Origin: Pseudomonadota bacterium
GTDB taxonomy: Bacteria > Pseudomonadota > Gammaproteobacteria > UBA12402
NCBI GenBank assembly: GCA_039190005.1
Contig: JBCCYM010000004.1
Location: 1-60,622, forward strand
Direction: 5' to 3'
Length of the DNA: 60,622 nt
Shown here: positions 1 through 60,622 of the stretch, one piece after another
Layout: each line of letters starts with the position of its first letter
How positions within the stretch are numbered: position 1 is the first letter of the stretch
Made by a program: the position numbers and the translations under genes
The notes under the pieces: generated by a model
Databases searched by the model: none
Told to the model about the DNA's origin: nothing
What the model saw: the letters and a program-made list of their open reading frames with translations, nothing else

Positions 1-211
1 GCAGGTGCCGCGCCAATCCTGCGTTCGCTAAACTTTACGCCATATATGGATGGGCTACCCATCTTTAGCGGGTACCACATCGCCTGCTCGAAATTCCTAT
101 TGAATAAAGATCATACAAAATCGCGCGCTGTCTTTTTAACTTATTGATTTAACAGAAATAATCTCAAAAGAGAAAATTTGATAAATACTAATTAGAATTC
201 GCCGACAGGCT
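1..211. repeat. Right part of a probable palindromic MITE-like element, cut by the window edge
   Basis: Nested inverted repeats: GCAGG(1-5)/CCTGC(~83-87), GCTAAA/TTTAGC, hairpin GATGGG-CTA-CCCATC. Ends in an IS-end-like GAATTCGCCGACAGGCT (195-211). No left end visible. Confidence 0.3.
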
Positions 212-323
212 TGAACAGCACACATGAGTTATTACTACCACTCTTTTGCTTATTTTGCTATGATTAGCTCACTTTGCTGGTAACTTTTTTACCAAAGCGG
301 CTTAGCCAGAGAGGAAAACTGAA

Positions 324-1169
324 ATGAAAAATTTATTAACGTTATTACTTTGTATTTTCCCGATAATACTTTTCAATGGGTGTAACAATACTAGCCATAC
401 TAACAGCCTTAAAGTAGGCGTGATGGCGGGACCCGAAGCTGAGTTGATGAAAGCGGCACAGCAAGTCGCTCAAGAACGCTATGGATTAAAGGTCAACATA
501 GTCACATTCTCTGATTATTCAATCCCGAATCGCGCGCTTGCTGAAGGTGATATTGACGCGAACTCATTTCAAAGTAAACCATTTCTCGATGCCGATGTAA
601 AAGCCCATGGCTATAAACTGGCGATTGCCGGCAAAACTTTTCTTTTCCCCCTCGGTGTCTATTCTGTCAAAATTAAAAACCTCGATCAGCTACCAATAAG
701 TGGTATCATCGCCATAGCTAGTGATCCCACTGATGAAAGTAGAGCATTGCTATTATTACAAAAAGCTGGTCTAATCAAATTACGACCAGGTGTTACGATC
801 ACAGCCACACCCAAGGATATTATTGCCAATCCAAAATATATAAAATTTATAGCGCTGGACGCGTCTAATCTACCACGCACCTTACAAGATGTCTCAGCAG
901 CTGTTATCAATAATAACTTTGCCGTCGCTGCCGGCTTCTCACTAAAAGATGCCATTTACAAGGAAAGCACCGATTCACTTTACACGAATTTGCTTGTGGT
1001 GCGGGCGGGTACAGAAAATGATCCGAGAATAAAAGAACTCTTGGCGGCAATACAATCACCACAAGTCGTTGCTAAAGCAAAAGAGATTTTTCATGGTGGC
1101 GCCATTCCAGGCTGGAACCAAGATAATGCCGAGACGATCAAACCAATGACAAGAAATAAACAGAAATGA
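324..1169 (+). CDS. metQ: MetQ/NlpA family methionine ABC transporter substrate-binding lipoprotein
   Basis: Lipobox (LFNGC); motifs FSDYSIPNRALAEGDIDANSFQ, IASDPTDESRALLLLQKAGLIKL; GAIPGW C-terminus typical of MetQ. Confidence 0.9.
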   Translation: MKNLLTLLLCIFPIILFNGCNNTSHTNSLKVGVMAGPEAELMKAAQQVAQERYGLKVNIVTFSDYSIPNRALAEGDIDANSFQSKPFLDADVKAHGYKLAIAGKTFLFPLGVYSVKIKNLDQLPISGIIAIASDPTDESRALLLLQKAGLIKLRPGVTITATPKDIIANPKYIKFIALDASNLPRTLQDVSAAVINNNFAVAAGFSLKDAIYKESTDSLYTNLLVVRAGTENDPRIKELLAAIQSPQVVAKAKEIFHGGAIPGWNQDNAETIKPMTRNKQK

Positions 1170-1282
1170 AAGAACTACTGGCAGCAATACAATCACCGCA
1201 AGTGGTTACTAAAGCAAAAGCAATTTTTCATGGTGGTATTCTTCCAGGTTGGAAGCATGATAAAGGTACACAGAAAGTTTGA
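1166..1282 (+). pseudogene. Diverged tandem duplicate of the metQ 3' end (38-codon mini-ORF)
   Basis: Reads MKELLAAIQSPQVVTKAKAIFHGGILPGWKHDKGTQKV*, versus KELLAAIQSPQVVAKAKEIFHGGAIPGWNQD in MetQ. Its ATG overlaps the metQ stop (ATGA). Confidence 0.7.
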
Positions 1283-1390
1283 TTTATAATCATTTTCACG
1301 ATTGTTTTCACAATACTATTTTTTAATATTTTTATATTGATATATTTCCATAGAATCATTTAACAAACCGTCTCTTTGCGTCGTCTAACC

Positions 1391-2716
1391 CTAACTATAA
1401 AAAAACAGTTTAATGGGGTAATACGTTTTGACAAAAAAAACAGTTATGATTGCTTTGAAAAGCATTGAAATAAGTATAGCAACAGACTCACCAACAATGC
1501 CAAAAAAATGAAGCAATGGTATGCTGATTATCACTAATACACATAATTCCGCTATTGCAATTTTTATCAATAACTTATGATGACCTGAAAAAGCCAGAAT
1601 AAGTGACGCTAAACGAGAGGCTAAGCCGGTAAGCGCACTTAAACATAGTATAACCAGCGCGTTTTCTGCGGCCAAATATGCTTTGCCGAAATGACCTAAT
1701 AACGCTTTAGAAAAAATGATTAGTATAATAAAAACAAGTATACCAATTGAGAAAGCAATCAGATTGGTTTTATTTATTAAATCTTGCAATTGTAATATGC
1801 CCGATTTGGATTTAATCAGCGAATTAATCCTTGGTTTAACAGCATTATAAACATTTTCACTAATGATAAACAGGACATCCGAAATTAATGAAGCAACCGC
1901 GAACAGAGCGGTGGCACCTTTTTGCGGATGGAAAATCGCGACCAAAAATAAACCGACTGCGCAAATAATAGTGAAAATAATATTATTTAATATTAAACCA
2001 TATGAAACTTCTTTCCAGTTCTTCTCATATTTTCGGTTGGTGAATTTTCTAGAATTAACAAAAAAAGATTTCAATTCTAGTGGCATTTTAGTCCAAAACG
2101 TTAAGACACCTATTAATATCAGTATCACATAAGTGGTCACCCAAGTAATTAAAACATGTATTGTTTCGAGTGTCGGACTAATGAGTGTGACAATAGTGAA
2201 AAAACATAAGAAAAAAAACAAATACCTGCCAATTCTATTCAGGAAGGTTGCTAAAAATATTGATCCTAGTGCAAAGAGATAACTGGATATTAGTACGGTA
2301 AATGCCAAAAATGGTGCAATTAACATGGCATAAACACTTAAATGATGCGTTGCGATCTGTTTGATATCCCACAGATGAAAAACAACCATAATAAATAAGA
2401 CGAATAACGTAAAAAACCAACCCATAAAAAACGTTTTGCTGATTACTTTTATATTCCAAAAAATATAATCATACGAAGTTGATATGTTTCGCGTGCTAAT
2501 ATACGTTGAAAAAAATCGCTGAGAGCTAGTATTTGTGCCAAGTAGCATGATAGTTGACAAAATTGTAATTACTTTTAGTGCAATGGATATTTCAGCGTAT
2601 AGTTCCATAGATGTATATCGTGCCACAAAAGCCGATAGACCATAGTTTAAAAAATAACCGCCAAATCCCATGGCAGTAAGTGTCGCACTGTTATAATAAT
2701 CTTTTTTTAGAGTCAT
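1391..2716 (-). CDS. Polytopic membrane protein, probable Wzx-like oligosaccharide flippase (MOP/MATE superfamily)
   Basis: About 12 hydrophobic segments; flippase-like layout (FVARYTSMELYAEISIALK, LLGHFGKAYLAAENALVILCL, LILAFSGHHKLL); AT-rich. Confidence 0.6.
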   Translation of the reverse strand: MTLKKDYYNSATLTAMGFGGYFLNYGLSAFVARYTSMELYAEISIALKVITILSTIMLLGTNTSSQRFFSTYISTRNISTSYDYIFWNIKVISKTFFMGWFFTLFVLFIMVVFHLWDIKQIATHHLSVYAMLIAPFLAFTVLISSYLFALGSIFLATFLNRIGRYLFFFLCFFTIVTLISPTLETIHVLITWVTTYVILILIGVLTFWTKMPLELKSFFVNSRKFTNRKYEKNWKEVSYGLILNNIIFTIICAVGLFLVAIFHPQKGATALFAVASLISDVLFIISENVYNAVKPRINSLIKSKSGILQLQDLINKTNLIAFSIGILVFIILIIFSKALLGHFGKAYLAAENALVILCLSALTGLASRLASLILAFSGHHKLLIKIAIAELCVLVIISIPLLHFFGIVGESVAILISMLFKAIITVFFVKTYYPIKLFFYS

Positions 2717-2900
2717 TCCAAATAAGTGTGTAAATCCCCACCCGCTTAAACATGAATTCTGTTTTCAAACTTGATCATAAACTGATTCATCGCAGAATTC
2801 CAGTCTCTAATGAGCATTGTCTATTTTTTTGAAATATCTTCAAATGCCAAACGATAACATGTTCAACAACTCAATCGCAAGCAAGGGAGATTTCTCATTT
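2710..2900 (-). mobile_element. IS256-family relic: right terminal inverted repeat plus decayed transposase C-terminus
   Basis: Minus strand reads AFEDISKK*TMLIRDWNSAMNQFMIKFENRIHV*, matching the IS256 motif KKWTMPIRDW with TGG>TAG. It is followed by the IS256-type end GAGTCATTCCAAATAAGTGTGTAAAT (2710-2735). Confidence 0.7.
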
Positions 2901-3003
2901 TAAAATGAAACTTTTTTAAGACAAAAAGCTATGAATTGAAACCCAAAACCAACTAAAAGACGTAAAAATCCACAACGAGATTGTCGCTTATACTGCTTCA
3001 CTT

Positions 3004-3120
3004 TTATTCTTTCTTCTTCATTCTATAAGCTTTAATGGTTTTGCCATCAAGATAAGCTGCAAGCTTAATAGCTTGGTGCTCATGATTTTGTAACGATAAG
3101 CACAAACATTTGATACTCAT
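3004..3120 (-). pseudogene. Truncated ribbon-helix-helix antitoxin-like remnant (38 codons)
   Basis: MSIKCLCLSLQNHEHQAIKLAAYLDGKTIKAY with upstream AGAGG RBS; resembles RHH antitoxins of the QHQSLKALAALQGKTIKQY type. Confidence 0.35.
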
Positions 3121-3249
3121 GAAATAATCCTCTAATTACTTTATCTCAAACTAAGTACAGCATAAAAGCATAAATATGCAAATCAGTTTTTTGATAGCAG
3201 TGATTTTGCTATTTAAAATTTCAATCTCTTTATTCGTATTTGAAAAGTC

Positions 3250-3534
3250 CTATAGACTCAATTTTGAATGAGATCCAAGACGAACAAGCTCTAAAGAATT
3301 TCTATCTGGTTTTCTATAGATTAATATCAGATCGGGTTTAATATGGCAGTCACGATGATCTTTCCATTCACCAATTAAAAAATGGTCATAATATCTTTTA
3401 GATAACACTATGTCTTGCGTAAGCATTGATACCACTTTTATAAGTTCCTTATCCAATGTTTTTTTATAAGCTCCAGATTTTAATTCTCGTTTGTAATCAC
3501 GTTTGAATTTGCTCGTGTGCTTAATCGTTCTCAT
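3250..3534 (-). CDS. yafQ: YafQ-family type II toxin (mRNA interferase)
   Basis: FKRDYKR, DHFLIGEWKDHRDCHIKPDLILIY and LVRLGSHSKL motifs. Confidence 0.9.
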   Translation of the reverse strand: MRTIKHTSKFKRDYKRELKSGAYKKTLDKELIKVVSMLTQDIVLSKRYYDHFLIGEWKDHRDCHIKPDLILIYRKPDRNSLELVRLGSHSKLSL

Positions 3535-3787
3535 TTAGATTTTTTATTAGGTCTTCTGGATTTTTTCCATCTATATTCAATTTTCCCTGACGCGCGGCTT
3601 TCATTGCCTCAATTGTTTCTTTGTTTGGAATGAGTGGATTAAAAGGTAAGGCTTTCTCTTTTGCAATACGTACCATAAGCATACGGAAAGCATCTGAAAC
3701 GGTTAGTCCCATAGCGGATAACACGGCAGCCGCTTCTTCTTTTATTTTGCCATCTATACGAGCACGTACTACTGAATTCTCAGACAT
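3521..3787 (-). CDS. dinJ: DinJ/RelB-family antitoxin
   Basis: VVRARIDGKIKEEAAAVLSAMGLTVSDAFRMLMVRIAKEKALPF; overlaps yafQ start. Confidence 0.9.
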   Translation of the reverse strand: MSENSVVRARIDGKIKEEAAAVLSAMGLTVSDAFRMLMVRIAKEKALPFNPLIPNKETIEAMKAARQGKLNIDGKNPEDLIKNLNEND

Positions 3788-3842
3788 TTATTTCACCTCT
3801 CAAATACGAGATATATCATATATCACAACATATATCCTGTAC

Positions 3843-3853
3843 CTACATTGTAG
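3843..3853. promoter_or_regulatory. Candidate DinJ operator palindrome
   Basis: CTACA-T-TGTAG about 55 bp upstream of dinJ; type II TA operons autoregulate through such sites. Confidence 0.35.
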
Positions 3854-3927
3854 CCCAATATAGTATTCATTACAAGATTTTCAAGTGAAAGAAATTGTTA
3901 TGGTTATTTTTTCAAATAGTGATATGA

Positions 3928-3977
3928 CTCTAAAAACCACAGTGGTCCCTGAGCCTGTCGATAAACTCAGGGACCAC
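3928..3977. repeat. Repeat: MITE-type left end plus collapsed hairpin of the CCCTGAGCCTGTCGAAGGG unit
   Basis: CTCTAAAAACC..GTGGTCCCTGAG-CCTGTCGATAAA-CTCAGGGACCAC, just downstream of the nrdB stop. Confidence 0.75.
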
Positions 3978-3987
3978 CCAAGTCTAT

Positions 3988-5103
3988 TTACTCATCGTCA
4001 TCATCATCCCAGCTTAAGGCACCACCGGTTTGATATTCAGTCACCCGTGTTTCAAAAAAGTTTTTCTCTTTTTTAAGGTCCATGATTTCACTCATCCACG
4101 GGAATGTGTTGGTGGCACCGGCGTATTGTTCTGGCAGACCAATTTGCACACAACGGCGATTGGCAATAAACTGCAAGTAACCTTTAAAACTACCGGCGTT
4201 CATGCCTAAAATACCATGCGGCATGGTATCAATGGCGTATTGGTACTCAAGATCAACGCCTTGATGAATCATATCGATGGCTTCTTGCTGAAATGCCTCG
4301 GTCCACAATTCAGGGTTTTCAATCTTGATTTGGTTGATCACATCAATACCAAAATTCAAGTGCATTGATTCATCACGCAAAATATATTGAAACTGTTCGG
4401 AAACACCTACCATTTTATTGCGACGTCCCATAGACAGTATCTGCGTAAACCCAACATAAAAGAAAATACCTTCAAAAACCACATAGAACGCGATCAGATC
4501 ACGCAACAAACGTTGGTTGGTTTCAAACGTACCGGTTCTGAAATTTGGATCGCCTAAGCTTTGAGTATACGGTAAGGCCCATGCCGCTTTCGTCGCGACC
4601 GATGGTAATTCACGATACATATTAAATACTTCAGCTTCATCCAAACCCAAACTTTGAATACAATACTGATAAGCGTGGGTGTGTATGGCTTCTTCAAACG
4701 CCTGACGCAACAGATATTGACGGCATTCAGGATTGGTAATATGACGATACACCGCCAAAACCAAATTATTCGCCACCAAAGAATCAGCGGTGGAAAAGAA
4801 TCCGAGATTACGTTTGACAATACGGCGTTCGTCTTCAGTGAGACCATTGGGATCACGCCATAAAGCGATATCCGCCGCCATGTTAATTTCCTGTGGCATC
4901 CAGTGATTGGCGCAACCGGTGAGATATTTATCCCAGGCCCACTCATATTTAAACGGCACTAATTGGTTCAGGTCGGCGCGGCAATTGATAATTTTTTTAT
5001 CATCAACCTGCAAACGCCCGGCCCCCATTTCCAACGACTCCAATCCTGTAGCGCCACCTTGATTATTTTCATCCCATTTCATAGTTGTTTCCGTAGAATT
5101 CAT
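3988..5103 (-). CDS. nrdB: Ribonucleotide reductase class Ia beta subunit
   Basis: [16 protein letters not shown] (radical Tyr), FEGIFFY, RDESMH iron ligands; [11 protein letters not shown]-terminus. Confidence 0.97.
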
Positions 5104-5148
5104 GATTACCTCTTTTACATTAACATTTAATTACACTGCCTTCCATGA

Positions 5149-8028
5149 TTATTGACAAGCTTCACATTCTGGATCATCAATCGCGCACGCTTTTGGCGCG
5201 GTATTGACTTTCACCGCGTTCAAGGCACCGGTAGTGACTGTTGATTTTTCAGTACTACTCGCGCCTAGACTACGCATATAATAGGTTGTCTTTAAACCCG
5301 CTGTCCAGGCATGACGATACAGATTATCCAGTTTTTTACCAGAAGGATTTGCCATATATAAATTCAGTGATTGCGCTTGATCTATCCATTTTTGTCGTCG
5401 TGCCGCGCAATCCACTAAATATTTGGCATCCATTTCAAAGGCGGTCGCGTAAATCGCTTTTAAATCATCAGGGACGCGATCAATTTTCTGGACACTACCA
5501 TCATAATATTTCAGATCATTAATCATCACTTCATCCCATAAACCCACCGCTTTTAAATCTCTTATCAGATAAGGATTCACCACCGTGAACTCACCGGACA
5601 TGTTTGATTTAACATAGAGATTCTGATAAGTCGGTTCTATGGATTGCGACACACCACAAATATTGGAAATCGTCGCGGTCGGCGCGATAGCCAATACATT
5701 GGAATTACGCATTCCTTTTTTAACTTTTTCACGCAAGCTATCCCAATCCAGTGTTGAATCGGTATTGATATCTAAATATTGCGCCGGACGTTGTGATGTG
5801 ACGTTTTGTATCGAATCAAGCGGCATAATCCCCTGATTCCACAATGAACCGTCAAAGCTGGCATAACTGCCGCGCTCCTGTGCCAATTCGGCGGAAGCTT
5901 CAATGGCGTAATAGCTTACATACTCCTGATAACGATCGGCAAATTCTACCGCTTTAGTTGACGCGTAAGGAATACGTTTTTTATACAAGCAATCCTGAAA
6001 ACCCATCACGCCAAGACCAATAGGACGATGTTTCATATTGGAATTAAATGCCTGCGGTACGGTATAAAAATTGATGTTAATGACATTATCGAGCATACGA
6101 ATGGCGGTACGCACGGTGTTACGCAATCTTTCAACATCAAAACGATTATTGTCGTCCATGTGTTGCGGCAAATTAATACTGCCAAGATTACATACCGCAA
6201 TTTCTTCTTTAGACGTATTTAGCGTAATCTCTGTACATAAATTAGAACTATGTATCACCCCACAATGTTGTTGCGGCGAACGAAGATTACAAACATCTTT
6301 GAACGTTACCCAAGGATGCCCTGTTTCAAATAGCATCGACAATAATTTACGCCATAAATCTCTGGCAGCAACCACCTTATAGGTTTTTATTTCACCATGA
6401 CGTGCTTTCTCTTCATAAGCGATATACGCTTTCTCAAACGCCTTACCATATAAATCATGTAAGTCAGGCACTTCATTCGGTGAAAATAAGGTCCATGAAC
6501 CTTTTTCATGCACGCGCTGCATAAACAAATCATTTACCCAAGCGGCGATATTCATATCATGAGTACGTCGACGATCATCACCAGTGTTTTTTCGCAGCTC
6601 GAGGAAATCTTCAAAATCTTTATGCCAGATCTCTAAATAAGCGCAAACCGCGCCTTTACGTTTACCGCCTTGGTTGACCGCAATTGCTGTCGCGTCAGCG
6701 ACATTTAAAAAAGGTACCACACCTTGTGACTTACCATTGGTGCCGTGAATATGTGATCCCATCGCCCGCACTGGCGTCCAATCATTACCCAAGCCACCGG
6801 CGTATTTTGACAATAAGGCGTTATCTTTGATCGCGCCATAAATGCCATCAAGATCATCGGGCACTGTTGTCAAAAAACAACTGGAAAGTTGTGGGCGAAT
6901 TGTCCCGGCGTTAAAAAGTGTCGGTGTGGATGACATAAAATCAAAGCTGGAGAGTAAATTATAAAACTCAATGGCGCGCTCTTCTCTATCTTTTTCTTCC
7001 AACGCCAGCCCCATCGCCACACGCATGAAAAATGCTTGCGGCAAGGCATAGCGGGTGCCATGATGATGGAGAAAATAACGATCATAGAGTGTTTGCAAAC
7101 TCAGATAAGTAAACTGATGATCACGTTCCGGTTTGATTGCCGCAGCAATTTTATCTAAATCAAAATCTAACAATTTTTCACTGATGCGATTGAGTTCAAC
7201 ACCACGTTTAAGATAGGCTTTGAAATAGGTTGGATACAAATCAAACATTTGTATAAATGTCGCCTGGCTGCCTATACCGAGGAAATTCAAGGCTTCGCTA
7301 CGCAATTGATCCAACAACAATCGTGCGGTTACATAGCTGTAATCCGGATCTCTTTCAACCAGACTACGCGCGGTGATAATCAATGCCTTACTGATATCAC
7401 GTTCCGGCATCCGATCAAACAGGTTATGCGCCAACTGGTCTAAAATAAGCGCGTTATCCGCCGCTTTAAGACCATCACAGGCTTCATGAACCACTGTTTT
7501 AATACGTTGTTCATCAAGTGGCACTACTTGACCATCCGCCGCGACCACATTGAGTGATGGTGTCTCTGGCGCCGGTTTTGCCTGTTTTTCACGTTCTTTT
7601 TGCCGCTCCTCTCGGTACAACACATAGGTCCGCGCGACTTTCTGTTCACCGGCTCGCATCAAGGCTAATTCAACCTGATCCTGAATTTGCTCAATGCCTA
7701 TGGTACCATCAATTAATACCCGCTCCTTTAACACATCGGTAATCGCGGCGGTCATTTCCTCAACTTTGGCGTGAATGCTTTGCGAGGCTACCGCGTTATC
7801 ACCTTCAACCGCTAAAAAAGCTTTGGTCATAGCGACTCTGATTTTGTTTTCATCATAGGCAACCACATTGCCACGACGATTAATCACTTTTAACGGTTGC
7901 ACCACTGTTTGTGTTTTATCGTCTATGACTTCGTCAATAGTCTCAAAAACCGGTGTTTTTTGATCATTTTTTAACATCACTGATGCTGCTGATGTTGGTG
8001 TATTCATGTTTTTATTCTCCAATTTCAT
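5149..8028 (-). CDS. nrdA: Ribonucleotide reductase class Ia alpha subunit with two ATP-cone domains
   Basis: SSTPTLFNAG, SSNLCTEI, VCNLGSINL, IAPTATIS, GLKTTYY and C-terminal CxxxxxxCEACQ; two N-terminal cones (VINRRGNVV.., VVAADGQVV..). Confidence 0.97.
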   Translation of the reverse strand: MKLENKNMNTPTSAASVMLKNDQKTPVFETIDEVIDDKTQTVVQPLKVINRRGNVVAYDENKIRVAMTKAFLAVEGDNAVASQSIHAKVEEMTAAITDVLKERVLIDGTIGIEQIQDQVELALMRAGEQKVARTYVLYREERQKEREKQAKPAPETPSLNVVAADGQVVPLDEQRIKTVVHEACDGLKAADNALILDQLAHNLFDRMPERDISKALIITARSLVERDPDYSYVTARLLLDQLRSEALNFLGIGSQATFIQMFDLYPTYFKAYLKRGVELNRISEKLLDFDLDKIAAAIKPERDHQFTYLSLQTLYDRYFLHHHGTRYALPQAFFMRVAMGLALEEKDREERAIEFYNLLSSFDFMSSTPTLFNAGTIRPQLSSCFLTTVPDDLDGIYGAIKDNALLSKYAGGLGNDWTPVRAMGSHIHGTNGKSQGVVPFLNVADATAIAVNQGGKRKGAVCAYLEIWHKDFEDFLELRKNTGDDRRRTHDMNIAAWVNDLFMQRVHEKGSWTLFSPNEVPDLHDLYGKAFEKAYIAYEEKARHGEIKTYKVVAARDLWRKLLSMLFETGHPWVTFKDVCNLRSPQQHCGVIHSSNLCTEITLNTSKEEIAVCNLGSINLPQHMDDNNRFDVERLRNTVRTAIRMLDNVININFYTVPQAFNSNMKHRPIGLGVMGFQDCLYKKRIPYASTKAVEFADRYQEYVSYYAIEASAELAQERGSYASFDGSLWNQGIMPLDSIQNVTSQRPAQYLDINTDSTLDWDSLREKVKKGMRNSNVLAIAPTATISNICGVSQSIEPTYQNLYVKSNMSGEFTVVNPYLIRDLKAVGLWDEVMINDLKYYDGSVQKIDRVPDDLKAIYATAFEMDAKYLVDCAARRQKWIDQAQSLNLYMANPSGKKLDNLYRHAWTAGLKTTYYMRSLGASSTEKSTVTTGALNAVKVNTAPKACAIDDPECEACQ

Positions 8029-8092
8029 ATCATTTTATCCATGATTTAGGCAATTTAACTGCCTGAATCCAAACTAATTTCTGCCCTTTTTG

Positions 8093-8136
8093 CCCTTTCG
8101 ATCCTTCGACAGGCTCAGGGCAAGCAGGCTCAGGGG
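8093..8136. repeat. Self-nested REP-like unit
   Basis: CCCTTTCGA-TCCTTCGACAGGCTCAGGGCAAG-CAGGCTCAGGGG. Confidence 0.8.
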
Positions 8137-8171
8137 CTTTTTGGTCTAATATATCAACGCCATCAAAGCAA

Positions 8172-8187
8172 ACCCTATATATGGGGT
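8172..8187. promoter_or_regulatory. NrdR box upstream of nrdAB
   Basis: ACCCTATATATGGGGT: 16-bp near-palindrome resembling the NrdR consensus acaCwAtATaTwGtgt, about 145 bp upstream of nrdA. Confidence 0.7.
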
Positions 8188-8400
8188 TACAATGGCAACG
8201 CTGTAACAAGATAATGAGGTTGAGCAAAAAAATCAAGCAAAAATAATGGGGAAATATTGTGGATAAATTGTGAGCTATTTAAATAGCACCTGTCATCACT
8301 TAATTTACTAAAAACTATTTGCAATATTGCCATAAATGCGTTAGTGAGAATTTTTTAGTGATTATTAATAAAGGCAGTTATATAATGCATCATACAAATT

Positions 8401-8494
8401 AACAATCCAAGTAACATCACTGGATTCCGGTCTTTCGACCTTCCGACAAGCTCAGGGACCGTAAGCTCAGGAACTACCTGCGCTGGAATGACGG
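8401..8494. repeat. Hybrid repeat: ATTCCC-N8-GGGAAT-type REP arm interrupted by nested TTCGACAAGCTCAGGG units
   Basis: CTGGATTCCG..TTCGACCTTCCGACAAGCTCAGGGACCGTAAGCTCAGGAACTA-CCTGCGCTGGAATGACGG. Confidence 0.7.
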
Positions 8495-8522
8495 GAAAAC
8501 AAGAAAAATTTAGAGAAAGAAA

Positions 8523-9722
8523 GTGACTAAAAAAGCTACGTTAACACGGCAAGAAGTAAAAATCCTAGTTATTACCATTATAGTTGCCGCTTGCAGCATG
8601 TTAGGTATCGACATTCATTTGGCTTCCATGCCTCATATCATGCGCTACCTCCATACCGATAAAACTCACATGCAGCAATCGGTATCAATTTATCTTCTCG
8701 GTATGGGCGCTAGTTTATTTTTTTATGGTCCACTTTCTGATCGATATGGACGCAAGCCAATTGTAATATTTGGACTATCACTTGCAGCGTTAGCCAGTTA
8801 TGGCACCATGTTTACTCATACGATTGTTATGTTTCTATTTACTCGATTAATACAAGGGGTTGGTTCAAGTGTTTGTATTGGCGTAGTGCGTACTATTATT
8901 GTCGATGTGTTAAAAAAGCGAACGGCATTATATGCGTCATATTTTACCATGTTTCTCGGCTTATCGCCCTTGCTGGCGCCCGCCATTGGTGGTTATATCC
9001 AGCATGGTTTTGACTGGCAAGCCAATTTTTTTGTTTTAGGCTCAGTAATTGCCCTGGCTTTATTCGTTTATACTGTATTTTGTCCGGAAACTAATCATTA
9101 TAAAAACCCAGATGCCTGTAAGATAAAAACAATTTATCAAAACTATACATTTCTCCTTTGCCACAAAGTATTTATTGGCTGTACGCTGCTAGCTGGTATT
9201 GTCATGGCGGCTAATATGGCGTACGCGACTACAAGTTCTTTTATTCTACAAACACAATTCAATTTAACACCGATTATTTACGGCTGGACTACAAGTATTG
9301 TCGGTATTGGTACGATTATAGGTAAGTTTATAACACCGACAATCATCCATCGTTTTGGTCAACCTAAAACCGTGATCACTGGATTAGTTTTATTATTAAT
9401 TGCTGGTTTATGGTTAGTCCTTTTTATCCTATTTCGATCGATCAATGTCCCACTGATTATGATTGCTGTGATAGCAACATTACTGGCACAAGCATTTGTT
9501 GGGCCAACAATCGGATCAGCCGCCCTTACTCCTTTTCATGATAAAAGAGGCGCAGCTGGCGCATTCTATGGTGGTTTTCAATTGCTAGTGACTTTCTTAG
9601 GCAGCGCGATTATTGGTAGCTTTGCTCATGACGGGATATGGGTGCTGGCAATTGCTTATACTGTCCTTGGACTATTGGGATTAATTATTTATCGCTATGC
9701 CGTGATAAATAGTTTTGATTAA
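8523..9722 (+). CDS. MFS transporter, Bcr/CflA (DHA1) efflux type
   Basis: 12 TM pattern; IDIHLASMP, YGPLSDRYGRKP (motif A), FTRLIQGVG, LAPAIGGY. Confidence 0.88.
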   Translation: MTKKATLTRQEVKILVITIIVAACSMLGIDIHLASMPHIMRYLHTDKTHMQQSVSIYLLGMGASLFFYGPLSDRYGRKPIVIFGLSLAALASYGTMFTHTIVMFLFTRLIQGVGSSVCIGVVRTIIVDVLKKRTALYASYFTMFLGLSPLLAPAIGGYIQHGFDWQANFFVLGSVIALALFVYTVFCPETNHYKNPDACKIKTIYQNYTFLLCHKVFIGCTLLAGIVMAANMAYATTSSFILQTQFNLTPIIYGWTTSIVGIGTIIGKFITPTIIHRFGQPKTVITGLVLLLIAGLWLVLFILFRSINVPLIMIAVIATLLAQAFVGPTIGSAALTPFHDKRGAAGAFYGGFQLLVTFLGSAIIGSFAHDGIWVLAIAYTVLGLLGLIIYRYAVINSFD

Positions 9723-9827
9723 GCTAAAAACCGCGCTGTCCCCTGAGCCTAGCCGAAGGGCGGTCCCTTCGACCCTTCGACAGGCTCAGGGCAAGCAGGC
9801 TCAGGGACCGCTATGCTTTTAGGATTT
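9720..9827. repeat. MITE-like shell containing inverted and nested REP units
   Basis: TAAGCTAAAAACCGC..CCCTGAGCCTAGCCGAAGGG..CCCTTCGACCCTTCGACAGGCTCAGGGCAAGCAGGCTCAGGGACC..CTTTTAGGAT, between convergent MFS and recR. Confidence 0.8.
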
Positions 9828-9829
9828 AA

Positions 9830-10432
9830 CTAAATTTCTTCCCGACCAGAAAAAGCGTGCGCTAAGGTACCACCATCAACATATTCCAACTCACTGCCTA
9901 AAGGCACACCATGAGCGATGCGGGTAATTTTAATGGGAAAATCCTGTAACATACTGCTGATATAATGCGCTGTCGCCTCGCCTTCAACAGTTGGATTGGT
10001 GGCGACAATAATTTCTTTGATAGGTTCATTTTCATCAGCGGCAATATGTTTCAGACGATCCAAACCAAGATCTTGCGGACCAATGCCATCCAAAGGCGAT
10101 AAATGTCCCATCAGCACAAAATAACGACCATTATAGCTCGCGGTTTGTTCAATCGCCAAAACATCCGCGGGTGACTCAACCACGCATAACACTTGTTTAT
10201 CACGTTTATCACTGACGCAGAGTTTACAATAATCACTTTCACTGAACGTACGACAGAACTGGCAATGCCCGACTGATTTCATTGCCTGACTCATGGTTTC
10301 AGCCAGTTTTAAAGCACCGGTGCGGTTGCGTTGTAATAAAAAAAATGCCATGCGCTGCGCGGATTTATTACCAACCCCAGGTAATAAACGTAGCGCTTGA
10401 ATGAGCTCATCAAGTAATGGGCTAAATGCCAT
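9830..10432 (-). CDS. recR: Recombination mediator RecR
   Basis: [12 protein letters not shown]4 zinc finger, [18 protein letters not shown]. Confidence 0.97.
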
Positions 10433-10439
10433 GGTGTAA

Positions 10440-10781
10440 TTATTTAATAAAGTTATCGAAACCGGGCGGTAGATCTAACTCTTTGGCGACATCGGCCATC
10501 TTATCCTTTGAAGCCTGTTTAAGATTATCAGCGGCGTTGTTAACCGCGCTGGCGATAAGATCCTGAATCATTTCTTTATCTTGTTCTTGCCATAAACTGT
10601 CATCAATGTTGACCGTGGTCAGATGATAGGCGCCATCCATCGTCACTTCCACCAAGGGTTTTGCGGTCACCGGCGCTTTCCCAGTGACGGTAATTGAACG
10701 GGTAGCTTCCTTAGCCTCGCTCATTTTTTCCTGCACCGCGCGTGCTTTCTCCATTAATTCATTAAAGTTTGGAATATTCAT
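10440..10781 (-). CDS. ybaB: YbaB/EbfC nucleoid-associated protein
   Basis: [26 protein letters not shown]; lies between dnaX and recR. Confidence 0.9.
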
Positions 10782-10849
10782 GTTAACCTATACTGTCTTA
10801 TTAGTTACCCAGAAAATCATAACCCACAATATCAACAAAAACAAGTATT

Positions 10850-12430
10850 CTAGCGCTCTTGACCGGGCACAGTTACCTGCTGCACGGCCGCGCCAAATGT
10901 TGAGACTAAATCCTGTACCTGTTTGTCCTGACTAATGGCATGGTAAGCTTGCTCCTGACGTTCATTAGCTTGTTGCTGTTTTATTTGCGCCGGCGTCGTT
11001 GCCTCAAATTTTTCAACATCAATGCTAAGTTTCATTGATTTATTAAAATACTTATTCACCGCCTGGTTTAATTTCTGCTGTTGTCCAGCGCTGAGTAAGG
11101 CCGCGTGCTGCGGTGCCAGAGACAATTGCATCATCTGCTCATCCTGTTTTTTTACCACACAATTACAGGCTAAGGCATGGGTTAAGCCAGTCAATTGCAG
11201 CTGATCAACAATCTCCGACCACGCTGTCGCTTTTGTCGACGCCTTGGCAATAGCTTGATTGGACTGGGCTGGCGCTTGTGTCGCCGAGTTTAATTTAGTG
11301 TTATCCGGCACAGCTTGTTGCGTCACTGCCGGTGACTTTTTTGCCCCAACTGCCATTGTTGCCGGTTGAAAAGCCAACATACGCAACATGACCATTTCAA
11401 AACCGGCTTGCGGATCGACCGCGTAAGCTAAATCACGTTTACCAATCAAAGCAATCTGATAATAAAGCTGAATATCTTCACGAGAGAACTGTTGCGGATC
11501 AAGATCAGCGAGGTGATCATGGCGATAAGTATCCGGCACGGCCTGCGCTAAGGCTAAATGATGTAACAAACTCAGCAATTCATCGAGTACTTGATAAAAA
11601 TCAGGCGATTGCTCGGCTAATCCGCGCACAACCGCTAATAATTGATGCCCGTCCTTAGCGGCTAAAGCTAGCATCATCTCACCGAGATAATGCTGCTCAA
11701 TATTGCCCAACATCGCGGCGATTTCCTGGCTGGTTAATACACCATCGGCAAAGGCAATGGCTTGATCAAGTAAACTCAAGGCATCACGCATACTGCCTTT
11801 AGCAGCTAAAGCTAACTGTGATAATGCCGCGTCTTCAAAGTCAATTTTTTCCTGTTGCAAAATATGCTTTAATTGCTGCGTGATCAGTGTTGGCGATAAG
11901 CTTTTCAAATGGAATTGCAAACAGCGTGATAATACAGTCACTGGCAGTTTCTGTGGGTCAGTCGTTGCCAGTAAAAATTTTACATGTTGCGGCGGTTCTT
12001 CCAATGTTTTTAATAAGGCGTTAAAACTATGACCGGATAACATGTGCACCTCGTCAATGAGGTAAATTTTAAATCGACCACGCGTGGGTAGATATTGGAC
12101 ATTATCAAGCAGTTCTCGTGTGTCTTCAACTTTAGTGCGCGATGCCGCGTCAACTTCAATTAAATCAACAAAACAACCCTTGTTAATTTCGACACAAGTC
12201 TGACACTGATCACACGGTTCGGCACTAATACCCTGCTCGCAATTTAAACATTTTGCCAGAATACGGGCAATGGTTGTTTTACCAACGCCACGGGTGCCGC
12301 TGAATAAATAAGCATGATGTAAACGCTGTTGCTTCAGCGCGTTAACCAGCGCGCGCAAAACATGCGTTTGACCAACCATCTGATCAAATGTGCGAGGTCG
12401 CCAACGACGTGCTAATACTTGATGAGTCAT
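10850..12430 (-). CDS. dnaX: DNA polymerase III subunit gamma/tau
   Basis: LARRWRP, GTRGVGKTT, DEVHML, VLSRC; C-terminal tau domain. Confidence 0.97.
   Translation of the reverse strand: MTHQVLARRWRPRTFDQMVGQTHVLRALVNALKQQRLHHAYLFSGTRGVGKTTIARILAKCLNCEQGISAEPCDQCQTCVEINKGCFVDLIEVDAASRTKVEDTRELLDNVQYLPTRGRFKIYLIDEVHMLSGHSFNALLKTLEEPPQHVKFLLATTDPQKLPVTVLSRCLQFHLKSLSPTLITQQLKHILQQEKIDFEDAALSQLALAAKGSMRDALSLLDQAIAFADGVLTSQEIAAMLGNIEQHYLGEMMLALAAKDGHQLLAVVRGLAEQSPDFYQVLDELLSLLHHLALAQAVPDTYRHDHLADLDPQQFSREDIQLYYQIALIGKRDLAYAVDPQAGFEMVMLRMLAFQPATMAVGAKKSPAVTQQAVPDNTKLNSATQAPAQSNQAIAKASTKATAWSEIVDQLQLTGLTHALACNCVVKKQDEQMMQLSLAPQHAALLSAGQQQKLNQAVNKYFNKSMKLSIDVEKFEATTPAQIKQQQANERQEQAYHAISQDKQVQDLVSTFGAAVQQVTVPGQER
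11301..11342 (-). other. Candidate programmed -1 ribosomal frameshift cassette in dnaX
   Basis: In-frame A-AAA-AAG (11342-11336), then a CCGGCA..TGCCGG stem 3 nt later and a -1-frame TAA at 11303-11301. Confidence 0.6.
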
Positions 12431-12449
12431 ATTTCTATTCTAAATCGGT

Positions 12450-12558
12450 GGGGTCAAATTAGCCGAGCCTCAGCACACAATACCAAAGATACCGTTGCTT
12501 CCTTCCGGACCTGGCGGGGTTTTCAATGAATTGTTGCAAGGAGACCAATCTGACCACC
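12450..12558 (-). ncRNA. ffs: Signal recognition particle 4.5S RNA
   Basis: Conserved CCAGGTCCGGAAGGAAGCA core; pairing ends GGTCAGATTGG/CTAATTTGACC; conserved position upstream of dnaX. Confidence 0.92.
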
Positions 12559-12638
12559 GTTGAATAGCATAACAAAAATTCTATGCGCTGTCACGATATG
12601 ACTGATTTAGGTAATAGTCTCAGTTTAGCACTCTTCCC

Positions 12639-12726
12639 CGTCATTCCCGCGCAGGCGGGAATCCAGGAGAAAAATGTGTATGCCTGTAGTTTTGCTCCCT
12701 GGATTCCCGCCTGCGCGGGAATGACG
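12639..12726. repeat. Intact CGTC-type REP doublet (REPIN; ATTCCC-N8-GGGAAT core)
   Basis: CGTCATTCCCGCGCAGGCGGGAATCCAGG-spacer-CCTGGATTCCCGCCTGCGCGGGAATGACG, perfect 29-bp arms. Confidence 0.9.
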
Positions 12727-12780
12727 AGGAAAATATGCAGGAATAACGGGTGATGAAAAAATCAAGATAAATTCACCCTA

Positions 12781-13776
12781 TTAATCATTAAGATCTTTAG
12801 GCGGATTGGTATGAAAAATATTTTCTTCAGATACACCATGCTGCGCGGCGATACTGCGTAATTTCCTTAGCGCTTGCATTTGCCGTTGGCGGATACTTTC
12901 ACGGGTCATGTTAAAATGTCGAGAAATTTCTTCCAAGGTTTGTTTATCTTTGCCGTTAAGACCATAACGGTACGCTAAAATATGCTGATCTTTTTCATCC
13001 AGCTTATCAATCCATTGACTCAAACTATTCATTAAATCATCATTAAGCAATTCATTTTCTGGATTATCATCCTCACCTTCAGTTAACACATCCACCAGTC
13101 TTTGATTATTTGTTTCGCCCATAGTCTGATCGGTGGAAACGGCAACCTCATTATAAGAAATGATTTTTTTCACCTCATCTAAAGGTTTATCCAGTTTGGC
13201 GGCAATTTCTTCAGGCGAAGCTTCTTTCCCTAGCTCTTTTCTAATTTGTTTACCGGCACGCAAATAAATATTCAATTCTTTAATCACATGAATCGGTAAA
13301 CGTACCGTGCGTGACTGATTCATAATAGCCCGCTCAATATTCTGACGTATCCACCAAGTCGCGTACGTTGAAAAACGAAAACCACGCTCCGGATCAAACT
13401 TCTCTATCGCGTGCATCAAACCTAAATTACCTTCGGCAATCAAATCAAGAAATTCCATGCCACGATTAATATAACTACGCGCGATTTTCACAACCAAGCG
13501 CAGATTGCGTTCAATCATTTTATGCCGTGCTTCTTCGTCGCCTTTAACAGCCAAACGGCTGACGGCTAACTCTTCTTCAACACTTAGCAATGGCGTATAA
13601 CCTATCTCACGCAGATACATTCTTGTCGCGTCAAAATCTTCCGTTTTATCCGGAACCTTACGCTCAAAACGATTATCACTACTCTGTTCATCTGCCTCAG
13701 CAACGTCAACATCATTCTGATCTATTATTGGATCTTCTAGTATCATTTCATCTTTATCTTTAGCCATAGCAATCAA
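12781..13776 (-). CDS. rpoS: RNA polymerase sigma factor RpoS (likely ATG start 13767)
   Basis: [64 protein letters not shown]; downstream of surE. Confidence 0.9.
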
Positions 13777-13777
13777 C

Positions 13778-14524
13778 CTACTTTATTGTATCGATCCAGT
13801 CATGCAAACGATCAAAACCATCATAATCGGTCCAATCCATGCGGAAAGGTGTCACCGAAACTCTATTACTGCGCACCGCGAAAAAATCACTGCCCTCATT
13901 GATATCACGGGCATCACCCGGCAAACCGATCCAGTATAGCTCGCCACCTCGAGGATCTTCTACTTTAATAGTAGGTTCAGAAGCATGTCGACGACCAAAA
14001 TAAGTCACTTCAATACCTTCTATTTTACTTAAAGGCAAATCCGGCACATTAATATTAAGAATTGTATCGCTAGGCAGTGGTTTTTCACGCATTAAGGTGA
14101 CCATCTCTTTGACGATGGCCGCCGCCGCCTGATAATGTTCAGCGGGACTGCCTAAAGAAACCGCCAAAGCCGGAAATCCCAAATAACGCCCTTCCATCGC
14201 GCCGGCAACAGTGCCGGAATACATAATATCATCACCTAAATTATAGCCTCGGTTGATCCCTGAAATCACCATATCCGGTTGCACGTCCAAGGCGCCGGTA
14301 AGCGCGAGATGCACGCAATCGGTTGGCGTGCCGTTGACCATATAATGTGAATCCGCCATTTGAGTAATACGCAGCGGTCGATCCAATGTCAATGAGTTGC
14401 TGGCGCCACTGCAGTTACGATCCGGCGCGATCACGGTGATATCGACAATGTCAGCTAATACTTCAGCCAAACATTGAATGCCCGGTGCCGTATAACCATC
14501 ATCATTACTTAGTAATATTTTCAT
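13778..14524 (-). CDS. surE: 5'/3'-nucleotidase SurE
   Basis: [42 protein letters not shown]. Confidence 0.97.
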
Positions 14525-14547
14525 TAGTTTTTTTATCTCTTATTCCC

Positions 14548-14601
14548 CGTCATTCCTGTGCCCCTTCGACTAGCTCAGGGACCACCTGTGCTAGAATGAC
14601 G
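14548..14601. repeat. Hybrid REP: one CCCTTCGA..CTCAGGGACC unit inside CGTCATTCC..GAATGACG arms
   Basis: CGTCATTCCTGTGC-CCCTTCGACTAGCTCAGGGACCA-CCTGTGCTAGAATGACG. Confidence 0.8.
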
Positions 14602-14666
14602 AGTGCTCTCTATATTGTATAATATTTAAATTTCTTTTGGAACAGTTATAATTATACTAACAAATA

Positions 14667-15200
14667 TCATTTAAAATCAAACTGTCGAAGTACAATATCA
14701 AACGCCTGTTTAAACCAAGGTGTATAATTATCCGGCATGCGCGCGTAATCAGCGTTAATCTGTTCCGGTCTTAGCCAAGCATAATCGGCAACTTCTTTGT
14801 CGTTAACCACAAATTTTTGTGGTCGCCAAAAACCCAATAAGACATGATCTATCTCATTTTCAGTCAAACCATCATCAAAATGGGCGATATAATGAAAAAC
14901 ACCAATCGCTTGTAAATCAACATCGGCTATGCCCATCTCTTCATACAAACGACGCTGACCAGCCGCAATAATAGTTTCACCCGGTCGCGGATGACTACAA
15001 CAGGTATTGGTCCATAATCCGCCACAATGATATTTATCCCATTGGCGTTGTTGCAATAACAGCCGTAACGATTGCCGCGTATCATCAGCAATAAAAATAG
15101 AAAAAGCGCGATGTCGCAAACCATGCTGATGCGCTTTCAGTTTTTCTTCAGTGCCAATTAGCTGATCCTGATCATCGACTAAAATAACTTGTTCTGTCAT
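14667..15200 (-). CDS. idi: Isopentenyl-diphosphate delta-isomerase type 1
   Basis: LRHRAFSIF, LLQQR, WTNTCCSHP, EEMG, ENEIDHV, YTPWF. Confidence 0.95.
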   Translation of the reverse strand: MTEQVILVDDQDQLIGTEEKLKAHQHGLRHRAFSIFIADDTRQSLRLLLQQRQWDKYHCGGLWTNTCCSHPRPGETIIAAGQRRLYEEMGIADVDLQAIGVFHYIAHFDDGLTENEIDHVLLGFWRPQKFVVNDKEVADYAWLRPEQINADYARMPDNYTPWFKQAFDIVLRQFDFK

Positions 15201-16204
15201 AACAATTGCTCTCGATAAGGTTGTACAATTTCTAAATTTGGAAAATGAGTTTGTACGGCGTGTTTGTCTTCTTCTAAAAATAATAATTTCAGATTAGGGC
15301 CAGCATCTTGAGTAAAAAACAACGACAAGCCTTGATCACGCAACTGCCAGATTTTTTTCATCGCGTTAATTGTTTCAGCACAACTATACATAATCGATGG
15401 CGCTGCCGTCAGCATACACGCGTGCATGGCTAGCGCGTTACGCTCCGCTGTCCGCCCTAATAACTTAAAATCACGCGCGGCAATGGCCTGCCGCGTCAAC
15501 TTGAGATCATTATCTACTCTAGCTGGCCATGCCTGATAGAATTCACTTGCCATCGTTAAGCGCATGGCTTTGCCACTGCTCATTTTTTTCGGCTCGGTTT
15601 TAAATAACAATAAACCGACACATAAATCTGACCATAATGGCGCCACAGGTTGGGCGTAACAATCCATACCATCTTCACGTTCACCACACTGCCATAACAC
15701 AAAACGATGCCAAAATGAACGGCTGGCACTACCACTGCCAAGACGCGCTAAAATAGACAATGCCCTATCCGATAACTGCCAAGCAAAAAATTGATTCAAT
15801 GCCTTTACTAAGGCGGCAAAGCCACAAGCGGACGATGCCAAACCCGCGGCTATCGGCACAGTACTATGACTGTTCACCCGAAAAAAAACGTTTTTATCGC
15901 CACGAAAAAGATCAAGATAAGCACACAAGCGTCGCGCTAAACCGGTATCAGAGGCAATGACTTGGTCATTGATAATGATTTCATCACAGTTACCGGACGC
16001 TAAACTGATCCGCGTTGTCGCTCCGCGCTTGCCTAGCGATACCGATAAGCTCGAGGTGACTGGCAAATGCAAGCCTTCATTACGCTTACCCCAATATTTA
16101 ACCAAAGCGATATTACTTGGCGCGAATGCTGTCGCGCTTTCCATAGCCGGTTGAGTATTTTTATTGGCTAATAGCGTTCGCACAATGCTTTGTTTGTCTG
16201 TCAT
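15197..16204 (-). CDS. mvaD: Diphosphomevalonate decarboxylase
   Basis: APSNIALVKYWGKR, AAGLASSACGFAAL, ARLGSGSASRS, FTQDAGPNLKL. Confidence 0.95.
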   Translation of the reverse strand: MTDKQSIVRTLLANKNTQPAMESATAFAPSNIALVKYWGKRNEGLHLPVTSSLSVSLGKRGATTRISLASGNCDEIIINDQVIASDTGLARRLCAYLDLFRGDKNVFFRVNSHSTVPIAAGLASSACGFAALVKALNQFFAWQLSDRALSILARLGSGSASRSFWHRFVLWQCGEREDGMDCYAQPVAPLWSDLCVGLLLFKTEPKKMSSGKAMRLTMASEFYQAWPARVDNDLKLTRQAIAARDFKLLGRTAERNALAMHACMLTAAPSIMYSCAETINAMKKIWQLRDQGLSLFFTQDAGPNLKLLFLEEDKHAVQTHFPNLEIVQPYREQLL

Positions 16205-17193
16205 AGATAACGCACACCTTGTTTTTCTACACGCACGTCAATTTGCCTCACGCCCGCGTTTTTTTGTGCTGTATTGACGGGAAAATAATTGTCCGGCAAT
16301 TTTCCCAAAGTAATAAAACAATCACCCAAGCCGGCGCCAGAAAGTTTAGCGGCTAGTATACCCGGCATTTGACGCAATTGTAATAACAAACCATCAAGCC
16401 AAGCGTTACTCAGTGCCAGCTTTTCCATTAAAGCTTGTTGCGCGCCCATCTGCTCAGCTAAACTGTGCCAATCTCGCGCTATCATTGCTGACCAGGCTTT
16501 TTCAACCAGCGTCGCAATTTGCGTATACATGGCATCATAGCGTTCAGGATATTTTTTTGCCTCATCCGCCAGTTTTTTTACCACATCCGCTGTCGGCGTT
16601 TTACTACCGGAATACAATAAACTCAGTTCTGGAAAATGTTCCGCTTGTTTAATTGATAATGACCGCGGATGATAATAAATCATACCACCAAACACACTGG
16701 CAGCAACATCCGCGCCCGAACCCATACCCTGCACCCGTCGCACCACTGTTCTCGCTTGTTCTAATAAGGCAATGGGCGTGATTGTTCTAGCCAATAAGCG
16801 ATTGATTGCCGCCATCATCGCGACAGTGACCGCCGCCGATGAACCCAGCCCAAGATTATGGGCAAATTCTGTGCGAATACTTAGATCAAATCCATTACTA
16901 AGCTGCGCTTTAAAAAATTCAATTGACGCTAACACAAAAGAAAATGGCGCGGCAATGCTTATGGTATCGAGATCGGTATGATACTTACCCAGTTGATCTG
17001 AATAAATATTTATTTCTCTGTCTTTACGCGGTGATAATTCAACATTGATCACACAATCAAGCGCGCAGACAATCGCCGGATGGCCATAGACAACCGCGTG
17101 TTCACCCATGAGCATGGCACTACCCGGTGCCGATGTTTTAATGACTGGCTCAGGCAACACGCAACCCTTGATGTTCAGCGATAACCGGCTCAA
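16201..17193 (-). CDS. GHMP kinase, probable phosphomevalonate kinase (true start probably near 17157-17160)
   Basis: SAPGSAMLMGEHAV, GLGSSAA, GSGADVAASVFGG, KLSGAGLGDC; position between mvk and mvaD. Confidence 0.8.
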   Translation of the reverse strand: MSRLSLNIKGCVLPEPVIKTSAPGSAMLMGEHAVVYGHPAIVCALDCVINVELSPRKDREINIYSDQLGKYHTDLDTISIAAPFSFVLASIEFFKAQLSNGFDLSIRTEFAHNLGLGSSAAVTVAMMAAINRLLARTITPIALLEQARTVVRRVQGMGSGADVAASVFGGMIYYHPRSLSIKQAEHFPELSLLYSGSKTPTADVVKKLADEAKKYPERYDAMYTQIATLVEKAWSAMIARDWHSLAEQMGAQQALMEKLALSNAWLDGLLLQLRQMPGILAAKLSGAGLGDCFITLGKLPDNYFPVNTAQKNAGVRQIDVRVEKQGVRYL

Positions 17194-19381
17194 CAGTATA
17201 ATGGTAATGACGACAGACTGGCTTTATGTGATCAAGCTGATCAGTAATCACTAATACCATACCGGCATTATCGCCAACAACACTACCAGCGCCACATATC
17301 TTAGCAGCGGCACCGTGTTGCTCTAAATCCTGAATAAATTGTTGCACTTTTTGTGGCACCACCTCAATACGACAAAGCAGGCGGTGATTATGACGAATGA
17401 TCGATTGAATTTTATCAACATCATCTGAAGCCAAAAGCTGATCCAAGGCGTTGGTTGTCGCGGCAAATTCATTCCAAATAGCATCTTCAGCAAAATACTG
17501 TCTGACATGACTGACACTCTCACCGGTTGATGATCGCGGTTTGCCAGTATTCACCAAAAACATCGGCACTCGCGGTATTGGTCGCTGTTCAATGTCGCCG
17601 CCATTCACATACACACAACCGCCATAAAGTGATACGTTTAAATCAATCCCACTGCTGTTACCATGCTGTAGATTTTCAATTTCATGGCTCATTTTCAAAT
17701 ACATGTCACTATCAACATGATGACCATAATATTCATTGATTGCTTTTAACACACTTAAAGACACGGCCGCCGATGAACCCATGCCACAACCGACAGGAAT
17801 ATTCGATTGTGTCGACACTTTGATACCCTGTGGCGGCTGTTGTAAATGCGCCATTAAATGCGCTGTGGCAAACTGAACTAATTGCACCGGTTGTTTGATC
17901 ACATCTTGAATGGTACATTCCTGATTTAAAAATTTATGGTACTTACGTTTTATACTCGATTTTAAATCTTTTAAAGCTTGTTTGGTTAAAGACTTGTGGT
18001 AGTGTAAATCAAGCAAATCGAAATCAACCTTATCATTCTCACTATCAGCGACAACCGTTGTTTCAGCGTAACGATTCACCGCCAAAGCAATTGCCGGCTT
18101 ACCGTAAACAACCGCGTGCTCACCGGATAAAATGATTTTACCAGGAGAAATCGCCCGACTCAGTGCCGGTGTCGTGATAGGGACAGGACGCGACGCATCT
18201 GCTGCACTGCTGTCATTGCGTTCATAAAGCCGTTTGTGATTTTCAATCCCCGCCAAACGGTAGTTACCGGTATTGTATTGTGGCAACTGAAAAGCACTGC
18301 CATCACGCGGTAATTGACTGGTGAAAAATTTTTCATAGTCTTCAATGCTCAATGCCTGACGCTGCTCAATCAACTGTTGATGATAAGACTTATCCAGATA
18401 TTGCTGATAACCTGCTTGTATCACACCGCTAAAATATTCCGCCACGCAACCGGAACCATAGCTGTATAAGCCGATACGTTGATGACTTAAATCATCCGCA
18501 CTGTTTTCCAATAGTGAAATCAAGCCAATATATAACGACGCGGTATACGTGTTGCCAATCTCCCGACCATAACGCAAACCATCAGCTGTTTGCGCGGCGA
18601 CTTGTTGATCATCCAACGGCAATGATTCATAGCGCGCCAATTCTTTATGCGCTTTCTCAACCAAACGCGGCACCGGCGCGTGATAAAGAAACCCACTAAA
18701 ATCATTAAAACCATGTCCGGAATTTTCCTTATAATGTTGCCATGATTGCTTGAGTGCCTGTAAATACATTTTCGCTGAATATTTTCCTTCCACCAATGCC
18801 TCGCGGCGGTAATTTGGTCGCCAGAAATCCATAATGTCATTGGTATACAACCCATAATGCGGTTCTATCGCCAGTAATCTTGGTTGCGCGCTGATTAACA
18901 TGGCAACCGCGCCACCACCTTGTGACGGTTCACCGGAACTGCATAAGCCGTAACGGGCAATATCCGCGGCAATAATCAAAACATTTTTATCCGGACGACG
19001 CTGCACCATCGCGCAGGCCATCTGCAAAGCTTGTGTGGCGCTATAACAGGCTTGTTTCAGTTCAACAACACGACAGCGTTGCGGCAAATTGAGCAGACCA
19101 TGCACATAAATACCCGCTGATTTTGATTGATCGATACCACTCTCAGTAGCAAATAATAGCGTATCAATACTGTCACAATCGACATCGCGCAATAGTCGTT
19201 CGGCGGCATTCGCCGCCATGGTGACCACATCTTCATCCGGCGCCGGCACCGACATACGATGCTGCCCCAAACCAATAAGAAATTTATCCGGATTAACACC
19301 GCGATGCGCTGCCAGCATTGATAAACTCAAAACATAATGTGGGGTATAAAAACCGATTTTATCAATACCAACTGTCGTCAT
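17150..19381 (-). CDS. Fused HMG-CoA synthase (N-terminal) and mevalonate kinase (C-terminal)
   Basis: HMGS: ATESGIDQSK, ELKQACYSAT (catalytic Cys), DFWRP, GNTYTASLY, SYGSG. Low-complexity linker DSSAADASRPVPITTP. MVK: PGKIILSGEHAVVYG, PVGCGMGSSAA, KICGAG. One uninterrupted ORF. Confidence 0.9.
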   Translation of the reverse strand: MTTVGIDKIGFYTPHYVLSLSMLAAHRGVNPDKFLIGLGQHRMSVPAPDEDVVTMAANAAERLLRDVDCDSIDTLLFATESGIDQSKSAGIYVHGLLNLPQRCRVVELKQACYSATQALQMACAMVQRRPDKNVLIIAADIARYGLCSSGEPSQGGGAVAMLISAQPRLLAIEPHYGLYTNDIMDFWRPNYRREALVEGKYSAKMYLQALKQSWQHYKENSGHGFNDFSGFLYHAPVPRLVEKAHKELARYESLPLDDQQVAAQTADGLRYGREIGNTYTASLYIGLISLLENSADDLSHQRIGLYSYGSGCVAEYFSGVIQAGYQQYLDKSYHQQLIEQRQALSIEDYEKFFTSQLPRDGSAFQLPQYNTGNYRLAGIENHKRLYERNDSSAADASRPVPITTPALSRAISPGKIILSGEHAVVYGKPAIALAVNRYAETTVVADSENDKVDFDLLDLHYHKSLTKQALKDLKSSIKRKYHKFLNQECTIQDVIKQPVQLVQFATAHLMAHLQQPPQGIKVSTQSNIPVGCGMGSSAAVSLSVLKAINEYYGHHVDSDMYLKMSHEIENLQHGNSSGIDLNVSLYGGCVYVNGGDIEQRPIPRVPMFLVNTGKPRSSTGESVSHVRQYFAEDAIWNEFAATTNALDQLLASDDVDKIQSIIRHNHRLLCRIEVVPQKVQQFIQDLEQHGAAAKICGAGSVVGDNAGMVLVITDQLDHIKPVCRHYHYTVEPVIAEHQGLRVA

Positions 19382-19382
19382 A

Positions 19383-20423
19383 TTACCTGTTCCGACGTTC
19401 AAATAACTGATGCGCTCGCATCAACTCATCAGGATTTGTTAAGGCGGCTAATAGAGATAACTCGCCACATAATACCGTGGCCGCAATAATTTCAGCCAAG
19501 CGCCGCGCGTTTAAACCTGGCTCGGTTGATGCTAGACAACCTAACTGTTCAAGATTATCTTTAACAAACCCAATCATTTTACCATGACCGACTGTCCCGA
19601 CAATAAGATTGGGAATTGTGACTGAAAAATAGAGACCTTGATCATCACATTGGGCGTGAGTAATCCCCTGTGAGCCTTCAACAATATTGGCGCCATCCTG
19701 ACCCGTCGCTAAATACATCGCCAACAATATATTAGCAAAATGCGCGTTCGCACTTTGAAGACTACCAGCCGCTATAGAACCAATTAAATTCTTTTTGATG
19801 TGCAAGTCAACCAAGCGCGCCGGCGTTGTATTCAACACTTGCTGACAAATATTCTCGGAGATATTGATTTCAGCAATCATATATTTACCGCGACCGAGTA
19901 TCGCGTTAACCGCGCTCACTTTTTTATCAACACAGTAATTACCACTGATAGAAACATAACGTAAATCAGCAAATACCGACAGCAAATAATTCTGAATGTG
20001 TTCGGCGGCAAATGTCACCATATTGTGACCGGAGGCGTCACCGGTAGTAAATGATAAACGCAGATAAATTGTTTTGCCGATAATGTGATGCTGTATGGCT
20101 TGTAACTTAGCGAATCGACTGCCTTGACTGACAATACCCGCTAACTTATCATAATGATTCACTTCGATGGATCGCGCGATTTCAACCGCTTGCTTAGCCG
20201 ATGGCGCTTCTAAGCTAATTGAACGCGTCATACAGTCACTGACCATGCTGACCGCAATTCCTCCGGCTAAACAAGAAACCTTGGCGCCACGTGCCGTTGA
20301 CGGCCAGAGTGTGGTTTCATAAGTCGCTAAAGGCACGTTAATTTGTTCGTCGTCAATGATCTCGGACCGTACTCTTACCGGGCCGATAAACCGCATCGGA
20401 ATGGCAGCGACTTGATTATTCAT
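19383..20423 (-). CDS. hmgR: HMG-CoA reductase, short class I bacterial type
   Basis: VPLATYE, TGDASGHNM, SGNYCVDKK, ATGQD, GELSLLA and LMRAH motifs. Confidence 0.92.
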   Translation of the reverse strand: MNNQVAAIPMRFIGPVRVRSEIIDDEQINVPLATYETTLWPSTARGAKVSCLAGGIAVSMVSDCMTRSISLEAPSAKQAVEIARSIEVNHYDKLAGIVSQGSRFAKLQAIQHHIIGKTIYLRLSFTTGDASGHNMVTFAAEHIQNYLLSVFADLRYVSISGNYCVDKKVSAVNAILGRGKYMIAEINISENICQQVLNTTPARLVDLHIKKNLIGSIAAGSLQSANAHFANILLAMYLATGQDGANIVEGSQGITHAQCDDQGLYFSVTIPNLIVGTVGHGKMIGFVKDNLEQLGCLASTEPGLNARRLAEIIAATVLCGELSLLAALTNPDELMRAHQLFERRNR

Positions 20424-20482
20424 GATAGGCTAAAATTATTCGATATAACTAGCAGTAGTATATCATGAAATCGGCATAAAAG

Positions 20483-20797
20483 CTAGGTGGCGCTAGTGTC
20501 TGATTTTGCCAATTTACTGGGGGCGACAAACTGATAATAGGTTTCATTATCTTTTATCATGCCCAATTTCTGACGCGCCAAGGATTCCATGGCGGATTTG
20601 TTAGATTTTAATGCATCAATTTCGCGCGCGAGTGTTTGATTACGTTCGCTTAAACGCGCGTTGATTTGTGTCTGCCGGCTAATTTGATGTTTAAGTTGTA
20701 AGGTATGGGTCATGCCATTGGCGGAAAACCAAAGCTTATACTGAAGCAGTCCAAACAGCAGTACAAAAACAAGCAGTAGCGATTTCAACATTGACAT
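20483..20797 (-). CDS. ftsB: Cell division protein FtsB
   Basis: LQYKLWFSANG after a TM helix, coiled coil, ESLARQKLGMIKDNETYYQ. Confidence 0.9.
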   Translation of the reverse strand: MSMLKSLLLVFVLLFGLLQYKLWFSANGMTHTLQLKHQISRQTQINARLSERNQTLAREIDALKSNKSAMESLARQKLGMIKDNETYYQFVAPSKLAKSDTSAT

Positions 20798-20917
20798 TAC
20801 TTATTACCTTAACACGATAAGTTAGTAGAAATAGTTTACAGTTTTTCTCGCGAATGTCACCTTAGTTTTTGAAAAAATTGATATTTTTTATCAAAATAGT
20901 ATTTTAATAATTATAAA

Positions 20918-20933
20918 ACACAATATATTGTGG
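20918..20933. promoter_or_regulatory. NrdR-box-like palindrome upstream of ftsB
   Basis: ACACAATATATTGTGG, 15/16 match to acaCwAtATaTwGtgt, 120 bp upstream of ftsB. Confidence 0.45.
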
Positions 20934-20977
20934 CTTATCACTTATCACTTTTGCTATTAGCCATAATGTTTTGAAAT

Positions 20978-22426
20978 TTATAGCTGATTTTGGAAATCTT
21001 TAGCTGCAAAAATCCTACTATTTTGTATGATATAATAACGCGTTACAGCAATCTCTTTAAGAAAATCACTGTTATGAGAAATCACAAACATAGCGCCAGG
21101 ATAATGCTTTAACACTTGGACAACATGCGCGTAGGTCTCTAAATCCAAATTATTCGTTACCTCATCCAAAATAAGCAATTTCGGCGTCACTGCCGCGATT
21201 TGCGCCAAGCTCAGTCGCGCTTTTTCACCACCGGATAATGTTGCCACGTTGGCATTAATTTCTTCATTTTTACGAAAAAGAAAATCATTCAAATGTCGGC
21301 GCGCTTCAATGGCTGACCACAGCGGCATGCTTTCAGCAATCGTATCAAAGACAGTCATTTCCTCATCAAGTGTTTTATAGTGCTGGTCAAGATAAGCGAT
21401 ATCATTCAATTTAGGCACTACCCAGTGTCCTGTTTTTTTGACCGCGGCACACGATAAGATTGCTTTAATTAAGGTTGATTTACCACTGCCATTATTGCCA
21501 CAAATCGCGATGCGATCTTGAGCGTTTACTGATAGATTAATATCGCTTAGCACCACATGATTATCATAAGCAACACTGGCATCGCTAATTGCCACAAGCT
21601 GAGCATTGCTTACAGCCCCCTTGATCGAAAATTTAGGCACGATAACTTCCGCTAATTTTAAATCGGCAAGCTGCTGTCGCGCCATGGTTTTCTTATCATC
21701 AATCGCCGCTTTTTTTCGTCCTGATGTCATTTCTGCGCGTGTTGCTTTAGCAAAGCTAGTAACCATTGCCCATTTGCGATTAATAATATTTTTTCTTCCT
21801 TTCTTACGACTATTAGCCGCGCGTTTTTGTTCACGCATCAACATCTCATGCGTTTGTTTTTTTTGTTTATTGAGCTGCGCGATTGTTTTTTCTATCGCCG
21901 CGCGCTGACGTCTTTGCTCGACAACATAGTCATCATAATTTCCTGAGAAAACATGAATCTCACCATCGTCAATATGCCATAAACTGTCAACACAACGACG
22001 CAGCAGTTCCACATCATGAGAGACAACAATTAAACTACCATGATAGGCCTTTAACATCCGCATCAGTGATTGACGATTATGGTAATCAAGATGATTAGTC
22101 GGTTCATCCAGTAATAATAGATTAGGATTGCAACTTAATGCTTCAGTCAATTTTTTATTAAACCGTTCACCGCCACTGGCATTTAACGGTGAATCAATAA
22201 CTTGCGGCACATAAGCGCAAATAACATCATCGGGAATCTGTACAGTGCCACTACTCGGTTCAATTTTGTCTTGCAAAATTTTTAATAATGTCGATTTGCC
22301 ACTGCCATTAGCGCCGATAATGGCGATACGATTACCGTAATGCAAACTGGCAGTGAAATCAGCAAAACAGATTTTATGCGGAAAAAAGAGGCTGACTTGA
22401 TCAATTTTTATAGGTTTATGCGTCAT
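20978..22426 (-). CDS. ABC-F family ribosome-associated ATPase, ARE-like (start taken at MTHKPI)
   Basis: Two NBDs (GANGSGKST/SGGE/LLDEPTN; GNNGSGKST/LSGGE/ILDEVTN), no TM segments, long basic linker. Confidence 0.88.
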   Translation of the reverse strand: MTHKPIKIDQVSLFFPHKICFADFTASLHYGNRIAIIGANGSGKSTLLKILQDKIEPSSGTVQIPDDVICAYVPQVIDSPLNASGGERFNKKLTEALSCNPNLLLLDEPTNHLDYHNRQSLMRMLKAYHGSLIVVSHDVELLRRCVDSLWHIDDGEIHVFSGNYDDYVVEQRRQRAAIEKTIAQLNKQKKQTHEMLMREQKRAANSRKKGRKNIINRKWAMVTSFAKATRAEMTSGRKKAAIDDKKTMARQQLADLKLAEVIVPKFSIKGAVSNAQLVAISDASVAYDNHVVLSDINLSVNAQDRIAICGNNGSGKSTLIKAILSCAAVKKTGHWVVPKLNDIAYLDQHYKTLDEEMTVFDTIAESMPLWSAIEARRHLNDFLFRKNEEINANVATLSGGEKARLSLAQIAAVTPKLLILDEVTNNLDLETYAHVVQVLKHYPGAMFVISHNSDFLKEIAVTRYYIIQNSRIFAAKDFQNQL

Positions 22427-22641
22427 GATAGTTATTAAACAATTAGGGGAAACATTTCCATTAAAACTTGTTAAAGTTCTAATGCCGACCTGCTTCTTCA
22501 CCGGAAGCAATGTTTAATAACAATTGTTCACGACAGCACGTACCTCTATAAAAAATTTGGACTTAACATTCAATTAAAGAATGCTATTAATATGCCATAT
22601 GCTAACAGCATTTTAATTAAAAATCAAATTACCGTCATTTT

Positions 22642-22917
22642 TTAGCTGTTTTCTATAGCATCAGCGGCTTGAAAGGTAATCTGGTACGCCATTTCTGACA
22701 ATGTTTTTTTCTCATTGTCGCAGAGATTAAAATCGTTATAGTCCTTAAAAGCGGCGCTAATATCCGACAGCTTGTCTTTAGACGCTGATACAAAAAAATA
22801 AGCCGCGTCAAGACGTGTGAGTATATTTTCGTACGGCAATTCCCAAGCGGTAATTGTACCGGCTTTTTTGAGAGACTCGAGTTTATCTTTTACTTTATTG
22901 ATACTTTCAACGTACAT
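22642..22917 (-). CDS. Hypothetical protein (91 aa)
   Basis: ATG with GAGG RBS; globular composition; WELPYENILTR motif; family not recognised. Confidence 0.6.
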   Translation of the reverse strand: MYVESINKVKDKLESLKKAGTITAWELPYENILTRLDAAYFFVSASKDKLSDISAAFKDYNDFNLCDNEKKTLSEMAYQITFQAADAIENS

Positions 22918-23014
22918 TTTTACACCTCATATTACTCTATTAGACCTACCATAATATATAACGAGAATTTTGATTTTTTCAAGGTTTTTTATCAAATATT
23001 TATGGTATACATGT

Positions 23015-23890
23015 TTATGATTTCGATTCAAAATCAAATCTATTGCGATAATCAACAATAAATTTTTCTAAGCTTATCGGTGTTCTAGCCAATATTTTTT
23101 CTACCACAGGTGAAACACGCGCATACTCGCCATTTTTAACGCCCTGAAAAAATTGCATTGACCGCTTGGCAACGTCGGCAGATATACCATCCGTTTCTTT
23201 AGTCGCAATATATGCTTGATCCGCCAATGCTTGATACACCACTTTTCTTCTTAATACCTTAGAAAATATTGCCGCCACCTGATAATAATCCAAAGATTCA
23301 GCGCCAGTTAATTCATAACATTTATCAACATGATTGGCTTGTGTCAACACAGTCGCGGCAACATCGGCAATATCTCTAACGTCAATGAAACTTGTCTTAC
23401 CCTCGCCAGCGGGTTCTACAATTTTTTGTCGTTTGCTAATACTGGTGACAAAATTATAAAAGTTCTGCATAAACGTATTTGCTTGTAACGCTGTATAAGG
23501 TATATTTGCCGCGAGCAATAATTGATCAGCTTCATAATGATTACGAAAAAAACCAGTTTGCGTCGCGCCCATGCTTGATAACCGCGTAATATGCCGCAAT
23601 CCTTGTTTACCGCCCTGCTCGATTACCATTTTCGCGACCGCTTGTTCCAAGTCACTTCCTTGTGGGGTGATTAAAAATAATCTATCCACATTGACCAAGG
23701 CGTTTGCTAATGTTTGAGGTCGCGCGTAATCTAATAAGACACTTTCCACGCGATCAGACCAAAAAAATTTTTTAATTTTATTTGTATCTCTGATGCCAAC
23801 TCTAATTTTTACATCCTTTTGTAATAATGATTTGACAACTTCTCGCCCAACCGTACCCGTCGCGCCGGTTACTAGGATTGTTTCTTTCAT
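23015..23890 (-). CDS. NmrA-like atypical SDR oxidoreductase
   Basis: ILVTGATGTVG, FIDVRDIA, YELTGAESL. Confidence 0.88.
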   Translation of the reverse strand: MKETILVTGATGTVGREVVKSLLQKDVKIRVGIRDTNKIKKFFWSDRVESVLLDYARPQTLANALVNVDRLFLITPQGSDLEQAVAKMVIEQGGKQGLRHITRLSSMGATQTGFFRNHYEADQLLLAANIPYTALQANTFMQNFYNFVTSISKRQKIVEPAGEGKTSFIDVRDIADVAATVLTQANHVDKCYELTGAESLDYYQVAAIFSKVLRRKVVYQALADQAYIATKETDGISADVAKRSMQFFQGVKNGEYARVSPVVEKILARTPISLEKFIVDYRNRFDFESKS

Positions 23891-23910
23891 TTCTAATTTT
23901 TTCAGTTATG

Positions 23911-24171
23911 CTAATTAATCCTATTCAATATCTTTATCAATGTATCGGCGGTAAAAAGCTGAATTTTACCCTGTTTCAAATCATTCATTCTCGGCTGCGT
24001 CACATGCAGCAATTTCGCAGCTTGTTGTTGTGTAAGTTCTTTATCTTCAATATAAGCAATGACTTGATTCATTAACGCCGCGCGAGCTTTTAAATTAGCG
24101 GCTTCTTCAGCATCAAAATTTAGATCATCAAATACTGAGTTTTTAGTGATGTGTTGGATCATAATTAACAT
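23911..24171 (-). CDS. XRE-family HTH protein, HigA-like antitoxin (orphan)
   Basis: NSVFDDLNFDAEEAANLKARAALM and LTQQQAAKLLHVTQPRMNDL..GKIQLF; no toxin ORF beside it. Confidence 0.75.
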   Translation of the reverse strand: MLIMIQHITKNSVFDDLNFDAEEAANLKARAALMNQVIAYIEDKELTQQQAAKLLHVTQPRMNDLKQGKIQLFTADTLIKILNRIN

Positions 24172-24266
24172 CTTCCAAATTATCTCTCATCCAAGCTTAG
24201 CACTTTTGTTTAGTAAAACACAATTGTAAATAATAATTCTTATTTATCGAGAGATCTGTTAACATT

Positions 24267-24308
24267 ATTTACTCGTCATTCCCGCGTAGGCGGGAATGAC
24301 GAGTAAAT
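24267..24308. repeat. Collapsed single-hairpin CGTC REP
   Basis: ATTTACTCGTCATTCCCGC-GTAG-GCGGGAATGACGAGTAAAT, perfect 19-bp stem. Confidence 0.85.
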
Positions 24309-24331
24309 TGATTTATTTTCAGATTAGTAAT

Positions 24332-25603
24332 ATGTTAACAGAAGAAAATTCAACACCGACAGTAACCGTCACTGAACTTAATCAGCAGGTAAAAAGTCTG
24401 TTGGAGTCAGGGTTTGACAGTTTATGGATAGAAGGCGAGATTTCTAATTTTTCCTGTCCGGCATCGGGGCATTGGTATTTTTCACTTAAAGATGACAAAT
24501 CACAAGTCCGCTGCGCCATGTTTCGCGGCCGCAATGGCTTAGCCAAATTCCTACCGGAAAATGGCTTGCATGTGTTATTACATGCCAAAGTCAGTTTATA
24601 TACTGGACGCGGTGATTATCAACTGATTGTCGATCACATTGAAGAAGTCGGTGCCGGCGCCTTACAACGCGCTTTTGAGCAGTTAAAGAAAAAACTACTA
24701 GCTGAGGGTTTATTTGAACAACAGTACAAAAAACCGCTGCCAACTATTCCTAAACAACTCGGCATTATTACCTCGGCAACCGGCGCGGCCTTGCATGATA
24801 TTTTACATGTGTTAAAAAAACGTTGTCCATCGTTGCCGGTTATTATTTATCCCAGTCTGGTACAAGGTGATGACGCGCCGACAGCATTGATTAAAGCCAT
24901 TCAATTAGCTGACAAACGTCAGGAATGTGACGCCTTAATTATCGCGCGTGGCGGCGGATCATTGGAAGATTTATGGGCGTTTAATGATGAAACATTAGCG
25001 CGCGCTATTTTTGCCGCCACCATTCCCATTGTTTCCGGTGTCGGTCATGAAGTCGATTTTACCATTACCGATTTTGTTGCTGATTATCGCGCGCCCACAC
25101 CCTCAGCGGCAGCGGAATTCATCAGTCCCGATCAACGCGAACTGCAAAGTAATTTGAAGCGTTACTATAACACGCTTAATTATCATATGATTAACAGCAT
25201 CAGTCATTATCAACAAACCGTTGATTATCTCGAAACTCGTCTTAAACAGCAGCATCCGCAACAGTATTTACAAAATCAAAAAGAATTGCTGGCAAAAACT
25301 GTTCAAAGTTTGCGACTGGCGCAACTGCGTGTGATTGAAAATAAACAAGGGCAGTTCCAACGTTTAGCGCACAGCTTAAACACATTGAGTCCACTGGCAA
25401 CACTGTCACGCGGTTATAGCATTACTCGAAAAATAAGGACTGATAAAAAAGCGGGTGCTATTATTTATTCAACCGATGATATAAACATAAAAGATCAACT
25501 GCGGGTTAAATTGCATCAGGGTGAATTTGATTGTACTGTTTCGTCTATAACTTCGTCATTCCCGCGACCCTTCGACAGGCTCAGGGAACAATCCAGGGAA
25601 TAA
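24332..25603 (+). CDS. xseA: Exodeoxyribonuclease VII large subunit
   Basis: [54 protein letters not shown]; last ~16 aa come from a repeat. Confidence 0.95.
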
Positions 25604-25702
25604 AACCACAAGCATAAACATTTTTCTCCTGGATTCCCGCCCTTCGACCCTTCGACAGGCTCAGGGCAAGCAGGCTCAGGGACCACCTGCGCGGGAATGA
25701 CG
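25554..25702. repeat. REP doublet with inserted units in both arms; overlaps the xseA 3' end
   Basis: CGTCATTCCCGCGA-CCCTTCGACAGGCTCAGGGAAC-AATCCAGG ... CCTGGATTCCCG-[nested unit]-CCTGCGCGGGAATGACG. Confidence 0.88.
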
Positions 25703-25732
25703 GGAAAAATACGGGAATTGGCGAGAAAAATA

Positions 25733-26608
25733 TCACCAACCCGCCGCTTCAGCAACGGCTTTACCTAAACCGGCAGGCGACCGTACTGTCGTTACACCAG
25801 CCGCTTCAAGTGCTTTGAATTTTTCATCGGCCGTACCTTTGCCACCAGAAATAATGGCGCCGGCATGGCCCATACGTTTACCTGGTGGCGCGGTGACACC
25901 GGCAATATAAGCGGCGACCGGTTTGGTCACATGGTTTTTAATGTAGTCAGCCGCTTCTTCTTCGGCACTGCCACCGATTTCGCCGACCATCAGAATGGCT
26001 TCAGTTTGCGGGTCTTCATTGAACAGCGCTAGAATGTCGATAAAACTGCTACCAGGAATCGGATCACCACCGATACCGACACAGCTACTTTGACCAAAAC
26101 CCAATCTTGTCGTTTGATCAACAGCCTCATAAGTTAATGTGCCTGAACGCGAAACAATACCGACTTTTCCTGGCTTATGGATATAACCGGGCATGATGCC
26201 AATTTTACATTCACCCGGGGTAATCACGCCTGGACAGTTTGGTCCAATCATACGCACATCCGGATGATTGTCTAAATAATATTTGACATCTAGCATGTCC
26301 AAGACCGGAATGCCTTCTGTAATGGTGACAATTAATTTAATGCCGGCATCAACGGCTTCAATAATTGAGTCTTTACAAAACGGTGCCGGCACATAGATCA
26401 CCGAAGCATCGGCACCGGTTTTTTCAACGGCTTCTTTAACCGTATCAAATACCGGCAAATCAAGATGGGTTTGCCCGCCTTTGCCCGGTGTCACACCACC
26501 CACCATGTTGGTGCCGTATTCAATGGCCTGTTCTGAATGAAAAGTCCCGTTTTTACCGGTAAACCCCTGACAGATAACTTTTGTATCTTTGTTAATTAAA
26601 ATACTCAT
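25733..26608 (-). CDS. sucD: Succinyl-CoA synthetase alpha subunit
   Basis: [22 protein letters not shown] (phospho-His). Confidence 0.97.
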
Positions 26609-27771
26609 GATGCTTTGACCTCACTTAAAATCTTTTCAGCCGCTTCTTGCAATTCTGTTGCCGCGATAATACTCATGCCGCTATCGTTTAATTTTTTACT
26701 GCCTAACTCAGCATTATTCCCCGCTAAACGCACCACCACCGGCACCGTCACCTGTGCTTCTTTCACTGCGGCAATGATACCGTCAGCAATCATGTCACAG
26801 CGCACAATACCACCAAAAATATTTACCAGAATACCTTGGACACTGTCGTCGGATAAAATAATTTTAAACGCCTCCGTCACCCGATCTTTGGTCGCGCTAC
26901 CGCCGACATCAAGGAAATTTGCCGGATTACCGCCATGTATTTTAATAATATCCATCGTCGCCATCGCCAAACCAGCACCATTGACCATACAGCCAATATT
27001 ACCATCAAGGGCGATATAACTTAGATCGTGATTATGCGCCTGATTTTCACGTTCATCTTCTTGCGATGGGTCACGCATACTGCGCAAAAGCGCTTGGCGA
27101 TACAAGGCATTATCATCAACGACTACTTTAGCGTCCAGGCACAGTAAATCATCATTTGGCATGATAATTAAAGGATTCACTTCAACCAAGCTTAAATCTT
27201 TATCAACAAACATTTCGCCCAGACCATTGACAATGGCAGTGAACTGTTTGATCTGCTTGCCTTGCAGACCTAATTTAAAAGCAATCTCACGCCCTTGATA
27301 AGGCTGTACACCCAGTAAGGGATCTATGATGAATTTTAAAATTTTCTCTGGCGTTTTCGCGGCGACTTCTTCAATTTCAACGCCGCCTTCGGTCGAGGCA
27401 ATGACCACAATACGTCGTGTCGCCCGATCCACCACAGCACTTAAATAAAACTCTTTGGCAATATCACAAGGATCAGCAATCAATACCCGGTTCACCGGTT
27501 GACCATTTTTATCGGTCTGAAAAGTGACCAGATGTGAACCGAGCAAACGATCGGTATGATGCGCGACTTCTTCTTTGGATTTACAAAATTTAACACCACC
27601 CGCTTTACCACGTCCACCGGCATGAACCTGCGCTTTAACCATCCAAGCTGTGCCACCGATTTTCTCAGCAATTTGCAGTGCCTGTTCAACATTATCCGCA
27701 GTTTCACCCTGCGCGATTGGTAAACCATACTCAGCAAAAAGCCGTTTACCTTGATATTCATGTAAGTTCAT
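26605..27771 (-). CDS. sucC: Succinyl-CoA synthetase beta subunit
   Basis: [42 protein letters not shown]. Confidence 0.97.
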
Positions 27772-27795
27772 AGTTTCCCCTATTTTTATTAATGC

Positions 27796-28992
27796 TTAAA
27801 GATCAAGTAAAAATTTAGCTGGATCTTCCAACAATTCTTTAACAGTTACCAGAAAAGACACGGAATCTTTACCATCAACAATACGATGGTCGTAGGATAA
27901 TGCTAAATACATAATCGGACGTATCACAATCTCTCCATCACGTACTACCGGTCGTTCAACAATATTGTGCATCCCTAAAATCGCGCTCTGTGGTGGATTA
28001 AGAATCGGCGTTGATAACATTGAGCCGAAGACACCGCCATTGGTAATGGTAAAATTCCCACCGCTGAGATCATCCAAGGTCAATTTGCCATCACGACCGC
28101 GCGCGCCAAAATCACGAATTTGTAGTTCAATACCCGCCATAGTCATTTTATCGGCATCACGCACAACCGGTACCACTAAACCACGATCGGTAGACACGGC
28201 AATACCAATATCAAAATAATTATGATAGACAATATCATTATCATCTATTGAAGCATTGATTGCCGGAAATCGTTTTAACGCTTCGACAACCGCTTTGGTA
28301 AAAAAGGACATAAAGCCTAAACGGGTGCCATGTTTCTTTTCAAATGTGTCTTTATATTGTTGGCGCAGTGACATCACAGCAGACATATCGACTTCGTTAA
28401 ATGTGGTTAACATCGCTGTCGACTGTTTGACATTCAATAAACGCTCAGCGACACGTTGGCGCAATCGCGTCATCGGCACGCGTTTTTCTTCACGCGCCTG
28501 CATGGTTTGGGCGACATTGAGATTCGTCTGTTGCGCGGCGATTTCTTCGGTACTTAAGCCTTGCTCCGCGGCTAAACGTCGTAAAGAAGGTGATAATTTA
28601 TTGCTAGTAGCACGGATATCGGAATGCGCGCTCGCCGTTGATTTCTCAACAGTGGCGCTGGCGGGTTGCTCTTCTTTTTTTGCCGGCGCTTGTTCGCTTT
28701 TCTCAGGCGCTGGACTGGCTGGCGCCGCGCTTGTGCTTTTCTGTTCAGCAACAGCGCCTTCTTCTAACACGGCAATCACATCACCGCCATGAACGGTGGC
28801 ACCACTTTGTACGTGAATTTCTTTCAAGACACCATCAGCCGGCGCCGGCACTTCAAGGACAACTTTGTCAGTTTCCAGATCAACTAGATTTTCATCACGA
28901 CGCACGGTATCGCCAGGCTTTTTATACCAATCCATAATCGTCGCATCGCTGACTGATTCCGGTAGTGCCGGTACTTTAATTTCAGTAGACAT
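27796..28992 (-). CDS. sucB: 2-oxoglutarate dehydrogenase E2 (dihydrolipoamide succinyltransferase)
   Basis: Lipoyl ETDKV, catalytic YDHRIVDG; peripheral subunit-binding domain looks truncated. Confidence 0.96.
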
Positions 28993-29006
28993 ATTTTTTC
29001 CTCAGT

Positions 29007-31808
29007 TTAGTTTAAGCATTTTAAATTGAGCGCGTCGACAACCACCGCTTCTTGTTTTTGTCGAAATTGTTTATTTGAACCCGATGATGGTGGCGCTGAT
29101 TCCAGACGGCCGACATAAATTACTGTCTTATCACTGCCCACACAAGCCTGCAATCTAAACGCGAGCGGATACCAAGCGCCATGATTTTTAGGTTCTTCTT
29201 GACACCAAACAATTTCCGCTTGTGGGTATTTTTTAATCTCAGCGCTAATTTCCGCTTCAGGGAAAGGATAAAGCTGTTCCACCCGTATAATAGCAATGTC
29301 TTTAATCTGTTCAGCGCGACGACAATCCAATAAATCGTAGTACACTTTACCGGAACACAAGACAACACGTTTTACTTTCGCAGGATCGAGATCATCTATT
29401 TCAGGCAATACTTTTTCAAATTTACCCTTAGCTAAGGCGTCAAGCGAAGACACCACCAGCTTATGACGCAATAAATTTTTTGGTGACATCACAATTAAAG
29501 GTTTGCGGACTTTATATAAAGCCTGTCGTCTCAACAAATGAAAAATCTGTGCCGGTGTCGTTGGATTACAAACTGACATATTCTGTTGCGCGCTCAGCAT
29601 TAAAAACCGTTCCAAATGCGCCGATGAGTGCTCCGGTCCGGCGCCTTGATAGCCATGTGGTAATAATAAAGTTAAACCACAGTAACGATCCCATTTCTGT
29701 TCACAAGCACTCAAGAATTGATCCATGATAATCTGGGCGCCATTAGCAAAATCGCCGTACTGCGCTTCCCATAATATCAAGGCATCCGGCTCAGTAGCCG
29801 CGTAACCATATTCAAAACCCAAAGCGCTCAGTTCAGAAAGCGGTGAATTGACACAGCAAAAATACTGCTGATCTTCACTTAAATGATTGAGCGGTGTGAA
29901 GGTTTCACCATTTTTCTGATCATGCAATACCGCGTGTCGATGGGCGAATGTGCCGCGCTGGCTATCCTGTCCGGCAAGGCGAATGTGATAATTTTCGGTG
30001 AGTAATGTGGCGAAAGCCAGTGCTTCGGCCGCGCCCCAATTCAATGCTTGTTCACCGGCAAACATTTTTTTCCGCTCATCCATAATTTTGCCGACCTGTC
30101 TTTGCAAAGCAAACTGTGCCGGCAAGGTTAACAAGCTTTTGCCCAGTTTTTTCAAAACATCCAATGACACCGTGGTATCGACATCAACATTCAGATCGGT
30201 ATTTTTTAAATACGGTTCCCAGCGATTAACATGTGCCGTGTCCGATGAGTTTTCAGTTGTCTCCACCGGTGTGCCGCCCTGATCAAGCAGTTCGCGATAC
30301 GCGTCACTGTACTGATCAAATTCTTGATCGCCGACTATTTTTTCAGCCAACAGTTTATCGGCGTAAATTTTAGCCGGAACAGGATGTTGACGGATGTGTT
30401 GATACATCAATGGCTGTGTCGCCGAAGGTTCATCGGCTTCATTGTGACCCAGACGACGATAACAAAACAGTTCAATGACAATATCCTTGTGAAACCTCAT
30501 GCGATAATCAAAGGCTAGTTTTGCCGCCAAATAAACGGCTTCGGCATCATCGCCATTGACATGCAACACCGGCGCCTCAATCATTTTGCTCACATCGGTG
30601 CTGTAATAAGACGAACGCGCTTCCGCGTGTAAGCTAGTGGTAAAGCCAACCTGATTATTAACGACAATGTGGATTGTGCCACCGGCAGTATACTCTTTGA
30701 GTAAGGATAAATTAAAAATTTCCATCACCACGCCTTGACCCGCAACCGCGCCATCACCGTGCATTAAAATCGGCAAAACCTGCTCGCGCCGCGCGTCTTG
30801 ACGACGGAATTGACGCGCGTGAACAGAACCCAGCGCGACCATACCAACCATTTCTAAGTGTGAAGGATTGGCCATCATGGATAAATGGGCAACGCCATGC
30901 GCTGTATTGACATTGGATGAGAAACCACTGTGATAAATCACATCGCCGGCACGATCGTCTCGGATATTGTTACCTTCAAATTCGTCTATTAAAGTGTTCA
31001 TCGATTTACCAAGCACATTCACTGAAACATTGACACGTCCACGATGTGGCATCCCAAGCACGCATTCTTTAACGCCCCGCGCGGTACTACTATTGATAAT
31101 AGTGTTTAAAGCCGTTATTAGATTATCACCTCCCTCCAGGGAAAAACGGGTTTTACCCACATATTTACGGCTGAGATATTTTTCCAAACCATCAGCGGCA
31201 ACCAGTCCTTTTAAAATCTGTTTTTTCTCTTCAGCGGATAAGGCGGTAGCTGGCGCCTCAATACGTTGGCGTAACCACTCACGCTCGTCTTCATCGTGGA
31301 TATGCATGTATTCAAAGCCTATGCTGCCGCAATAGGTTTTTTGCAAATCAGCAATCATACCCGCCAATTTTTTCTGCCCCATATCGCTATGCTGAACATT
31401 GGTATCCAAATCGGCATTACTCAGACCATAATGTGTTAAATCTAAAGCGGGCAACGGTGCCTGTTGATGTAATTTTAGCGGATCAAGCTGTGCCTGGCGA
31501 TGCCCATACCGACGGTAAGCCTCCACTAATCGCCATACTGAAAAATCAATCGTTGTCGCGGAGACGGGCATCGAAGTGTTTGACGCCGATGGCAATTTTG
31601 CCGCGTAAAAAAATTGTTGGCGTAAATCCTGATGTGAGATATCGGTGATTTGTTTACCACCATTTAATTGAGCAAAATACGCCCGCCATTCGTCAGGGAC
31701 ATTATCGGGATTATCGAGAAACTTATCATAAAGCGCCTCTAAATACTCACTGTTTACCCCAGCCAGATAAGAATCTTGCCGCCAATCTGCCATACTATTT
31801 TCTTTCAC
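29007..31808 (-). CDS. sucA: 2-oxoglutarate dehydrogenase E1
   Basis: RFSLEGG, GMPHRGR, NPSHLE, HGDGA (ThDP), WEAQYGDF, LLLPHG. Confidence 0.95.
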   Translation of the reverse strand: MKENSMADWRQDSYLAGVNSEYLEALYDKFLDNPDNVPDEWRAYFAQLNGGKQITDISHQDLRQQFFYAAKLPSASNTSMPVSATTIDFSVWRLVEAYRRYGHRQAQLDPLKLHQQAPLPALDLTHYGLSNADLDTNVQHSDMGQKKLAGMIADLQKTYCGSIGFEYMHIHDEDEREWLRQRIEAPATALSAEEKKQILKGLVAADGLEKYLSRKYVGKTRFSLEGGDNLITALNTIINSSTARGVKECVLGMPHRGRVNVSVNVLGKSMNTLIDEFEGNNIRDDRAGDVIYHSGFSSNVNTAHGVAHLSMMANPSHLEMVGMVALGSVHARQFRRQDARREQVLPILMHGDGAVAGQGVVMEIFNLSLLKEYTAGGTIHIVVNNQVGFTTSLHAEARSSYYSTDVSKMIEAPVLHVNGDDAEAVYLAAKLAFDYRMRFHKDIVIELFCYRRLGHNEADEPSATQPLMYQHIRQHPVPAKIYADKLLAEKIVGDQEFDQYSDAYRELLDQGGTPVETTENSSDTAHVNRWEPYLKNTDLNVDVDTTVSLDVLKKLGKSLLTLPAQFALQRQVGKIMDERKKMFAGEQALNWGAAEALAFATLLTENYHIRLAGQDSQRGTFAHRHAVLHDQKNGETFTPLNHLSEDQQYFCCVNSPLSELSALGFEYGYAATEPDALILWEAQYGDFANGAQIIMDQFLSACEQKWDRYCGLTLLLPHGYQGAGPEHSSAHLERFLMLSAQQNMSVCNPTTPAQIFHLLRRQALYKVRKPLIVMSPKNLLRHKLVVSSLDALAKGKFEKVLPEIDDLDPAKVKRVVLCSGKVYYDLLDCRRAEQIKDIAIIRVEQLYPFPEAEISAEIKKYPQAEIVWCQEEPKNHGAWYPLAFRLQACVGSDKTVIYVGRLESAPPSSGSNKQFRQKQEAVVVDALNLKCLN

Positions 31809-31980
31809 AGTTCTATTTTCCCCAATGTTATATTATAACCTTTCTTTACTCTGTGACGAGCTTAAGTGTATAATAAAAAATTAGCCATCGCAATTAATCT
31901 TGATTAATTTTTGCCAATTGATGATTCAACTTGAATACAGTTTTGGTTATAATCACCATTAAATTTAGCAGGAGTAACCA

Positions 31981-33180
31981 ATGATTATCAAACCCAAAGC
32001 ACGCGGATTTATTTGCACCACGGCTCACCCCGATGGTTGCCGTTTAAATATCCAAGATCAAATTAACACTATCAAAAACCAGGCGGCAATTCCCGATGGT
32101 CCCAAGAAAGTTCTCATTATCGGTGCATCAACCGGTTATGGCATGGCATCACGCATTGTTGCCGCCTTTGGCTGCCGGGCACAAACTATCGGCGTATTTT
32201 TTGAAAAAGCGGCAGCAGGTAAACGCACAGCTTCGGCGGGTTGGTATAATACCGCCGCCTTTGAGCAAGCTTGCCAAGACGAATCTATTTACGCCAAAAG
32301 CATCAACGGCGACGCGTTTTCGCGAGAAATAAAGCAACAGACCATTGATTTAATCAAAAAAGACTGGCAAGGTGGTGTTGATTTAGTGATCTACAGTCTC
32401 GCGTCACCACGGCGCACCGATCCTGATAGTGGTCAAGTATTCCAATCGACATTAAAAACAATCGGACAAGCGTATGATAATAAAACGGTGGATATTATCA
32501 GCGGTGACGTGTCTGACATTCATATTGACGCGGCAAATCCCGAAGAAATTGAAAACACCACGAAAGTCATGGGTGGCGAAGATTGGCAATTATGGATAGA
32601 CGCTTTACTGGAAGCGGATGTCCTAGCGCCTGGCGCGACAACTGTCGCTTACAGTTATATCGGTCCGGCATTGACCTATCCGATTTATCGTCATGGCACG
32701 ATCGGTCGGGCGAAACTTGATCTTGAAAAAACAGCGCGAACATTAAATCAACAATTAAACGCTGCTTGTCAGGGGCATGCCTATGTCGCTGTCAATAAAT
32801 GTGTGGTCACCCAAGCCAGTGCCGCCATCCCTGTTGTGCCATTATACACGGCATTATTATTCAAATTAATGAAAGCGAATGGCAGCCATGAAGATTGTAT
32901 TGAGCAAATCTACCGTCTTTTCGCGCAACGATTATATACCGGCAATACGGTGCCGGTGGACGATGAAAATCGTATCCGTATTGATGAGCGCGAACTTGAT
33001 GACACAATTCAAAGTGAAATTGAAGCATTATGGTCACAAGTTAATGCGCAGACCATCGAAAATCTATCTGATTTACACGGTGTGCGTGACGCGTTTTATA
33101 ACTTATTTGGCTTTAGTCGCAGTGACATTGATTACGAAAAAGAAGCTAAGGCTGAGGTGGACATTCCGTCGCTTAGATAA
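31981..33180 (+). CDS. fabV: Enoyl-ACP reductase FabV / trans-2-enoyl-CoA reductase
   Basis: TTAHPDGC, GASTGYG, YSLASP, VMGGEDW, QASAAIP. Confidence 0.95.
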   Translation: MIIKPKARGFICTTAHPDGCRLNIQDQINTIKNQAAIPDGPKKVLIIGASTGYGMASRIVAAFGCRAQTIGVFFEKAAAGKRTASAGWYNTAAFEQACQDESIYAKSINGDAFSREIKQQTIDLIKKDWQGGVDLVIYSLASPRRTDPDSGQVFQSTLKTIGQAYDNKTVDIISGDVSDIHIDAANPEEIENTTKVMGGEDWQLWIDALLEADVLAPGATTVAYSYIGPALTYPIYRHGTIGRAKLDLEKTARTLNQQLNAACQGHAYVAVNKCVVTQASAAIPVVPLYTALLFKLMKANGSHEDCIEQIYRLFAQRLYTGNTVPVDDENRIRIDERELDDTIQSEIEALWSQVNAQTIENLSDLHGVRDAFYNLFGFSRSDIDYEKEAKAEVDIPSLR

Positions 33181-33188
33181 TTTGATGA

Positions 33189-33259
33189 TTATTCAACCTA
33201 AAAATGGCATTGCTCCCTGAACCAGTCGAAAGGAGCAATGCCATTTTTAGGTTGAATAA
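33189..33259. repeat. Perfect 28-bp inverted repeat (MITE-type ends) with a degenerate REP unit as loop; probable bidirectional terminator
   Basis: TTATTCAACCTAAAAATGGCATTGCTCC-CTGAACCAGTCGAAA-GGAGCAATGCCATTTTTAGGTTGAATAA between convergent stops. Confidence 0.8.
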
Positions 33260-35581
33260 CTAAGGCAGCGTAAACCAAACATTACTACTGGCATCCTTAG
33301 TCCATAAAATACCATTAACACTACTACTACTGTAACTCGCTGCAATCAGCACTTGATTCGTATTAGGATTAAGTAATAATTGTGATGTCGTGATACCTAT
33401 ACCACCTGTCGGAGCTGTTCTACTCGACCAACTGTTATCGGAAGCCGCATCCGCTGTATATATTATGCCAGCCACATTATCCGCACTACTAGAATAACTT
33501 TCAGCAATCACTACATGACCATTGCCGGTATTCAGCAACAGTTGTGGTGGAACTATAAATGGTTCATTAGCCGGTATTGGCTCAGTTAACCAAGTATTGC
33601 TGGACGCATTCAAGGTATACCGTACACCACCAGCATCACTACTCAAATCGGTTAAAGGAGAACCTATTGTACCATTCGCGTAACCAGCAGCAATCACCAC
33701 CTGACCATTAACGGTATCCAGTAACAATTGCGGTGTGCTCGCCCTATTTGGAGTCGGTTCAGTTAACCAATTATTACTAGAAGAGGCATCCAATGTATAT
33801 ATCACGCCATACACACCATTATCAGAATTATTATAGCTGGCAGCAATCGCTACCTTAGCTTGTCCATTGCTACTGGTATTTAATAACAACTGCGGTATAC
33901 CCACAATTGCCCTACTAGGTGCTGAGTCAGTTGACCAGCTGTTGTCTGAGGATGCCTCTAATGTATACATCACGCCATTGACACTACCAGTACCGCCATC
34001 ACTATAACTGGTAGCAATTACCACATGACCATTAACGGTATTCAGCAATAACTGCGGAGAATCCCCCACAGAAGTTGCTTGCGCCGGCACTGGTTCAGTT
34101 GACCAACTATTACCTGAAGTCACCGTATACTGTATACCATCCTCACTACCACCATAACTGGCAGCTATCACTACTTGGCTTGTGTTAGTATTAAATAACA
34201 ACTGCGGTATGCCCAAGCTCGTTACGTTATCCGGATCACTCTTAATTTGCCAACCGCTGCGTCCTGAAGACGCATCTAAAGTATACATAATGCCAACCCC
34301 ATCCAAACCCGAACCATAGCTTGCAACAATTACTACTTTATTTGTCTTGGTATTCAGTAATAACTGCGGTGTACTAACCGAAACTGTATCTGAGGGAACC
34401 GATTCAGGCATTTGCCAGCCATCACTACCTAAGGACGCATCTACCGTATACATCACACCAGGCTGAATAGCTTCTAGTCGATTGCTATAACCAGCAGCAA
34501 TTGCTACTTTGCCTGTGACAGTATTCAGCAATAACTGCGGTGTGCCCACAATTGCCCCATCAATCGGCACTGGTTCAGTCAACCAGCTACTGCCTGAAGA
34601 CGCATCCACTGTATACATCACGCCATTCACACTACCAGTATCCCTATCGCTATAATTGGCAGCAATGACTACTTGACCATTAATAGTATTCAGCAATAAC
34701 TGTGGCTCTCCCACACCTGTTGCACCATCTGGCGCATCCTTATAGTGCCAAGTCTGTCCACTATCAAGACTGTAATATAAAACTGTGCCAGATGAAAATG
34801 CCAATACTGCTTTGCCATCATTGGCGCTCACTAACGTTGCCAAACTACCTCCTTCTAAAATTTCAGGCAACACCATCACCTGAATTATGGCTGACTCTAT
34901 TGTGCCATTGGGATCGCTCACTAACAGTGTGTGTTCACCAACACTTGCGCCTTCATCTAATACGGTAAAACGACATTCTTGCGTATCTGTCAAGGTACAG
35001 GTATTGCTAACAAACGATAGCTTTGTACCGCTTGTGGTATCCTCAATATTTAATGTTGTCGCGTCCAATGGCACACGCGAACTTACTTTGTGTTGTGCTA
35101 CCGATGCCCCAACCTGTACTGTTAAGGTTTTCTCACCACCTAAGGCAATCGCTTGAACTGGCATCGTGATACCAACCGACGCGGCAGTAATTTCCAACCC
35201 CACTGTAGAAGAAACAAGTGTCACATGAGGGTTGGTATTCGACAAGCTCAAATTCAGAGTATATTGACCGGGTACTGTTGCTAATGTCGTATTAATCTGG
35301 ATGGTACAGCTTGTCTGCCCTGCCGAAATGACGCATTGACCGTTAGACGGTGTAAATGTCACCGAACTATCCAAGGATGGTGTGCTACCCGTAATTGTTG
35401 CGGTCTCATTGGTACTAATTGGCGCGCTTAAGGTAAATACAATTGAAGTACTCTTACCCACCACAATACTATTTGCTGTGATGGTCGGCGTAATGCTTAC
35501 TTGAGTGATACGATTACCGGAGCAAGCAGTTAACGCTAGCATTACTGCTATAAACAATACGGTTCTTAACTTTATGTGCAT
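33260..35581 (-). CDS. Large lipoprotein: Ig-like N-terminal modules plus about 10 tandem beta-propeller-type repeats
   Basis: Lipobox LTAC-S; Asp-box YSLDSGQTW; nine ~55-aa repeats PQLLLNT..V.IAA.Y..G..YT.DASS..W. Confidence 0.75.
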   Translation of the reverse strand: MHIKLRTVLFIAVMLALTACSGNRITQVSITPTITANSIVVGKSTSIVFTLSAPISTNETATITGSTPSLDSSVTFTPSNGQCVISAGQTSCTIQINTTLATVPGQYTLNLSLSNTNPHVTLVSSTVGLEITAASVGITMPVQAIALGGEKTLTVQVGASVAQHKVSSRVPLDATTLNIEDTTSGTKLSFVSNTCTLTDTQECRFTVLDEGASVGEHTLLVSDPNGTIESAIIQVMVLPEILEGGSLATLVSANDGKAVLAFSSGTVLYYSLDSGQTWHYKDAPDGATGVGEPQLLLNTINGQVVIAANYSDRDTGSVNGVMYTVDASSGSSWLTEPVPIDGAIVGTPQLLLNTVTGKVAIAAGYSNRLEAIQPGVMYTVDASLGSDGWQMPESVPSDTVSVSTPQLLLNTKTNKVVIVASYGSGLDGVGIMYTLDASSGRSGWQIKSDPDNVTSLGIPQLLFNTNTSQVVIAASYGGSEDGIQYTVTSGNSWSTEPVPAQATSVGDSPQLLLNTVNGHVVIATSYSDGGTGSVNGVMYTLEASSDNSWSTDSAPSRAIVGIPQLLLNTSSNGQAKVAIAASYNNSDNGVYGVIYTLDASSSNNWLTEPTPNRASTPQLLLDTVNGQVVIAAGYANGTIGSPLTDLSSDAGGVRYTLNASSNTWLTEPIPANEPFIVPPQLLLNTGNGHVVIAESYSSSADNVAGIIYTADAASDNSWSSRTAPTGGIGITTSQLLLNPNTNQVLIAASYSSSSVNGILWTKDASSNVWFTLP

Positions 35582-35721
35582 ATAAAATCCTCTACCTTTA
35601 CAACAAAAAAAACAGATCTACTCTTAGGCAAAACTAAGCTTGCTCAAATATTGTATTTAAACAAATGTGATTTTGTCAAATTTAGAGCTGAGAACTTGAT
35701 AGAAAATCAATTATATTAGTC

Positions 35722-36123
35722 TCAAACAAATTGCTTACGCAGAATATCCGGTACATACGGACGTTTCTTTGCCGGATCTCGGCAATCCATACAGACACCG
35801 ATATTATCAGCAGTTGCCGCAATGATTTCGCCTTCTGATTTAATCACTTGCTGTTTGAACAAAAATTTTAATTTGCCTTGGGGGAATAATTCGCAGGTGA
35901 CATAGAATTTATCACTGGGCAGTAGTGGCGATTGAAATTTGATATGGCTTTCAATTAAAAATAAAAGCTGTTTGTTTTCAGTGAACTCAGCAAAATCAAT
36001 GCCTATTTCCTGAAGAAATTTATGGCGGGTATGCGCCATATAAATAAAATAATTGGCATTATTGACCACACCCTGTTGGTCGATTTCACTATCTCTGACT
36101 TCAAAATCCAGACGGTACATCAA
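35722..36123 (-). CDS. Acyl-CoA thioesterase, YbgC/FadM hot-dog fold
   Basis: EVRDSEIDQQGVVNNANYFIYMAHTR motif. Confidence 0.85.
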   Translation of the reverse strand: MMYRLDFEVRDSEIDQQGVVNNANYFIYMAHTRHKFLQEIGIDFAEFTENKQLLFLIESHIKFQSPLLPSDKFYVTCELFPQGKLKFLFKQQVIKSEGEIIAATADNIGVCMDCRDPAKKRPYVPDILRKQFV

Positions 36124-36160
36124 CTTATCCTCTCTCCTCCATCATTTCTGCATTTTCCCC

Positions 36161-36237
36161 CGCCATTCCCGCGCAGGCGGTCCCTGAGCCTGTCGAAGGG
36201 CGGTCCCTGAGCCTGTCGAAGGGTCGCGGGAATGACG
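36161..36237. repeat. Hybrid REP with two tandem inserted units
   Basis: CGCCATTCCCGCGCAGG-CGGTCCCTGAGCCTGTCGAAGGG x2-TCGCGGGAATGACG. Confidence 0.88.
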
Positions 36238-36289
36238 AATAATGGAGGCAAAAATAACAGAGAAAATATATTTTAGCATAGTTATAAAG

Positions 36290-37636
36290 TTACCCCGCCG
36301 CAACAGTCATTGATTCCAGCAATATTGAACCGGTATGAATATTGCCATTGTCATCAATATCATTGGCAACATCAACGAGGTTCGCGAACATAGCTTTGAG
36401 ATTAGCGGCAATGGTCAATTCAGTCACTGGATATTGAATCTCGCCATGCTCAATCCAAAAACCACTGGCACCACGGGAATAATCACCGGTTAGAATACTA
36501 ATGCCCTGCCCCATTAAATCCGTCACCAATAAACCTTTGTCCATTTTTTTTATCAAGGCGGCAAGATCATGATCACTATGGGAAATAAACACATTTCTAG
36601 CGCCACCGGCGTTAGCAGTTGTCTGTTGATCGAGCTTTCTGGCACTGTAACTGTTGAGTAAATAATGTCGCAATACACCATTAGCGACAATAGCACGTTC
36701 TTTGGTGGCAACCCCTTCACTGTCATAGGCTGAACTTCTTAATCCTTTAAGCAAATGGGGACGTTCATCTATGGTAATATGCGGCGCGAAAACCACTTGA
36801 TTGAGTTGATCCAATAAAAATGATGATTTCTTATAAAGATTATCACCACTTATCGCTGAGAGAAAATGGTTGATCAAACCACCGGCCACACGCGCGGCAA
36901 AAATGACTGGCACCCGACAGGTAGTGAGTTTACGCGGCGATAAGCGTTCAATGGTCTTACGCGCGGCGTTATTGGCTATCCTGTCAATGCTGAGTAAATC
37001 ATCGGGATCACGCGCGACACTGTAATCATAGTCACGTTCCATGTGATTGTCTTGTTCAGCAATCAACGTACAACTATGGCTATGTCGGGTGGCAAATTTT
37101 TGTCCGATAAAGCCATGACTATTGGCGTACACGGCGCAGCTTTGCACCGAAGCCATATCAAGTCCCTCACTCTGCTTAATACGCGGATCTATCATCAATG
37201 CCTGCTTTTCCGCGGCAATCGCGGCATTAATTGCCTGTTCAGGGGTAATATCCCAGGGATGATATAAATCTAAATCCGGTATGTCGCTTGCCATCAATGC
37301 CGCATCCGCTAGCCCATGACAACTGTCTTCCTGGGTATGACGGGCGATAAAACAGGCTTTCTCAACCATTTCTTTAAGCGCTTGTTCATCGCTTGCCGTC
37401 CCTGACACAGTCGCTTTTTTTTGACCGAAATAAACACTTAAACCGATCGCTTTGCTGTTATGATAAGTGAGTGTTTCAACATCCCCCATACGCACCGTGA
37501 TGTCAAAACCTTGATTGACCAACAGTGACGCGGCGGCTTGTGTGGCACCATTTTTTTGGCTCAACTGTATTAATTGTGCCGCGATGGCTTTGGTCTTATC
37601 TTTTTCCTGTTGTATGATTGATTGTGCTACGCCCAT
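36290..37636 (-). CDS. pmbA: Metalloprotease PmbA/TldE
   Basis: VRMGDVETL, MERDYDYS, DYSRGASGFW, TIAANL. Confidence 0.95.
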   Translation of the reverse strand: MGVAQSIIQQEKDKTKAIAAQLIQLSQKNGATQAAASLLVNQGFDITVRMGDVETLTYHNSKAIGLSVYFGQKKATVSGTASDEQALKEMVEKACFIARHTQEDSCHGLADAALMASDIPDLDLYHPWDITPEQAINAAIAAEKQALMIDPRIKQSEGLDMASVQSCAVYANSHGFIGQKFATRHSHSCTLIAEQDNHMERDYDYSVARDPDDLLSIDRIANNAARKTIERLSPRKLTTCRVPVIFAARVAGGLINHFLSAISGDNLYKKSSFLLDQLNQVVFAPHITIDERPHLLKGLRSSAYDSEGVATKERAIVANGVLRHYLLNSYSARKLDQQTTANAGGARNVFISHSDHDLAALIKKMDKGLLVTDLMGQGISILTGDYSRGASGFWIEHGEIQYPVTELTIAANLKAMFANLVDVANDIDDNGNIHTGSILLESMTVAAG

Positions 37637-39088
37637 CTACTCACCTGTTTCTGTGCCACCAACAATCAGTTCATCAACCAACAATGTCGGTTGACCAACG
37701 CCCACCGGCACACTCTGCCCCTGCTTGCCACAAGTGCCGACACCTTTATCCAACTTCAAATCATCACCAACCATAGATATTTTACGCAACACCTCGGCGC
37801 CATCGCCAATTAATGTCGCGCCTTTAACCGGCTGAGTTACTTTACCCTTTTCAATTAAATACGCTTCACTGGCGGAAAAAACAAATTTTCCATTGGTAAT
37901 ATCCACCTGACCGCCACTGAAATTTACTGCGTATAAGCCTTTTTCTACCGAAGCAATAATTTCTTCCGGATTATGCGGACCGGCCAACATATAGGTATTA
38001 GTCATACGCGGCATGGGTAAATGGGCGTAAGATTCACGCCGACCGTTGCCTGTTGGCGTGGCTTTCATCAAGCGGGCGTTATGTTTATCTTGCATGTATG
38101 TTTTTAAAATCCCCTCTTCAACCAATGTGGTGCATTGCGTGGGGACACCTTCATCATCAATATTTAAGGAACCACGTCGATTCGGCAAACTACCGTCATC
38201 AACAATGGTACATAATGGTGAAGCGATCCGTTCACCAATACGATTAGTGAATACTGAACTACCTTTGCGATTAAAATCCGCTTCTAAGCCGTGACCTATG
38301 GCTTCGTGTAATAACACTGCCGGCCAACCCGGACCCAGCACGACAGGCATGACACCGGCAGGCGCTGGTTTAGCGTCAAGTTTAATCAATGCTTCGCGTA
38401 CCGCCGCTTGCGCGTAACGCGAGGCCCGATCAGATTGCTGAAAAAAGCTATAGTCAAATCGACCGCCACCACCATAATAACCCTGCTCACGACGATTGTT
38501 TTCTTCAACAATCACCATCACATCCAAACGCACCAAGGGACGAATATCCGCCGCCAGTGTGCCATCGCTTGCCGCGACCAAGACAACATCGTGTTCCGCG
38601 GATAATGCCACAGTAACACGCTTAACCCTGGGATCTAAACCATAAGCCGCTTTTTCAATCTGCCGCATTAATGCTATTTTGTCACTGTCATCTACTGTTT
38701 TGAGCGGGTTATCCCCCGCGTAGAGTTGATGGCCAAACAAATAATGTAATTGCTGAGCGTTATCACTTCCGCCATATCGGGCGATACGCTTAGCCGCCTG
38801 AATGGATTGTTCAATTTGCGGTAAAATAAGTTCATCCGAATAAGCAAAGCCAGTTTTTTCGCCACTGATGATTCTGGCGCCGACACCACGACTGCTGTTA
38901 TAACTGCCGGATTTAATAATACCATCATCCAAACGCCAACTTTCACTGCTAGACTGCTGAAAATACAGATCCGCCTGATCAATGTCACGCGCCATCATGG
39001 TATCTAATACTTTTTGCAGTTTTGACGCAGAGAGTTCCGCCGGTTCGAGCAGTGTGTGTTCCGCTTGTTTTAATAGATCGTTGATCAT
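37637..39088 (-). CDS. tldD: Metalloprotease TldD
   Basis: [39 protein letters not shown]-like GTCGKQGQ. Confidence 0.96.
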
Positions 39089-39097
39089 ATTCAGATG

Positions 39098-39451
39098 TTA
39101 AAATTTGATACCAAATCGTGATAGCAGTAAAAGCAACATAGCATAAGCCATCACGGTTAGCAATATGGCAATGAGCATGGCAAGATAAAAAGGAATTTTA
39201 AATTGTAACAATAATGTCGGCAAGCTGATGAAGAACACCAGTGACGGCAATACCAAGCAAAAAATGCCTTTTGATAATTCAGCAATCCTGTTGACATTAC
39301 CGGTATCCCAATACAACCAGAGTATCGACAGCAAGGCGATAATTGGCAATGAAGTCACTAATGCCGCGACAATGGTATTGCGCTTGGCTACTTCACTAAT
39401 AATGACAATCAGCAATGCCGAGACAAGGACTTTAATACTGTAATACAACAC
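39098..39451 (-). CDS. Small membrane protein, DUF3147-like
   Basis: IISEVAKR..AALVTSLP and LVLPSLVFF pattern, four TM segments. Confidence 0.6.
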   Translation of the reverse strand: MLYYSIKVLVSALLIVIISEVAKRNTIVAALVTSLPIIALLSILWLYWDTGNVNRIAELSKGIFCLVLPSLVFFISLPTLLLQFKIPFYLAMLIAILLTVMAYAMLLLLLSRFGIKF

Positions 39452-39476
39452 GCTGACAGTTTAGTCTAAAAGATGC

Positions 39477-40004
39477 CTAAGCTTGATAGCGTTTAACACT
39501 GGCATTGATTTCTTGACAAGCTGTTTCCGCGTCGTGCCACTGTTGTACTTTCACCCATTTACCTTTTTCTAAATCTTTATAGTGTTCAAAAAAATGTTTG
39601 ATTGATGCCAGCAAAGGCTGCGGTAAATCATCTGGCGATGTCACCTGATCATATAAAGGTGTTAATTTACTCACTGGCACAGCCAATATTTTCGCGTCTT
39701 TGCCGGATTCATCTTCCATTGCCAACATCCCCACCGGACGGCAACGAATCACCGAACCATGCACCAATGGAAAAGGGGTTACAACTAAGACATCAACCGG
39801 ATCACCATCCTCAGATAGCGTATTGGGCACAAAACCATAATTGACCGGATAACTCATTGCCGTGGCAACAAAGCGATCCACATGCAAGGCGCCACTGTCT
39901 TTGTCGATTTCATATTTAACCGGCAGTGTGTTGGCCGGAATTTCAATGACAACATTGATATCATGCGGCACATCAGCCCCGGCTTTAATTTTACTTAGAT
40001 TCAT
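39477..40004 (-). CDS. ppa: Inorganic pyrophosphatase (family I)
   Basis: [28 protein letters not shown]. Confidence 0.97.
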
Positions 40005-40107
40005 AAACAGCTCTCCTCTTAGATGTTAAATTACTAATGGCTAACTATAACAAAAATAAATCCGCTTATAAACCTAAAAACCCCACTAAAAATCGCGGCT
40101 ATCATCC

Positions 40108-40734
40108 TCAAGCAATCAAATCAGACACATCGCCTTTGCCTTGGCGAATAACTTGCGGCTCGCCGTCACATAAGTCAATCACAGTGGTCGGTTCAATACC
40201 GCAATAACCACCGTCAATCACCAGATCAATCTGATGATTCAATACATCGGCGATGGTGGCAGGATCATGCATTGGTTCCTGTTGCTCGGGCAATATTAAT
40301 GAAGCACTGGCAATAGCGTGATTATAACAGAGTAATAAATCCTGAACAATGCGATTATCCGGCACTCTAAGCCCAATACTTTTACGTGATTTACACTGAA
40401 AATAACGTGGCACCGCTTTGGTTGCCGTTAAAATAAAGGTATAGGCGCCAGGCGTGCGCGCCTTGAGAAAACGGAACGCTCGGTTATCTACTTGCGCGTA
40501 AGTCGCTATTTCTGATAAATCACGACAAACCAAGGTGAGATGATGTCGCTGATCGATACCGCGAATTTTACGTATCCGCTCAATCGCGACGCGGTCTTCA
40601 AGACGACACCCTAAAGCGTAAGCGGAATCCGTAGGATAGGCAATAATACCCCCCGCCGTCAAACACTCACTGACCTTTTTCAGCAAGCGCGCTTGTGGGT
40701 TTTCCGGATGTATATGAATAAACTCAGCCATCAT
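40108..40734 (-). CDS. yciO: YciO (Sua5/YciO/YrdC family)
   Basis: IHPENPQARL, YPTDSAYALGC, TPGAYTFIL, PTTVIDL. Confidence 0.9.
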   Translation of the reverse strand: MMAEFIHIHPENPQARLLKKVSECLTAGGIIAYPTDSAYALGCRLEDRVAIERIRKIRGIDQRHHLTLVCRDLSEIATYAQVDNRAFRFLKARTPGAYTFILTATKAVPRYFQCKSRKSIGLRVPDNRIVQDLLLCYNHAIASASLILPEQQEPMHDPATIADVLNHQIDLVIDGGYCGIEPTTVIDLCDGEPQVIRQGKGDVSDLIA

Positions 40735-40754
40735 TTCTCTATCAACTTTATTAA

Positions 40755-40993
40755 ACCTAAAAACCGCAATGGTCCCTGAGCCTGCCGAAGAGCGAACCCT
40801 GAGCCCGCCGAAGGGCGGTCCCTGAGCCCGTCGAAGGGTGGTCCCTGAGTTCGTCGAAGGGCATAACTGGCCTTTCGAGCATATTTCCGGGCTTCGACTA
40901 GCTCAGCCATCTATACCTTAAAACCTGTCAAAGGATAGTCCCTGAGCCTGCTTGCCCTGAGCCTGTCGAAGGGTCGAAGGGTGGTTTTTAGTT
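40755..40993. repeat. MITE-like element filled with REP units (four 23-bp tandem copies, a 60-bp module, a nested unit)
   Basis: Ends ACCTAAAAACC / GGTTTTTAGTT flanked by TAA on both sides; tandem units start at 40771, 40794, 40817 and 40840. Confidence 0.88.
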
Positions 40994-41043
40994 TAAAAAA
41001 TAATTATACTATACCGTAATTATAATCATAGAGACTTATCATC

Positions 41044-41586
41044 ATGCAAATGTTTTTTGAATTTTTACCGATTATTGTGTTTTTTATTGTTTACAAAATA
41101 AGCGGTATTTACGCGGCAACTGCCGCGGCAATTATTGTTTCGGTGCTACAAACAGGTATTTATTGGCTGAAAAATAAAAAACTTGACCGCTTACAGCTGG
41201 GCATGTTAGTGCTTATTGTTGTCCTTGGCGGCGCGACCCTGTTATTACATAAACCGATATTCATAAAATGGAAACCGACGGTGATCAACTGGTTGTTCGC
41301 CTTAGTTTTCTTAGGATCACAGTTTGTCGGCAAGCGGCCGTTAATTGCCACCATGCTGGGCGGCAAAATCAGCCTGCCTGATAAAGTCTGGCGACAGCTC
41401 AATTACAGTTGGAGCCTGTTTTTTATTTTGATGGGCGCGGCTAATATTATTGTCGCCTACCATTTCAGCACCAATACCTGGGTAAACTTCAAATTATTTG
41501 GAGTATTGGGACTGACCGTATTATTTGTCTTAATTCAAGCCTTCTATCTCGCCAAACATATCGATGACAGCCAACTCAAAAAATAA
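41044..41586 (+). CDS. yciB: Intracellular septation protein A (YciB/IspZ)
   Basis: FIKWKPTVINW, WVNFKLFG. Confidence 0.95.
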   Translation: MQMFFEFLPIIVFFIVYKISGIYAATAAAIIVSVLQTGIYWLKNKKLDRLQLGMLVLIVVLGGATLLLHKPIFIKWKPTVINWLFALVFLGSQFVGKRPLIATMLGGKISLPDKVWRQLNYSWSLFFILMGAANIIVAYHFSTNTWVNFKLFGVLGLTVLFVLIQAFYLAKHIDDSQLKK

Positions 41587-41839
41587 ACACCGACTTGCCG
41601 AGATACGCCAGCGCTTGCAAACAGCTTTCGCGCCTGGCTTACTTATAGTCGAAGATGACAGCCATAAACATATCGGTCACGCTGGCGCCAAAAGCGGTAA
41701 AGGACATTTCACGGTCACAATTCATGCCGAGGCTTTCCAAGATTGTGCCTTACGCACCAGTCATCAAAAAATCTATCAGGCTTTGGACGATCTGATGGAA
41801 AATGATATTCATGCGTTGTCAATAAAAATAGAAAAATGA
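41564..41839 (+). CDS. bolA: BolA family protein
   Basis: EDDSHKHIGH, GHFTVTI, HQKIYQAL, IHALSI. Confidence 0.9.
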   Translation: MTANSKNKHRLAEIRQRLQTAFAPGLLIVEDDSHKHIGHAGAKSGKGHFTVTIHAEAFQDCALRTSHQKIYQALDDLMENDIHALSIKIEK

Positions 41840-41879
41840 TTGATAAATAATGAAAAATTTAGCCATATCGTGTTAAAAT

Positions 41880-42275
41880 TTACATATCACCCAATAGCCG
41901 CCGCGCGGCTTCTGATAATAAAGCTGATCGACTCTTATGCTGACTCTGCGCGACATGGTCAATCGCGTTCAATAAGGCGCTATCAATTGTAATATTAACC
42001 CGATGCGCTTTGCCACTAGGTGAAACAATCGCGATAAATAACGGTATACAGCCCTTCGCGTCTTTCAGTTTCATTACACTATCAAGTGATGTTGGTTGAG
42101 GAATGGACTCCTGAGCTTCAATCATTAACTCAATATGCGCAATTAATCCCTCACGGGTATTTTTTCTGGCCAGCTCAAGTGTTTTTCCTGCCGATCCAAA
42201 TCCAGGAAAGTCCGGTATAAAAACAGTATAGCCATTACCTACTTTTTCAGCTAACGCAATGTACTCGATGATCAT
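41880..42275 (-). CDS. hicB: HicB antitoxin with C-terminal RHH domain
   Basis: YTVFIPDFPGFGSAG..LARKN..EGL; RVNITIDSALL..SRSALL. Confidence 0.9.
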   Translation of the reverse strand: MIIEYIALAEKVGNGYTVFIPDFPGFGSAGKTLELARKNTREGLIAHIELMIEAQESIPQPTSLDSVMKLKDAKGCIPLFIAIVSPSGKAHRVNITIDSALLNAIDHVAQSQHKSRSALLSEAARRLLGDM

Positions 42276-42278
42276 TGT

Positions 42279-42476
42279 TTACCCCTTTAATTTAGCCTGT
42301 TTCAAAATACTATTGAACAGCCCTTTTCCAATAGCTTTTTTGGGATGAGGTACTGTCACAATGCCTTTTTTCATTATGTGTCTAAAGTGATGATGACTAC
42401 CTGTCACTCTAACTTTGTACCACCCGTCACTTTCAAGTAATCGGATAATATCTCGGCTGCTATGAATTCTTCCCAT
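42279..42476 (-). CDS. hicA: HicA toxin
   Basis: LESDGW..GSHHHFRH..TVPHPKK..SILKQA. Confidence 0.9.
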   Translation of the reverse strand: MGRIHSSRDIIRLLESDGWYKVRVTGSHHHFRHIMKKGIVTVPHPKKAIGKGLFNSILKQAKLKG

Positions 42477-42491
42477 AATACTATCTCAAAT

Positions 42492-42514
42492 TATACACAT
42501 AATAAGTGCGTATA
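42492..42514. promoter_or_regulatory. Candidate HicB operator
   Basis: Imperfect inverted repeat TATACACATAATAAGTGCGTATA 16 bp upstream of hicA. Confidence 0.3.
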
Positions 42515-42728
42515 GTATAAGGATTTTTGTTAAAACGCAATTATTATTTTGAGGCATCGCGAACTCGATAATCTCCATCGAAGATTAATTGAGTGAATCA
42601 GACCACCACTTCATTTCATATTGAACAAGCTAATTCTTCCATTATCTATTTATTTATGTTACAATAAAGGCAAAATTTTTGTGATCAATGCACACAGATA
42701 TAATAACACTTAAAACAATGAGGTAACT

Positions 42729-43400
42729 ATGCAACCATCTAACCGATTTACTGTACAAAGCGCGGGATCAGCGTTAGCCGTCAACGCGATGCTGAAGAAA
42801 GTATACGCGCTGTTAGCGGCGACACTTTTATTCAGCGGTTTAACGGCAGCCATTGCCATGAACATGAATGTACCGCCATTAAACCCTATTTTGACCATTC
42901 TTATCTATTTAGGTCTACTTTTTCTCACCAGTGCCTGCTCAAATAATCCAGTACGCGGCATCATCGCGGTGTTTGCTCTTACTGGCTTTCTTGGTTTTAC
43001 CCTGGGACCGATACTTGAAATGTATCTCCAACTGCCCAATGGCTCTCAGCTGGTTGGTACTGCGCTAGCAGGCACCGGCATCATCTTTTTTGGCTTATCT
43101 GCATATGCCTTAACCACTAAAAAAGATTTCAGCTATCTTGGTGGCTTTTTATCGGTCATCATTATGGCCGCTTTTCTTGCCGGCATTGCTTCCTGGGTAT
43201 TTCACATGCCGATATTAAGCATCGTGGTATCTTTCGTGTTCGCGGTGGCATCATCAGCATTAATCCTGTTTCAAACCAGCCGGATTGTCAATGGTGGCGA
43301 AACCAACTACATCATGGCGACCGTGACACTTTATATCGCCTTATTTAATTTATTCTTGAGTCTGTTGCGTATTCTAAGCTTTTTCAGCAATCGCAATTAA
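42729..43400 (+). CDS. yccA: Bax inhibitor-1/YccA membrane protein
   Basis: LKKVYALL, GFTLGPIL, GETNYIMATVTLYIALFNLF. Confidence 0.9.
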   Translation: MQPSNRFTVQSAGSALAVNAMLKKVYALLAATLLFSGLTAAIAMNMNVPPLNPILTILIYLGLLFLTSACSNNPVRGIIAVFALTGFLGFTLGPILEMYLQLPNGSQLVGTALAGTGIIFFGLSAYALTTKKDFSYLGGFLSVIIMAAFLAGIASWVFHMPILSIVVSFVFAVASSALILFQTSRIVNGGETNYIMATVTLYIALFNLFLSLLRILSFFSNRN

Positions 43401-43459
43401 TTCAATCGCAGTAATCCAGTTCCCCCATTGTCAATAATGGGGGACGATCAGGAGCAACT

Positions 43460-44467
43460 ATGATCTCTCATCCTTGGCTTGGTTTAGCCTTCTTTTTTAT
43501 CAAAGTTATTATTATTGTCATCGCGATTATTGTGATATTAGCGGTTTTTTTCAGCCTGCTTACGCGCAATAAAACCAAAAAAAAGCGCGGCATCCAAATT
43601 ACTCGCTTAAACAAGCATTATGATGACCAAAAACAGCAGTTAGAACAGGCGCTTTGTGCCTCTAAAACAGAATTGAAACAGCAGAAAAAAGCGGGCAAAA
43701 AAAAGAAAAAAACCAAAAAACAGGCAAAAAGCAAGCCGCATTTGTTTGTGCTTGATTTTAAAGGTGACATCAAAGCCGAAGCTGTCGATAATTTCCGTGA
43801 AGAAATTACCATGGTCCTGACAAAAGCACAAAAAACGGATGAAATTTTTGTGCGCGTTGAAAGTCCTGGTGGTTTAGTCCACGCCTATGGTTTAGCGGCA
43901 TCACAATTGCAGCGTATTCGTGAGCGTGACATTCCCTTGACTGTTGCCGTTGATAAAGTAGCCGCCAGCGGCGGTTACATGATGGCTTGTGTTGCCAATA
44001 AAATTATTGCCGCGCCATTCGCCATTATCGGCTCAGTCGGCGTGCTGGCGCAACTGCCTAATTTTCATCGTTTATTAAAAAAACACGATATTGATTTTGA
44101 ACAAATCACCGGCGGCAAATACAAACGCACTCTCACCCTTTTTGGTGAAAACACCGACCAAGATCGACAAAAAATGCAAGAAGAAGTCAATGAAATCCAC
44201 CAACTCTTTGCCGATTTTGTCAAACAACAGCGCCCTCAAATTGACATTGATCGTGTCGCCACAGGCGAGCATTGGCCGGCAATTCAAGCAAAAAATCTAC
44301 AATTGGTCGATGACATTATCACCAGTGATGACTATCTTCTCAACGCCGCGGAAAGCCACACCATTGTTCATATCGAAACCATTGTAAAACAAAAGCTCAT
44401 GGCTAAACTCATGGGACAAGCCCGCTCCGAGCTCACACAGATGAATCAATGGCAGTGGCTTAAATAA
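43460..44467 (+). CDS. sohB: S49 protease SohB
   Basis: ESPGGLVHAYGLAASQL, AASGGYMMAC, GKYKRTL, ATGEHW. Confidence 0.93.
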   Translation: MISHPWLGLAFFFIKVIIIVIAIIVILAVFFSLLTRNKTKKKRGIQITRLNKHYDDQKQQLEQALCASKTELKQQKKAGKKKKKTKKQAKSKPHLFVLDFKGDIKAEAVDNFREEITMVLTKAQKTDEIFVRVESPGGLVHAYGLAASQLQRIRERDIPLTVAVDKVAASGGYMMACVANKIIAAPFAIIGSVGVLAQLPNFHRLLKKHDIDFEQITGGKYKRTLTLFGENTDQDRQKMQEEVNEIHQLFADFVKQQRPQIDIDRVATGEHWPAIQAKNLQLVDDIITSDDYLLNAAESHTIVHIETIVKQKLMAKLMGQARSELTQMNQWQWLK

Positions 44468-44602
44468 ACCCACAACCACAGCGGTCCCTGAGCTCGTCGA
44501 AGGGTATAGCAAATTTTTCGAAAGCAAGCTTTGGCTTCGACAAGCTCAGGAACCACCCTTCGACCCTTCGACAGGCTCAGGGCAAGCAGGCTCAGGGACC
44601 GC
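44468..44602. repeat. Degenerate MITE left end with inverted and nested REP units
   Basis: Follows the sohB TAA: ACCCACAACC..GGTCCCTGAGCTCGTCGAAGGG..GGCTTCGACAAGCTCAGG..CCCTTCGACCCTTCGACAGGCTCAGGGCAAGCAGGCTCAGGGACC. Confidence 0.85.
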
Positions 44603-44607
44603 GTGCA

Positions 44608-44793
44608 CTAATTATTATCCGTTTTAGTATTGTATTTTATGCGCTCAAAAATTTCCTTACGGTGAATACTGATATTTTTAGGCGCTTTAATCCCAATACG
44701 GATTTTATCACCCAGATTTTCTAAAAAGGTAATGGTAATTAAACCATCACCAATAATAATAGACTCATGCTCTCTTCGAGTTAACACTAACAT
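44608..44793 (-). CDS. csrA: CsrA/RsmA family RNA-binding regulator (diverged)
   Basis: MLVLTRR..ESIIIGD..IRIGIKAPKNISIHRKEI. Confidence 0.88.
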   Translation of the reverse strand: MLVLTRREHESIIIGDGLITITFLENLGDKIRIGIKAPKNISIHRKEIFERIKYNTKTDNN

Positions 44794-45173
44794 AACTATT
44801 TTACTCCTGTATTATTGTATAGTACGTTCTGTAATAAAAATTCTCATCTTGAGCAAGATGAGCATAGAGATTGACAATAGGCAAACGTTGACCGTGCTTG
44901 ATCAGACCTTATTGTTTAAAGCCTCATTCAAAACGGTCATGCTTTGCTATCAAATAAAGGGGATCTAAGAAAATAGGTGATTCTTTTGATAATCTTCTAT
45001 CATTGCCGTAACTCCTGTTAATCGTTTTGATTTCATGTCAAAGAAGAAGTTATACTATACCGAGAAAATTAAAAAAGCAAATAGTTTTAATCATGAAATT
45101 TCTGCTTTTTGTTTATATAGGATTAAGATAATATCTATCGGGAAATGCTGTAAAAAATAAATAATTCACAAAG

Positions 45174-47300
45174 GTGAAAAATATGTCGGCTCTAAAGAAA
45201 CTTGTCTACACCACGCTAACGTTTTGTATCATTGTCAGCACCAATTCAATTAAAGCAAATATCAACACCAACTATCAAACCGTTAAAGTCAATCCACGGG
45301 CGACAGTAAGTCTTTTTACCAATGCCGATGTGGTCAAACCTGGACAAACATTTTACGCGGTATTCCATTTACAGCTCAAACCGGGTTGGCACAGTTATTG
45401 GATCAATCCAGGCGAATCCGGTTTAGCGCCCGCGGTAAACTGGCAATTACCATCAAATTTTACCGCCGCGCCGATAGAATATCTGCCACCTAAACGACTC
45501 ATACTCGACAATTTCGTCACCTTTGTTTATGAGCGTCAAGCCGATTATATCATCCCAATTACTGCCACTGCCAATGCTGCAACTGGTAAATATAATATTT
45601 ATGCTAACTTTGATTATCTCATCTGCTCCAAAGATGCTTGTGAACCTGAATCAGCGGACTTAGGCTTTGCCATTACCGTTGGTAGCGGCAGTCAATTTAA
45701 TCATAAAACCGAAACCGTAGAGAGATTACTGGCACAACAAGCTAAATCGTTGACGTCATCCATGCATTATCAAGTTGATGGCAAAACACTCAAGCTCATC
45801 ATTAAACCAGCGCCAACACTCATCGCTGAAAGCAAAAAAAATATCAAAGAGGTTATTTTCTTTCCTCAACAATCCGGTTTAATCAAACTGGAACAACTAC
45901 CCACGACCACTTGGTCCGATGACACACTGACACTGCGTTTAGCACGGGATTTTAAATTGCCGGAAAACACCATTGATGGCATTGTCGCCTTTGTGATGCG
46001 CGACGGTCAGCACTATTACTACCAACTACACGCGCGCCCGAAAGACAAGGATGACAATACGGGCATGGCGCTCACCAACACCCCACACGCTTCACTGTTA
46101 TGGTATCTGCTGCTGGCATTTATCGGCGGAATTATTTTAAACATTATGCCTTGTGTGTTTCCCATTCTGTCACTTAAAGCCATCAGTATTTTTGAGGCAC
46201 GGCATCAGCATTATCGCAGTAATCTCATGCATGGCATTGCCTATACTGTCGGTATTTTGGTCAGTTTTTTGATATTCGCTATTATTGTACTGATATTAAA
46301 ACAATTCGGTCACTTAGTCGGCTGGGGATTTCAAATGCAATCGCCAACAGTCGTTGCTATTCTCACCTATATCTTATTTATTATCGGCTTAAATCTTTCC
46401 GGTGTTTTTCAGTTCAGCAATCGCTTTGCCAATATCGGCCAGGGTTTGGTCACACCGGGCAATTATCGCGGCAGTTTTTTTACCGGTGTGTTAGCAGTTG
46501 TTGTCGCCACACCTTGCACCGCGCCTTTTATGGGCACGGCTATCGGCTTCGCCTTTACCCAACCACCTTTGATACTCACCACCATATTGCTGGCTTTAGG
46601 CTTGGGCATGGCCTTGCCCTTATTGTTACTGAGTATTGTGCCTATTCTACGCTATTGTCTTCCTAAACCAGGCCATTGGATGGTCACGTTTAAGGAATTT
46701 TTAGCCTTTCCCATGTATCTCAGTTGCGCCTGGTTATTGTGGGTGCTGATGCAACAAACTCAATCGGTCAATGTGCTGTTAATACTTGCTGGATTGGTGT
46801 TGATTGCTTTCGGCTGTTGGTTGCTGAATAAAAGCAAACGAATGACCAGCGTGTTGGGCATACTAACACTTATTGTATTTATTATTGCTATCTATCCGCT
46901 GTATCATTTACCGAATAATACCACCACCCCATCATCACCGCATAAGATAACAAGCAAAACAAATACATTCAACACCGAGTCGCTGCAAAACTTACTGGCT
47001 GAACACAAACCAGTGATGGTGAATATTACCGCGGACTGGTGTTTGACCTGCAAGCTGAATGAAAATACCGTACTCAACACCGAGACGTTTCAACAGGCAT
47101 TGAATAACACTCAGGTCGTATTTCTACAAGGCGATTGGACCAACCGTAACGCCTCAATTTTTCATTACCTGCAACAGTTTGATCGCTCCGGTATTCCGTT
47201 TACAATTATTTACAATCGTCAGGGCGAATATCGCATATTGCCGAATATTCTGACTATGCAGAATACCTTGGATATGTTAGAGTGGGCAGATGAGAATTAA
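45174..47300 (+). CDS. DsbD/ScsB-family transmembrane electron transporter
   Basis: N-terminal HSYWINPG and CxxxxC domain; membrane NIMPCVFP and ATPCTAPF; C-terminal thioredoxin ADWCLTC. Confidence 0.88.
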   Translation: MKNMSALKKLVYTTLTFCIIVSTNSIKANINTNYQTVKVNPRATVSLFTNADVVKPGQTFYAVFHLQLKPGWHSYWINPGESGLAPAVNWQLPSNFTAAPIEYLPPKRLILDNFVTFVYERQADYIIPITATANAATGKYNIYANFDYLICSKDACEPESADLGFAITVGSGSQFNHKTETVERLLAQQAKSLTSSMHYQVDGKTLKLIIKPAPTLIAESKKNIKEVIFFPQQSGLIKLEQLPTTTWSDDTLTLRLARDFKLPENTIDGIVAFVMRDGQHYYYQLHARPKDKDDNTGMALTNTPHASLLWYLLLAFIGGIILNIMPCVFPILSLKAISIFEARHQHYRSNLMHGIAYTVGILVSFLIFAIIVLILKQFGHLVGWGFQMQSPTVVAILTYILFIIGLNLSGVFQFSNRFANIGQGLVTPGNYRGSFFTGVLAVVVATPCTAPFMGTAIGFAFTQPPLILTTILLALGLGMALPLLLLSIVPILRYCLPKPGHWMVTFKEFLAFPMYLSCAWLLWVLMQQTQSVNVLLILAGLVLIAFGCWLLNKSKRMTSVLGILTLIVFIIAIYPLYHLPNNTTTPSSPHKITSKTNTFNTESLQNLLAEHKPVMVNITADWCLTCKLNENTVLNTETFQQALNNTQVVFLQGDWTNRNASIFHYLQQFDRSGIPFTIIYNRQGEYRILPNILTMQNTLDMLEWADEN

Positions 47301-47320
47301 ATTATCTTGAGGAAAACATC

Positions 47321-47923
47321 ATGAAATTACGTTATTTAATTGCCACCTTTATACTTGCACTCACATCTATTGGTCTATGCCAAGCGGCGGTACAAATTGG
47401 TCAACCGGCGCCCATGTTTACTGGCACAAGCATGACTGGTAAGCAAATTAGTCTCAAACAATACAAAGATAAAATTGTCGTACTGGAATGGACAAACTAT
47501 CAATGTCCTTTTGTTAAAAAAATGTATGACAGCGGTAAAATGGAACAGCTGAAAAGCGATTATACTGGCAAAGGCGTGGTCTGGTTGACAGTTGTTTCTT
47601 CAGCACCAGGCAAACAGGGTTATGTGACCGCGCAACAAGCACAAAAAATATATAAAGACGATAAAGCCAGTGCGGTTATTTTAGACCCAAGTGGTGATAT
47701 CGGTAAACTTTATAATGCCAAAACAACACCGGAGATATTTATTATCAATAAAAAAGGCAAACTGGTGTATATGGGCGCAATTGACAGCATTCCGTCAACA
47801 AAAGTGACAGATGTCGCCAAAGCAAACAATTATGTTGAAACAGCACTTAATGAGCTTTTAGCCGGCAAAGCTATCGCCCAAGCGCAAACGACACCTTATG
47901 GTTGTTCGGTGAAGTATCATTAA
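47321..47923 (+). CDS. Exported redoxin (peroxiredoxin-like/AhpC-TSA fold)
   Basis: Signal peptide; LEWTNYQCPFV, AKTTPEIF, YMGAID, YGCSVKY. Confidence 0.82.
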   Translation: MKLRYLIATFILALTSIGLCQAAVQIGQPAPMFTGTSMTGKQISLKQYKDKIVVLEWTNYQCPFVKKMYDSGKMEQLKSDYTGKGVVWLTVVSSAPGKQGYVTAQQAQKIYKDDKASAVILDPSGDIGKLYNAKTTPEIFIINKKGKLVYMGAIDSIPSTKVTDVAKANNYVETALNELLAGKAIAQAQTTPYGCSVKYH

Positions 47924-47945
47924 CTTTATACGTTTAATTCTTGCT

Positions 47946-47970
47946 GTCATCCCCGTTTTCGCGGGGATGG
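47946..47970. repeat. Degenerate CGTC-type REP hairpin (possible terminator)
   Basis: GTCATCCCCG-TTTTCG-CGGGGATGG right after the redoxin stop. Confidence 0.5.
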
Positions 47971-48111
47971 TCAGAAATGCCATAACTTAAAAAAACCTGA
48001 TTAATCAAACCGATACAGACTGACAGGATTTTATAACCTGTTATAAGCTTGACAGGAATGAATAAAATATTATATGCTTGCATTAAGTACAATAATTAAA
48101 GTAAAAAAAAA

Positions 48112-48643
48112 ATGAAAAAAAATATACGTCATATTCCTTTGTTGTTTATCGTTCATAACTATTCAAAATAGCTTTGCAGCTTCCTCACAAAATTTATCGC
48201 CAGGCTGTAAAGCAAATCTCATTTTACTAAAAAATACTGTAATTAATGGCCAGCGTTATGTTTTGAACCAAAATGTTGTACTTGAAGGTAAGGTTTATAA
48301 GGATGGTATCTTTATACAAGACAAGGGAAATAAAGCATGTTTCAGATATAATGGTCAAAAAAATTGCTTTGAAAACGCTAAAATTTTTCCACGCCCCAAT
48401 AAACAAATAAACAGCAATAATGCCTCTATTCACCCAATAAGTAGTTTGACTACCAAGCTAGATATTTGTGTGCCAAGATCAGGCGTTTGTTTTTCTCCTG
48501 ATTATCAAGGTACTGTTGTAATGAAAGATAACGCTTCAAAGTTGTTTTATAGCTTAATGGCACCAACTACAAGCGGTGGTTTATCACTTCTGTTTCAGTT
48601 CCAGATTGATAGAATCTGTGACACCGATGATACAACTTATTGA
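48112..48643 (+). pseudogene. Secreted hypothetical protein (~176 aa) frameshifted in an A8 run after its ATG
   Basis: Removing one A gives MKKIYVIFLCCLSFITIQNSFA-ASSQN.. continuous with track ORF 48263-48643; as read, ATG stops after 19 codons. Confidence 0.7.
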
Positions 48644-48653
48644 TACTTTTTTA

Positions 48654-49400
48654 TTAATAACAATACTCAAGCAAATCCGCTTTAGTTAATTGTTTTTTCC
48701 GCTCGGCATCGGCGGTAAAAATAATCTCACCATCTCTAAGCGCTAATAAACGATTACCATATTGAAGCGCGAAGTCAAGACTGTGTGTTGTCATCAAACA
48801 AGTCAATTGACGCTTAGTGATAATGTCATCAGTAAACGCCATAATCTTAACCGCGGTTTTCGGATCAAGCGCGCTGGTGTGTTCATCAAGTAATAACAAT
48901 TGTGGTTGATGACGAAGATAAAGCGCGAAGGCCAAAATTTGCTGCTCGCCACCGGATAAATAATGTAATGGCAATTGTAGCGATTCACTGAGTTTGACAT
49001 TAAACTCACGCAAATACTCAGCCAGTTCTTTTGCCGCCGCTTTGCGACCGCGTTTTTTTGTCGCTGACTGTGGGTAACACATGGCTAATAATCTGGCATT
49101 TTCCTCAATGCTCAGATTGACAAATAAACTCTGATGCACAAACTGATTCAATGTCACCACAGCTTGCGCCAATTGTTTCTTGGAATAATCCTGGATGGGT
49201 TTATCAATTAAAGCAATATCGCCGGCACTGTGATGGTAATGACGATTGATCATTTTAATCAAAGTACTTTTACCCGAACCATTGCTGCCGACAATGACAA
49301 TAAAATCCCCCTTGTTCACTTCCAGCGACATATCACGCGCGATCACGCGCGTTTTGTCGGGGGAAAACGATACCTTATTTAATTTGAGCAAGTTCACCAT
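48654..49400 (-). CDS. ABC transporter ATP-binding subunit
   Basis: GSNGSGKST, LSGGEQQ, LLDEHTSALDP, THS. Confidence 0.92.
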   Translation of the reverse strand: MVNLLKLNKVSFSPDKTRVIARDMSLEVNKGDFIVIVGSNGSGKSTLIKMINRHYHHSAGDIALIDKPIQDYSKKQLAQAVVTLNQFVHQSLFVNLSIEENARLLAMCYPQSATKKRGRKAAAKELAEYLREFNVKLSESLQLPLHYLSGGEQQILAFALYLRHQPQLLLLDEHTSALDPKTAVKIMAFTDDIITKRQLTCLMTTHSLDFALQYGNRLLALRDGEIIFTADAERKKQLTKADLLEYCY

Positions 49401-50277
49401 GCTGCTCTCCTCGACGACCGGAATAGTGTGCTGTAGATAAGAAAAAGACTAATAATAACCCTAAAAACAGTTTTAAATAAATCGGATTTAAACCACTTGC
49501 CAATAAGGCATTCAATGCCAAGAAATAAATATAGACGCCAATAAAACAACAAAATAAATCGAGTGCGGCGCTAAAATGATGCTTGCGCGATACCAACAAG
49601 GATTTAACCAATTGGCAACCAATGACGACAGCACCAATGCCGACCAAAGCCATGCCCTCGCCCATCTGCACACTGGAAAAGCCATTCGCTTGCGCCGTCA
49701 TCACCCCCGATAATGCCGCGAGCAAATTACTCAAACCCAAACCCAAGGCAAGATACACTGCCGATTTAAAGCCTAAACGGCTCACTAAATAAGGATTGCT
49801 ACCCAAAGCACGTAGAATCAAGCCTACTCGGCTGCGTAACAAGAGCATTAAAAGCAACATCAATATCAGGGTAAACGCTAACAAAAATCCCCACAACGGT
49901 ACACCGCCAGCGGTCTGAAGAAAAATACGGTTATCTGTCAACCCGATGGTTGGTCTGCCCATCACCATAAAATTGATACTGTAGAGCATAAACACGGCAA
50001 GAATACCGGCAATCAGTGAATTGATTTTTGCCGCCCGTTGCATGATACACACCGCGACACCAATGACAAAACCACCGAGTAAAGCGAAAATAATTGCTAA
50101 TGATTGCGAATAGTTTGTGGTAAACAGGCGGGCAAAAATTGAAGCGCCGAGCACAAATGTGCCACCAACAGTTAAATCGGTTAATACCAGAACTTCGTAG
50201 CTAATATAAATACCCAAGGCTAGCGGTAAAAAAATCAAACTCTGTTGCAAAGCCGATAATATGATATGTAAGAACAT
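49375..50277 (-). CDS. ABC transporter permease (putative aromatic amino acid importer)
   Basis: DLTVGGTF, LIAGIL..LYSIN..MGRP, LRALGSN, GLGLSNLLAALSG, GIGAVVIG. Confidence 0.85.
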   Translation of the reverse strand: MFLHIILSALQQSLIFLPLALGIYISYEVLVLTDLTVGGTFVLGASIFARLFTTNYSQSLAIIFALLGGFVIGVAVCIMQRAAKINSLIAGILAVFMLYSINFMVMGRPTIGLTDNRIFLQTAGGVPLWGFLLAFTLILMLLLMLLLRSRVGLILRALGSNPYLVSRLGFKSAVYLALGLGLSNLLAALSGVMTAQANGFSSVQMGEGMALVGIGAVVIGCQLVKSLLVSRKHHFSAALDLFCCFIGVYIYFLALNALLASGLNPIYLKLFLGLLLVFFLSTAHYSGRRGEQHGELAQIK

Positions 50278-50289
50278 GTTTGATCTCCC

Positions 50290-51252
50290 CTACTGACGCC
50301 GAAAAACAACAATCGGATAAGCCAAGGCTTTCGCTGCCTTTTCCAGTTGGTCGACAGTAAAACCCTGATGCGCGGTTGCCGCGCTATTGACAAAGACGGT
50401 ATAGTTTTCCATCACTTGCGTTGATTTTGCAGGCTTAGCTTGTTTATTCAATACCTCTAGTAATAAATTCGCGGCGGCAATACCGACATCATATTGCTTC
50501 ACGCCCAGCGCGAATGCCGCGCCGTTCTGCACCGAACCATTATCGGAGGCAATCAGAGGAATATACTGTGCTTCCGCCTGTTTTACCAATGGACTGATAC
50601 CGCCCATCACCACCGGGTCTTGCAACATATACATAGCCTGAGTATGTGGATTCAACGAATGCACCCTACGATAAATATCAGAACGATTTTTAACCGCGAG
50701 GTTTTCGATGGTGATGCCATATTGTCCAGCAATACTGTTTAATTGTTGTACTTGATCAATAATAAAAGGATCATCACTATGTATTAAGGTTAAGTATTTC
50801 AGTGTTGGCAATGCCGCGTGAATAAACTGCAACTGCTTTTGTGGCGACGGCATATCCTGTAAGATCACAAGATTTTTATGATTGCCTGCTGAAAGTTGCG
50901 CATCGCTTGCCGCAATAGCAATAATCGGTTTTTGTTGAATCGCGTCAACCGCCAGTCTGCTGGCAGATAAGCCTATCGGCACAATCACGTCTATGTCTGA
51001 CTGATTAAACTGTGCCACCAGTGATTTAAGCCTTTGCGGATTGTTTCTCGCGTTTTTGACAATAATGTCAACATTGCCCGGATAAGCTTTTTTTAATTGG
51101 GTTTCAAAGCCAGCGACTACCTGATCCATCGACGGTAATTCCATCGGCAATACTACCGCCACGCGAATCGATCGATCGCTTGTCGATTGATGGCATCCCA
51201 TCAAGATCGGCAACAGGCTAAATAATATTAATAATGAATAGAGTCGACGCAC
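50290..51252 (-). CDS. ABC transporter substrate-binding lipoprotein (ABC_sub_bind type)
   Basis: Lipobox LMGC; IPLIASDNGSVQNGA..ALGVKQY..G..AA. Confidence 0.8.
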   Translation of the reverse strand: MRRLYSLLILFSLLPILMGCHQSTSDRSIRVAVVLPMELPSMDQVVAGFETQLKKAYPGNVDIIVKNARNNPQRLKSLVAQFNQSDIDVIVPIGLSASRLAVDAIQQKPIIAIAASDAQLSAGNHKNLVILQDMPSPQKQLQFIHAALPTLKYLTLIHSDDPFIIDQVQQLNSIAGQYGITIENLAVKNRSDIYRRVHSLNPHTQAMYMLQDPVVMGGISPLVKQAEAQYIPLIASDNGSVQNGAAFALGVKQYDVGIAAANLLLEVLNKQAKPAKSTQVMENYTVFVNSAATAHQGFTVDQLEKAAKALAYPIVVFRRQ

Positions 51253-51405
51253 TTTTGTTTCCGCTTAAATTTATCTTTTGTAATTACGAGACATTACAAA
51301 ATATCAAATAAAATGTATCTGTCAACTATTTTTGATAATGAAAACTGGCATTTTGTTCAAGATAACTTATAATAACGCGCTGGGTATAAATATTACAATA
51401 CTATT

Positions 51406-51846
51406 ATGAATGAAACACAATTACTGACATTTATCAGCCAACATTGGTTACTGGCAGCGCTATTTGTCATTCTGCTAGCCATGATTCTGAGCTATGACCG
51501 CGTTTTTGGCAGTCATGGGAAATCAGGCATATCGCCTCAGCAATTAGTGACGTTAATTAATCGACATGACGCTGTTATTGTTGACTTACGCCAGCGAGAA
51601 GCGTTTCGACAAAAGCATATCATTGACGCCATTAATATTCCGACCGCGCAACTTGAAAAAAGTATTGATAAGCTCAATCAATATGAAGGCAAACCGATTA
51701 TTTTAGTGCAAAACAATGATACACAAATCAATAAACAGATAAAACTGTTACAGAGCAAGCTGACCTCCGAAGTAAAATTTCTGATCGGCGGTTTTCGTGC
51801 CTGGCAAGACGCAGGTTTACCTACTCACAAAGGTCAAAAGAAATGA
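51406..51846 (+). CDS. Rhodanese-like protein (YibN type)
   Basis: N-terminal TM, VIVDLR..F..HIIDAINIP, LIGGFRAWQDAGLP; precedes grxC-secB-gpsA. Confidence 0.88.
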   Translation: MNETQLLTFISQHWLLAALFVILLAMILSYDRVFGSHGKSGISPQQLVTLINRHDAVIVDLRQREAFRQKHIIDAINIPTAQLEKSIDKLNQYEGKPIILVQNNDTQINKQIKLLQSKLTSEVKFLIGGFRAWQDAGLPTHKGQKK

Positions 51847-52103
51847 ATGTGGTGATTTATAGCACCGCACGATGCCCATCTTGCACTCGCGCTGAGAATT
51901 TATTACAATCTAAAGGTATTGCTTACGATAAAATTCTTGTTGATAATGATATTGACAAACGCAACGAGATGTTACAACGCAGCAACGGGCGACGCACAGT
52001 GCCACAAATCTTTATTAACGAGCAACATATCGGCGGTTATGATGATCTGGCAGAACTGAATCGCAGTGGTAAACTTGATCAATTACTTAATCAGGAAAAA
52101 TAA
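51843..52103 (+). CDS. grxC: Glutaredoxin 3
   Basis: CPSC, TVPQIFI, IGGYDDL. Confidence 0.92.
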   Translation: MNVVIYSTARCPSCTRAENLLQSKGIAYDKILVDNDIDKRNEMLQRSNGRRTVPQIFINEQHIGGYDDLAELNRSGKLDQLLNQEK

Positions 52104-52104
52104 A

Positions 52105-52605
52105 ATGGCAGACAATCAAACACAACAAAACACGCAAACACAACAGAATATTGATATTCAACGTATTTATATTAAAGATTTATCACTGGAAACCCCCGGC
52201 GCACCAGATGTATTTTTGCAACAAGAGCAGTGGGAACCGCAAACCAATATTGATCTCAATATTCAACACAAACAATTAAAAGATAATCACTACGAAGTTG
52301 TGTTACGCATTACCGTGACCATTACCAATAAAGAACAAGCGGTACTGGTGACTGAAGTCAAGCAAGCGGCGATTTTTAATATCACTGGCTTTAACGCTGA
52401 ACAGCTCGATCATGTGCTTGGCGCTTACTGTCCCAGCTTACTCTTTCCTTACGCCAGAGAAGCGATTTCCAGTATGTCTATACGCGCGACCATGCCACCG
52501 ATTAATCTAGCGCCATTGAATTTTGACGCGATATATCAGCAACAAAAAGCAAACGCAGCGAATAATCAGAGCGAAGCCAAAGCAAATTCACAAACAACCC
52601 ATTAG
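52105..52605 (+). CDS. secB: Protein-export chaperone SecB
   Basis: IQRIYIKDLSLETP, CPSLLFPYARE, LAPLNFDAIY. Confidence 0.96.
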   Translation: MADNQTQQNTQTQQNIDIQRIYIKDLSLETPGAPDVFLQQEQWEPQTNIDLNIQHKQLKDNHYEVVLRITVTITNKEQAVLVTEVKQAAIFNITGFNAEQLDHVLGAYCPSLLFPYAREAISSMSIRATMPPINLAPLNFDAIYQQQKANAANNQSEAKANSQTTH

Positions 52606-52617
52606 TCCTGTTCATTT

Positions 52618-53619
52618 ATGACAACAGTTGCTATCTTAGGTGCTGGCTCCTGGGGTACGGCATTGGCAATTCACCTTGCCAACTATCATCAGCAAGTCTA
52701 TCTGTGGACCGCAAGCCCTCAGCAAGTGCGACAACTGTCCGATGAGCGCTGCAACACATTATACTTGCCTGGCATTCATCTACCGGATCAGATTACTATA
52801 GAAAGTGATTTAGAGGCAGTACTTCATCAAGCCAATGATATTATTTGCGCTGTTCCCAGTCACGCGTTTAAAGCAGTGATCAAAAAATGCCATGATCACA
52901 TCGGTGAAAATAATACCCATTACCGATTCGCTTCCGCCTGCAAAGGTATTGATCCATCATCCTGTTTGCTACTCAGCGACATCGCCAAGAAAATATTAGG
53001 CAATCTGCCATTAGCGGTATTATCTGGTCCATCATTCGCTAAAGAATTAGCGCGAGCCATGCCGACAGCTATTGTCATTGCCGCTAATAATGATACGTTT
53101 ACCAATGATTTAGTAAGCTATTTTAATCATGGCAAGTTACGCGTCTACCGCAATCGCGACATGATCGGCGTACAAGTTGGTGGCGCGTTAAAAAACATCT
53201 ATGCCATTGCCGCCGGTATTTCCGATGGACTAGGTTTTGGCAGCAATGCCCGTTCCGCGATTATTACTCGCGGTCTGGCTGAAATGACCCGACTAGGCAC
53301 GGCAATGGGTGCTGAACAAAAAACCTTTATGGGACTTTCCGGACTTGGCGATTTAGTACTGACCTGCACTGATAATCAATCACGCAACCGCCGTTTCGGA
53401 TTGGCTTTGGGACAAGGCAACAGTGTCATTGACGCTGAAAAACGCATTGCCCAAGTGATAGAAGGTAAAACAACCGCTGAACATGTTACCGAATTAGCTA
53501 AAAAACACCATATCGAGATGCCGATTGCTGAGCAAGTCCATCAATGTATCAAAGGACAAACCTCAGCACAGCAGGCGTTACAATCGTTGTTAGCCAGAAA
53601 AACTAAAAATGAGTTTTAG
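52618..53619 (+). CDS. gpsA: NAD(P)H-dependent glycerol-3-phosphate dehydrogenase
   Basis: GAGSWGTALA, LSGPSFA, LKNIYAI, GLGDLVLTC, SRNRRFG. Confidence 0.97.
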   Translation: MTTVAILGAGSWGTALAIHLANYHQQVYLWTASPQQVRQLSDERCNTLYLPGIHLPDQITIESDLEAVLHQANDIICAVPSHAFKAVIKKCHDHIGENNTHYRFASACKGIDPSSCLLLSDIAKKILGNLPLAVLSGPSFAKELARAMPTAIVIAANNDTFTNDLVSYFNHGKLRVYRNRDMIGVQVGGALKNIYAIAAGISDGLGFGSNARSAIITRGLAEMTRLGTAMGAEQKTFMGLSGLGDLVLTCTDNQSRNRRFGLALGQGNSVIDAEKRIAQVIEGKTTAEHVTELAKKHHIEMPIAEQVHQCIKGQTSAQQALQSLLARKTKNEF

Positions 53620-53703
53620 ATCTAAATAGTTTAGAGTTATCATACCAATCGAGCAAAAGAACTGCTTATATTACATACACAATAAAAAAAGAGGTCAAAT
53701 AAT

Positions 53704-54156
53704 ATGAAAAATTTAACGGTATTAACAACTACATTTTTGCTAACAGTTGCAGTCTCTATCCAAATTTCCGCAACACCGAGCAATTACTTACCAAAACGTT
53801 GCCCCGAACCTTCAACTTTTGGCGATAAAATAAATATGTATCGCGCTGGCAGCAAAGGCACTCATAGCGGCTATTATTTCACTTCGACTGTTAACGGCAT
53901 TGATTTTGCCAGTCCCGCTTATGAATATGAATCAGGATACGCAAAAAAACCTAGCAGATTAATCGCTGTTCACAGCGAGCCCAATCCTAAAGGAAGACCT
54001 AGTGAAAACATTACTTGCTTTTATGAAAATGGTGTAGCAATGTCAAATGACGGTGATGAATGGGGTATGATTAAATGGAGAAACGCTCAGCATAAATTCT
54101 TTTGTCTCAAAACCGCTGGCTCAGATGACTGCCAATTCTGGTTTGTCAGAAATTAA
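53704..54156 (+). CDS. Secreted four-cysteine hypothetical protein (DUF3757-like pattern)
   Basis: Signal peptide; CP..CFY..C..DCQF cysteine spacing. Confidence 0.6.
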   Translation: MKNLTVLTTTFLLTVAVSIQISATPSNYLPKRCPEPSTFGDKINMYRAGSKGTHSGYYFTSTVNGIDFASPAYEYESGYAKKPSRLIAVHSEPNPKGRPSENITCFYENGVAMSNDGDEWGMIKWRNAQHKFFCLKTAGSDDCQFWFVRN

Positions 54157-54321
54157 ACCTTAAAACCGCAGTTGGCGGCAAGATGAGAGTGCAACAGATT
54201 GATTTGGATAGTGAAATAAAAATTTGCGTAGTCACCTTGTTGGTGATGAGCAAAATTTTTATTTTATTAGGCAAATTAAGATGTTGTGCTCTCGCTTGGC
54301 GATCAACTGCGGTTTTAAGGT
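54157..54321. mobile_element. 165-bp palindromic MITE with TAA target duplication
   Basis: TAA|ACCTTAAAACCGCAGTTG ... CAACTGCGGTTTTAAGGT|TAA (18-bp perfect TIR), imperfectly self-complementary interior. Confidence 0.8.
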
Positions 54322-54415
54322 TAAATAGCGTCAATAATAGTTTTACTCATATACACTTGGTTAATGAAATAAACACTTTTATATTTGAAAACAAAGCGTT
54401 AGCCCCCTAATCAAA

Positions 54416-54486
54416 CTGTTGCAAAATTTGCAACAGCTTAAAAGGGACTGTTGAAATCTAAATTGTTTTAGTATTTCAACAGTCCC
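54416..54486. repeat. Two adjacent short palindromes resembling collapsed IS-end pairs
   Basis: CTGTTGCAAA-A-TTTGCAACAG (54416-54436) and GGGACTGTTGAAAT..ATTTCAACAGTCCC (54444-54486). Confidence 0.55.
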
Positions 54487-54575
54487 AAAAAGAAGGCGAT
54501 AAAAACGTTAGACGGACGATTGATTATTATAATCTAAAAGATGGATTCTAGATCTTAATGTTTTAGATTTAGCAT

Positions 54576-54821
54576 TTAGAATACCAAATGATTTAAGAAA
54601 TGCATTAAATCTTCACTTTTAACTTCAGTTTTTTGTTTATCTATGATATTCTTTGCATTATCTTGCAATAGTCCCCCGGAATATTTGATCCATAATTCTT
54701 TATCTCGAACTTCTTTTATTTAAAATTCGCGACCACTTGACGTTTTTCCTCTTATTTCACGATTAATTACATTAGATAATTGTTTTCTAAAGGTGGCAAC
54801 AAGTGAGACTATTATTGTGAT
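54576..54821 (-). pseudogene. Decayed AT-rich reading frame of unknown family
   Basis: 82 codons (ITIIVSLVATFRKQLSNVINREIRG..EF*IKEVRDKELWIK..HLVF*) with one in-frame stop and no start codon. Confidence 0.3.
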
Positions 54822-54919
54822 TCAAATAATAATTTGTAAGATAATAGGGTTGAAAAATCCATAAATTAAGAAATACCAATAGTAAAAACAAGTCAGTTTA
54901 GTTAACAGGAGAATATTTT

Positions 54920-55879
54920 ATGTCAGAAATCATCATTTATAAAGCTAAAGACGGGCATATTGAGTTGAAAGTCAATTTGTCTGAAGAAACAGTTTGGCTT
55001 ACACAGAAGCAACTCTCTGATTTATTTGATAAAAACGTCAAAACCATTTCTGAACACATTAATAATATCTTTAATGAAGGTGAATTGGATGAAAGTTCAG
55101 CTATCCGGAATTTCCGGATAACTGCTCTAGATGGAAAGTTATATAATACTAAGCACTATAATTTAGATGCCATTATTTCTGTTGGTTATCGTGTTCACTC
55201 GAAACGTGGTACAGAATTTAGACAATGGGCGACTCAAATGTTAAAAGATCACCTTATTAGTGGCTATAGCATCAATGAAAAACGTTTGGCTGAACGTGGC
55301 ATCAAAGAACTACAACAATCCATCGAATTACTGCAAAAAACACTGACCCAGAATGAATTAGTCAATGACGTTGGCGTTGAGACAATTCAATTAATCATGA
55401 GCTACACCAAAACATGGCAGTTATTATTAGCTTACGATGAAGATGACTTAAAACTGCCGGAACCAAATAACGCATCTACCGCGGAACTAACATATGAATT
55501 CGCCATCAAAGCAATTGCGACATTGAAATGCGACCTTGCCGAAAGAAATGAAGCCACCGCCTTATTCGGCAATGAGCGCGAGCATGGTCTTCAAAGTATT
55601 CTAGGCAACATTAATCAAACCTTTGCCGGCGAAGTACTTTATAAAACAGCAGAAGAACGCGCGGCCCACTTGCTCTATTTTATTATAAAAGATCATCCTT
55701 TTACTGATGGTAATAAACGGATTGGCTGTCTTATTTTTTTACTTTATCTTAAACTTGAAAGTATTGTCATCAAACTAAATGATAACGGTCTAGTCGCGCT
55801 CGCCCTACTCATTGCTGAAAGCAATCCTGGTCAAAAAGATCTGATGATTCGTTTAATTGTTAATTTACTCATGGATTAA
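54920..55879 (+). CDS. RhuM-domain plus Fic/Doc-domain protein
   Basis: N-terminal ETVWLTQKQLSDLF..YNLDAIISVGYRVHS..FRQWA; C-terminal Fic motif HPFTDGNKRIG. Confidence 0.9.
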   Translation: MSEIIIYKAKDGHIELKVNLSEETVWLTQKQLSDLFDKNVKTISEHINNIFNEGELDESSAIRNFRITALDGKLYNTKHYNLDAIISVGYRVHSKRGTEFRQWATQMLKDHLISGYSINEKRLAERGIKELQQSIELLQKTLTQNELVNDVGVETIQLIMSYTKTWQLLLAYDEDDLKLPEPNNASTAELTYEFAIKAIATLKCDLAERNEATALFGNEREHGLQSILGNINQTFAGEVLYKTAEERAAHLLYFIIKDHPFTDGNKRIGCLIFLLYLKLESIVIKLNDNGLVALALLIAESNPGQKDLMIRLIVNLLMD

Positions 55880-55882
55880 TAA

Positions 55883-55941
55883 ACCTAAAAACCGCCCTTC
55901 GACCCTTCGACAAGCTCAGGGCAAGCAGGCTCAGGGACCAC
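55883..55941. repeat. MITE left end plus nested REP unit
   Basis: TAA|ACCTAAAAACCG-CCCTTCGACCCTTCGACAAGCTCAGGGCAAGCAGGCTCAGGGACCAC. Confidence 0.85.
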
Positions 55942-55970
55942 TGTTACTAAAATCGACAATTACAGAAACA

Positions 55971-57557
55971 TCATCCTACCGGATGATCAGCCAAAAATTC
56001 AGACAAACGTTGTTTAAACAGGTTCTTAGGCAGTTTTATGTTAATCGCCATCACATAGGTGACAACACATATTAACAAAATATAAACCGAACTCGATTGG
56101 AGTGAAAGTTTAGCCGTGCCGCCAAAGTCACCTAAATAACTGATTAAAAACATACCGGCAATATAGGGAATCAACCATAAGCCCAATGAAAACTCTTTTG
56201 GCCATAAGGTTTTATGACGGAACATCGCCTGAACAAATAAACAGAAGAAAACAATGCCCATGAAAATGGTTAAATGCCAAACCGTTGACCAACCACTCCA
56301 GTAAATAAGCAAGGCTGAAAAATAATAAGATAACAAATTGATCCCCATATAAATCAATCGTCTCAGTTTTGAATGATTTTGTTTATTGTAGATATAAAAA
56401 ATATGCATCACAATCGGTCCAAACGCGTAAGTTAAAGCCTGAACGGAAACAATCATCGACACCATTTCTTGCCAGCCATGAAAAGGCAAAAAGAACAACA
56501 TCGACACCACAAAATTGACAATTAAACTGACATGCGGCACGCCATAGCGATTGAGTTTTTTCATTATCTTGGGCACCATACCAATTTCGGCAATCGCGTA
56601 ACTTATACGCGCTGTCTCCACGGTAGTAATAAACGCGGCGCCAACAGGAGAAATCACCGAGTCGGTATAAAGTAATAACGCTAACCACCCCAAACCAAGC
56701 AAAGAAGCCAAAGTCACTAAAGGACTGGTTTGCCCAACCACCTGCATATCCTGCCAGCCCTGATGAATTGACACGGCCGGCAAAGAACCAGTAAACGCTG
56801 TTTGTAGGGCAACATACATAATCACAATACAGATTGTCGAACCAATGATGCCAAACGGAATCGTGCTTTTAGGTTTTGCCACTTCGGCGCTAATATTGAC
56901 AATCCCAAGAAAACCGACATACGAAAATAGAATGCCGCCATTACTAATTGCCGCTAACAAACCGGTCATGCCAAAAGGCATAAACCCACCATGACTGGAA
57001 AAATTGGATAGGCTAAAATGATCAAAAAATAAAACAATAATTGTAACAATCGGAATAATTGTTTTCCATCCGCCCAAAACATTACTCACATGTTTTGCCA
57101 GCGCGATGCCAAAATAGTTAAACAACACCAACGCCAACATAATAATGGTCGCGACAAGCAACCCTAACGCGGTTAATCGGTCATTGACAAAAAGTCCCGG
57201 AAAGAAATGCGACGAGTATTGCAAGGCTGATTGCGTTTCGATAGGTTGATAAAATGTCGTCCCCAACCATGTTAGCCAGCCAACAATACGCGACACCGAC
57301 ACACCTTGTGAAATCGACGCGTACTGTATGATGCCACCTGAAGCCGGAAATGATGAGCATAAGACAATAAACGGCGCGGCGATGACAATAATCATCACCC
57401 CACCCAATATCCATGAGAGGCTCGCCGCAGGGCCAGCAATTTTGAGCGAATAAAATGGACCAAACAACCAACCGGAACCGACAGCCGAATTAATGCCGAA
57501 AAGCAGCAGAGAAAGTTTACCGATATTCTTTTTTATTTCATTGGTCATTTTAATCAT
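55971..57557 (-). CDS. APC-family amino acid permease (YveA-like)
   Basis: GINSAVGSGWLFG, AGPAASLSW, FSYVGF..AEVAKP, NRYGVP; about 14 TM segments. Confidence 0.88.
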   Translation of the reverse strand: MIKMTNEIKKNIGKLSLLLFGINSAVGSGWLFGPFYSLKIAGPAASLSWILGGVMIIVIAAPFIVLCSSFPASGGIIQYASISQGVSVSRIVGWLTWLGTTFYQPIETQSALQYSSHFFPGLFVNDRLTALGLLVATIIMLALVLFNYFGIALAKHVSNVLGGWKTIIPIVTIIVLFFDHFSLSNFSSHGGFMPFGMTGLLAAISNGGILFSYVGFLGIVNISAEVAKPKSTIPFGIIGSTICIVIMYVALQTAFTGSLPAVSIHQGWQDMQVVGQTSPLVTLASLLGLGWLALLLYTDSVISPVGAAFITTVETARISYAIAEIGMVPKIMKKLNRYGVPHVSLIVNFVVSMLFFLPFHGWQEMVSMIVSVQALTYAFGPIVMHIFYIYNKQNHSKLRRLIYMGINLLSYYFSALLIYWSGWSTVWHLTIFMGIVFFCLFVQAMFRHKTLWPKEFSLGLWLIPYIAGMFLISYLGDFGGTAKLSLQSSSVYILLICVVTYVMAINIKLPKNLFKQRLSEFLADHPVG

Positions 57558-57560
57558 TGA

Positions 57561-57772
57561 ACCTAAAAATCGCAGCGCCCTCTGAGCCCGTCAAAAGGCA
57601 TAACAAGCTCTCCGAGAATATTCTCTGGCTTCGACAAGCTCAGCCATCTATAAGGGTGGTCCCTGAGCTCGTCGAAGGGCGGTCCCTGAGCCTGCTTGCC
57701 CTGAGCCTGTCGAAGGGTCGAAGGGCGGTCCCTGAACCTGCTTGCCCTGAGCTTGTCGAAGGGTCGAAGGGT
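57561..57772. repeat. MITE left end, 60-bp module, tandem and nested REP units
   Basis: TGA|ACCTAAAAATCGC.. then GGCATAAC..GGCTTCGACAAGCTCAGCCATCTATA and two CCTG-CTTGCCCTGAGC(C/T)TGTCGAAGGG-TCGAAGGG nested units. Confidence 0.88.
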
Positions 57773-57782
57773 TGGTAGCAAA

Positions 57783-57837
57783 ATGAGAGTGTAACAGATT
57801 GATTGGGATAGTGACATAAAAAATTGGCGCACTCACC
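57783..57837. repeat. Partial second copy of the interior of the 54157-54321 MITE
   Basis: ATGAGAGTGTAACAGATTGATTGGGATAGTGACATAAAAAATT vs ATGAGAGTGCAACAGATTGATTTGGATAGTGAAATAAAAATTT. Confidence 0.75.
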
Positions 57838-57924
57838 CTTATGTACAAATCAAAGGGACATTATCCTGATGCCATCTATTGTATATGTCTTTAATGAGGC
57901 TGTTATCCGTCATCCCCAAATAGG

Positions 57925-58082
57925 CGGTCCCTGAGCTTGTCGAAGGGTTGAAGGATGGTCCAGCTTTTCAAAAGGCATAACAAGCGCTCCAAGAACATTC
58001 TTTGGCTTCGACAAGCTCAGCCATCTATAAGGGCGGTCCCTGAACCTGCTTGCCCTGAGCTTGTCGAAGGGTCGAAGGATGG
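57925..58082. repeat. REP cluster duplicating the 57593-57772 arrangement
   Basis: GGTCCCTGAGCTTGTCGAAGGG, 60-bp module at 57970-58029, nested unit CCTGAACCTGCTTGCCCTGAGCTTGTCGAAGGGTCGAAGG. Confidence 0.85.
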
Positions 58083-58200
58083 GAGTGATAAGCAAAAAAT
58101 AGAAACTAGGCTATCTCCAGGCCTGTTTATCTCAACAACTTATGTACAAAAGACAGGAGCTGTTGAAAACTCGGCTCAGCTAACCACACCCTATTCAGCA

Positions 58201-60231
58201 TTAGGATGACAATGTATCACTGTAGCGATTTAAAATAGTAAATGCTGCCACTCTATTAGAACCAGAAGCACCACCGACACCGACAACACCGGCACTGCTG
58301 GTCAGTGGCGACCAACTGCCATCCCATTTGGCAATATAATTGACGGTTTGACCACCCGCTGTAGTAAATAGACCACCAACATAAAGATTGTTCGCGCCAT
58401 CCACAATAAGTGCCAATACACCATCATTTGTGCCACTATCAAGTGCTGACCACTGGTTTGAGTGGTTTGGGTTATCTGCGGTACTCCACCGGGCAATATT
58501 ACTTGCCACACTCGTCCCGGCAGTGGTAAATAGACCACCGGCATAAACATATTGAGCACTATCAGCAGTAGTATTGTGATTGTAAGCGATAGCTAATGCA
58601 AAAATTTGAGCTCTTGGACCAGAAACTCCCTCACCAAGCGGTGACCAGCTTTTATTGGCAATATCCCACTGAGCAATATTACCGACATTTGACACAGGAG
58701 TGTTCGTCGTACCGGCGGTATCAAAGAATCCGCCGACATAGAGTTTATCCTGATTGACATCCGTCGCTAAGGCATATACTTCCCCTTGGGAGCCGCTTTG
58801 ACGGACACCATTGCCATCAATATCCCCCAGTGCTAACCAACTAGGGTTAGCCGTACCAATATCCCCCCATTGTGCAATACCATTCACTGCCACACCACCT
58901 GCCGTATTAAGATTATTAGCACCAACATAAAGCATCTTCCCCGAAGCATCTGTTGTTAATGCGCCAAGATTAGGAGACACATTCAAACCAGTACCCAAAG
59001 ACAACCAAGCACTGCCATTCCAACTAGCAATGCCATTAAAGCCACCACTAGGAACAGGAGGCCCCAGCAAATACACATCAGATGACCGGCTACTGGTAGC
59101 AATGGCCGGTGCAAATTTAAATTGCTCGCCCAAAACACTACTGTCAATATCTATCCAATTGCTGCCATCCCATTTCGCCACACCATTGACAGTTATACCA
59201 CCCACTTCGTCTAAGTTATCACCGCCTACATAAAGATCCCCCAAGGCATCTGAGGTGAGTGATAGAATCGAACCACCACCCCCAACCCCACTGCCCAAAG
59301 GCGACCAATTGCTGCCATCCCAACTGGCAATCCGATTGACAGTCACCCCACCTGCCGTGGTAAAATTTCCACCCGCATAGAGAATAGGCGTGTTTTTAAT
59401 GGGAATACGGGTGGGGTTGCCGAAAGAACCGACGACATTGAGATAGGTATCGACAGGGACACCAATGGCGGTGCCGGTGGCCTGTGTGGCGCGGATATAG
59501 AGCCGACAACTGGCGCCGGAAGCCAGTTGACGCCAACTACCATGGCCTTGTGCATCAACCTTCCAACAATTGGTGACAGGCGAGGTAGTGGTATCCTCAC
59601 AGCCAGAGGCACACCAATTGCCATAGCGTGTGCCTTTGTAGATCTCAAAAGCTGCTGCGGGCGTTGCGGCGGTTGGATGCTGAGCGGCACTCGTACTGTC
59701 GCCGACAAAGACATTGTCAATGGCGACAGGTGGTGCGGAGGTATCGGTATTGACATTGGTAACGGTAATATCCTCCGCGCTGGGACCTTGATTGATGCCA
59801 TCCGTAGGATCAGTAAGCGTGAGTGCCAGAACACCTTTAACGGTTAAAGTTAAAAACGTAGGATCAAAGGCGACCAATGGGTTACTGGCAGAGAAAGTCA
59901 AGCGATGGGCGACGGGGTTTTCGCTGGAGTTGATGTGAATGGTTGAGATGGTACAAGTTTTACTGCCGGCGGGAATGGTACAGCTGGTTTGTTGCGAAGC
60001 TTGGAGAATGAGTGAGGGGGCACTAAAGGTGATGGTGGTATTTTGAGAGAGCGGTTGTTGAGCGGTAAAGGTAAGCGAGGTAGTGCCGCCTTGAAAGACA
60101 GAGGCAGATGATAGCGTTGGGTTGACGGTAATAAGGTTGGTTAAGTTAGACTGGCCACTACAGCCTTGAAAGAGGAGGAAAAGTGACACAAAAAGGAAGC
60201 CAGCGAGGGATTTTAGAGAAGCGTTGGTCAT
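58201..60231 (-). CDS. Large lipoprotein: Ig-like N-terminal module, Cys-containing domain, and Rax2-like GG-F-AG/W-G beta-propeller
   Basis: Lipobox FQGC-S; repeats LYAGGNFTTAGGVTVNRIASWDGSNWSPLGSGV, LYVGGFFDTAG, LYVGGLFTTAGG..IAKWDGSW. Confidence 0.75.
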   Translation of the reverse strand: MTNASLKSLAGFLFVSLFLLFQGCSGQSNLTNLITVNPTLSSASVFQGGTTSLTFTAQQPLSQNTTITFSAPSLILQASQQTSCTIPAGSKTCTISTIHINSSENPVAHRLTFSASNPLVAFDPTFLTLTVKGVLALTLTDPTDGINQGPSAEDITVTNVNTDTSAPPVAIDNVFVGDSTSAAQHPTAATPAAAFEIYKGTRYGNWCASGCEDTTTSPVTNCWKVDAQGHGSWRQLASGASCRLYIRATQATGTAIGVPVDTYLNVVGSFGNPTRIPIKNTPILYAGGNFTTAGGVTVNRIASWDGSNWSPLGSGVGGGGSILSLTSDALGDLYVGGDNLDEVGGITVNGVAKWDGSNWIDIDSSVLGEQFKFAPAIATSSRSSDVYLLGPPVPSGGFNGIASWNGSAWLSLGTGLNVSPNLGALTTDASGKMLYVGANNLNTAGGVAVNGIAQWGDIGTANPSWLALGDIDGNGVRQSGSQGEVYALATDVNQDKLYVGGFFDTAGTTNTPVSNVGNIAQWDIANKSWSPLGEGVSGPRAQIFALAIAYNHNTTADSAQYVYAGGLFTTAGTSVASNIARWSTADNPNHSNQWSALDSGTNDGVLALIVDGANNLYVGGLFTTAGGQTVNYIAKWDGSWSPLTSSAGVVGVGGASGSNRVAAFTILNRYSDTLSS

Positions 60232-60622
60232 GATAAAGTCTCGATAGTTGAAGTTAAGAAGTTAAAGGGTAAGGCAAAGGTGCCGGGAAAAGGTTGGGCC
60301 CCGGCGTTACGGATAAGTGATGGTATAGAGGCCATCGGATAGAAGCGTTGTAAAAAGATAAAGTGGGCGACTGTGGGCGTTAAGCGTAATAAGGGTAATA
60401 ACTTATCATTGTATAGCTGTATAGCTATATTTGGGAAGCTACTACACGGCATTAGAGGTTTACGATGAACAACCTATCATCTTCGATGCGCTTCGGGGAG
60501 CAGTACGTTCATTGTATTCAATAGGACTTCTAAGCTTAATACTCCTTATAGTTGTTCACCTGCACGAAACATTTGGCCGCAACGGTACAATACACAGGAA
60601 GTGGGGATTGGCAGGGTTTAGC

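Follow-up and report, generated by a model that had tools for sequence, protein, structure and literature searches.

Among the described systems closest to the repeat analysed here (unit B), NTS is coupled to SsnA, a nuclease that recognises the hairpin in single-stranded form and cleaves a few bases upstream of it (Chenal et al. 2025, PMC11893778). [quoted passage not shown] However, the two differ in sequence and shape: in NTS a long ATTCCC..GGGAAT stem closes a short loop, in B a stem of 4 bp closes a conserved loop of 11 nt. Loop insertion, self-nesting and two-repeat chimeras are not described for NTS/SsnA (PMC11893778). REP, BIME and REPIN elements, with RAYT (TnpA-REP), resemble B as tiny extragenic palindromes that form inverted doublets and mosaic clusters, with an enzyme gene located elsewhere and itself flanked by repeats; for REPs, in contrast to B, we found no report of self-insertion at one loop position. 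A preliminary description of this locus had linked CGTC-type REPs to HUH transposases, which does not agree with the literature, where RAYTs associate with GTAG REPs (PMC3733652) and NTS with SsnA (PMC11893778).

A precedent for hairpins landing mid-hairpin is provided by the GTAG-15, GTAG-23 and CGTC-1 repeats, which occur at the centre of other palindromes. Those hosts are unrelated palindromes mentioned in passing, in a paper where the word 'nested' is absent, whereas the host of B is another copy of B, entered at a fixed loop position and to several levels. IS200/IS605 elements (IS608 TnpA) share with B strand specificity, hairpin-defined ends, a short target that is not duplicated and action on single-stranded DNA, but they use a covalent tyrosine mechanism and their own transposase gene, whereas B is 23 nt long and associated with a hydrolytic nuclease. 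Neisseria NIMEs and nested MITEs are, like B, intergenic mosaics of several repeat families with elements within elements; NIME units, however, are interleaved side by side, and MITEs enter TA-type targets with duplications, while B enters a hairpin loop without duplication and targets itself.

Anatomy and copies of unit B

In the 60,622-nt stretch of DNA that was analysed (the window), which comes from a marine bacterium, a search for unit B (GGTCCCTGAGCCTGTCGAAGGG) gave 16 matches at ≤3 mismatches where 0 were expected, and a tolerant scan yields ∼25 true hairpin copies (Table 1). Both orientations occur (15 plus, 13 minus), and all copies are intergenic, one overlapping an ORF end; many lie directly past a stop codon or between genes that converge. 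The unit is 23 nt long and directional: a 4-nt leader (NGGT, TTCG, GTCA or CYTG) precedes the core NNCT-GAGCYTGTCGA-AGNN, the 11-nt loop GAGCYTGTCGA being closed by a 4-bp stem. The leaders lack the GTAG head of REPs associated with RAYTs, and B lacks the ATTCCC..GGGAAT palindrome and therefore does not fit the degenerate SRM/NTS motif; comparison with Rfam gave no match. B belongs to a very widespread, undescribed REP-like family.

Table 1. Repeat features of the window, with coordinates of nested B composites and inverted B doublets forming long hairpins
Position	Strand	Feature	Context
3941..3978	+	left half of B pairing with an inverted copy of itself (12-bp stem)	directly past stop codon of ribonucleotide reductase small-chain gene
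8094..8139	-	46-nt nested B composite, outer GCCCCT.., inner leader cttg	
8425..8492	-	degenerate NTS hairpin, loop with different nest (8431-8476): outer tagtTCCT..AAGA, inner cggtCCCT	
9721..9825	-	shell with AAxCTAAAA ends, containing nested B (9765-9810) and degenerate inverted B	
12639..12726	+	head-to-head NTS/dRS3 dimer, loops empty	empty paralogue of 25540-25700
14548..14600	-	degenerate NTS, one B in loop	flanks are a 7-nt direct repeat, GCACAGG
24274..24301	+	solitary palindromic NTS/dRS3 hairpin	
25540..25700	-	NTS dimer, both loops filled: nested composite (25640-25685); single B (∼25568-25589)	
33190..33258	+	25-bp-stem shell hairpin, single diverged B loop at apex	between convergent genes
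36161..36240	+	NTS hairpin, loop with two tandem B units, 23-nt period	
40754..40994	+	cluster: shell end, four tandem B, inverted B doublet (REPIN-like; 40824-40908), second shell with nested B (40936-40981)	
44483..44601	+	inverted B doublet (44483-44555) and nested composite (44556-44601, minus strand)	adjoining
54156..54322	+	MITE, 19-bp terminal inverted repeats AACCTTAAAACCGCAGTTG, without B	empty paralogue of 57560 onward
55882..55940	-	nested composite (55895-55940)	abutting one shell end
57560..57835	+	MITE copy, ∼200-nt B cluster after ..CGCAG: inverted doublet (57584-57645), one B, two tandem nested composites (57680-57725, 57726-57771)	
57926..58079	+	B with extra right half, inverted doublet (57950-58022), nested composite (58034-58079)	

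Nested composites in the window

Ten nested B composites, each of 46 nt, are found in the window, the inner unit being inserted at GAGCYTG^TCGA within the loop of the outer B. All nine sites at which the preliminary description had placed B nested in itself at a fixed point are indeed such composites; the tenth nest, at 8431-8476, is of a different type. The leader CTTG is present on nine of the ten inner units and on no free-standing B of the window, while the inner unit of the tenth nest carries CGGT. DNA folding predicts the outer stem of the nest, but does not cleanly predict the 4-bp inner hairpin. Since nine of ten nests are of one type, and since this type is found both in tandem and, cleanly inserted as one piece, in an NTS loop, the 46-nt composite spreads within the window mainly as one unit. 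No same-locus polymorphism between naked and nested B was found.

These observations would also fit an origin from one founding nest, whose 46-nt composite was then amplified in this genome, with no ongoing nesting here. The inner leader CTTG together with the stems CCCT/AGGG is common to nine of the ten nests, the window contains no free-standing CTTG unit, and a variant pair, GAACCTG with GAGCTTG, is common to two copies. We regard this explanation as unlikely, though as a serious contender, as it has to accommodate the second, different nest, a CTTG-in-CTTG triple nest elsewhere in the source-run metagenome (presumably from this genome) and the many independent nestings in other genomes. 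A single founding nest would concern the window only and does not conflict with the general mechanism proposed below.

Host repeats and empty and filled sites

B is also found within two other repeats. Family A corresponds exactly to the NTS/dRS3 hairpin known from the literature, on which the SsnA nuclease acts: the sequence at 12639-12666, CGTCATTCCCGCGCAGGCGGGAATCCAG, fits the consensus CGTCATTCCCGCGMAVGCGGGAATCYRG at every position, including the ATTCCC-N8-GGGAAT core. The copy described previously as intact (12639-12662) is accompanied by two further intact copies (12703-12726 and 24274-24301). The recurring A/B junction strings proposed earlier hold in part, each being exact at two loci (25559 and 36216; 25679 and 36168) and degenerate at 8420 and 14548. 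The second host is a shell with ACCTAAAAACC ends, which have 10 matches in the window against 1.4 expected and which, as first suggested, enclose B, in the filled copy at 57560. It can be classed as a MITE, with terminal inverted repeats around a short non-coding core and several copies: one with 19-bp repeats lies at 54156-54322 and the second at 57560, and 9 other sites carry related ends.

Both hosts provide a clean pair of empty and filled paralogues. The insert is 46 nt long in the NTS loop (dimer 12639-12726 versus 25540-25700) and ∼200 nt long in the MITE (54156-54322 versus 57560 onward).

Nesting across genomes

The generic nested pattern was found in more than 109 genomic stretches from at least 13 phyla, a set in which the 4-nt spacing and the right-hand junction are fixed by the search pattern, their constancy being free of this bias in the window alone. 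Of 103 unique composites, 79 have an inner stem unlike the outer one, and in these 79 the Watson–Crick pairs amount to 7.2 of 8 in the nested arrangement versus 4.8 of 8 in the crossed one (64 wins, 15 ties and 0 losses for nested pairing). Nests of three and four levels exist, and three-level nests with three different stems, all in the correct order, are present at three loci (L108, L061 and L023). Such order with different stems, and to such depth, shows nesting to be a recurrent process and not a product of local duplication. G.T mismatches exceed A.C mismatches in these composites (31 versus 11), which suggests that the structure is selected on one strand.

In the best-sampled genome, CAYRTQ01, the same inner unit is found in 8 of 10 nests, within 8 different outer units. 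Inner and outer stems that are independent, each with its own partner, and a single inner type in eight outers support recurrent, loop-directed insertion; across genomes, nesting at this one loop position arose many times. The preliminary description had offered targeted insertion or spread of composites as the reasons for identical junctions, and both apply at different scales, insertion across genomes (independent stems) and composite spread in the window. Strains of a gut Treponema are polymorphic at an identical gene, which may or may not have a 56-nt shell containing nested B behind it; 2 runs from 2 studies show the empty allele and at least 4 runs the filled one. No description of B self-nesting was found in the searchable literature.

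Association with GIY-YIG nuclease genes

Neither a candidate GIY-YIG nuclease nor an SsnA homologue of the cd10448 clade, whose gene the NTS motif usually flanks, is encoded among the window genes, as already noted in the first description, and it is plausible that the mobiliser is encoded elsewhere in this genome. The link to a nuclease comes from other bacteria. In a random sample of 120 GIY-YIG genes, 8 of Ssn type have dRS3/NTS within 400 nt, which served as a positive control, and B hairpins enclose 2 of the 120, namely L305 and the tRNA-inserted cassette L280. B stands on both sides of small single-domain GIY-YIG genes also at L366, L367 and L371-375, and in the last group the copy number of the B module changes around an identical nuclease gene. 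Inverted B hairpins are located 8 nt from the start and stop of the GIY-YIG genes clade-wide; among 120 cluster representatives for the L305 clade, 19 have the C-terminus ..TSTGS(V/G/A), which is the translated reverse B hairpin, and Elizabethkingia and Sphingobacterium nuclease genes have tight inverted B brackets with the leader pointing outward.

The B-bracketed nuclease matches Pfam PF01541 and has no NCBIfam name. In contrast to SsnA, its clade is UPF0213-like, with the UPF0213 proteins 1ZG2 and 1YWL as best solved relatives and 30% identity to an NTS-flanked Ssn-type protein. Within 8 kb of the 109 nested sites, and around the B units of viral contigs, neither a nuclease nor another recurrent gene was found, the one Baltobacteraceae homologue tested is without B hairpins, and no B-derived tails occur among the top 150 YhbQ-like proteins. 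Because UPF0213-like GIY-YIG genes of other bacteria lie between inverted B hairpins, a nuclease of this kind is the likely mobiliser of B.

Proposed mechanism and alternatives

We propose, with a probability of roughly 0.6, that B is a minimal mobile hairpin that is placed into hairpin loops and is mobilised most likely by a small UPF0213-like nuclease of the GIY-YIG family, related to the SsnA enzymes that cut single-strand DNA. By analogy with SsnA, the nuclease would bind B as a hairpin of one strand and cleave a few bases to its 5' side, a prediction that fits the constant 4-nt leader. New copies would land in the loops of small GC-rich hairpins, which may be targeted solely because they are single-stranded; putative targets are its own loop at GAGCYTG^TCGA, the NTS loop and a small CCGC/GCGG hairpin inside the MITE end, and for a gene-carrying version in another bacterium the tRNA T-loop. 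Insertion into a loop would spare the ends of the outer unit, so that the composite could be moved again as one piece, giving rise to Russian dolls with two to four levels as well as to composites in tandem or within other repeats. Since GIY-YIG enzymes cut DNA by hydrolysis and have no joining activity, insertion of B would need an additional ligation or copying step.

The recurrence of same-loop nesting in at least 13 phyla points to an undescribed loop-landing mobile element. A bolder version, which we put forward tentatively, is that the 23-nt B, specified by no more than a 4-nt leader and a 19-nt hairpin, is the smallest known mobile DNA, moved in trans by an ∼95-aa UPF0213-type nuclease and entering only single-stranded loops (for instance at cruciforms or the replication fork), its own included. 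If true, this would be a mode of transposition outside the known transposase classes, combining a nuclease with host joining; UPF0213 proteins would then have a function, and the building of nested A^nB^n structures and mosaics with genes spared would be explained.

Alternatively, a tyrosine HUH transposase (RAYT or IS200/IS605-like) may mobilise B, with the GIY-YIG genes being mere cargo or neighbours. Such enzymes cut and join single-stranded DNA beside hairpins and would supply the joining that the GIY-YIG model misses; insertion 3' of a short target without duplication is established for IS608, and the inverted B doublets are REPIN-like. This is nevertheless improbable, given that no recurrent transposase-like ORF family was found in ∼2 Mb of B-bearing loci and no Y1 transposase beside B, that the 8-nt placement of inverted B at the GIY-YIG genes holds across a whole clade, and that the GTAG head of RAYT-linked REPs (PMC3733652) is missing.

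It is less probable still, and we give it little credence, that B and its nested form are structures selected by the host, such as a protein-binding site or an RNA or transcript-end hairpin, with the nested form as a functional variant. A loop strongly conserved across phyla with a covarying stem would fit this, as would the G.T bias (strand-specific or RNA-level structure) and the many copies past stop codons or between convergent genes. However, an Rfam match is absent, orientation relative to genes is mixed, presence or absence and copy number are polymorphic among near-identical strains, B inserts within other repeats, and a 4-bp stem with an 11-nt loop makes a poor terminator.

Replication slippage that duplicates half-units (15-nt left, 8-nt right) into AABB forms kept balanced by selection, without insertion, is scarcely credible, as local duplication should produce identical stems whereas most stems differ (79 of 103) without one loss for nested pairing, three different stems nest in the right order and surplus left halves are rare, even though forms unbalanced by surplus right halves are common and right halves (TCGA plus 4 nt) do expand alone, to up to 9 copies in L038.

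Unit B and its nested composites

In many bacteria the DNA between genes is full of short hairpin repeats, and to our knowledge a mechanism of spread has been described for a minority of these families. Unit B is a hairpin repeat with a probable GIY-YIG nuclease partner, and its new behaviour is self-nesting into hairpin loops at a fixed point. It matches the window 16 times at up to 3 mismatches and shuffled sequence not at all. Read in one orientation, the window loci define a directional 23-nt module, in which a leader of 4 nt (cggt or tggt) precedes a hairpin with the 4-bp stem CCCT/AGGG and the 11-nt loop GAGCYTGTCGA. A tolerant scan yields about 25 true hairpins, 100% of them intergenic and in both orientations, which occur as single units, tandem arrays, inverted doublets and 46-nt nested composites (n = 10). 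In the composites the first unit is interrupted between GAGCYTG and TCGA by a second one, giving the layout leader-X1-GAGCYTG [cttg-X2-GAGCYTGTCGA-Y2] TCGA-Y1. All elements listed in the preliminary description are present in the window, its observation being borne out by the motif counts and the nested composites, and each of its exact junction strings between B and family A, the second repeat, is found at two loci. The shell ends ACCTAAAAACC, shared by elements around some B units, give 10 matches in the window versus 1.4 expected. Stems extended past 4 bp were considered as a general feature of B and rejected as not general.

Coordinates of repeat features and neighbouring genes in the window and at selected loci of other genomes
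Sequence	Position	Feature	Details
Window	3250-3534	YafQ/ParE-type toxin	near repeat cluster
Window	8431-8476	Nest of a different type	
Window	12454-12550	Small bacterial SRP RNA gene	RF00169, 69 bits; ~90 nt before empty NTS dimer
Window	12639-12726	Empty NTS dimer	paralogue of 25540-25700
Window	14548-14600	B in degenerate NTS	flanked by 7-nt direct repeat GCACAGG
Window	24296-25603	435-aa ORF	3' end enters B/NTS repeat; last codons and stop codon from repeat DNA
Window	25540-25700	Filled NTS dimer	
Window	25540-25600 vs 12690-12726	B in second NTS loop	aligns TTCCC-[TGA]-GCCTG-[TCGAAGGGT]-CGCGGG
Window	36179-36223	Tandem B array	23-nt period
Window	40771-40861	Tandem B array	23-nt period
Window	40824-40908	Inverted B doublet	REPIN-like
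Window	41880-42275	HicB-like antitoxin	near repeat cluster
Window	44483-44555	Inverted B doublet	REPIN-like
Window	54156-54322	MITE	19-bp inverted ends
Window	54920-55879	RhuM/Fic-domain protein	near repeat cluster
Window	57560	Second MITE copy	~200-nt B cluster directly after ..CGCAG
Window	57584-57645	Inverted B doublet	REPIN-like
Window	57680-57771	Tandem pair of composites	
L038	~5700-5790	8-nt right half TCGAAGGG	microsatellite-like expansion to nine copies beside nests; also L048, L087, L039
L057	20-100	11-nt GGTTCGATGTA array	beside B nest; prolongs right-half run
L236	2470-2620	Four 33-nt units beside B nests	TGGT-GAGCCTGTCGA-ACCA hairpin
L280, metagenome contig Ga0210057_1000010	~5650-6120, minus	Nuclease cassette	tRNA, B(-), 92-aa nuclease, B(+), duplicated tRNA 3' end
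L366, Elizabethkingia meningoseptica	1470-1825	Bracketed 97-aa GIY-YIG gene, inside cell-division gene cluster	murG, TGTCA-B(+), 8 nt, gene, 8 nt, B(-)-TGACA, murC

Nine of the ten nests in the window are of one composite type, with the inner leader CTTG, and no free-standing CTTG unit occurs there. Because this composite is found singly inserted into an NTS loop, paired in tandem and with variants shared by two loci, we conclude that in the window it mainly spreads whole. The distinct nest at 8431-8476 and a CTTG-in-CTTG triple nest, the latter a loose end in contigs of the source run, show that there was more than one nesting event. The Logan contigs of that run, the only source run of the window, end at repeats and therefore reveal no polymorphism at them. 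Identical junctions had been attributed to either target-specific insertion or the spread of composite units; this interpretation holds in part, in that composite spread is the main mode in the window and loop-directed insertion recurs across genomes.

Across genomes, 50 of some 120 inner units carry a leader of the CCTG/CTTG type, versus 2 of some 85 non-nested units and 0 of 39 non-nested units in loci bearing such nests. By these counts the leader marks the nested position and is not inherited from a donor family. The alternative that the 4-nt linker is a target-site duplication was rejected, as it does not track the C/T of the outer loop and is no copy of the last four bases of that loop. 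For SsnA, the GIY-YIG nuclease paired with the NTS hairpin, bases just upstream of the palindrome are required for cutting, not binding (PMC11893778). By analogy, inner units that lack the usual head may not be able to move by themselves, which would fit the lack of free CTTG copies.

Insertion into other repeats

Family A, with 4 matches in the window, agrees with the published Neisseria Transformation Sequence (NTS) CGTCATTCCCGCGMAVGCGGGAATCYRG at all positions and on this sequence identity is a member of NTS/dRS3. The NTS hairpin is bound as single-stranded DNA by SsnA, which has 94 aa and cuts a few bases upstream of the hairpin, and the ssnA gene is typically flanked by the NTS motif (PMC11893778). 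Relative to its empty paralogue, the filled NTS dimer of the window carries a 46-nt nested composite in the first loop as a single clean insert, with no loss and no duplication at a junction ambiguous by 2 nt; its second loop holds one B unit. Likewise, the B cluster in the second MITE copy enters at the loop of a small CCGC/GCGG hairpin. Since the empty and filled paralogues differ by the insert, B inside NTS and B inside the MITE are true insertions, as the preliminary description had proposed for both. The string TTCCC..GCCTG is common to NTS (reverse strand) and B, an overlap that may reflect patchy conversion or a distant kinship of both repeat families. The GCACAGG repeat is the sole case in the window resembling a target duplication. 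The SRP RNA gene was the sole match of the Rfam scan.

Nesting across genomes

A scan of one genome per species with the generic pattern GARCYTG-N8-GAGCYTGTCGA-N4-TCGA, in which only the loop letters are fixed and the stems are free, returned at least 109 stretches. By the record titles of the matches listed, nested B occurs in at least 13 phyla (Planctomycetota, Binatia, Bacteroidota, Latescibacterota, Actinomycetota, Chloroflexota, Spirochaetota, Pseudomonadota, Acidobacteriota, Verrucomicrobiota, Patescibacteria, Gemmatimonadota and Bacillota). The pattern itself fixes the 4-nt spacing and the right junction, so that their constancy is an unbiased observation only in the window, where 10 of 10 nests show both.

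Among the matches listed, inner and outer 5' stems differ in 79 of 103 unique composites, and in these 79 the nested order gives 7.2 of 8 Watson-Crick pairs versus 4.8 of 8 for the crossed order (64 wins, 15 ties, 0 losses). Three-level nests carry three different stems in the correct order, as in L108, a stretch with the pattern (CCCT[CGCT[CCGT..ACGG]AGCG]AGGT), and four-level nests are also present. Local duplication as the source of nests is ruled out by different stems nested in the correct order. Stem mismatches of the G.T type outnumber those of the A.C type (31 versus 11), which argues that the B hairpin is under selection on one strand. In CAYRTQ01, the best sampled genome, an identical inner unit is found in 8 of 10 nests within 8 different outer units, as expected if one master unit were inserted, or copied, again and again. 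Right halves (TCGA plus 4 nt) are often in excess, with up to 9 copies, and this excess is read from the sequence as secondary slippage of an 8-nt tandem. Viral contigs contained more than 120 solitary B cores and no nested pattern, and a B cluster compared with plasmids by BLAST found two weak matches.

The literature searched contained no B core, no translations of B and no nested REPs. A 2013 paper mentions briefly that REPs occupy the middle of other palindromes (PMC3733652), a precedent for targeting of loops or centres, not for self-nesting. B behaves like an Ssn-related motif but has a sequence outside the definition of that motif, and its partner nuclease belongs to a different clade. 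B is a very widespread family, absent from the literature searched, that enters the loops of hairpins, B itself included, and uses the same position across at least 13 phyla.

A probable GIY-YIG nuclease partner

The window contains no GIY-YIG motif, and no transposase was found in the 20 ORFs scanned against Pfam, in agreement with the earlier statement that no mobiliser lies there. No recurrent gene was found within 8 kb of the 109 nested sites, and none of the more than 120 B cores on viral contigs adjoins a GIY-YIG gene; on these contigs, inverted B loops about 300-360 nt apart were chance matches within genes only. Metagenomes scanned with a degenerate DNA motif encoding LY[TI]G[IV]T..RR..[EQ]H gave a random sample of 120 GIY-YIG genes. 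Eight Ssn-type genes among them lie no more than 400 nt from a dRS3/NTS palindrome and, as a positive control, reproduce the published SsnA/NTS link.

B hairpins bracket 2 of the 120 genes (L280 and L305). The L280 cassette is inserted at GGT^TCGAATCC in the T-loop of a tRNA, a hairpin loop just 5' of TCGA, and restores the tRNA. L305 is a member of a Bacteroidota clade, in which the C-terminus of 19 of 120 cluster representatives reads ..TSTGS(V/G/A), the peptide that a reverse B hairpin encodes when translated. The bracket seen in Elizabethkingia recurs at a Sphingobacterium GIY-YIG gene, and at L371-375, further GIY-YIG loci, B arrays lie on both sides of the gene. One Baltobacteraceae homologue had no B hairpins at the gene; with E. 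coli YhbQ as seed, enterobacterial relatives only were returned, the best 150 representatives being without B-derived tails. The nearest solved structures are the UPF0213 proteins 1ZG2 and 1YWL, and the B-bracketed nuclease shares 30% identity with an NTS-flanked Ssn-type protein. We know of no function for the clade bracketed by B, for which structures have been solved. Judged from gene arrangement in other genomes, B belongs to a nuclease-hairpin pair that parallels SsnA/NTS. This concrete and testable pairing of an enzyme with a DNA site adds a second hairpin type to the Ssn/NTS discovery of 2025.

A proposed mechanism of loop insertion

The four insertion contexts (B loop, NTS loop, the CCGC/GCGG hairpin in the MITE end and tRNA T-loop) are all loops of small GC-rich hairpins. 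To a nuclease acting only on single strands such loops would be open to cutting, whether extruded as cruciforms or formed by the folding of single strands, and cleavage a set number of bases 5' of the hairpin that the enzyme binds, as for SsnA, would fit the constant 4-nt leader. Insertion spares the ends of the outer unit, so that composites would stay mobile, which would explain the nested dolls, tandem composites and chimeras. The suggested rule, loop targeting, would account for mosaic repeat clusters and for chimeras that join different repeat families. Should the nuclease cut single strands at a defined site, within the B hairpin or next to it, it would offer a new specificity among the emerging single-strand DNA tools. 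The joining step lies outside the nuclease model, since GIY-YIG enzymes do not ligate; on this ground movement of B by a tyrosine HUH enzyme remains a rival, although no such gene was found adjoining B.

Variation among strains

Strain comparisons found no locus with both naked and nested alleles, and one Bacteroidales and one Prevotella locus showed no variation across assemblies; other loci matched no record in three cases and the source assembly alone in two. Behind an identical 341-aa aminotransferase gene of gut Treponema, a MAG has a 56-nt hairpin, made up of a species-specific shell (ATCAAATGG..CCATTTGAT) and a two-level nested B, where another sample has 9 unrelated bases. In contigs from eight runs this locus is empty in two runs from two studies and filled in at least 4 runs. 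Around one GIY-YIG gene encoding an identical protein, B-containing modules number 4 or 5 upstream and 5 to 10 downstream, depending on the assembly.

Follow-up and report, generated by a model that had tools for sequence, protein, structure and literature searches.

Pathway replacement has a textbook example in Coxiella and Legionella with their mevalonate route, which poses the question of how a foreign operon comes to be exchanged for a pathway whose seven genes are scattered. A stretch of 60,622 nucleotides, analysed at its full length (the window), from an uncultured marine Legionellales-like gammaproteobacterium raises this question in a particular form: how did a mevalonate operon come to lie between ftsB and surE, where relatives that use the MEP pathway keep genes of that pathway? 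That Legionellales possess a mevalonate pathway is already known. Like the window's host, Coxiella burnetii and Legionella pneumophila are gammaproteobacteria with this route, reportedly their only source of IPP (PMC9803151), and it is essential in C. burnetii (PMC9997736), while Ca. Berkiella, placed in Coxiellaceae, has the MEP pathway only (PMC9803151). The literature searched yielded no paper on mevalonate operons placed in MEP-gene slots.

Gene content and order of the operon

The open reading frames and family matches agree with the gene order of the original prediction, which ran from ftsB through hmgR, hmgS-mvk, pmk, mvaD and idi to surE and rpoS, all on the minus strand. The features are as follows.

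20833-20860, minus strand: putative promoter serving ftsB and the operon, a match to the sigma-70-like consensus only (GTGACA-16-TAAACT)
20483-20797, minus strand: ftsB, cell division protein, 104 aa, the upstream flank (PF04977 DivIC, 74 bits; NF002058, 97.6 bits against a cut-off of 101)
19383-20423, minus strand: HMGR, class I (NADPH-type) HMG-CoA reductase, 346 aa (PF00368, 287 bits; TIGR00533 type)
17150-19381, minus strand: HMGS-K1 fusion, 743 aa (TIGR01835, 495 bits, cut-off 360; TIGR00549, 186.5 bits, cut-off 163)
16201-17160 (GTG start) or 16201-17193 (TTG start), minus strand: K2, second GHMP kinase, 319-330 aa (TIGR00549, 168.8 bits)
15197-16204, minus strand: MVD, diphosphomevalonate decarboxylase (TIGR01240, 246 bits, cut-off 171)
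14667-15200, minus strand: IDI type 1, isopentenyl-diphosphate isomerase of the Nudix family (NF002995, 150 bits, cut-off 127)
14651-14680: promoter-like site for surE from a pattern scan (TTGATT-18-TATAAT)
14546-14603, minus strand: inverted-repeat hairpin within the idi-surE spacer
13778-14524, minus strand: surE, the downstream flank (NF001489, 358 bits)
12781-13776, minus strand: rpoS, directly after surE (NF004207, 407 bits)

The coupled junctions that had been described were read directly, as TAA-T-ATG between HMGR and HMGS and as ATGA overlaps at K2/MVD and MVD/IDI, and the fusion gene overlaps K2 by 11 nt with the GTG start or 44 nt with the TTG start. The spacer between ftsB and HMGR is 59 nt long (20424-20482), and the pattern scan found no promoter-like or terminator-like sites in it. 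The 142-nt spacer between idi and surE (14525-14666) had been thought to hold a REP element, a label that did not survive: it contains a single hairpin (folding z = -2.6, no T run behind it) of which the 60 kb window has no second copy at up to three mismatches. The operon was also correctly said to have no thiolase gene, as E. coli AtoB, used as a tblastn query, matched neither the window nor any of the related mevalonate loci; an acetoacetyl-CoA thiolase is not among the genes that define most mevalonate operons of bacteria.

The HMGR is a short form without the N-domain, and for that reason falls under the cut-off of TIGR00533. Its catalytic E, K, D and H are matched in ATYE, VDKK, GQDGAN and LMRAH (alignment to 8ecg), and its motif TTGDASGHNM corresponds to STGDAMGMNM in 8ecg, the best match among solved relatives that also include 7uli (like 8ecg an HMG-CoA reductase 1 entry) and the HMG-CoA reductases 6hr7, 1dq8 and 2q1l. 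In the fusion protein, which has more than 650 fused homologues, residues ~1-393 are HMGS and residues ~419-706 a mevalonate-kinase-like GHMP kinase (K1); all 20 sequences aligned share the catalytic Cys112 of HMGS and, without variation, the GHMP motif PxGCGMGSSAA. Both K1 and K2 exceed the cut-off of the mevalonate kinase model TIGR00549. The models for phosphomevalonate kinase (PMK) are closer to K2 than to K1 (NF040957, 62.6 versus 25.6 bits; TIGR01220, 78 versus 66 bits), and all of them stay under their cut-offs for K2 (78 of 166 for TIGR01220, 63 of 500 for NF040957). K1 is most likely the kinase acting on mevalonate, and K2 most likely the phosphomevalonate kinase.

The stretch carries a probably complete, long-resident mevalonate operon, with gene content and order observed and enzyme activities predicted to run in sequence. 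Acetoacetyl-CoA would be supplied by a thiolase encoded outside the operon, the HMGS domain would form HMG-CoA, and the class I HMGR would convert it to mevalonate, to be phosphorylated by the fused kinase K1. The phosphomevalonate kinase step would fall to K2, a paralogue of K1, after which MVD would yield IPP, and IDI would equilibrate IPP and DMAPP.

The operon at the places of MEP genes

In E. coli, the corresponding block reads ftsB-ispD-ispF-truD-surE(umpG)-pcm-nlpD-rpoS, and three gammaproteobacterial MAGs (L004, L008 and L011) have eno-ftsB-ispD-ispF-truD..surE-pcm-nlpD(-rpoS). Since MEP users thus keep ispD-ispF-truD between ftsB and surE, the window operon occupies the place of these three genes between the orthologous flanks ftsB and surE-rpoS. 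The flanking genes, their order and their strand are the same as in the E. coli block, whereas what they enclose is a set of six mevalonate genes in place of ispD-ispF-truD. These three are absent from the window, which likewise has no match to pcm or nlpD. The 60 kb window was free of MEP homologues, as were the regions flanking L176-L178 and the 84 mevalonate loci that had been fetched first. The linkage of ftsB to ispD-ispF being ancestral, the idea that the operon newly tied isoprenoid supply to a cell division gene had to be given up.

Relatives of the window operon, those of its own well-supported clade at 57-61% identity, lie in the same eno/ftsB..surE/rpoS block. The arrangement is shared, wholly or in part, by L085 (eno-x-ftsB-MVA-pagL-omp-rpoS, where MVA is the operon), L083/84 (MVA-surE, with HAD and GT4 behind surE in L083), L121 (MVA-surE-rpoS) and L178 (eno-ftsB-HMGR-HMGS-K1-K2). 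A variant is seen in L089 (eno..MVA-ftsB-surE-nlpD-rpoS) and in the P0013 contig, in both of which the operon is upstream of ftsB and ftsB abuts surE, so that the exact entry point is uncertain; it may have been between eno and ftsB, with ispDF lost separately. With the exception of L178, the operons of this block form one clade (SH-aLRT 97-99). The ftsB-HMGR junction occurs in two operon lineages, the joining of which is rejected by the AU test (p = 8e-6). The best named relatives of the window SurE are from Legionella spp. (about 60% identity), and Legionella maceachernii, with surE-nlpD-rpoS, differs from the window in having neither ftsB nor the operon upstream of surE, which counts against the explanation preferred below.

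The same operon family is also found where E. coli has other MEP genes, which makes chance placement unlikely. The dxr gene of E. coli resides in the block frr-uppS-cdsA..rseP-bamA, and L093 and L177 have frr-uppS-cdsA-MVA-rseP-bamA; four further loci (L113, L119, L129 and L176) have MVA-rseP-bamA-skp(-lpxD-fabZ), and in Piscirickettsia litoralis (L179) the operon lies in reverse orientation with cdsA and bamA on either side. The C. burnetii cluster CBU_0607-0610, beside bamA-skp, is presumably of this dxr-block type and not of the ftsB type. At the third place, L164 has xseB-ispA-MVA, compared with xseB-ispA-dxs in E. coli. In the window, L093 and L177, the ends of the operon coincide exactly with the gene boundaries that the missing MEP genes would have. 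In the operon tree, which is unrooted, three of the four basal groups have the dxr-block context, so that the operon may have come to ftsB only later, and the dxr-block position may, on the evidence of this tree, be the older one.

The gene set of the window, with its short class I HMGR, its fusion of HMGS and a GHMP kinase, a further GHMP kinase, MVD and a Nudix IDI, is the same in Aquicella siphonis (L086) and P. litoralis, whose fusion proteins are 48-50% identical to that of the window, but neither operon adjoins ftsB or surE. Aquicella differs further in that its IDI is divergent and its MVD is convergent with ispA-nrdR-nusB-thiL-pgpA. In other loci of its clade (clade C), xseB lies upstream of ispA. 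More distant are the mevalonate operons of Gram-positive cocci, in which HMGR is of class II, mvaS is a gene of its own, PMK is of the canonical Gram-positive kind and IDI is of type 2, unlike the class I HMGR, fused HMGS-kinase, mevalonate-kinase-like second kinase and type 1 IDI of the window. The route that those operons encode reportedly replaces the MEP pathway and is essential (Wilding et al. 2000, cited in PMC9997736).

A probable displacement in place and its alternatives

Our best explanation, to which we give a probability of roughly 0.6, is that the MEP pathway was displaced in place by a non-orthologous one in an old ancestor of the clade. The operon would have entered the ftsB-ispDF transcription unit of that ancestor, would have been read from the ftsB promoter across the short spacer free of predicted signals, and would have made the MEP genes dispensable; these and truD, and later also pcm and nlpD, would then have been deleted without trace. 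Sister operons in other lineages would have undergone similar events at the dxr (cdsA-MVA-rseP) and dxs (xseB-ispA-MVA) places. The original prediction of a replacement in situ is upheld in part, by the flanks of the slot, by the lack of ispD, ispF and truD in the window, by the relatives and by the dxr and dxs places, and it falls short at the entry point. If a recent acquisition was meant, it does not hold: the GC and GC3 of the operon are those of housekeeping genes, its relatives are at most 61% identical, and with GC3 ameliorated and relics gone this is an old clade-wide state. The spacers retain no remnant of ispD, ispF or truD, so that a physical replacement can be argued for only indirectly; an old event, too, would be expected to leave none. 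All told, a displacement in place long ago is the likely history. In situ displacement within operons, where an analogous but unrelated gene replaces the resident gene of a conserved operon, was reportedly described by Omelchenko and colleagues (2003, in Genome Biology); here, in distinction, a six-gene pathway would stand in for genes of a scattered seven-step pathway, at three loci in different lineages.

A doubtful alternative, although one with several observations in its favour, is that the operon was first acquired elsewhere (e.g., at the dxr place), that the MEP genes then decayed everywhere, and that the operon, or ftsB, only later moved into the vacated ftsB-surE gap, which would be one of the few places in a streamlined genome where an insertion is neutral. 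The dxr-block context of the basal groups would fit such a move, as would L089 and the P0013 contig, in which ftsB abuts surE and one gene separates surE from the operon, the other cargo in the block of relatives (pagL and omp; HAD and GT4) and the absence of relics. It requires, however, chance landing in MEP-gene places at least two more times (the ftsB block and xseB-ispA), the two lineages with an ftsB-HMGR junction are kept apart by the AU test, and which groups are basal is uncertain in an unrooted tree. It is unlikely, too, that selection for being expressed together with genes of growth and the envelope (ftsB, uppS-cdsA, ispA) simply draws in genes for IPP supply, be they MEP or mevalonate, so that the shared position would reflect function without any replacement. 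The products of uppS and ispA consume IPP, both genes flank operon positions, and the ftsB-ispDF linkage is conserved among MEP users; nearness to uppS and ispA could indeed stem from such selection instead of a replacement, a point against our preferred reading. Yet ftsB itself is no isoprenoid user, the most common arrangement (clade C, of the Aquicella type) is convergent to such an operon and not inside it, and the operon has the exact boundaries of the missing MEP genes in the window, L093 and L177.

Both pathways are present in some Listeria and Streptomyces, and the persistence of MEP in parts of the order, as in Ca. Berkiella, would allow that the MEP genes, ispD and ispF among them, were relocated and the mevalonate operon added as a second route. 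We consider this improbable in view of the lack of MEP homologues in the 60 kb window and around the loci covered and the mevalonate-only state reported for the cultured C. burnetii and L. pneumophila (PMC9803151). Least credible of all is an assembly or binning chimera joining a mevalonate contig to one with ftsB and surE, even for DNA of metagenome origin (three sequencing runs are listed for the stretch, of metagenome and DNA type, marked 'DNA?', and no RNA runs): an independent 8.2-kb Logan contig (L001, 8177 nt) runs from ftsB to rpoS with an identical gene set, so the junctions are no binning artefact, and in addition they recur across several unrelated samples and the composition is uniform.

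Possible implications for pathway switching

Returning to displacement in place, the three positions may tentatively be read together, as Legionellales- or Piscirickettsia-like mevalonate operons captured repeatedly by MEP-carrying operons, after ftsB (ispD-ispF), after cdsA (dxr) and after xseB-ispA (dxs), with a displacement in place that was 'self-licensing'. A possible rule behind it is that a promoter-less pathway operon settles only where its polar damage hits genes that it itself makes dispensable. Were this joint reading true, gene order alone would record that mevalonate took over from MEP three times or more, each time independently. The gene order gives a concrete, testable picture of the exchange, in which different lineages have the operon at three positions that formerly belonged to MEP genes.

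The operon family may also bear on a puzzle in a 2026 review, in which Legionella was reported to be without PMK and often without HMGS (PMC13001223), since HMGS is often fused to a kinase in this family and the probable PMK is a paralogue of mevalonate kinase; if Legionella carry it, standard models would miss both. Lastly, which lineages lack the MEP pathway matters for the choice between inhibitors of the fosmidomycin type and of the statin type.

Genes and enzymes of the mevalonate operon

Open reading frames and family matches agreed with the predicted order, in which a mevalonate operon was placed on the same strand as ftsB, surE and rpoS and between the first two of these.

Features of the window around the mevalonate operon
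20978-22510, minus strand, ABC-F ATPase
20483-20797, minus strand, ftsB (open reading frame and family match)
19383-20423, minus strand, class I HMG-CoA reductase, HMGR (open reading frame and family match)
17150-19381, minus strand, fusion of HMG-CoA synthase (HMGS) and a GHMP kinase (K1), 743 aa
16201-17160, minus strand, second GHMP kinase (K2)
15197-16204, minus strand, diphosphomevalonate decarboxylase (MVD)
14667-15200, minus strand, type 1 IPP isomerase (IDI)
between 14667 and 14524, idi-surE spacer of 142 nt, with an inverted repeat inside
13778-14524, minus strand, surE
12781-13776, minus strand, rpoS
12454-12550, minus strand, SRP RNA (Rfam)
next gene after the SRP RNA, minus strand, dnaX

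The coupled junctions were also as described, with TAA-T-ATG linking HMGR to HMGS and an ATGA overlap at each of K2/MVD and MVD/IDI, and the span from ftsB to rpoS was present on a separate 8.2-kb Logan contig of the same run. A 750-aa version of the fusion with a TTG start had no match in an exact look-up, and the ATG at 19381 is the called start. The operon had been said to have no thiolase gene, and none was found in the window or beside any related operon. Only 1 nt separates the surE stop from the rpoS start (window 12781-14524), with pcm and nlpD absent between them; the two genes are separated by pcm and nlpD in E. coli, by nlpD alone in Legionella maceachernii, and are apart in many others. 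Elsewhere in the window, housekeeping genes surround one with a RhuM/Fic domain (54920-55879).

Based on sequence, it is near certain that these genes function as a mevalonate operon. HMGR aligned over its full length with the solved HMG-CoA reductases 8ecg, 7uli, 6hr7 and 1dq8, has kept the four catalytic residues and has no N-domain; its six PDB matches were all HMG-CoA reductases, none recognisable as actinobacterial. Both kinases passed the mevalonate kinase (MVK) model and neither passed the phosphomevalonate kinase (PMK) models, to which K2 was nearer than K1, and on these grounds we infer that K1 is the MVK and K2 the PMK. Homologues of the fused HMGS-kinase number more than 650, the named ones including Piscirickettsia spp., Aquicella siphonis and many gammaproteobacterial metagenome-assembled genomes (MAGs). 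A 2026 review scored Legionella as being without PmvK and mostly without HmgS (PMC13001223); an operon that lacks a canonical PMK and carries two MVK-like kinases, one as part of the HMGS fusion, may be the cause of that scoring. At one related locus, a single 507-aa ORF (L151:8814-10337) spans the MVD and IDI matches and may be an MVD-IDI fusion.

The element noted as a REP between idi and surE turned out to be a lone hairpin, of which the window has no further copy at up to 3 mismatches. This inverted repeat (14546-14603) has an 11-bp stem with a T run on neither side, and could act in RNA stability, be a processing site or be a MITE remnant. The SRP RNA was the sole match of the Rfam scan, and pattern scans placed promoter-like sites upstream of ftsB and before surE, with none in the 59-nt spacer between ftsB and HMGR.

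The ispD-ispF-truD place and its relatives

The E. coli order is ftsB-ispD-ispF-truD-surE-pcm-nlpD-rpoS, and a SurE search of genome contigs produced three gammaproteobacterial MAGs using the rival MEP pathway (L004, L008 and L011) in which the order was eno-ftsB-ispD-ispF-truD..surE-pcm-nlpD-rpoS. The relatives found by that search were all distant (at most 58% identity), and mevalonate genes were present in none of them. The window operon was shown to stand, as the original prediction had it, exactly where MEP users have ispD-ispF-truD. Comparison of the ftsB/surE synteny across relatives revealed that the operon ([MVA]) recurs in the eno/ftsB..surE/rpoS block.

Related operons in the ftsB block, with protein identity to the window
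L085: fusion protein 59%; eno-x-ftsB-[MVA]-pagL-omp-rpoS
L083/84: fusion protein 61%; [MVA]-surE
L121: fusion protein 53%; [MVA]-surE-rpoS
L089 and the P0013 contig: fusion protein 48% and 53%; eno..[MVA]-ftsB-surE-nlpD-rpoS
L178 (HMGS named Coxiella sp. DG_40): 58% in the HMGS part, 43% in the K1 part; eno-ftsB-HMGR-HMGS-K1-K2

At L089 (14941-15981) and on the P0013 contig, ftsB abuts or overlaps surE, leaving an "empty" ispD-ispF-truD site, and the operon lies one gene upstream of ftsB, between eno and ftsB. Two sets of candidates were rejected: in Legionella maceachernii, a possible FtsB of 127 aa encoded upstream of surE was lipoprotein-like, and small ORFs beside the L121 operon were spurious. 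No relic of ispD, ispF or truD was found below E = 0.08 in the spacers of the window, L083, L085, L089, L121 and L178, and tblastn with the E. coli proteins gave no match to dxs, dxr or ispDEFGH in the window and the flanks of the mevalonate loci. In unrooted trees of concatenated HMGR, HMGS, K1, K2 and MVD, the window grouped with L083, L085, L089 and L121 in one clade (SH-aLRT 97-99). L178 was placed elsewhere, and its joining to the window clade was rejected by the AU test (p = 8e-6); the tested group was chosen with the tree already in view.

The closest named relatives of the SurE protein were those of Legionella species (~60% identity), and a Legionella-type major outer membrane protein was present in one relative's locus and IcmW in another's. 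Three metagenome runs were listed, all DNA-type (marked "DNA?"), and the only one containing the stretch comes from a marine metagenome. The GC and GC3 of the operon are those of nrdA, sucAB, dnaX and other housekeeping genes, and so bear no mark of a recent arrival. Coxiella burnetii and Legionella pneumophila are established as mevalonate-only and Ca. Berkiella, of the same order, as MEP-only (PMC9803151), and in C. burnetii the mevalonate pathway is essential (PMC9997736).

Operons at the dxr and dxs places

That this operon family would occupy other MEP slots was not expected. The E. coli dxr block is frr-dxr-uppS-cdsA-rseP-bamA-skp, and cdsA-dxr-rseP is the order of Pseudomonas, Vibrio and Bacillus. 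In another clade of this operon family, rseP-bamA-skp follows the operon (L113, L119, L129 and L176), and in L093 and L177 frr-uppS-cdsA also precedes it. In Piscirickettsia litoralis (L179) the operon is inverted between cdsA and bamA, with rseP missing, and in L102 it abuts bamA. A TnpB/IS605 OrfB-like gene (L129:3335-4177) was seen just upstream of one dxr-slot operon.

Operons in the dxr block
L093:7151-18486
L177:5874-21182
L176:8881-21227
L179:5720-20303

The one locus at the dxs place is L164 (7770-13069), whose branch is long; there xseB-ispA is followed directly by HMGR-HMGS-K1-K2, where E. coli has xseB-ispA-dxs. The largest clade, of the Aquicella type (24 loci, IDI divergent), has MVD convergent with xseB-ispA-nrdR-nusB-(thiL)-pgpA in 16 of them, a neighbourhood suggestive of the dxs slot (pgpA-> <-yajO-dxs-ispA-xseB in E. 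coli); the likeness is loose and needs extra rearrangements, and the clade was not counted as a dxs-slot case. A sister clade with the order HMGR-IDI2-HMGS-K1-K2-MVD occurs in unrelated contexts. Its gene between HMGR and HMGS is of the FMN-dependent dehydrogenase family (L143:8956-9987; L166:4411-5478), and was read as a putative type 2 IDI. Given these contexts and a protein with a T9SS sorting tail at L166, this clade is probably not gammaproteobacterial; the L166 protein points to hosts resembling Bacteroidota and to transfer across phyla.

A probable history of displacement

The operon family was seen in about eight distinct contexts, three of which are MEP-gene places; by a rough estimate, with some six places of this kind against a few thousand junctions between genes, placement by chance is unlikely. 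The most likely history, to which we give a probability of about 0.6, is that of an old displacement in place, in which the operon would have entered the ftsB-ispDF unit and putatively been transcribed from it, with loss of the MEP genes afterwards. This reading is weakened by the variant at L089 and on the P0013 contig, with the operon upstream of ftsB. A later move of the operon into a slot that was already empty is distinctly less probable; it is favoured by the dxr-block context of three of the four basal groups in the unrooted operon tree. A further possibility, of low probability, is that the operon was selected to be co-expressed with uppS and ispA, its neighbours at the dxr and dxs places.

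In the literature searched, no paper described where these operons lie in relation to MEP-gene slots. Biochemically, the operon is an ordinary one, a new member of the mevalonate operons of the Legionellales type; where it lies, taken with the dxr and dxs cases, adds a testable and modestly novel element to the evolution of pathways.

Follow-up and report, generated by a model that had tools for sequence, protein, structure and literature searches.

Fusion of HMG-CoA synthase with a predicted mevalonate kinase in a gammaproteobacterial mevalonate operon

Enterococcus faecalis MvaE, in which acetoacetyl-CoA thiolase is joined to a class II HMG-CoA reductase (HMGR), is a natural bifunctional fusion of the mevalonate pathway. 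For the MEP pathway, IspDF constitutes a common bacterial fusion in which enzymes of non-consecutive steps are linked while the intervening enzyme is encoded separately (PMC13001223). A third combination, between HMG-CoA synthase (HMGS) and mevalonate kinase (MVK), is under-annotated and seems not to have been studied. Full-text literature searches yielded no description of it; Hoshino & Gaucher (2018) mention only the trimming of fused partners from their alignments. Database entries for the family are labelled 'HMG-CoA synthase' only (NCBI) or 'mevalonate kinase' only (UniRef), and one JGI record is titled 'HMG-CoA synthase/mevalonate kinase'.

Here we describe such a gene from the window, a 60,622-nt stretch of contig JBCCYM010000004.1 assigned to a marine bacterium of the gammaproteobacterial group UBA12402. 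We consider it, with a probability of about 85%, to be a genuine inherited fusion of the adjacent and translationally coupled hmgS and mvk genes of a mevalonate operon.

The fused gene and its operon

The fusion is encoded on the minus strand at 17150..19381 as 743 amino acids plus a stop codon, and the initial annotation, which had read here a single 743-codon ORF carrying a full HMGS domain, a Ser/Ala/Pro linker of about 20 residues and a full GHMP mevalonate kinase, is borne out in each of these parts. An upstream TTG start would extend the ORF to 17150..19402 (minus strand) and 750 amino acids, whereas the ATG at 19381 agrees with the N-terminus MxKVGID of homologues and with database protein P0007. 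The Pfam domains detected are HMG_CoA_synt_N, HMG_CoA_synt_C and GHMP_kinases_N, and both enzymatic activities are predicted from these and the matches described below.

The HMGS domain covers amino acids 1-390 (18212..19381, minus strand). It matches the model TIGR01835 (HMG-CoA-S_prok) from end to end, over profile positions 1-382 of 382, with 495.1 bits against a cut-off of 360.35; the match spans residues 11-393 when counted on the 750-aa reading. Residues E80, C112 and H234 are invariant in an alignment of 54 fused homologues and, on the basis of offset and motif, we take them to correspond to the catalytic E79, C111 and H233 of the E. faecalis enzyme. A Foldseek comparison with E. faecalis MvaS (3v4n, 1x9e) gave target-normalised TM scores of 0.95-0.96, with an rmsd of 1.8 Å and 43% identity. 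This half of the protein is thus predicted to be a bacterial MvaS-type HMG-CoA synthase with the thiolase-like MvaS fold.

Between the two enzyme domains lies a linker of about 22 residues, amino acids 391-412 (SSAADASRPVPITTPALSRAIS; 18146..18211, minus strand), of Ser/Ala/Pro/Thr type. The AlphaFold model of the whole protein has a mean pLDDT of 91.2, and the linker core, amino acids 392-404, is the sole stretch where pLDDT falls below 50, such that the linker is modelled as a disordered, flexible tether. Moreover, the model (pTM 0.57) gives no fixed geometry between the HMGS and MVK domains, and no chain covering both domains was found in a Foldseek search of the PDB, where the best query-normalised TM score was 0.50. 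Production of a separate MVK from an internal start was considered and rejected, because codons 379-425 lack any canonical start codon; the linker codons themselves contain no in-frame ATG, GTG or TTG.

The gene is part of an operon with the order HMGR, HMGS-MVK, second GHMP kinase, diphosphomevalonate decarboxylase (MVD) and isopentenyl-diphosphate isomerase (IDI), all encoded on the minus strand and with every junction coupled. HMGR, which had earlier been placed directly upstream and is indeed found there at 19383..20423, is the first gene of the operon and encodes 346 amino acids with a class I-like catalytic domain (PF00368, 286.6 bits); the model TIGR00533 (HMG_CoA_R_NADP) matches over profile positions 70-402 with 302.8 bits, under its cut-off of 441.8. 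The TAA stop of HMGR ends 1 nt ahead of the ATG of the fusion. Downstream, the second GHMP kinase (16201..17157, 318 aa) has a GTG start that overlaps the last 8 nt of the fusion. Its stop overlaps the start of MVD (15197..16204; TIGR01240, 246.3 bits, cut-off 171) as ATGA, and the MVD stop overlaps, likewise as ATGA, the start of a type 1 IDI (14667..15200; NF002995, 149.8 bits, cut-off 127).

Assignment of the two GHMP kinases

The kinase domain of the fusion occupies amino acids 413-743 (17150..18145, minus strand). It scores 186.5 bits with the mevalonate kinase model TIGR00549 (mevalon_kin; cut-off 163.05), over residues 419-706 as counted on the 750-aa reading. However, the free kinase encoded downstream also passes this model, with 168.8 bits, and consequently MVK and phosphomevalonate kinase (PMK) have to be told apart by residue patterns and by how the two proteins compare in their profile scores. 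By these measures the fused domain is more likely to be the MVK and the free kinase the PMK.

Residues K415, S536/S537, E569 and D580 of the fused kinase, the equivalents of Lys13, Ser146, Glu193 and Asp204 of rat MVK, are invariant among the 54 aligned fused homologues. The lysine, in a P[GA]K context, is present in all of the fused-type kinases in which the motif was matched (170 of 190), and the 20 unmatched sequences include PAK-type sequences that also carry a lysine. The fused-type kinase shows in addition the MVK-style motif HGxxSGxD, and in a Foldseek comparison the model of the protein from the window matches the archaeal MVKs of Methanocaldococcus jannaschii and Methanosarcina mazei with a target-normalised TM score of 0.84. 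For the free kinase, the position of Lys13 was read in 63 of 64 orthologues, one being unmatched by the motif, and it is occupied by Ser (55), Thr (6), Cys (1) or Asn (1) and never by Lys; the corresponding motif is QGxGSGxDxAAS. Profile comparisons point in the same direction. The Arch_PMK model matches the free kinase over its full length with 62.6 bits and the fused kinase with 25.6 bits, while the PMK structures of Streptococcus pneumoniae (1k47) and Lin0012 (3k17) score 56.9 and 120.8 bits, respectively, with the family profile of the free kinase and 21.3 and 81.9 bits with that of the fused type.

The reverse assignment, in which the fusion would be HMGS-PMK and the free kinase the true MVK, draws on the fact that both proteins exceed the TIGR00549 cut-off and that homologues of the free kinase are named 'mevalonate kinase' in every source. 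In single-sequence matches to solved MVKs, the free kinase also scores higher (99.8 bits, 8teb) than the fused domain (90.4 bits, 1kkh), although the difference is slight. Against these points stand the catalytic lysine and the HGxxSGxD motif of the fused type, the lack of this lysine in the free kinase and the much higher scores of the latter with PMK structures and Arch_PMK. The gene order HMGS-MVK-PMK-MVD, which we take to be that of the Paracoccus zeaxanthinifaciens operon, is the same as here and also counts against the reversal, which we regard as unlikely. The free kinase is probably a phosphomevalonate kinase despite its database names.

The naming has a wider consequence, since annotation of the Lys-less downstream kinase as 'mevalonate kinase' means that a PMK is never called in these operons. 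In a 2026 KEGG-based review, all of the Legionella species analysed lacked PmvK and most lacked HmgS, and for this reason Legionella was not scored as a user of the mevalonate pathway (PMC13001223). The operon anatomy with two MVK-like kinases was found in Legionella-labelled MAGs, Coxiellaceae, Piscirickettsia, Oceanospirillaceae and Kiritimatiellota, and two such kinases, one of them sometimes fused to HMGS, would provide a simple and testable explanation for the 'missing' enzymes.

Fused and split relatives

The initial annotation had implied that the HMGS-MVK pairing is rare and had proposed a domain-architecture search that would speak against this if many homologues appeared. Many did. 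At least 120 protein clusters, formed at 90% identity in a search whose length filter favoured fusions, carry the full architecture with the same Pfam set, at 731-852 aa and 47-61% identity, and nearly all of the homologues listed align over 95-100% of the query. Among these are proteins from Piscirickettsia salmonis, P. litoralis and Aquicella siphonis, and the complete genomes of P. salmonis (CP039227.1) and A. siphonis (LR699119.1) carry the same HMGR / HMGS-MVK / GHMP2 / MVD operon, with a NUDIX-type IDI located downstream of the operon in the former and divergently oriented upstream in the latter. Since far more than a hundred bacteria besides this one encode the fusion, the protein from the window adds a member to a family that already exists and is not a one-off. 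It is colinear over 99% of its length with this family of Legionellales-like and Piscirickettsiaceae Gammaproteobacteria (about 730-850 aa), but its identity to listed members does not exceed 61% and it has a linker sequence of its own.

The split state, in which HMGS and MVK are encoded by two ORFs in unchanged order, was present in 80 of 80 genome loci fetched by a locus search that happened to return split loci only. Split operons with the order HMGR-HMGS-MVK-GHMP2-MVD occur in Legionella-labelled MAGs, in Oceanospirillaceae (Amphritea, Neptuniibacter, Marinobacterium) and in Pontiella and other Kiritimatiellota. Their domains are orthologous to those in the window, with identities of 50-60% for HMGS and 32-48% for MVK, but they are encoded by two ORFs that are adjacent or overlap at stop and start. 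At an overlapping stop and start, HMGS ends '...HKRIYEKKD*' and MVK begins 'MNKQFKARSPAKLILSGEH', and the split relatives lack any counterpart of the linker of about 22 residues.

A tree of 200 HMGS domains shows six changes between fused and split states, compared with a mean of 63 for shuffled states, and places the protein from the window in an all-fused clade of 27 sequences with a support of 95. A single fused clade was rejected by the AU test (p = 0.001), and the tree is accounted for only by several fusions or fissions; being based on the HMGS domain alone and unrooted, it does not distinguish gains of the fusion from losses. One gene pair that is both fused and split within one family, with several transitions, constitutes a natural experiment on the value of fusing non-consecutive enzymes.

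These relatives also bear on the question of whether the single frame is a product of sequencing or assembly, with an indel or a chimeric join having fused genes that are in truth separate neighbours. In principle a single-base error could have this effect, since in many relatives the reading frames of the two overlapping genes differ, and the source is metagenomic, with a k-mer depth of about 13 and sequence support in the form of assembled contigs. A Logan contig (8177 b) assembled from a marine metagenome run of 2024 matches positions 17000-19500 with no mismatches and no gaps and shows no stop or frameshift at the linker; because this run is probably the source sample of the window, the agreement is between two assemblers given the same data and does not come from independent data. 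The other two runs of the same study do not contain the organism. A simple frameshift within the gene overlap was ruled out because it would not supply the 22 or so linker residues that the split relatives lack. With the closest relatives (P0008-P0010 and P0020) and the 27-member clade all fused, and with the fusion also present in complete genomes of cultured species, an artefact of this kind is highly improbable.

Possible benefit of the fusion and comparison with known systems

The earlier claim that the fused enzymes serve non-consecutive steps is upheld. The HMGS half would catalyse step 2, from acetoacetyl-CoA and acetyl-CoA to HMG-CoA, and the MVK half step 4, from mevalonate to mevalonate 5-phosphate, with the separately encoded HMGR from the gene just upstream performing step 3. 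The downstream Lys-less kinase, as a putative PMK, would then perform step 5, followed by MVD and IDI.

The benefit of the fusion may lie in obligatory co-synthesis and co-localisation of the two enzymes, as the final stage of the tight coupling that marks the whole operon. Since both halves form one polypeptide, HMGS and MVK are fixed at a ratio of 1:1, and we infer this stoichiometry to be the simplest reading of the benefit. No specific catalytic channel need be assumed, and the fusion may even be near-neutral, given that sister lineages keep two genes. Natural HMGS-MVK fusions could also be tried in engineered mevalonate pathways.

A more specific proposal, already raised in the initial annotation, is that the fusion acts as a metabolon scaffold that holds HMGR between HMGS and MVK and channels HMG-CoA and mevalonate, similarly to what has been proposed for IspDF and IspE. 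It is compatible with an inherited fusion of coupled genes and adds to it a specific selected function. The position of HMGR as the directly preceding, translationally coupled gene fits this proposal, as do the flanking of its step by the two fused enzymes, the gain or loss of the fused state on more than one occasion together with its persistence in large clades, and the frequency of IspDF fusions among bacteria (PMC13001223). However, the linkers of fused homologues range from 11 to 106 aa and are unconserved in sequence, and the AlphaFold model lacks a defined inter-domain arrangement. Moreover, HMGR of the split lineages is similar in size, 50-61% identical and also encoded upstream of HMGS; in split Legionellales-type loci the two genes adjoin directly, and in Oceanospirillaceae they lie about 1 kb apart. 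On balance, scaffolding seems rather unlikely.

The strongest form of the proposal, for which the analogy is again with IspDF, would be that the fusion has appeared repeatedly and persisted for long because a complex of three enzymes is selected for. In such a complex the HMGS and MVK halves, both as dimers, would clamp the short class I-like HMGR, and neither HMG-CoA nor mevalonate would be released on its way to the next enzyme. We consider this somewhat more doubtful still; if true, the mevalonate pathway would have its own equivalent of the assembly proposed for IspDF and IspE.

Among known systems, E. faecalis MvaS (PDB 1X9E, 3V4N) shares its fold and the catalytic Glu, Cys and His with the HMGS half but is a stand-alone protein of 383 aa. 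MvaE resembles HMGS-MVK in joining non-consecutive steps, 1 and 3, although its enzymes differ and it has no homology to the kinase half. IspDF belongs to another pathway and is built from unrelated folds, and its likeness to the HMGS-MVK fusion is one of analogy only.

The fused gene and its operon

A single uninterrupted frame extends over positions 17150 to 19402 on the minus strand and, from an ATG at 19381, encodes a 743-residue protein with the N-terminus MTTVGIDKIGFY. This start (gene 17150..19381) agrees with the N-termini of homologues and with the contig's own database entry, and residues are numbered from it except where the 750-residue reading, from an upstream TTG, is specified. 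In the latter, the NCBIfam model for bacterial HMG-CoA synthase (HMGS), TIGR01835, scores 495 bits over residues 11–393 (cut-off 360 bits) and that for mevalonate kinase (MVK), TIGR00549, scores 186.5 bits over residues 419–706 (cut-off 163 bits), and the Pfam assignment is concordant. The linker of 22 residues, SSAADASRPVPITTPALSRAIS, runs from the last HMGS strand (...NHKRLYERND) to the first GHMP motif (PGKIILSGEHAVVYG), and no in-frame ATG, GTG or TTG is present among its codons. The initial annotation had described the frame, domains and linker accurately.

Both halves appear intact. When 54 diverse fused proteins were aligned, E80, C112, H234 and N277 proved invariant in the HMGS half, and in the kinase half the same holds for K415, S536/S537, E569 and D580, as well as for its third GHMP motif. 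An AlphaFold2 model based on this alignment has a mean pLDDT of 91.2, falling below 50 solely at residues 392–404, and a pTM of 0.57, as is usual for two domains predicted to be well folded but not fixed in their mutual orientation. Foldseek matched the N-terminal half to Enterococcus faecalis MvaS (target-normalised TM 0.95–0.96, 43% identity) and the C-terminal half to mevalonate kinases of archaea and mammals (target-normalised TM reaching 0.84–0.86); none of the structure matches was a solved chain spanning both halves.

The gene lies second in an operon encoded wholly on the minus strand, after a class I-like HMG-CoA reductase (HMGR, 19383..20423; domain and profile models) and before a second GHMP kinase (16201..17157; profile models), a diphosphomevalonate decarboxylase (15197..16204; TIGR01240, 246 bits) and a type 1 IPP isomerase (14667..15200; profile models). 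Translational coupling is predicted at all junctions: that between HMGR and the fusion reads TAA-n-ATG, the GTG start of the second kinase overlaps the fusion gene by 8 nt, and both remaining junctions are ATGA. The earlier claim that a real fusion joins non-consecutive pathway steps is borne out; two apparently intact enzymes, for steps 2 and 4, are shown to be covalently tethered, with the step-3 enzyme, HMGR, provided by the preceding coupled cistron. HMGR is short (346 aa), in fused and split lineages alike, and scores 302.8 bits on the NADPH class I model, below the cut-off of 441.8, because the first ~70 profile positions are missing.

The operon is flanked on one side by ftsB (FtsB/DivIC family, 20483..20797) and on the other by surE (13778..14524), beyond which lies a gene for an RpoS-like sigma factor. 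Since ispD-ispF occupy this site in the E. coli-type gene order, the mevalonate genes may have replaced MEP genes in situ. Directly upstream of ftsB lies an ABC-F type ATPase (20978–22510, minus strand) with two ABC_tran domains and a linker.

Fused and split forms among relatives

A search among 5.8 billion proteins found 509 relatives of the fusion protein. The 120 matches listed (731–852 aa, 47–61% identity, nearly all covering 95–100% of the query) each contain the two HMGS domains together with GHMP_kinases_N, and they include Piscirickettsia salmonis, P. litoralis, Aquicella siphonis and numerous MAGs of Gammaproteobacteria. Two complete genomes, those of P. salmonis (CP039227.1) and A. 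siphonis (LR699119.1), have their fused gene within the same operon. With at least 120 such homologues, the rarity implied by the initial annotation did not hold, in contrast to its reading of a real fusion of non-consecutive steps. Fused homologues are labelled "hydroxymethylglutaryl-CoA synthase" at NCBI and "mevalonate kinase" in UniRef, the name "HMG-CoA synthase/mevalonate kinase" is given in one JGI record, and no description of the fusion was found in the full-text literature searched. The architecture is abundant in public databases, yet the family is uncharacterised, and the window's protein is a new, fairly divergent member, with at most 61% identity among the matches listed.

The length filter of the protein search left out stand-alone HMGS, and a genome scan yielded 80 loci from Legionella-labelled and Legionellaceae MAGs, one Coxiellaceae MAG, Amphritea, Neptuniibacter, Marinobacterium, Pontibacterium, Pontiella and other Kiritimatiellota/Verrucomicrobiota. 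ORF calling and BLAST showed HMGS and the MVK-type kinase to be separate in all 80, and adjacent in the same order wherever both were captured; about 12 short Kiritimatiellia-type loci carried HMGS only. On the HMGS tree the fused or split state requires 6 changes, compared with an average of 63 when the labels are shuffled, and at least three of these changes are forced by well-supported branches, while a single group of all fused genes was rejected by the AU test (p = 0.001; 70-sequence IQ-TREE subset). The state is thus strongly clustered but with more than one split and, the tree being unrooted, gains of the fusion are indistinguishable from losses. HMGS, and often also MVK and the second kinase, of Kiritimatiellota/Pontiellaceae/Verrucomicrobiota MAGs (loci L001-L004, L027, L030, L034, L039, L042-L046, L050, L060, L067 and L075) are 53–57% identical to the gammaproteobacterial genes and branch next to those of Oceanospirillaceae, which suggests inter-phylum transfer of the operon.

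An assembly artefact was also considered. An 8177-b Logan contig from a 2024 marine-metagenome run is identical to window positions 17000–19500, with zero differences; since this run is probably the sample from which the window was assembled, the match represents concordance of two assemblers rather than independent data. Comparative evidence argues more strongly against an artefact: in a phylogeny built from 200 HMGS domains, the window falls in an all-fused clade of 27 sequences (support 95). In split relatives the HMGS C-terminus (...HKRIYEKKD*) and the MVK N-terminus (MNKQFKARSPAKLILSGEH) have overlapping stop and start, and a one-base shift of such an overlap was ruled out, the window having an additional Ser/Ala/Pro/Thr-rich linker.

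Possible consequences of the fusion

In the simplest reading, loss of the hmgS stop and gain of a short linker would lock in 1:1 synthesis of HMGS and MVK and co-localise two enzymes that were already co-translated. A precise inter-domain machine seems unlikely, because homologue linkers vary between 11 and 106 residues in length with no common sequence and the split state is viable in sister lineages. That the fusion scaffolds HMGR in a metabolon, as initially proposed, has an analogue in IspDF (PMC13001223) but we consider it improbable, and favour fixed stoichiometry with co-localisation.

Assignment of the two GHMP kinases

Both kinases of the operon exceed the cut-off of the mevalonate kinase model and find their best structure matches among MVK structures, and homologues of the downstream kinase are labelled "mevalonate kinase" in all sources. 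One of the two must nevertheless be a phosphomevalonate kinase (PMK), given that the operon's decarboxylase belongs to the diphosphomevalonate type. The P(G/A)K lysine, equivalent to Lys13 of rat MVK, occurs in all 170 motif-matched sequences of 190 fused-type kinases, which carry HGxxSGxD, and the unmatched ones include PAK-type sequences where it is also present. In the downstream kinase, with the motif QGxGSGxDxAAS, this position is Ser in 55, Thr in 6, and Cys and Asn in one each of the 63 orthologues that matched, out of 64, and never Lys. The downstream-kinase profile outscored the fused-type profile on Streptococcus pneumoniae PMK (1k47; 56.9 versus 21.3 bits) and on the PMK-family protein Lin0012 (120.8 versus 81.9 bits), and the archaeal PMK model scored 62.6 bits over the full length of the downstream kinase versus 25.6 for the fused domain. 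Since these three lines agree, we accept that the fused domain is a mevalonate kinase, as originally labelled, with a probability of roughly 85%, and the downstream gene probably encodes an MVK-like PMK, unrecognised as such.

A KEGG-based 2026 review reported that Legionella "lack" PmvK (PMK) and mostly HmgS (PMC13001223). The present operon type offers a testable explanation for these "missing" enzymes, and an unrecognised PMK of the downstream type may account for the reports of Legionella without PmvK.

Follow-up and report, generated by a model that had tools for sequence, protein, structure and literature searches.

BACON-domain and SusE/SusF-type lipoproteins of Bacteroidota place a beta-sandwich spacer behind a lipidated cysteine, carry variable binding or catalytic heads, and occur as many paralogues per genome. 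BamB, an eight-bladed beta-propeller lipoprotein of the BAM complex in the outer membrane, is the product of a single, conserved, periplasm-facing housekeeping gene and has no Ig-like stalk. Fibrillar adhesins combine stalk domains with an adhesive head and diversify rapidly through domain shuffling (Monzon et al., PMC8286594; PMC9210967). Here, we analysed a window of 60,622 nucleotides (the whole stretch of DNA examined) from an uncultured, Legionellales-like marine gammaproteobacterium that contains two genes of a related plan, both on the reverse strand. One encodes a protein of 773 residues (P0001; 33260..35581) consisting of a signal peptide with lipobox, an Ig-like module, a second beta domain, and a ten-repeat head. 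The other encodes a protein of 676 residues (P0002; 58201..60231) consisting of a signal peptide with lipobox, an Ig-like module, a Cys-rich middle domain, and a propeller head.

The peptides of both open reading frames quoted in the original prediction were found letter for letter at their positions. In composition-adjusted BLASTP (E 1e-8), residues 20-115 of P0001 pair with residues 24-117 of P0002 in a 99-residue alignment with 35% identity. The Smith-Waterman score of the two modules is 126, compared with 44 ± 7.6 for shuffled sequences (z 10.8), and none of 2000 shuffles scored as high. The prediction had staked itself on a significant N-terminal alignment, and the two modules are indeed homologous. 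It had also described paired cysteines and a Ser at +2 common to both proteins; the Cys pair falls inside the BLASTP alignment, and both proteins have a Cys-Ser-Gly site. BLASTP of the whole proteins gave no further alignment outside the module, and the blade profiles of the two heads showed no relationship (hhalign probability below 8%), in agreement with the claim that the C-terminal parts are unlike each other.

In P0001, an n-region and an h-region lead to the site LTAC-SG. The signal peptide (residues 1-19; 35525..35581) and the lipobox L-T-A-C were assigned by pattern match ([LVI][ASTVI][GAS]C), which places P0001 among the lipoproteins by pattern only; cleavage and lipidation would occur at Cys20, whose codon occupies 35522-35524 and is followed by Ser-Gly. 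The Ig-like module (residues 20-135; 35177..35524), delimited by BLASTP, the family profile, and AlphaFold, contains a C-x8-C pair and scores 86-120 bits against the family profile. The beta-rich domain behind it (residues 136-241; 34859..35176) may be a second, strongly diverged copy of the module, to judge from weak likeness to the module profile (E 9.5e-4) and in hhalign (49% probability and E 1.7e-4 across 48 columns). Repeat dissection divided the head (residues 245-773; 33263..34849) into ten repeats of about 54 residues, of which nine open with PQLLLNT. A canonical Asp-box, SLDSGQTW, lies in the first repeat, and the nine other Asp-boxes are degenerate. Against Pfam, the head reaches 29.4 bits with Sortilin-Vps10 (PF15902), under the 33-bit cut-off, and E 0.063 with BNR; in the PDB, its blade profile comes closest to BNR/Asp-box proteins, though without significance (E 0.17). 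The head is probably a BNR/Asp-box-type beta-propeller, a fold that we grade only as probable because the single-sequence AlphaFold model is unusable (pLDDT 33).

The signal peptide of P0002 (residues 1-23; 60163..60231; pattern match) likewise has an n-region and an h-region and ends in L-F-Q-G-C, with the codon of Cys24 at 60160-60162 followed by Ser-Gly. This FQGC lipobox is atypical, with Q at -2; the same site reads LLPGC, FTGC, and LLQGC in P0002 paralogues and the metagenome protein P0012. The Ig-like module (residues 24-135; 59827..60162) was located by BLASTP and scores 110 bits to profile A1. The middle domain (residues 136-280; 59392..59826) has four invariant cysteines and, according to alignment A2 and phmmer in the same genome, recurs in three paralogues. 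A diverged form precedes a P0002-type propeller in C27, C37, and the metagenome proteins P0012 and P0035. This domain is unrelated to the module (hhalign probability 0.4%) and has no Pfam match. The head (residues 281-676; 58204..59391) is a DUF5122/Rax2-type beta-propeller, scoring 31.1 bits with PF12768 (cut-off 28.8 bits), and the paralogue C9a matches Reg_prop at 30.7 bits (cut-off 20.4 bits). Both proteins had been said to carry propellers, which stands for P0002 and is only probable for P0001. More than 2000 homologues, annotated as PF12768/PF17164, match the head part only, at 33-45% identity. They belong mainly to free-living Planctomycetota and Verrucomicrobiota, and their partner domains are PKD, HYR, dockerin, Ig, and PF18962, which we take to be a T9SS sorting domain. 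P0002 is a member of the DUF5122/Rax2 proteins by its head, but its N-terminal 280 residues are absent from these homologues of Planctomycetota, Verrucomicrobiota, and others. P0002-type genes are repeatedly paired with paralogous amino-acid permease genes.

AlphaFold2 modelled the module from a 13-row alignment with pLDDT 91.3 and pTM 0.82, as ten strands with no helix. This confident model supports an Ig-like beta-sandwich, as had been proposed. The Cys pair falls on consecutive strands of the model, where the two conserved residues probably form a disulfide. Foldseek matched the module only to generic Ig-like or beta-sandwich domains (TM 0.5-0.69), including the CLIPPER adhesin stalk domain, cohesins, Calx-beta, and phage tail Ig domains. 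The closest fold in the PDB, a weak match (TM 0.58, 16% identity), is that of CLIPPER (9ifr), a stalk domain of a Gram-negative fibrillar adhesin for which an isopeptide-bond feature has been described (10.1101/2025.04.25.650565). Assignment of the module to a catalogued Ig-like family was rejected. No Pfam match lay above cut-off in comparisons that included Big_1-5, PKD, Filamin, ASH/HYDIN-like, Calx-beta, and DUF11/CARDB, only scattered ones at E 0.004-0.1 for one or two members each; NCBIfam gave no match, and the best E in a PDB profile search was 0.033, with no family. A BACON identity was rejected as well, with one of the 13 modules matching BACON_2 at E 0.03 and none matching BACON or BACON_2 above cut-off. 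The Ig-like stalk domain is a new, uncatalogued one.

An iterated profile of the module was used to scan the host genome (1.81 Mb, 98% complete). It detected 13 copies in 12 genes at 80-113 bits, and, apart from the putative second copy in P0001, no other sequence in the genome matched below E 0.1. The domain order is constant at the N-terminus: the module is the first domain behind the signal peptide in all 12 genes, one of which (C35) carries two copies in tandem. Across the copies, one cysteine of the pair is invariant and the other nearly so. By pattern match, nine of the 12 members have a Cys at the lipobox position, followed at +2 by Ser in eight and by Asp in one; in E. coli, Asp at this position retains lipoproteins in the inner membrane. 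The LPGC lipobox of C9b is atypical at -2/-3, like the FQGC of P0002. The remaining three members lack the lipobox Cys and have ordinary non-lipoprotein signal peptides. The family is not uniformly lipid-anchored, because of the atypical FQGC site, the Asp at +2, and the three members without the Cys.

Behind the module, the 12 genes carry at least seven head architectures: BNR/Asp-box-like, DUF5122/Rax2 propeller, a second propeller type in C56, DUF6242 propeller, Cys-pair (YVTN-like) propeller, RCC1, and a Cys-rich head without assigned type. Pfam matches above cut-off were obtained for the RCC1, DUF6242, and Rax2 heads, and the blade profiles of the family heads are mutually unrelated. The RCC1 member (contig C3, 50632-52302) has seven RCC1 repeats (PF00415, 161 bits). 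The further paralogues with different heads that had been anticipated are therefore present in this genome. The module of C56 shows 49% identity to the C11a module and 44% to the C35 module and falls inside the module subgroup of DUF6242-headed genes (moderate node support, 90/90), whereas its head is unrelated to theirs. Heads of these types recur on other Ig-like stalks in twelve additional proteins of the genome, secreted ones or lipoproteins, that lack the module, and Cys-pair propellers occur on other stalks elsewhere too. Because of this mismatch and these other stalks, we regard the heads as swappable, as the original prediction had it. Together, the 12 module genes and the 12 other-stalk genes make up 2.5% of the genome; a crude tally puts their share of the lipoproteins that can be recognised there at about one third or higher.

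The family genes lie singly, scattered between housekeeping genes, and no conserved partner gene adjoins them. They resemble BACON and SusE/SusF-type lipoproteins in having a small beta-sandwich after the lipobox Cys, variable heads, and many paralogues. They differ in lacking BACON sequence membership (a single module at E 0.03 to BACON_2), in belonging to a different phylum, in standing outside polysaccharide-utilisation loci, and in heads that are mostly propellers. Both genes of the window had been placed beside repeat elements. A cluster of a GC-rich hairpin repeat with the core TTCGACRRGCTCAGGG lies between the P0002 gene and a permease gene (57600..58090), and two copies of the same repeat (36150..36235) lie upstream of a small thioesterase-like gene, which separates the P0001 gene from the nearest copy. 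The repeat occupies 23 intergenic sites distributed over the whole window, so its adjacency is not special to the two genes; it is a genome-wide intergenic element and no part of the family.

The module is rare outside this genome, with 213 matches among 1.84 billion representative proteins. It was missing from all 13 genomes surveyed in the family, and among 400 genomes of the class there was a single further carrier, which bears out the claim of a lineage-specific family. The gene was present in one marine metagenome study only, and no RNA run was found. The nearest named SucA relatives of the genome include MAGs of Legionellales and Coxiellaceae. In the metagenome proteins P0135 (residues 744-855 of 1133), P0127 (residues 677-783 of 1068), and P0058 (residues 155-265), the module is internal and stands right before a propeller or RCC1 head. 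Some outside relatives contain tandem arrays of 8-16 modules and may qualify as fibrillar adhesins, and S/T-rich Ig repeats in tandem account for many of the weak outside profile matches, at 10-30 bits per copy. The family described here shares with fibrillar adhesins the logic of an Ig-like stalk and a binding head, but it has one or two stalk domains and a predicted lipid anchor in place of one based on a sortase, T1SS, or autotransporter. An assignment to the fibrillar adhesins was rejected for want of a long tandem stalk and in view of the lipobox anchor.

We favour, with a probability of roughly 0.6, a lineage-expanded, dispersed multigene family of mostly lipid-anchored envelope proteins, each built from an Ig-like spacer and a binding head. 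Each product would be exported by its Sec-type signal peptide, and nine of the 12 would most likely acquire a lipid and be targeted to the outer membrane. The Ig-like domain of about 110 residues directly after the anchor would act as a rigid spacer or neck and, alone or with a second beta domain, hold the C-terminal head off the membrane. Glycans, proteins, or particles may serve as ligands, presumably a different one for each of the unrelated heads. The family would have grown by gene duplication together with exchange of heads and stalks.

The strongest competitor, which we nevertheless consider doubtful, holds that these are periplasm-facing outer-membrane lipoproteins, scaffolds or chaperones like BamB and not surface binders. 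Lipobox, Ser at +2, and beta-propeller make up the BamB plan, and conserved Cys pairs require only an oxidising periplasm. A search for the surface-lipoprotein translocon Slam (PF04575) gave no match in this genome, but none in the control genomes either, and so carries no weight in either direction. Envelope housekeeping factors, however, are conserved single-copy genes. The present proteins, while like BamB in joining a lipobox (with presumed outer-membrane anchoring) to a propeller head, form an expanded, variable, lineage-specific family with an Ig-like stalk, numbering 12-24 members with unrelated heads and none in 13 same-family genomes. The adhesin-type partner domains of the head homologues (PKD, HYR, dockerin, Ig, PF18962) also speak against a periplasmic scaffold.

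It is improbable that the module is a sorting or export signal for a dedicated machine that flips or secretes lipoproteins to the surface. Its first position after the signal peptide in 12 of 12 genes and the conserved residues after the Cys (C-S-G-x-N/T) would fit such a role, but three members lack the Cys, C35 has tandem copies, and no conserved partner gene stands beside the family members. Because the module is internal before heads, or repeated in arrays of up to 16 copies, in metagenome proteins, we read it as a spacer and not a signal. The original description as an anchor or export module is disfavoured by the same relatives and by the three members without a lipobox Cys.

Also improbable is that these are not anchored envelope proteins but released ones, type II-secreted for example, which like Legionellales effectors would target a host by means of eukaryote-like domains. 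The RCC1 domain is known in Legionella effectors such as LegG1/PieG, and one member has seven RCC1 repeats; three members have ordinary non-lipoprotein signal peptides, the genome is small (1.8 Mb), and its nearest named SucA relatives include Legionellales and Coxiellaceae MAGs. Against this stand the lipobox in nine of 12 members and the mainly free-living Planctomycetota and Verrucomicrobiota among P0002-type head homologues. In the RCC1 member, unlike the Legionella effectors, the RCC1 domain follows a Sec signal peptide and an Ig-like module, a poor fit to Dot/Icm translocation, whose effectors are not known to carry a Sec signal. A DotA search gave no match in this genome, with control genomes equally silent, and so weighs on neither side. 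Finally, a compositional or chance likeness without any family, as the S/T-rich module region and the weak matches to S/T-rich tandem Ig repeats might suggest, was refuted by the composition-adjusted E of 1e-8, the 0/2000 shuffles, 13 copies at 80-113 bits with conserved cysteines and hydrophobic positions, and the confident AlphaFold2 fold obtained from their alignment.

For the family of mostly lipid-anchored envelope proteins that we prefer, the building plan is well known among envelope binding proteins, and what is new here is the stalk domain. A broader and distinctly tentative reading makes the module the neck in a display system not described before, with which an uncultured marine Legionellales-like lineage would keep, in a reduced genome, some two dozen receptors, most of them lipid-anchored. 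Their heads would be exchanged by recombination at the stalk-head junction, allowing different hosts, prey, or particles to be recognised. If that reading were true, the pairing of P0002-type genes with amino-acid permease genes would hint at capture coupled to uptake.

The P0001 gene (773 aa; window 33260-35581, minus strand) and the P0002 gene (676 aa; window 58201-60231, minus strand) are present as ORFs as described in the original prediction. Both N-termini comprise a basic n-region and a hydrophobic h-region, followed by a cysteine with Ser-Gly after it, and the lipobox reads LTAC-SG in P0001 and LFQGC-SG in P0002. BLASTP with composition-based statistics aligned residues 20-115 of P0001 with residues 24-117 of P0002 (35% identity, 51% positives, E 1e-8). 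The aligned region includes a C-x8-C motif, and no alignment was returned elsewhere in the two proteins. The Smith-Waterman score was 126 versus 44 +/- 7.6 when one partner was shuffled, and none of 2000 shuffles scored as high. The predicted sharing of an N-terminal module is thus significant. The C-terminal repeats had been called entirely different, and this description holds: the blade profiles of four types of head (the C-terminal repeat or propeller part) are mutually unrelated in hhalign (probability < 8%), and the remaining parts of the two proteins cannot be aligned.

By sequence comparison, the module is an uncatalogued, predicted Ig-like stalk domain of ~110 residues with a conserved Cys pair, missing from domain libraries. 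It had no match among Pfam, NCBIfam and PDB sequence families and cannot be assigned by sequence to any catalogued family; sub-threshold hits were scattered over various Ig-like models, with one or two members hitting each. An AlphaFold2 model built from a 13-row alignment is all-beta with ten strands (pLDDT 91.3, pTM 0.82). Foldseek comparison of this model with the PDB and with viral models returned only generic Ig-like or beta-sandwich domains (TM 0.5-0.69). The top PDB match is the CLIPPER stalk domain of a Gram-negative fibrillar adhesin, with cohesins and Calx-beta domains next, and phage tail Ig domains lead the viral library. One of the conserved cysteines is invariant and the second nearly so. 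Since the two sit on consecutive strands of the model, a disulfide between them is likely, which would fit an extracytoplasmic location.

To follow the module through the genome, we searched the assembly (1.81 Mb in 103 contigs, 98% complete, 0% contamination) by tblastn and phmmer, and either module as query retrieved further module genes. A profile iterated to convergence found 13 module copies in 12 ORFs (80-113 bits), and an independent six-frame search gave the identical 13 places. At E < 0.1 the iterated profile had no other match in the genome, apart from a weak second hit inside P0001. The 12 ORFs carry various heads, bearing out the expectation of further paralogues with different heads. 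The module comes first after the signal peptide in every one of the 12 genes. A cysteine occupies the lipobox position in nine, followed at +2 by Ser in eight and by Asp in the member on contig C35; the other three (C11_21638, C1_88423, and C3_50632) have ordinary signal peptides. The C35 member (contig C35 13207-14838, plus strand) holds two tandem modules that are 55% identical. Asp at +2 is an inner-membrane retention signal in E. coli, and PulA, a lipoprotein secreted by the type II system, has the same residue.

The heads fall into several types. P0002 and the members C9a, C9b, and C11b are paralogues over their full length (33-46% identity), with a middle domain containing four invariant cysteines followed by a DUF5122/Rax2-type propeller; the P0002 head scores above the cut-off of Pfam PF12768. 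We considered whether the P0002 middle domain is a diverged module copy, and this was rejected at an hhalign probability of 0.4%. The C3_50632 head consists of seven RCC1 repeats (161 bits), C11a and C35 have a DUF6242/HVO_0234-type propeller, and C56 combines a middle domain of its own with another propeller-like repeat. The repeats of C11c and C1 have one Cys pair per blade, and metagenome relatives of this head touch the Lactonase seven-bladed propeller model. The C7 head (444 residues, Cys-rich) has no family match. In P0001, the head comprises ten ~54-aa repeats, nine of them opening with PQLLLNT, and a canonical Asp-box, SLDSGQTW, lies in the first. This head reaches 29.4 bits against Pfam Sortilin-Vps10, below the 33-bit cut-off, and the top PDB matches of its blade profile are BNR/Asp-box proteins (E 0.17, not significant). 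Single-sequence AlphaFold prediction of full-length P0001 gave an unusable model (pLDDT 33). On repeat and profile evidence, a BNR-type propeller is the probable candidate assignment.

Searching the heads against the genome recovered twelve additional ORFs for secreted proteins or lipoproteins that share family heads, set on other Ig-like stalks, and are devoid of the module: ten with the DUF5122-type propeller, one with DUF6242, and one paralogue of the C7 head. By contig, they lie at C12 16533-18956, C18 12479-14887, C10 10821-14327, C28 16466-20020, C27 11809-13560, C3 71023-72987, C37 6398-7945, C50 30-1706, C60 0-1556, C17 4216-4920, C89 658-1620, and C2 33736-35100. Among the DUF5122-type ORFs, several encode lipoproteins 580-1180 aa long in which other Ig-like domains precede the head, and three are incomplete, lying at the end of a contig. 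The N-terminal domain of the C10, C28, and C60 lipoproteins was tried as a distant module; the match was weak (probability 24%) and was left uncounted. As the C10, C50, and C60 ORFs are near-identical and located at contig ends, such paralogues probably break the assembly. Together, the 12 module and 12 module-less ORFs have a summed length of 15.1 kaa, which corresponds to 2.5% of the genome. A crude lipobox census suggests that at least a third of the recognisable lipoproteins belong to this set; the figure is rough, since the pattern overlooked some members and picked up some spurious ORFs.

In a tree of the modules, most copies cluster by head type, as expected from duplication. The C56 and C11a modules form a pair (support 90/90). 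The C56 module is 49% identical to that of C11a and 44% identical to that of C35, and the middle domain and head of C56 are unrelated to theirs. Likewise, the P0001 module pairs with that of the metagenome protein P0135 (support 98/97), which has a Cys-pair head. Family heads also occur on other stalks, both in the same genome and elsewhere. Taken together, these sequence relationships point to domain shuffling in addition to duplication.

Outside the genome, scoring the 13-module profile against 1.84 billion representative proteins gave 213 matches with E <= 1e-3, of which 35 had E <= 1e-10; nine of the best matches are the same genome's own proteins. A few metagenome proteins carry a single strong module copy (42-95 bits) before head types also found here, namely P0012 (P0002 type), P0021 (DUF6242 type), P0028 and P0049 (Cys-pair type, each on a 10,812-base contig), P0035 (middle domain and propeller), and P0058 and P0082 (RCC1). 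In P0135 (residues 744-855) and P0127 (residues 677-783) the module is internal, with several Ig-like domains before it and a propeller directly after. Other matches are long tandem-repeat lipoproteins with a weak score per copy, whose end domains include DUF1554, Lcl_C, and GH64-like domains; two of these proteins bear the name 'uncultured Shewanella sp.'. At E <= 1e-3 the module was absent from all 13 genomes searched in the same family, and a 400-genome sample of the class (321 genera) yielded one other genome, at 37 bits. A word-based search of 5.8 billion proteins with P0001 returned the query alone. With the N-terminal 290 residues of P0002-type proteins as query, no relative turned up in 185,579 species genomes; on metagenome contigs, all 80 kept loci matched the C-terminal part of this query and never the module, the match being mostly the first propeller blade and starting at residue 141 at the earliest. 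The P0002-type head itself has more than 2000 homologues, covered over the head only and joined to other partner domains, the named ones belonging to Planctomycetota, Verrucomicrobiota, and others. In an expression-data search, the sequencing runs holding the gene came from one marine metagenome study and were DNA runs only. The organism is only loosely placed, its SucA being 50-52% identical to SucA of uncultured Gammaproteobacteria and Legionellales MAGs.

Family genes are single and dispersed among housekeeping genes, with fabV, pmbA/tldD, gyrA-like, uvrA-like, and mreB-like neighbours. Inspection by eye of the 70 bases before the starts of the 12 genes revealed no common upstream motif. 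A position beside repeat elements had been proposed as a family trait, and this did not hold. A GC-rich hairpin repeat (core TTCGACRRGCTCAGGG) occupies 23 intergenic sites throughout the window between 3947 and 58068 (for example 36182-36220, 40774-40970, and 57661-58068; 0 expected by chance), so a special link to family genes is ruled out. The repeat nearest to the P0001 gene sits beyond a 132-codon ORF (MYRLDFEVRDSEIDQQGVVNNANYF...; window 35722-36120, minus strand), identified by eye as YbgC/4HBT-type acyl-CoA thioesterase-like, which separates the P0001 gene from the pmbA/tldD pair. No recurring partner gene was seen beside family members, apart from an APC-family amino-acid permease that directly adjoins P0002-type genes at two loci (window 55971-57557 and contig C9 18413-20044, both minus strand), involving three of the four paralogues. 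The two permeases are paralogous (32% identity over full length) and the genome has six close paralogues of them; the adjacency could stem from a single ancient segmental duplication, or the two genes could be functionally paired. A 319-aa ORF at window 54920-55879 (plus strand), which joins a RhuM-family region at the N-terminus to a C-terminal Fic/DOC domain, sits in the lowest-GC stretch nearby (0.35 versus about 0.42) and may be a mobile or toxin-like insertion. C9b is directly followed by three ORFs with prepilin-type N-termini, e.g. GFTLLEVLISMTLL (contig C9 22756-24618, plus strand), which are probably minor pilins or pseudopilins. Just upstream of C1_88423 lies a gene for a Cys-rich 464-aa secreted protein (contig C1 86589-87983, plus strand) that is internally duplicated, with two copies of ...EGGASTESQDQANQNA.NNANASCD....

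We propose that family proteins would be exported by Sec, lipidated at the conserved cysteine (predicted for nine of the 12), and moved to the outer membrane by Lol-type sorting, where the Ig-like module, by itself or paired with a second beta domain, would act as a rigid spacer for a head that binds a putative ligand. Heads may face either the medium or, as in BamB, the periplasm; the BamB-like arrangement fits poorly with a variable, lineage-specific repertoire of 24 genes. That the module is an export signal, as also suggested originally, is unlikely, because it occurs without a lipobox in some members, in a tandem duplicate, and internally in relatives. Models of Slam (PF04575) and DotA (TIGR04346) had no match in the organism's own genome, and the controls were equally silent.

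BACON/SusE-type surface lipoproteins of Bacteroidota are built on the same plan, with a variable head on a small Ig-like spacer behind a lipid anchor, and fibrillar adhesins follow it more loosely (PMC8286594, PMC9210967). The result therefore extends a known building principle and introduces no new one. Only about 200 of 1.84 billion representative proteins carry the domain, enough for a new profile model that would annotate 'hypothetical' envelope proteins. In this genome the stalk domain has undergone a marked lineage-specific expansion. Secreted, mostly propeller-headed proteins on Ig-like stalks take up 2.5% of the DNA of this uncultured 1.8-Mb marine gammaproteobacterium, and its family relatives have no such proteins with the module stalk. 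Given the small Legionellales-like genome, a putative role in host interaction is plausible. Envelope repertoires that have been expanded and shuffled in this way are usually a sign of contact with a host, prey, or substrate, and the family members are therefore the first candidates for the lineage's attachment or partner sensing.
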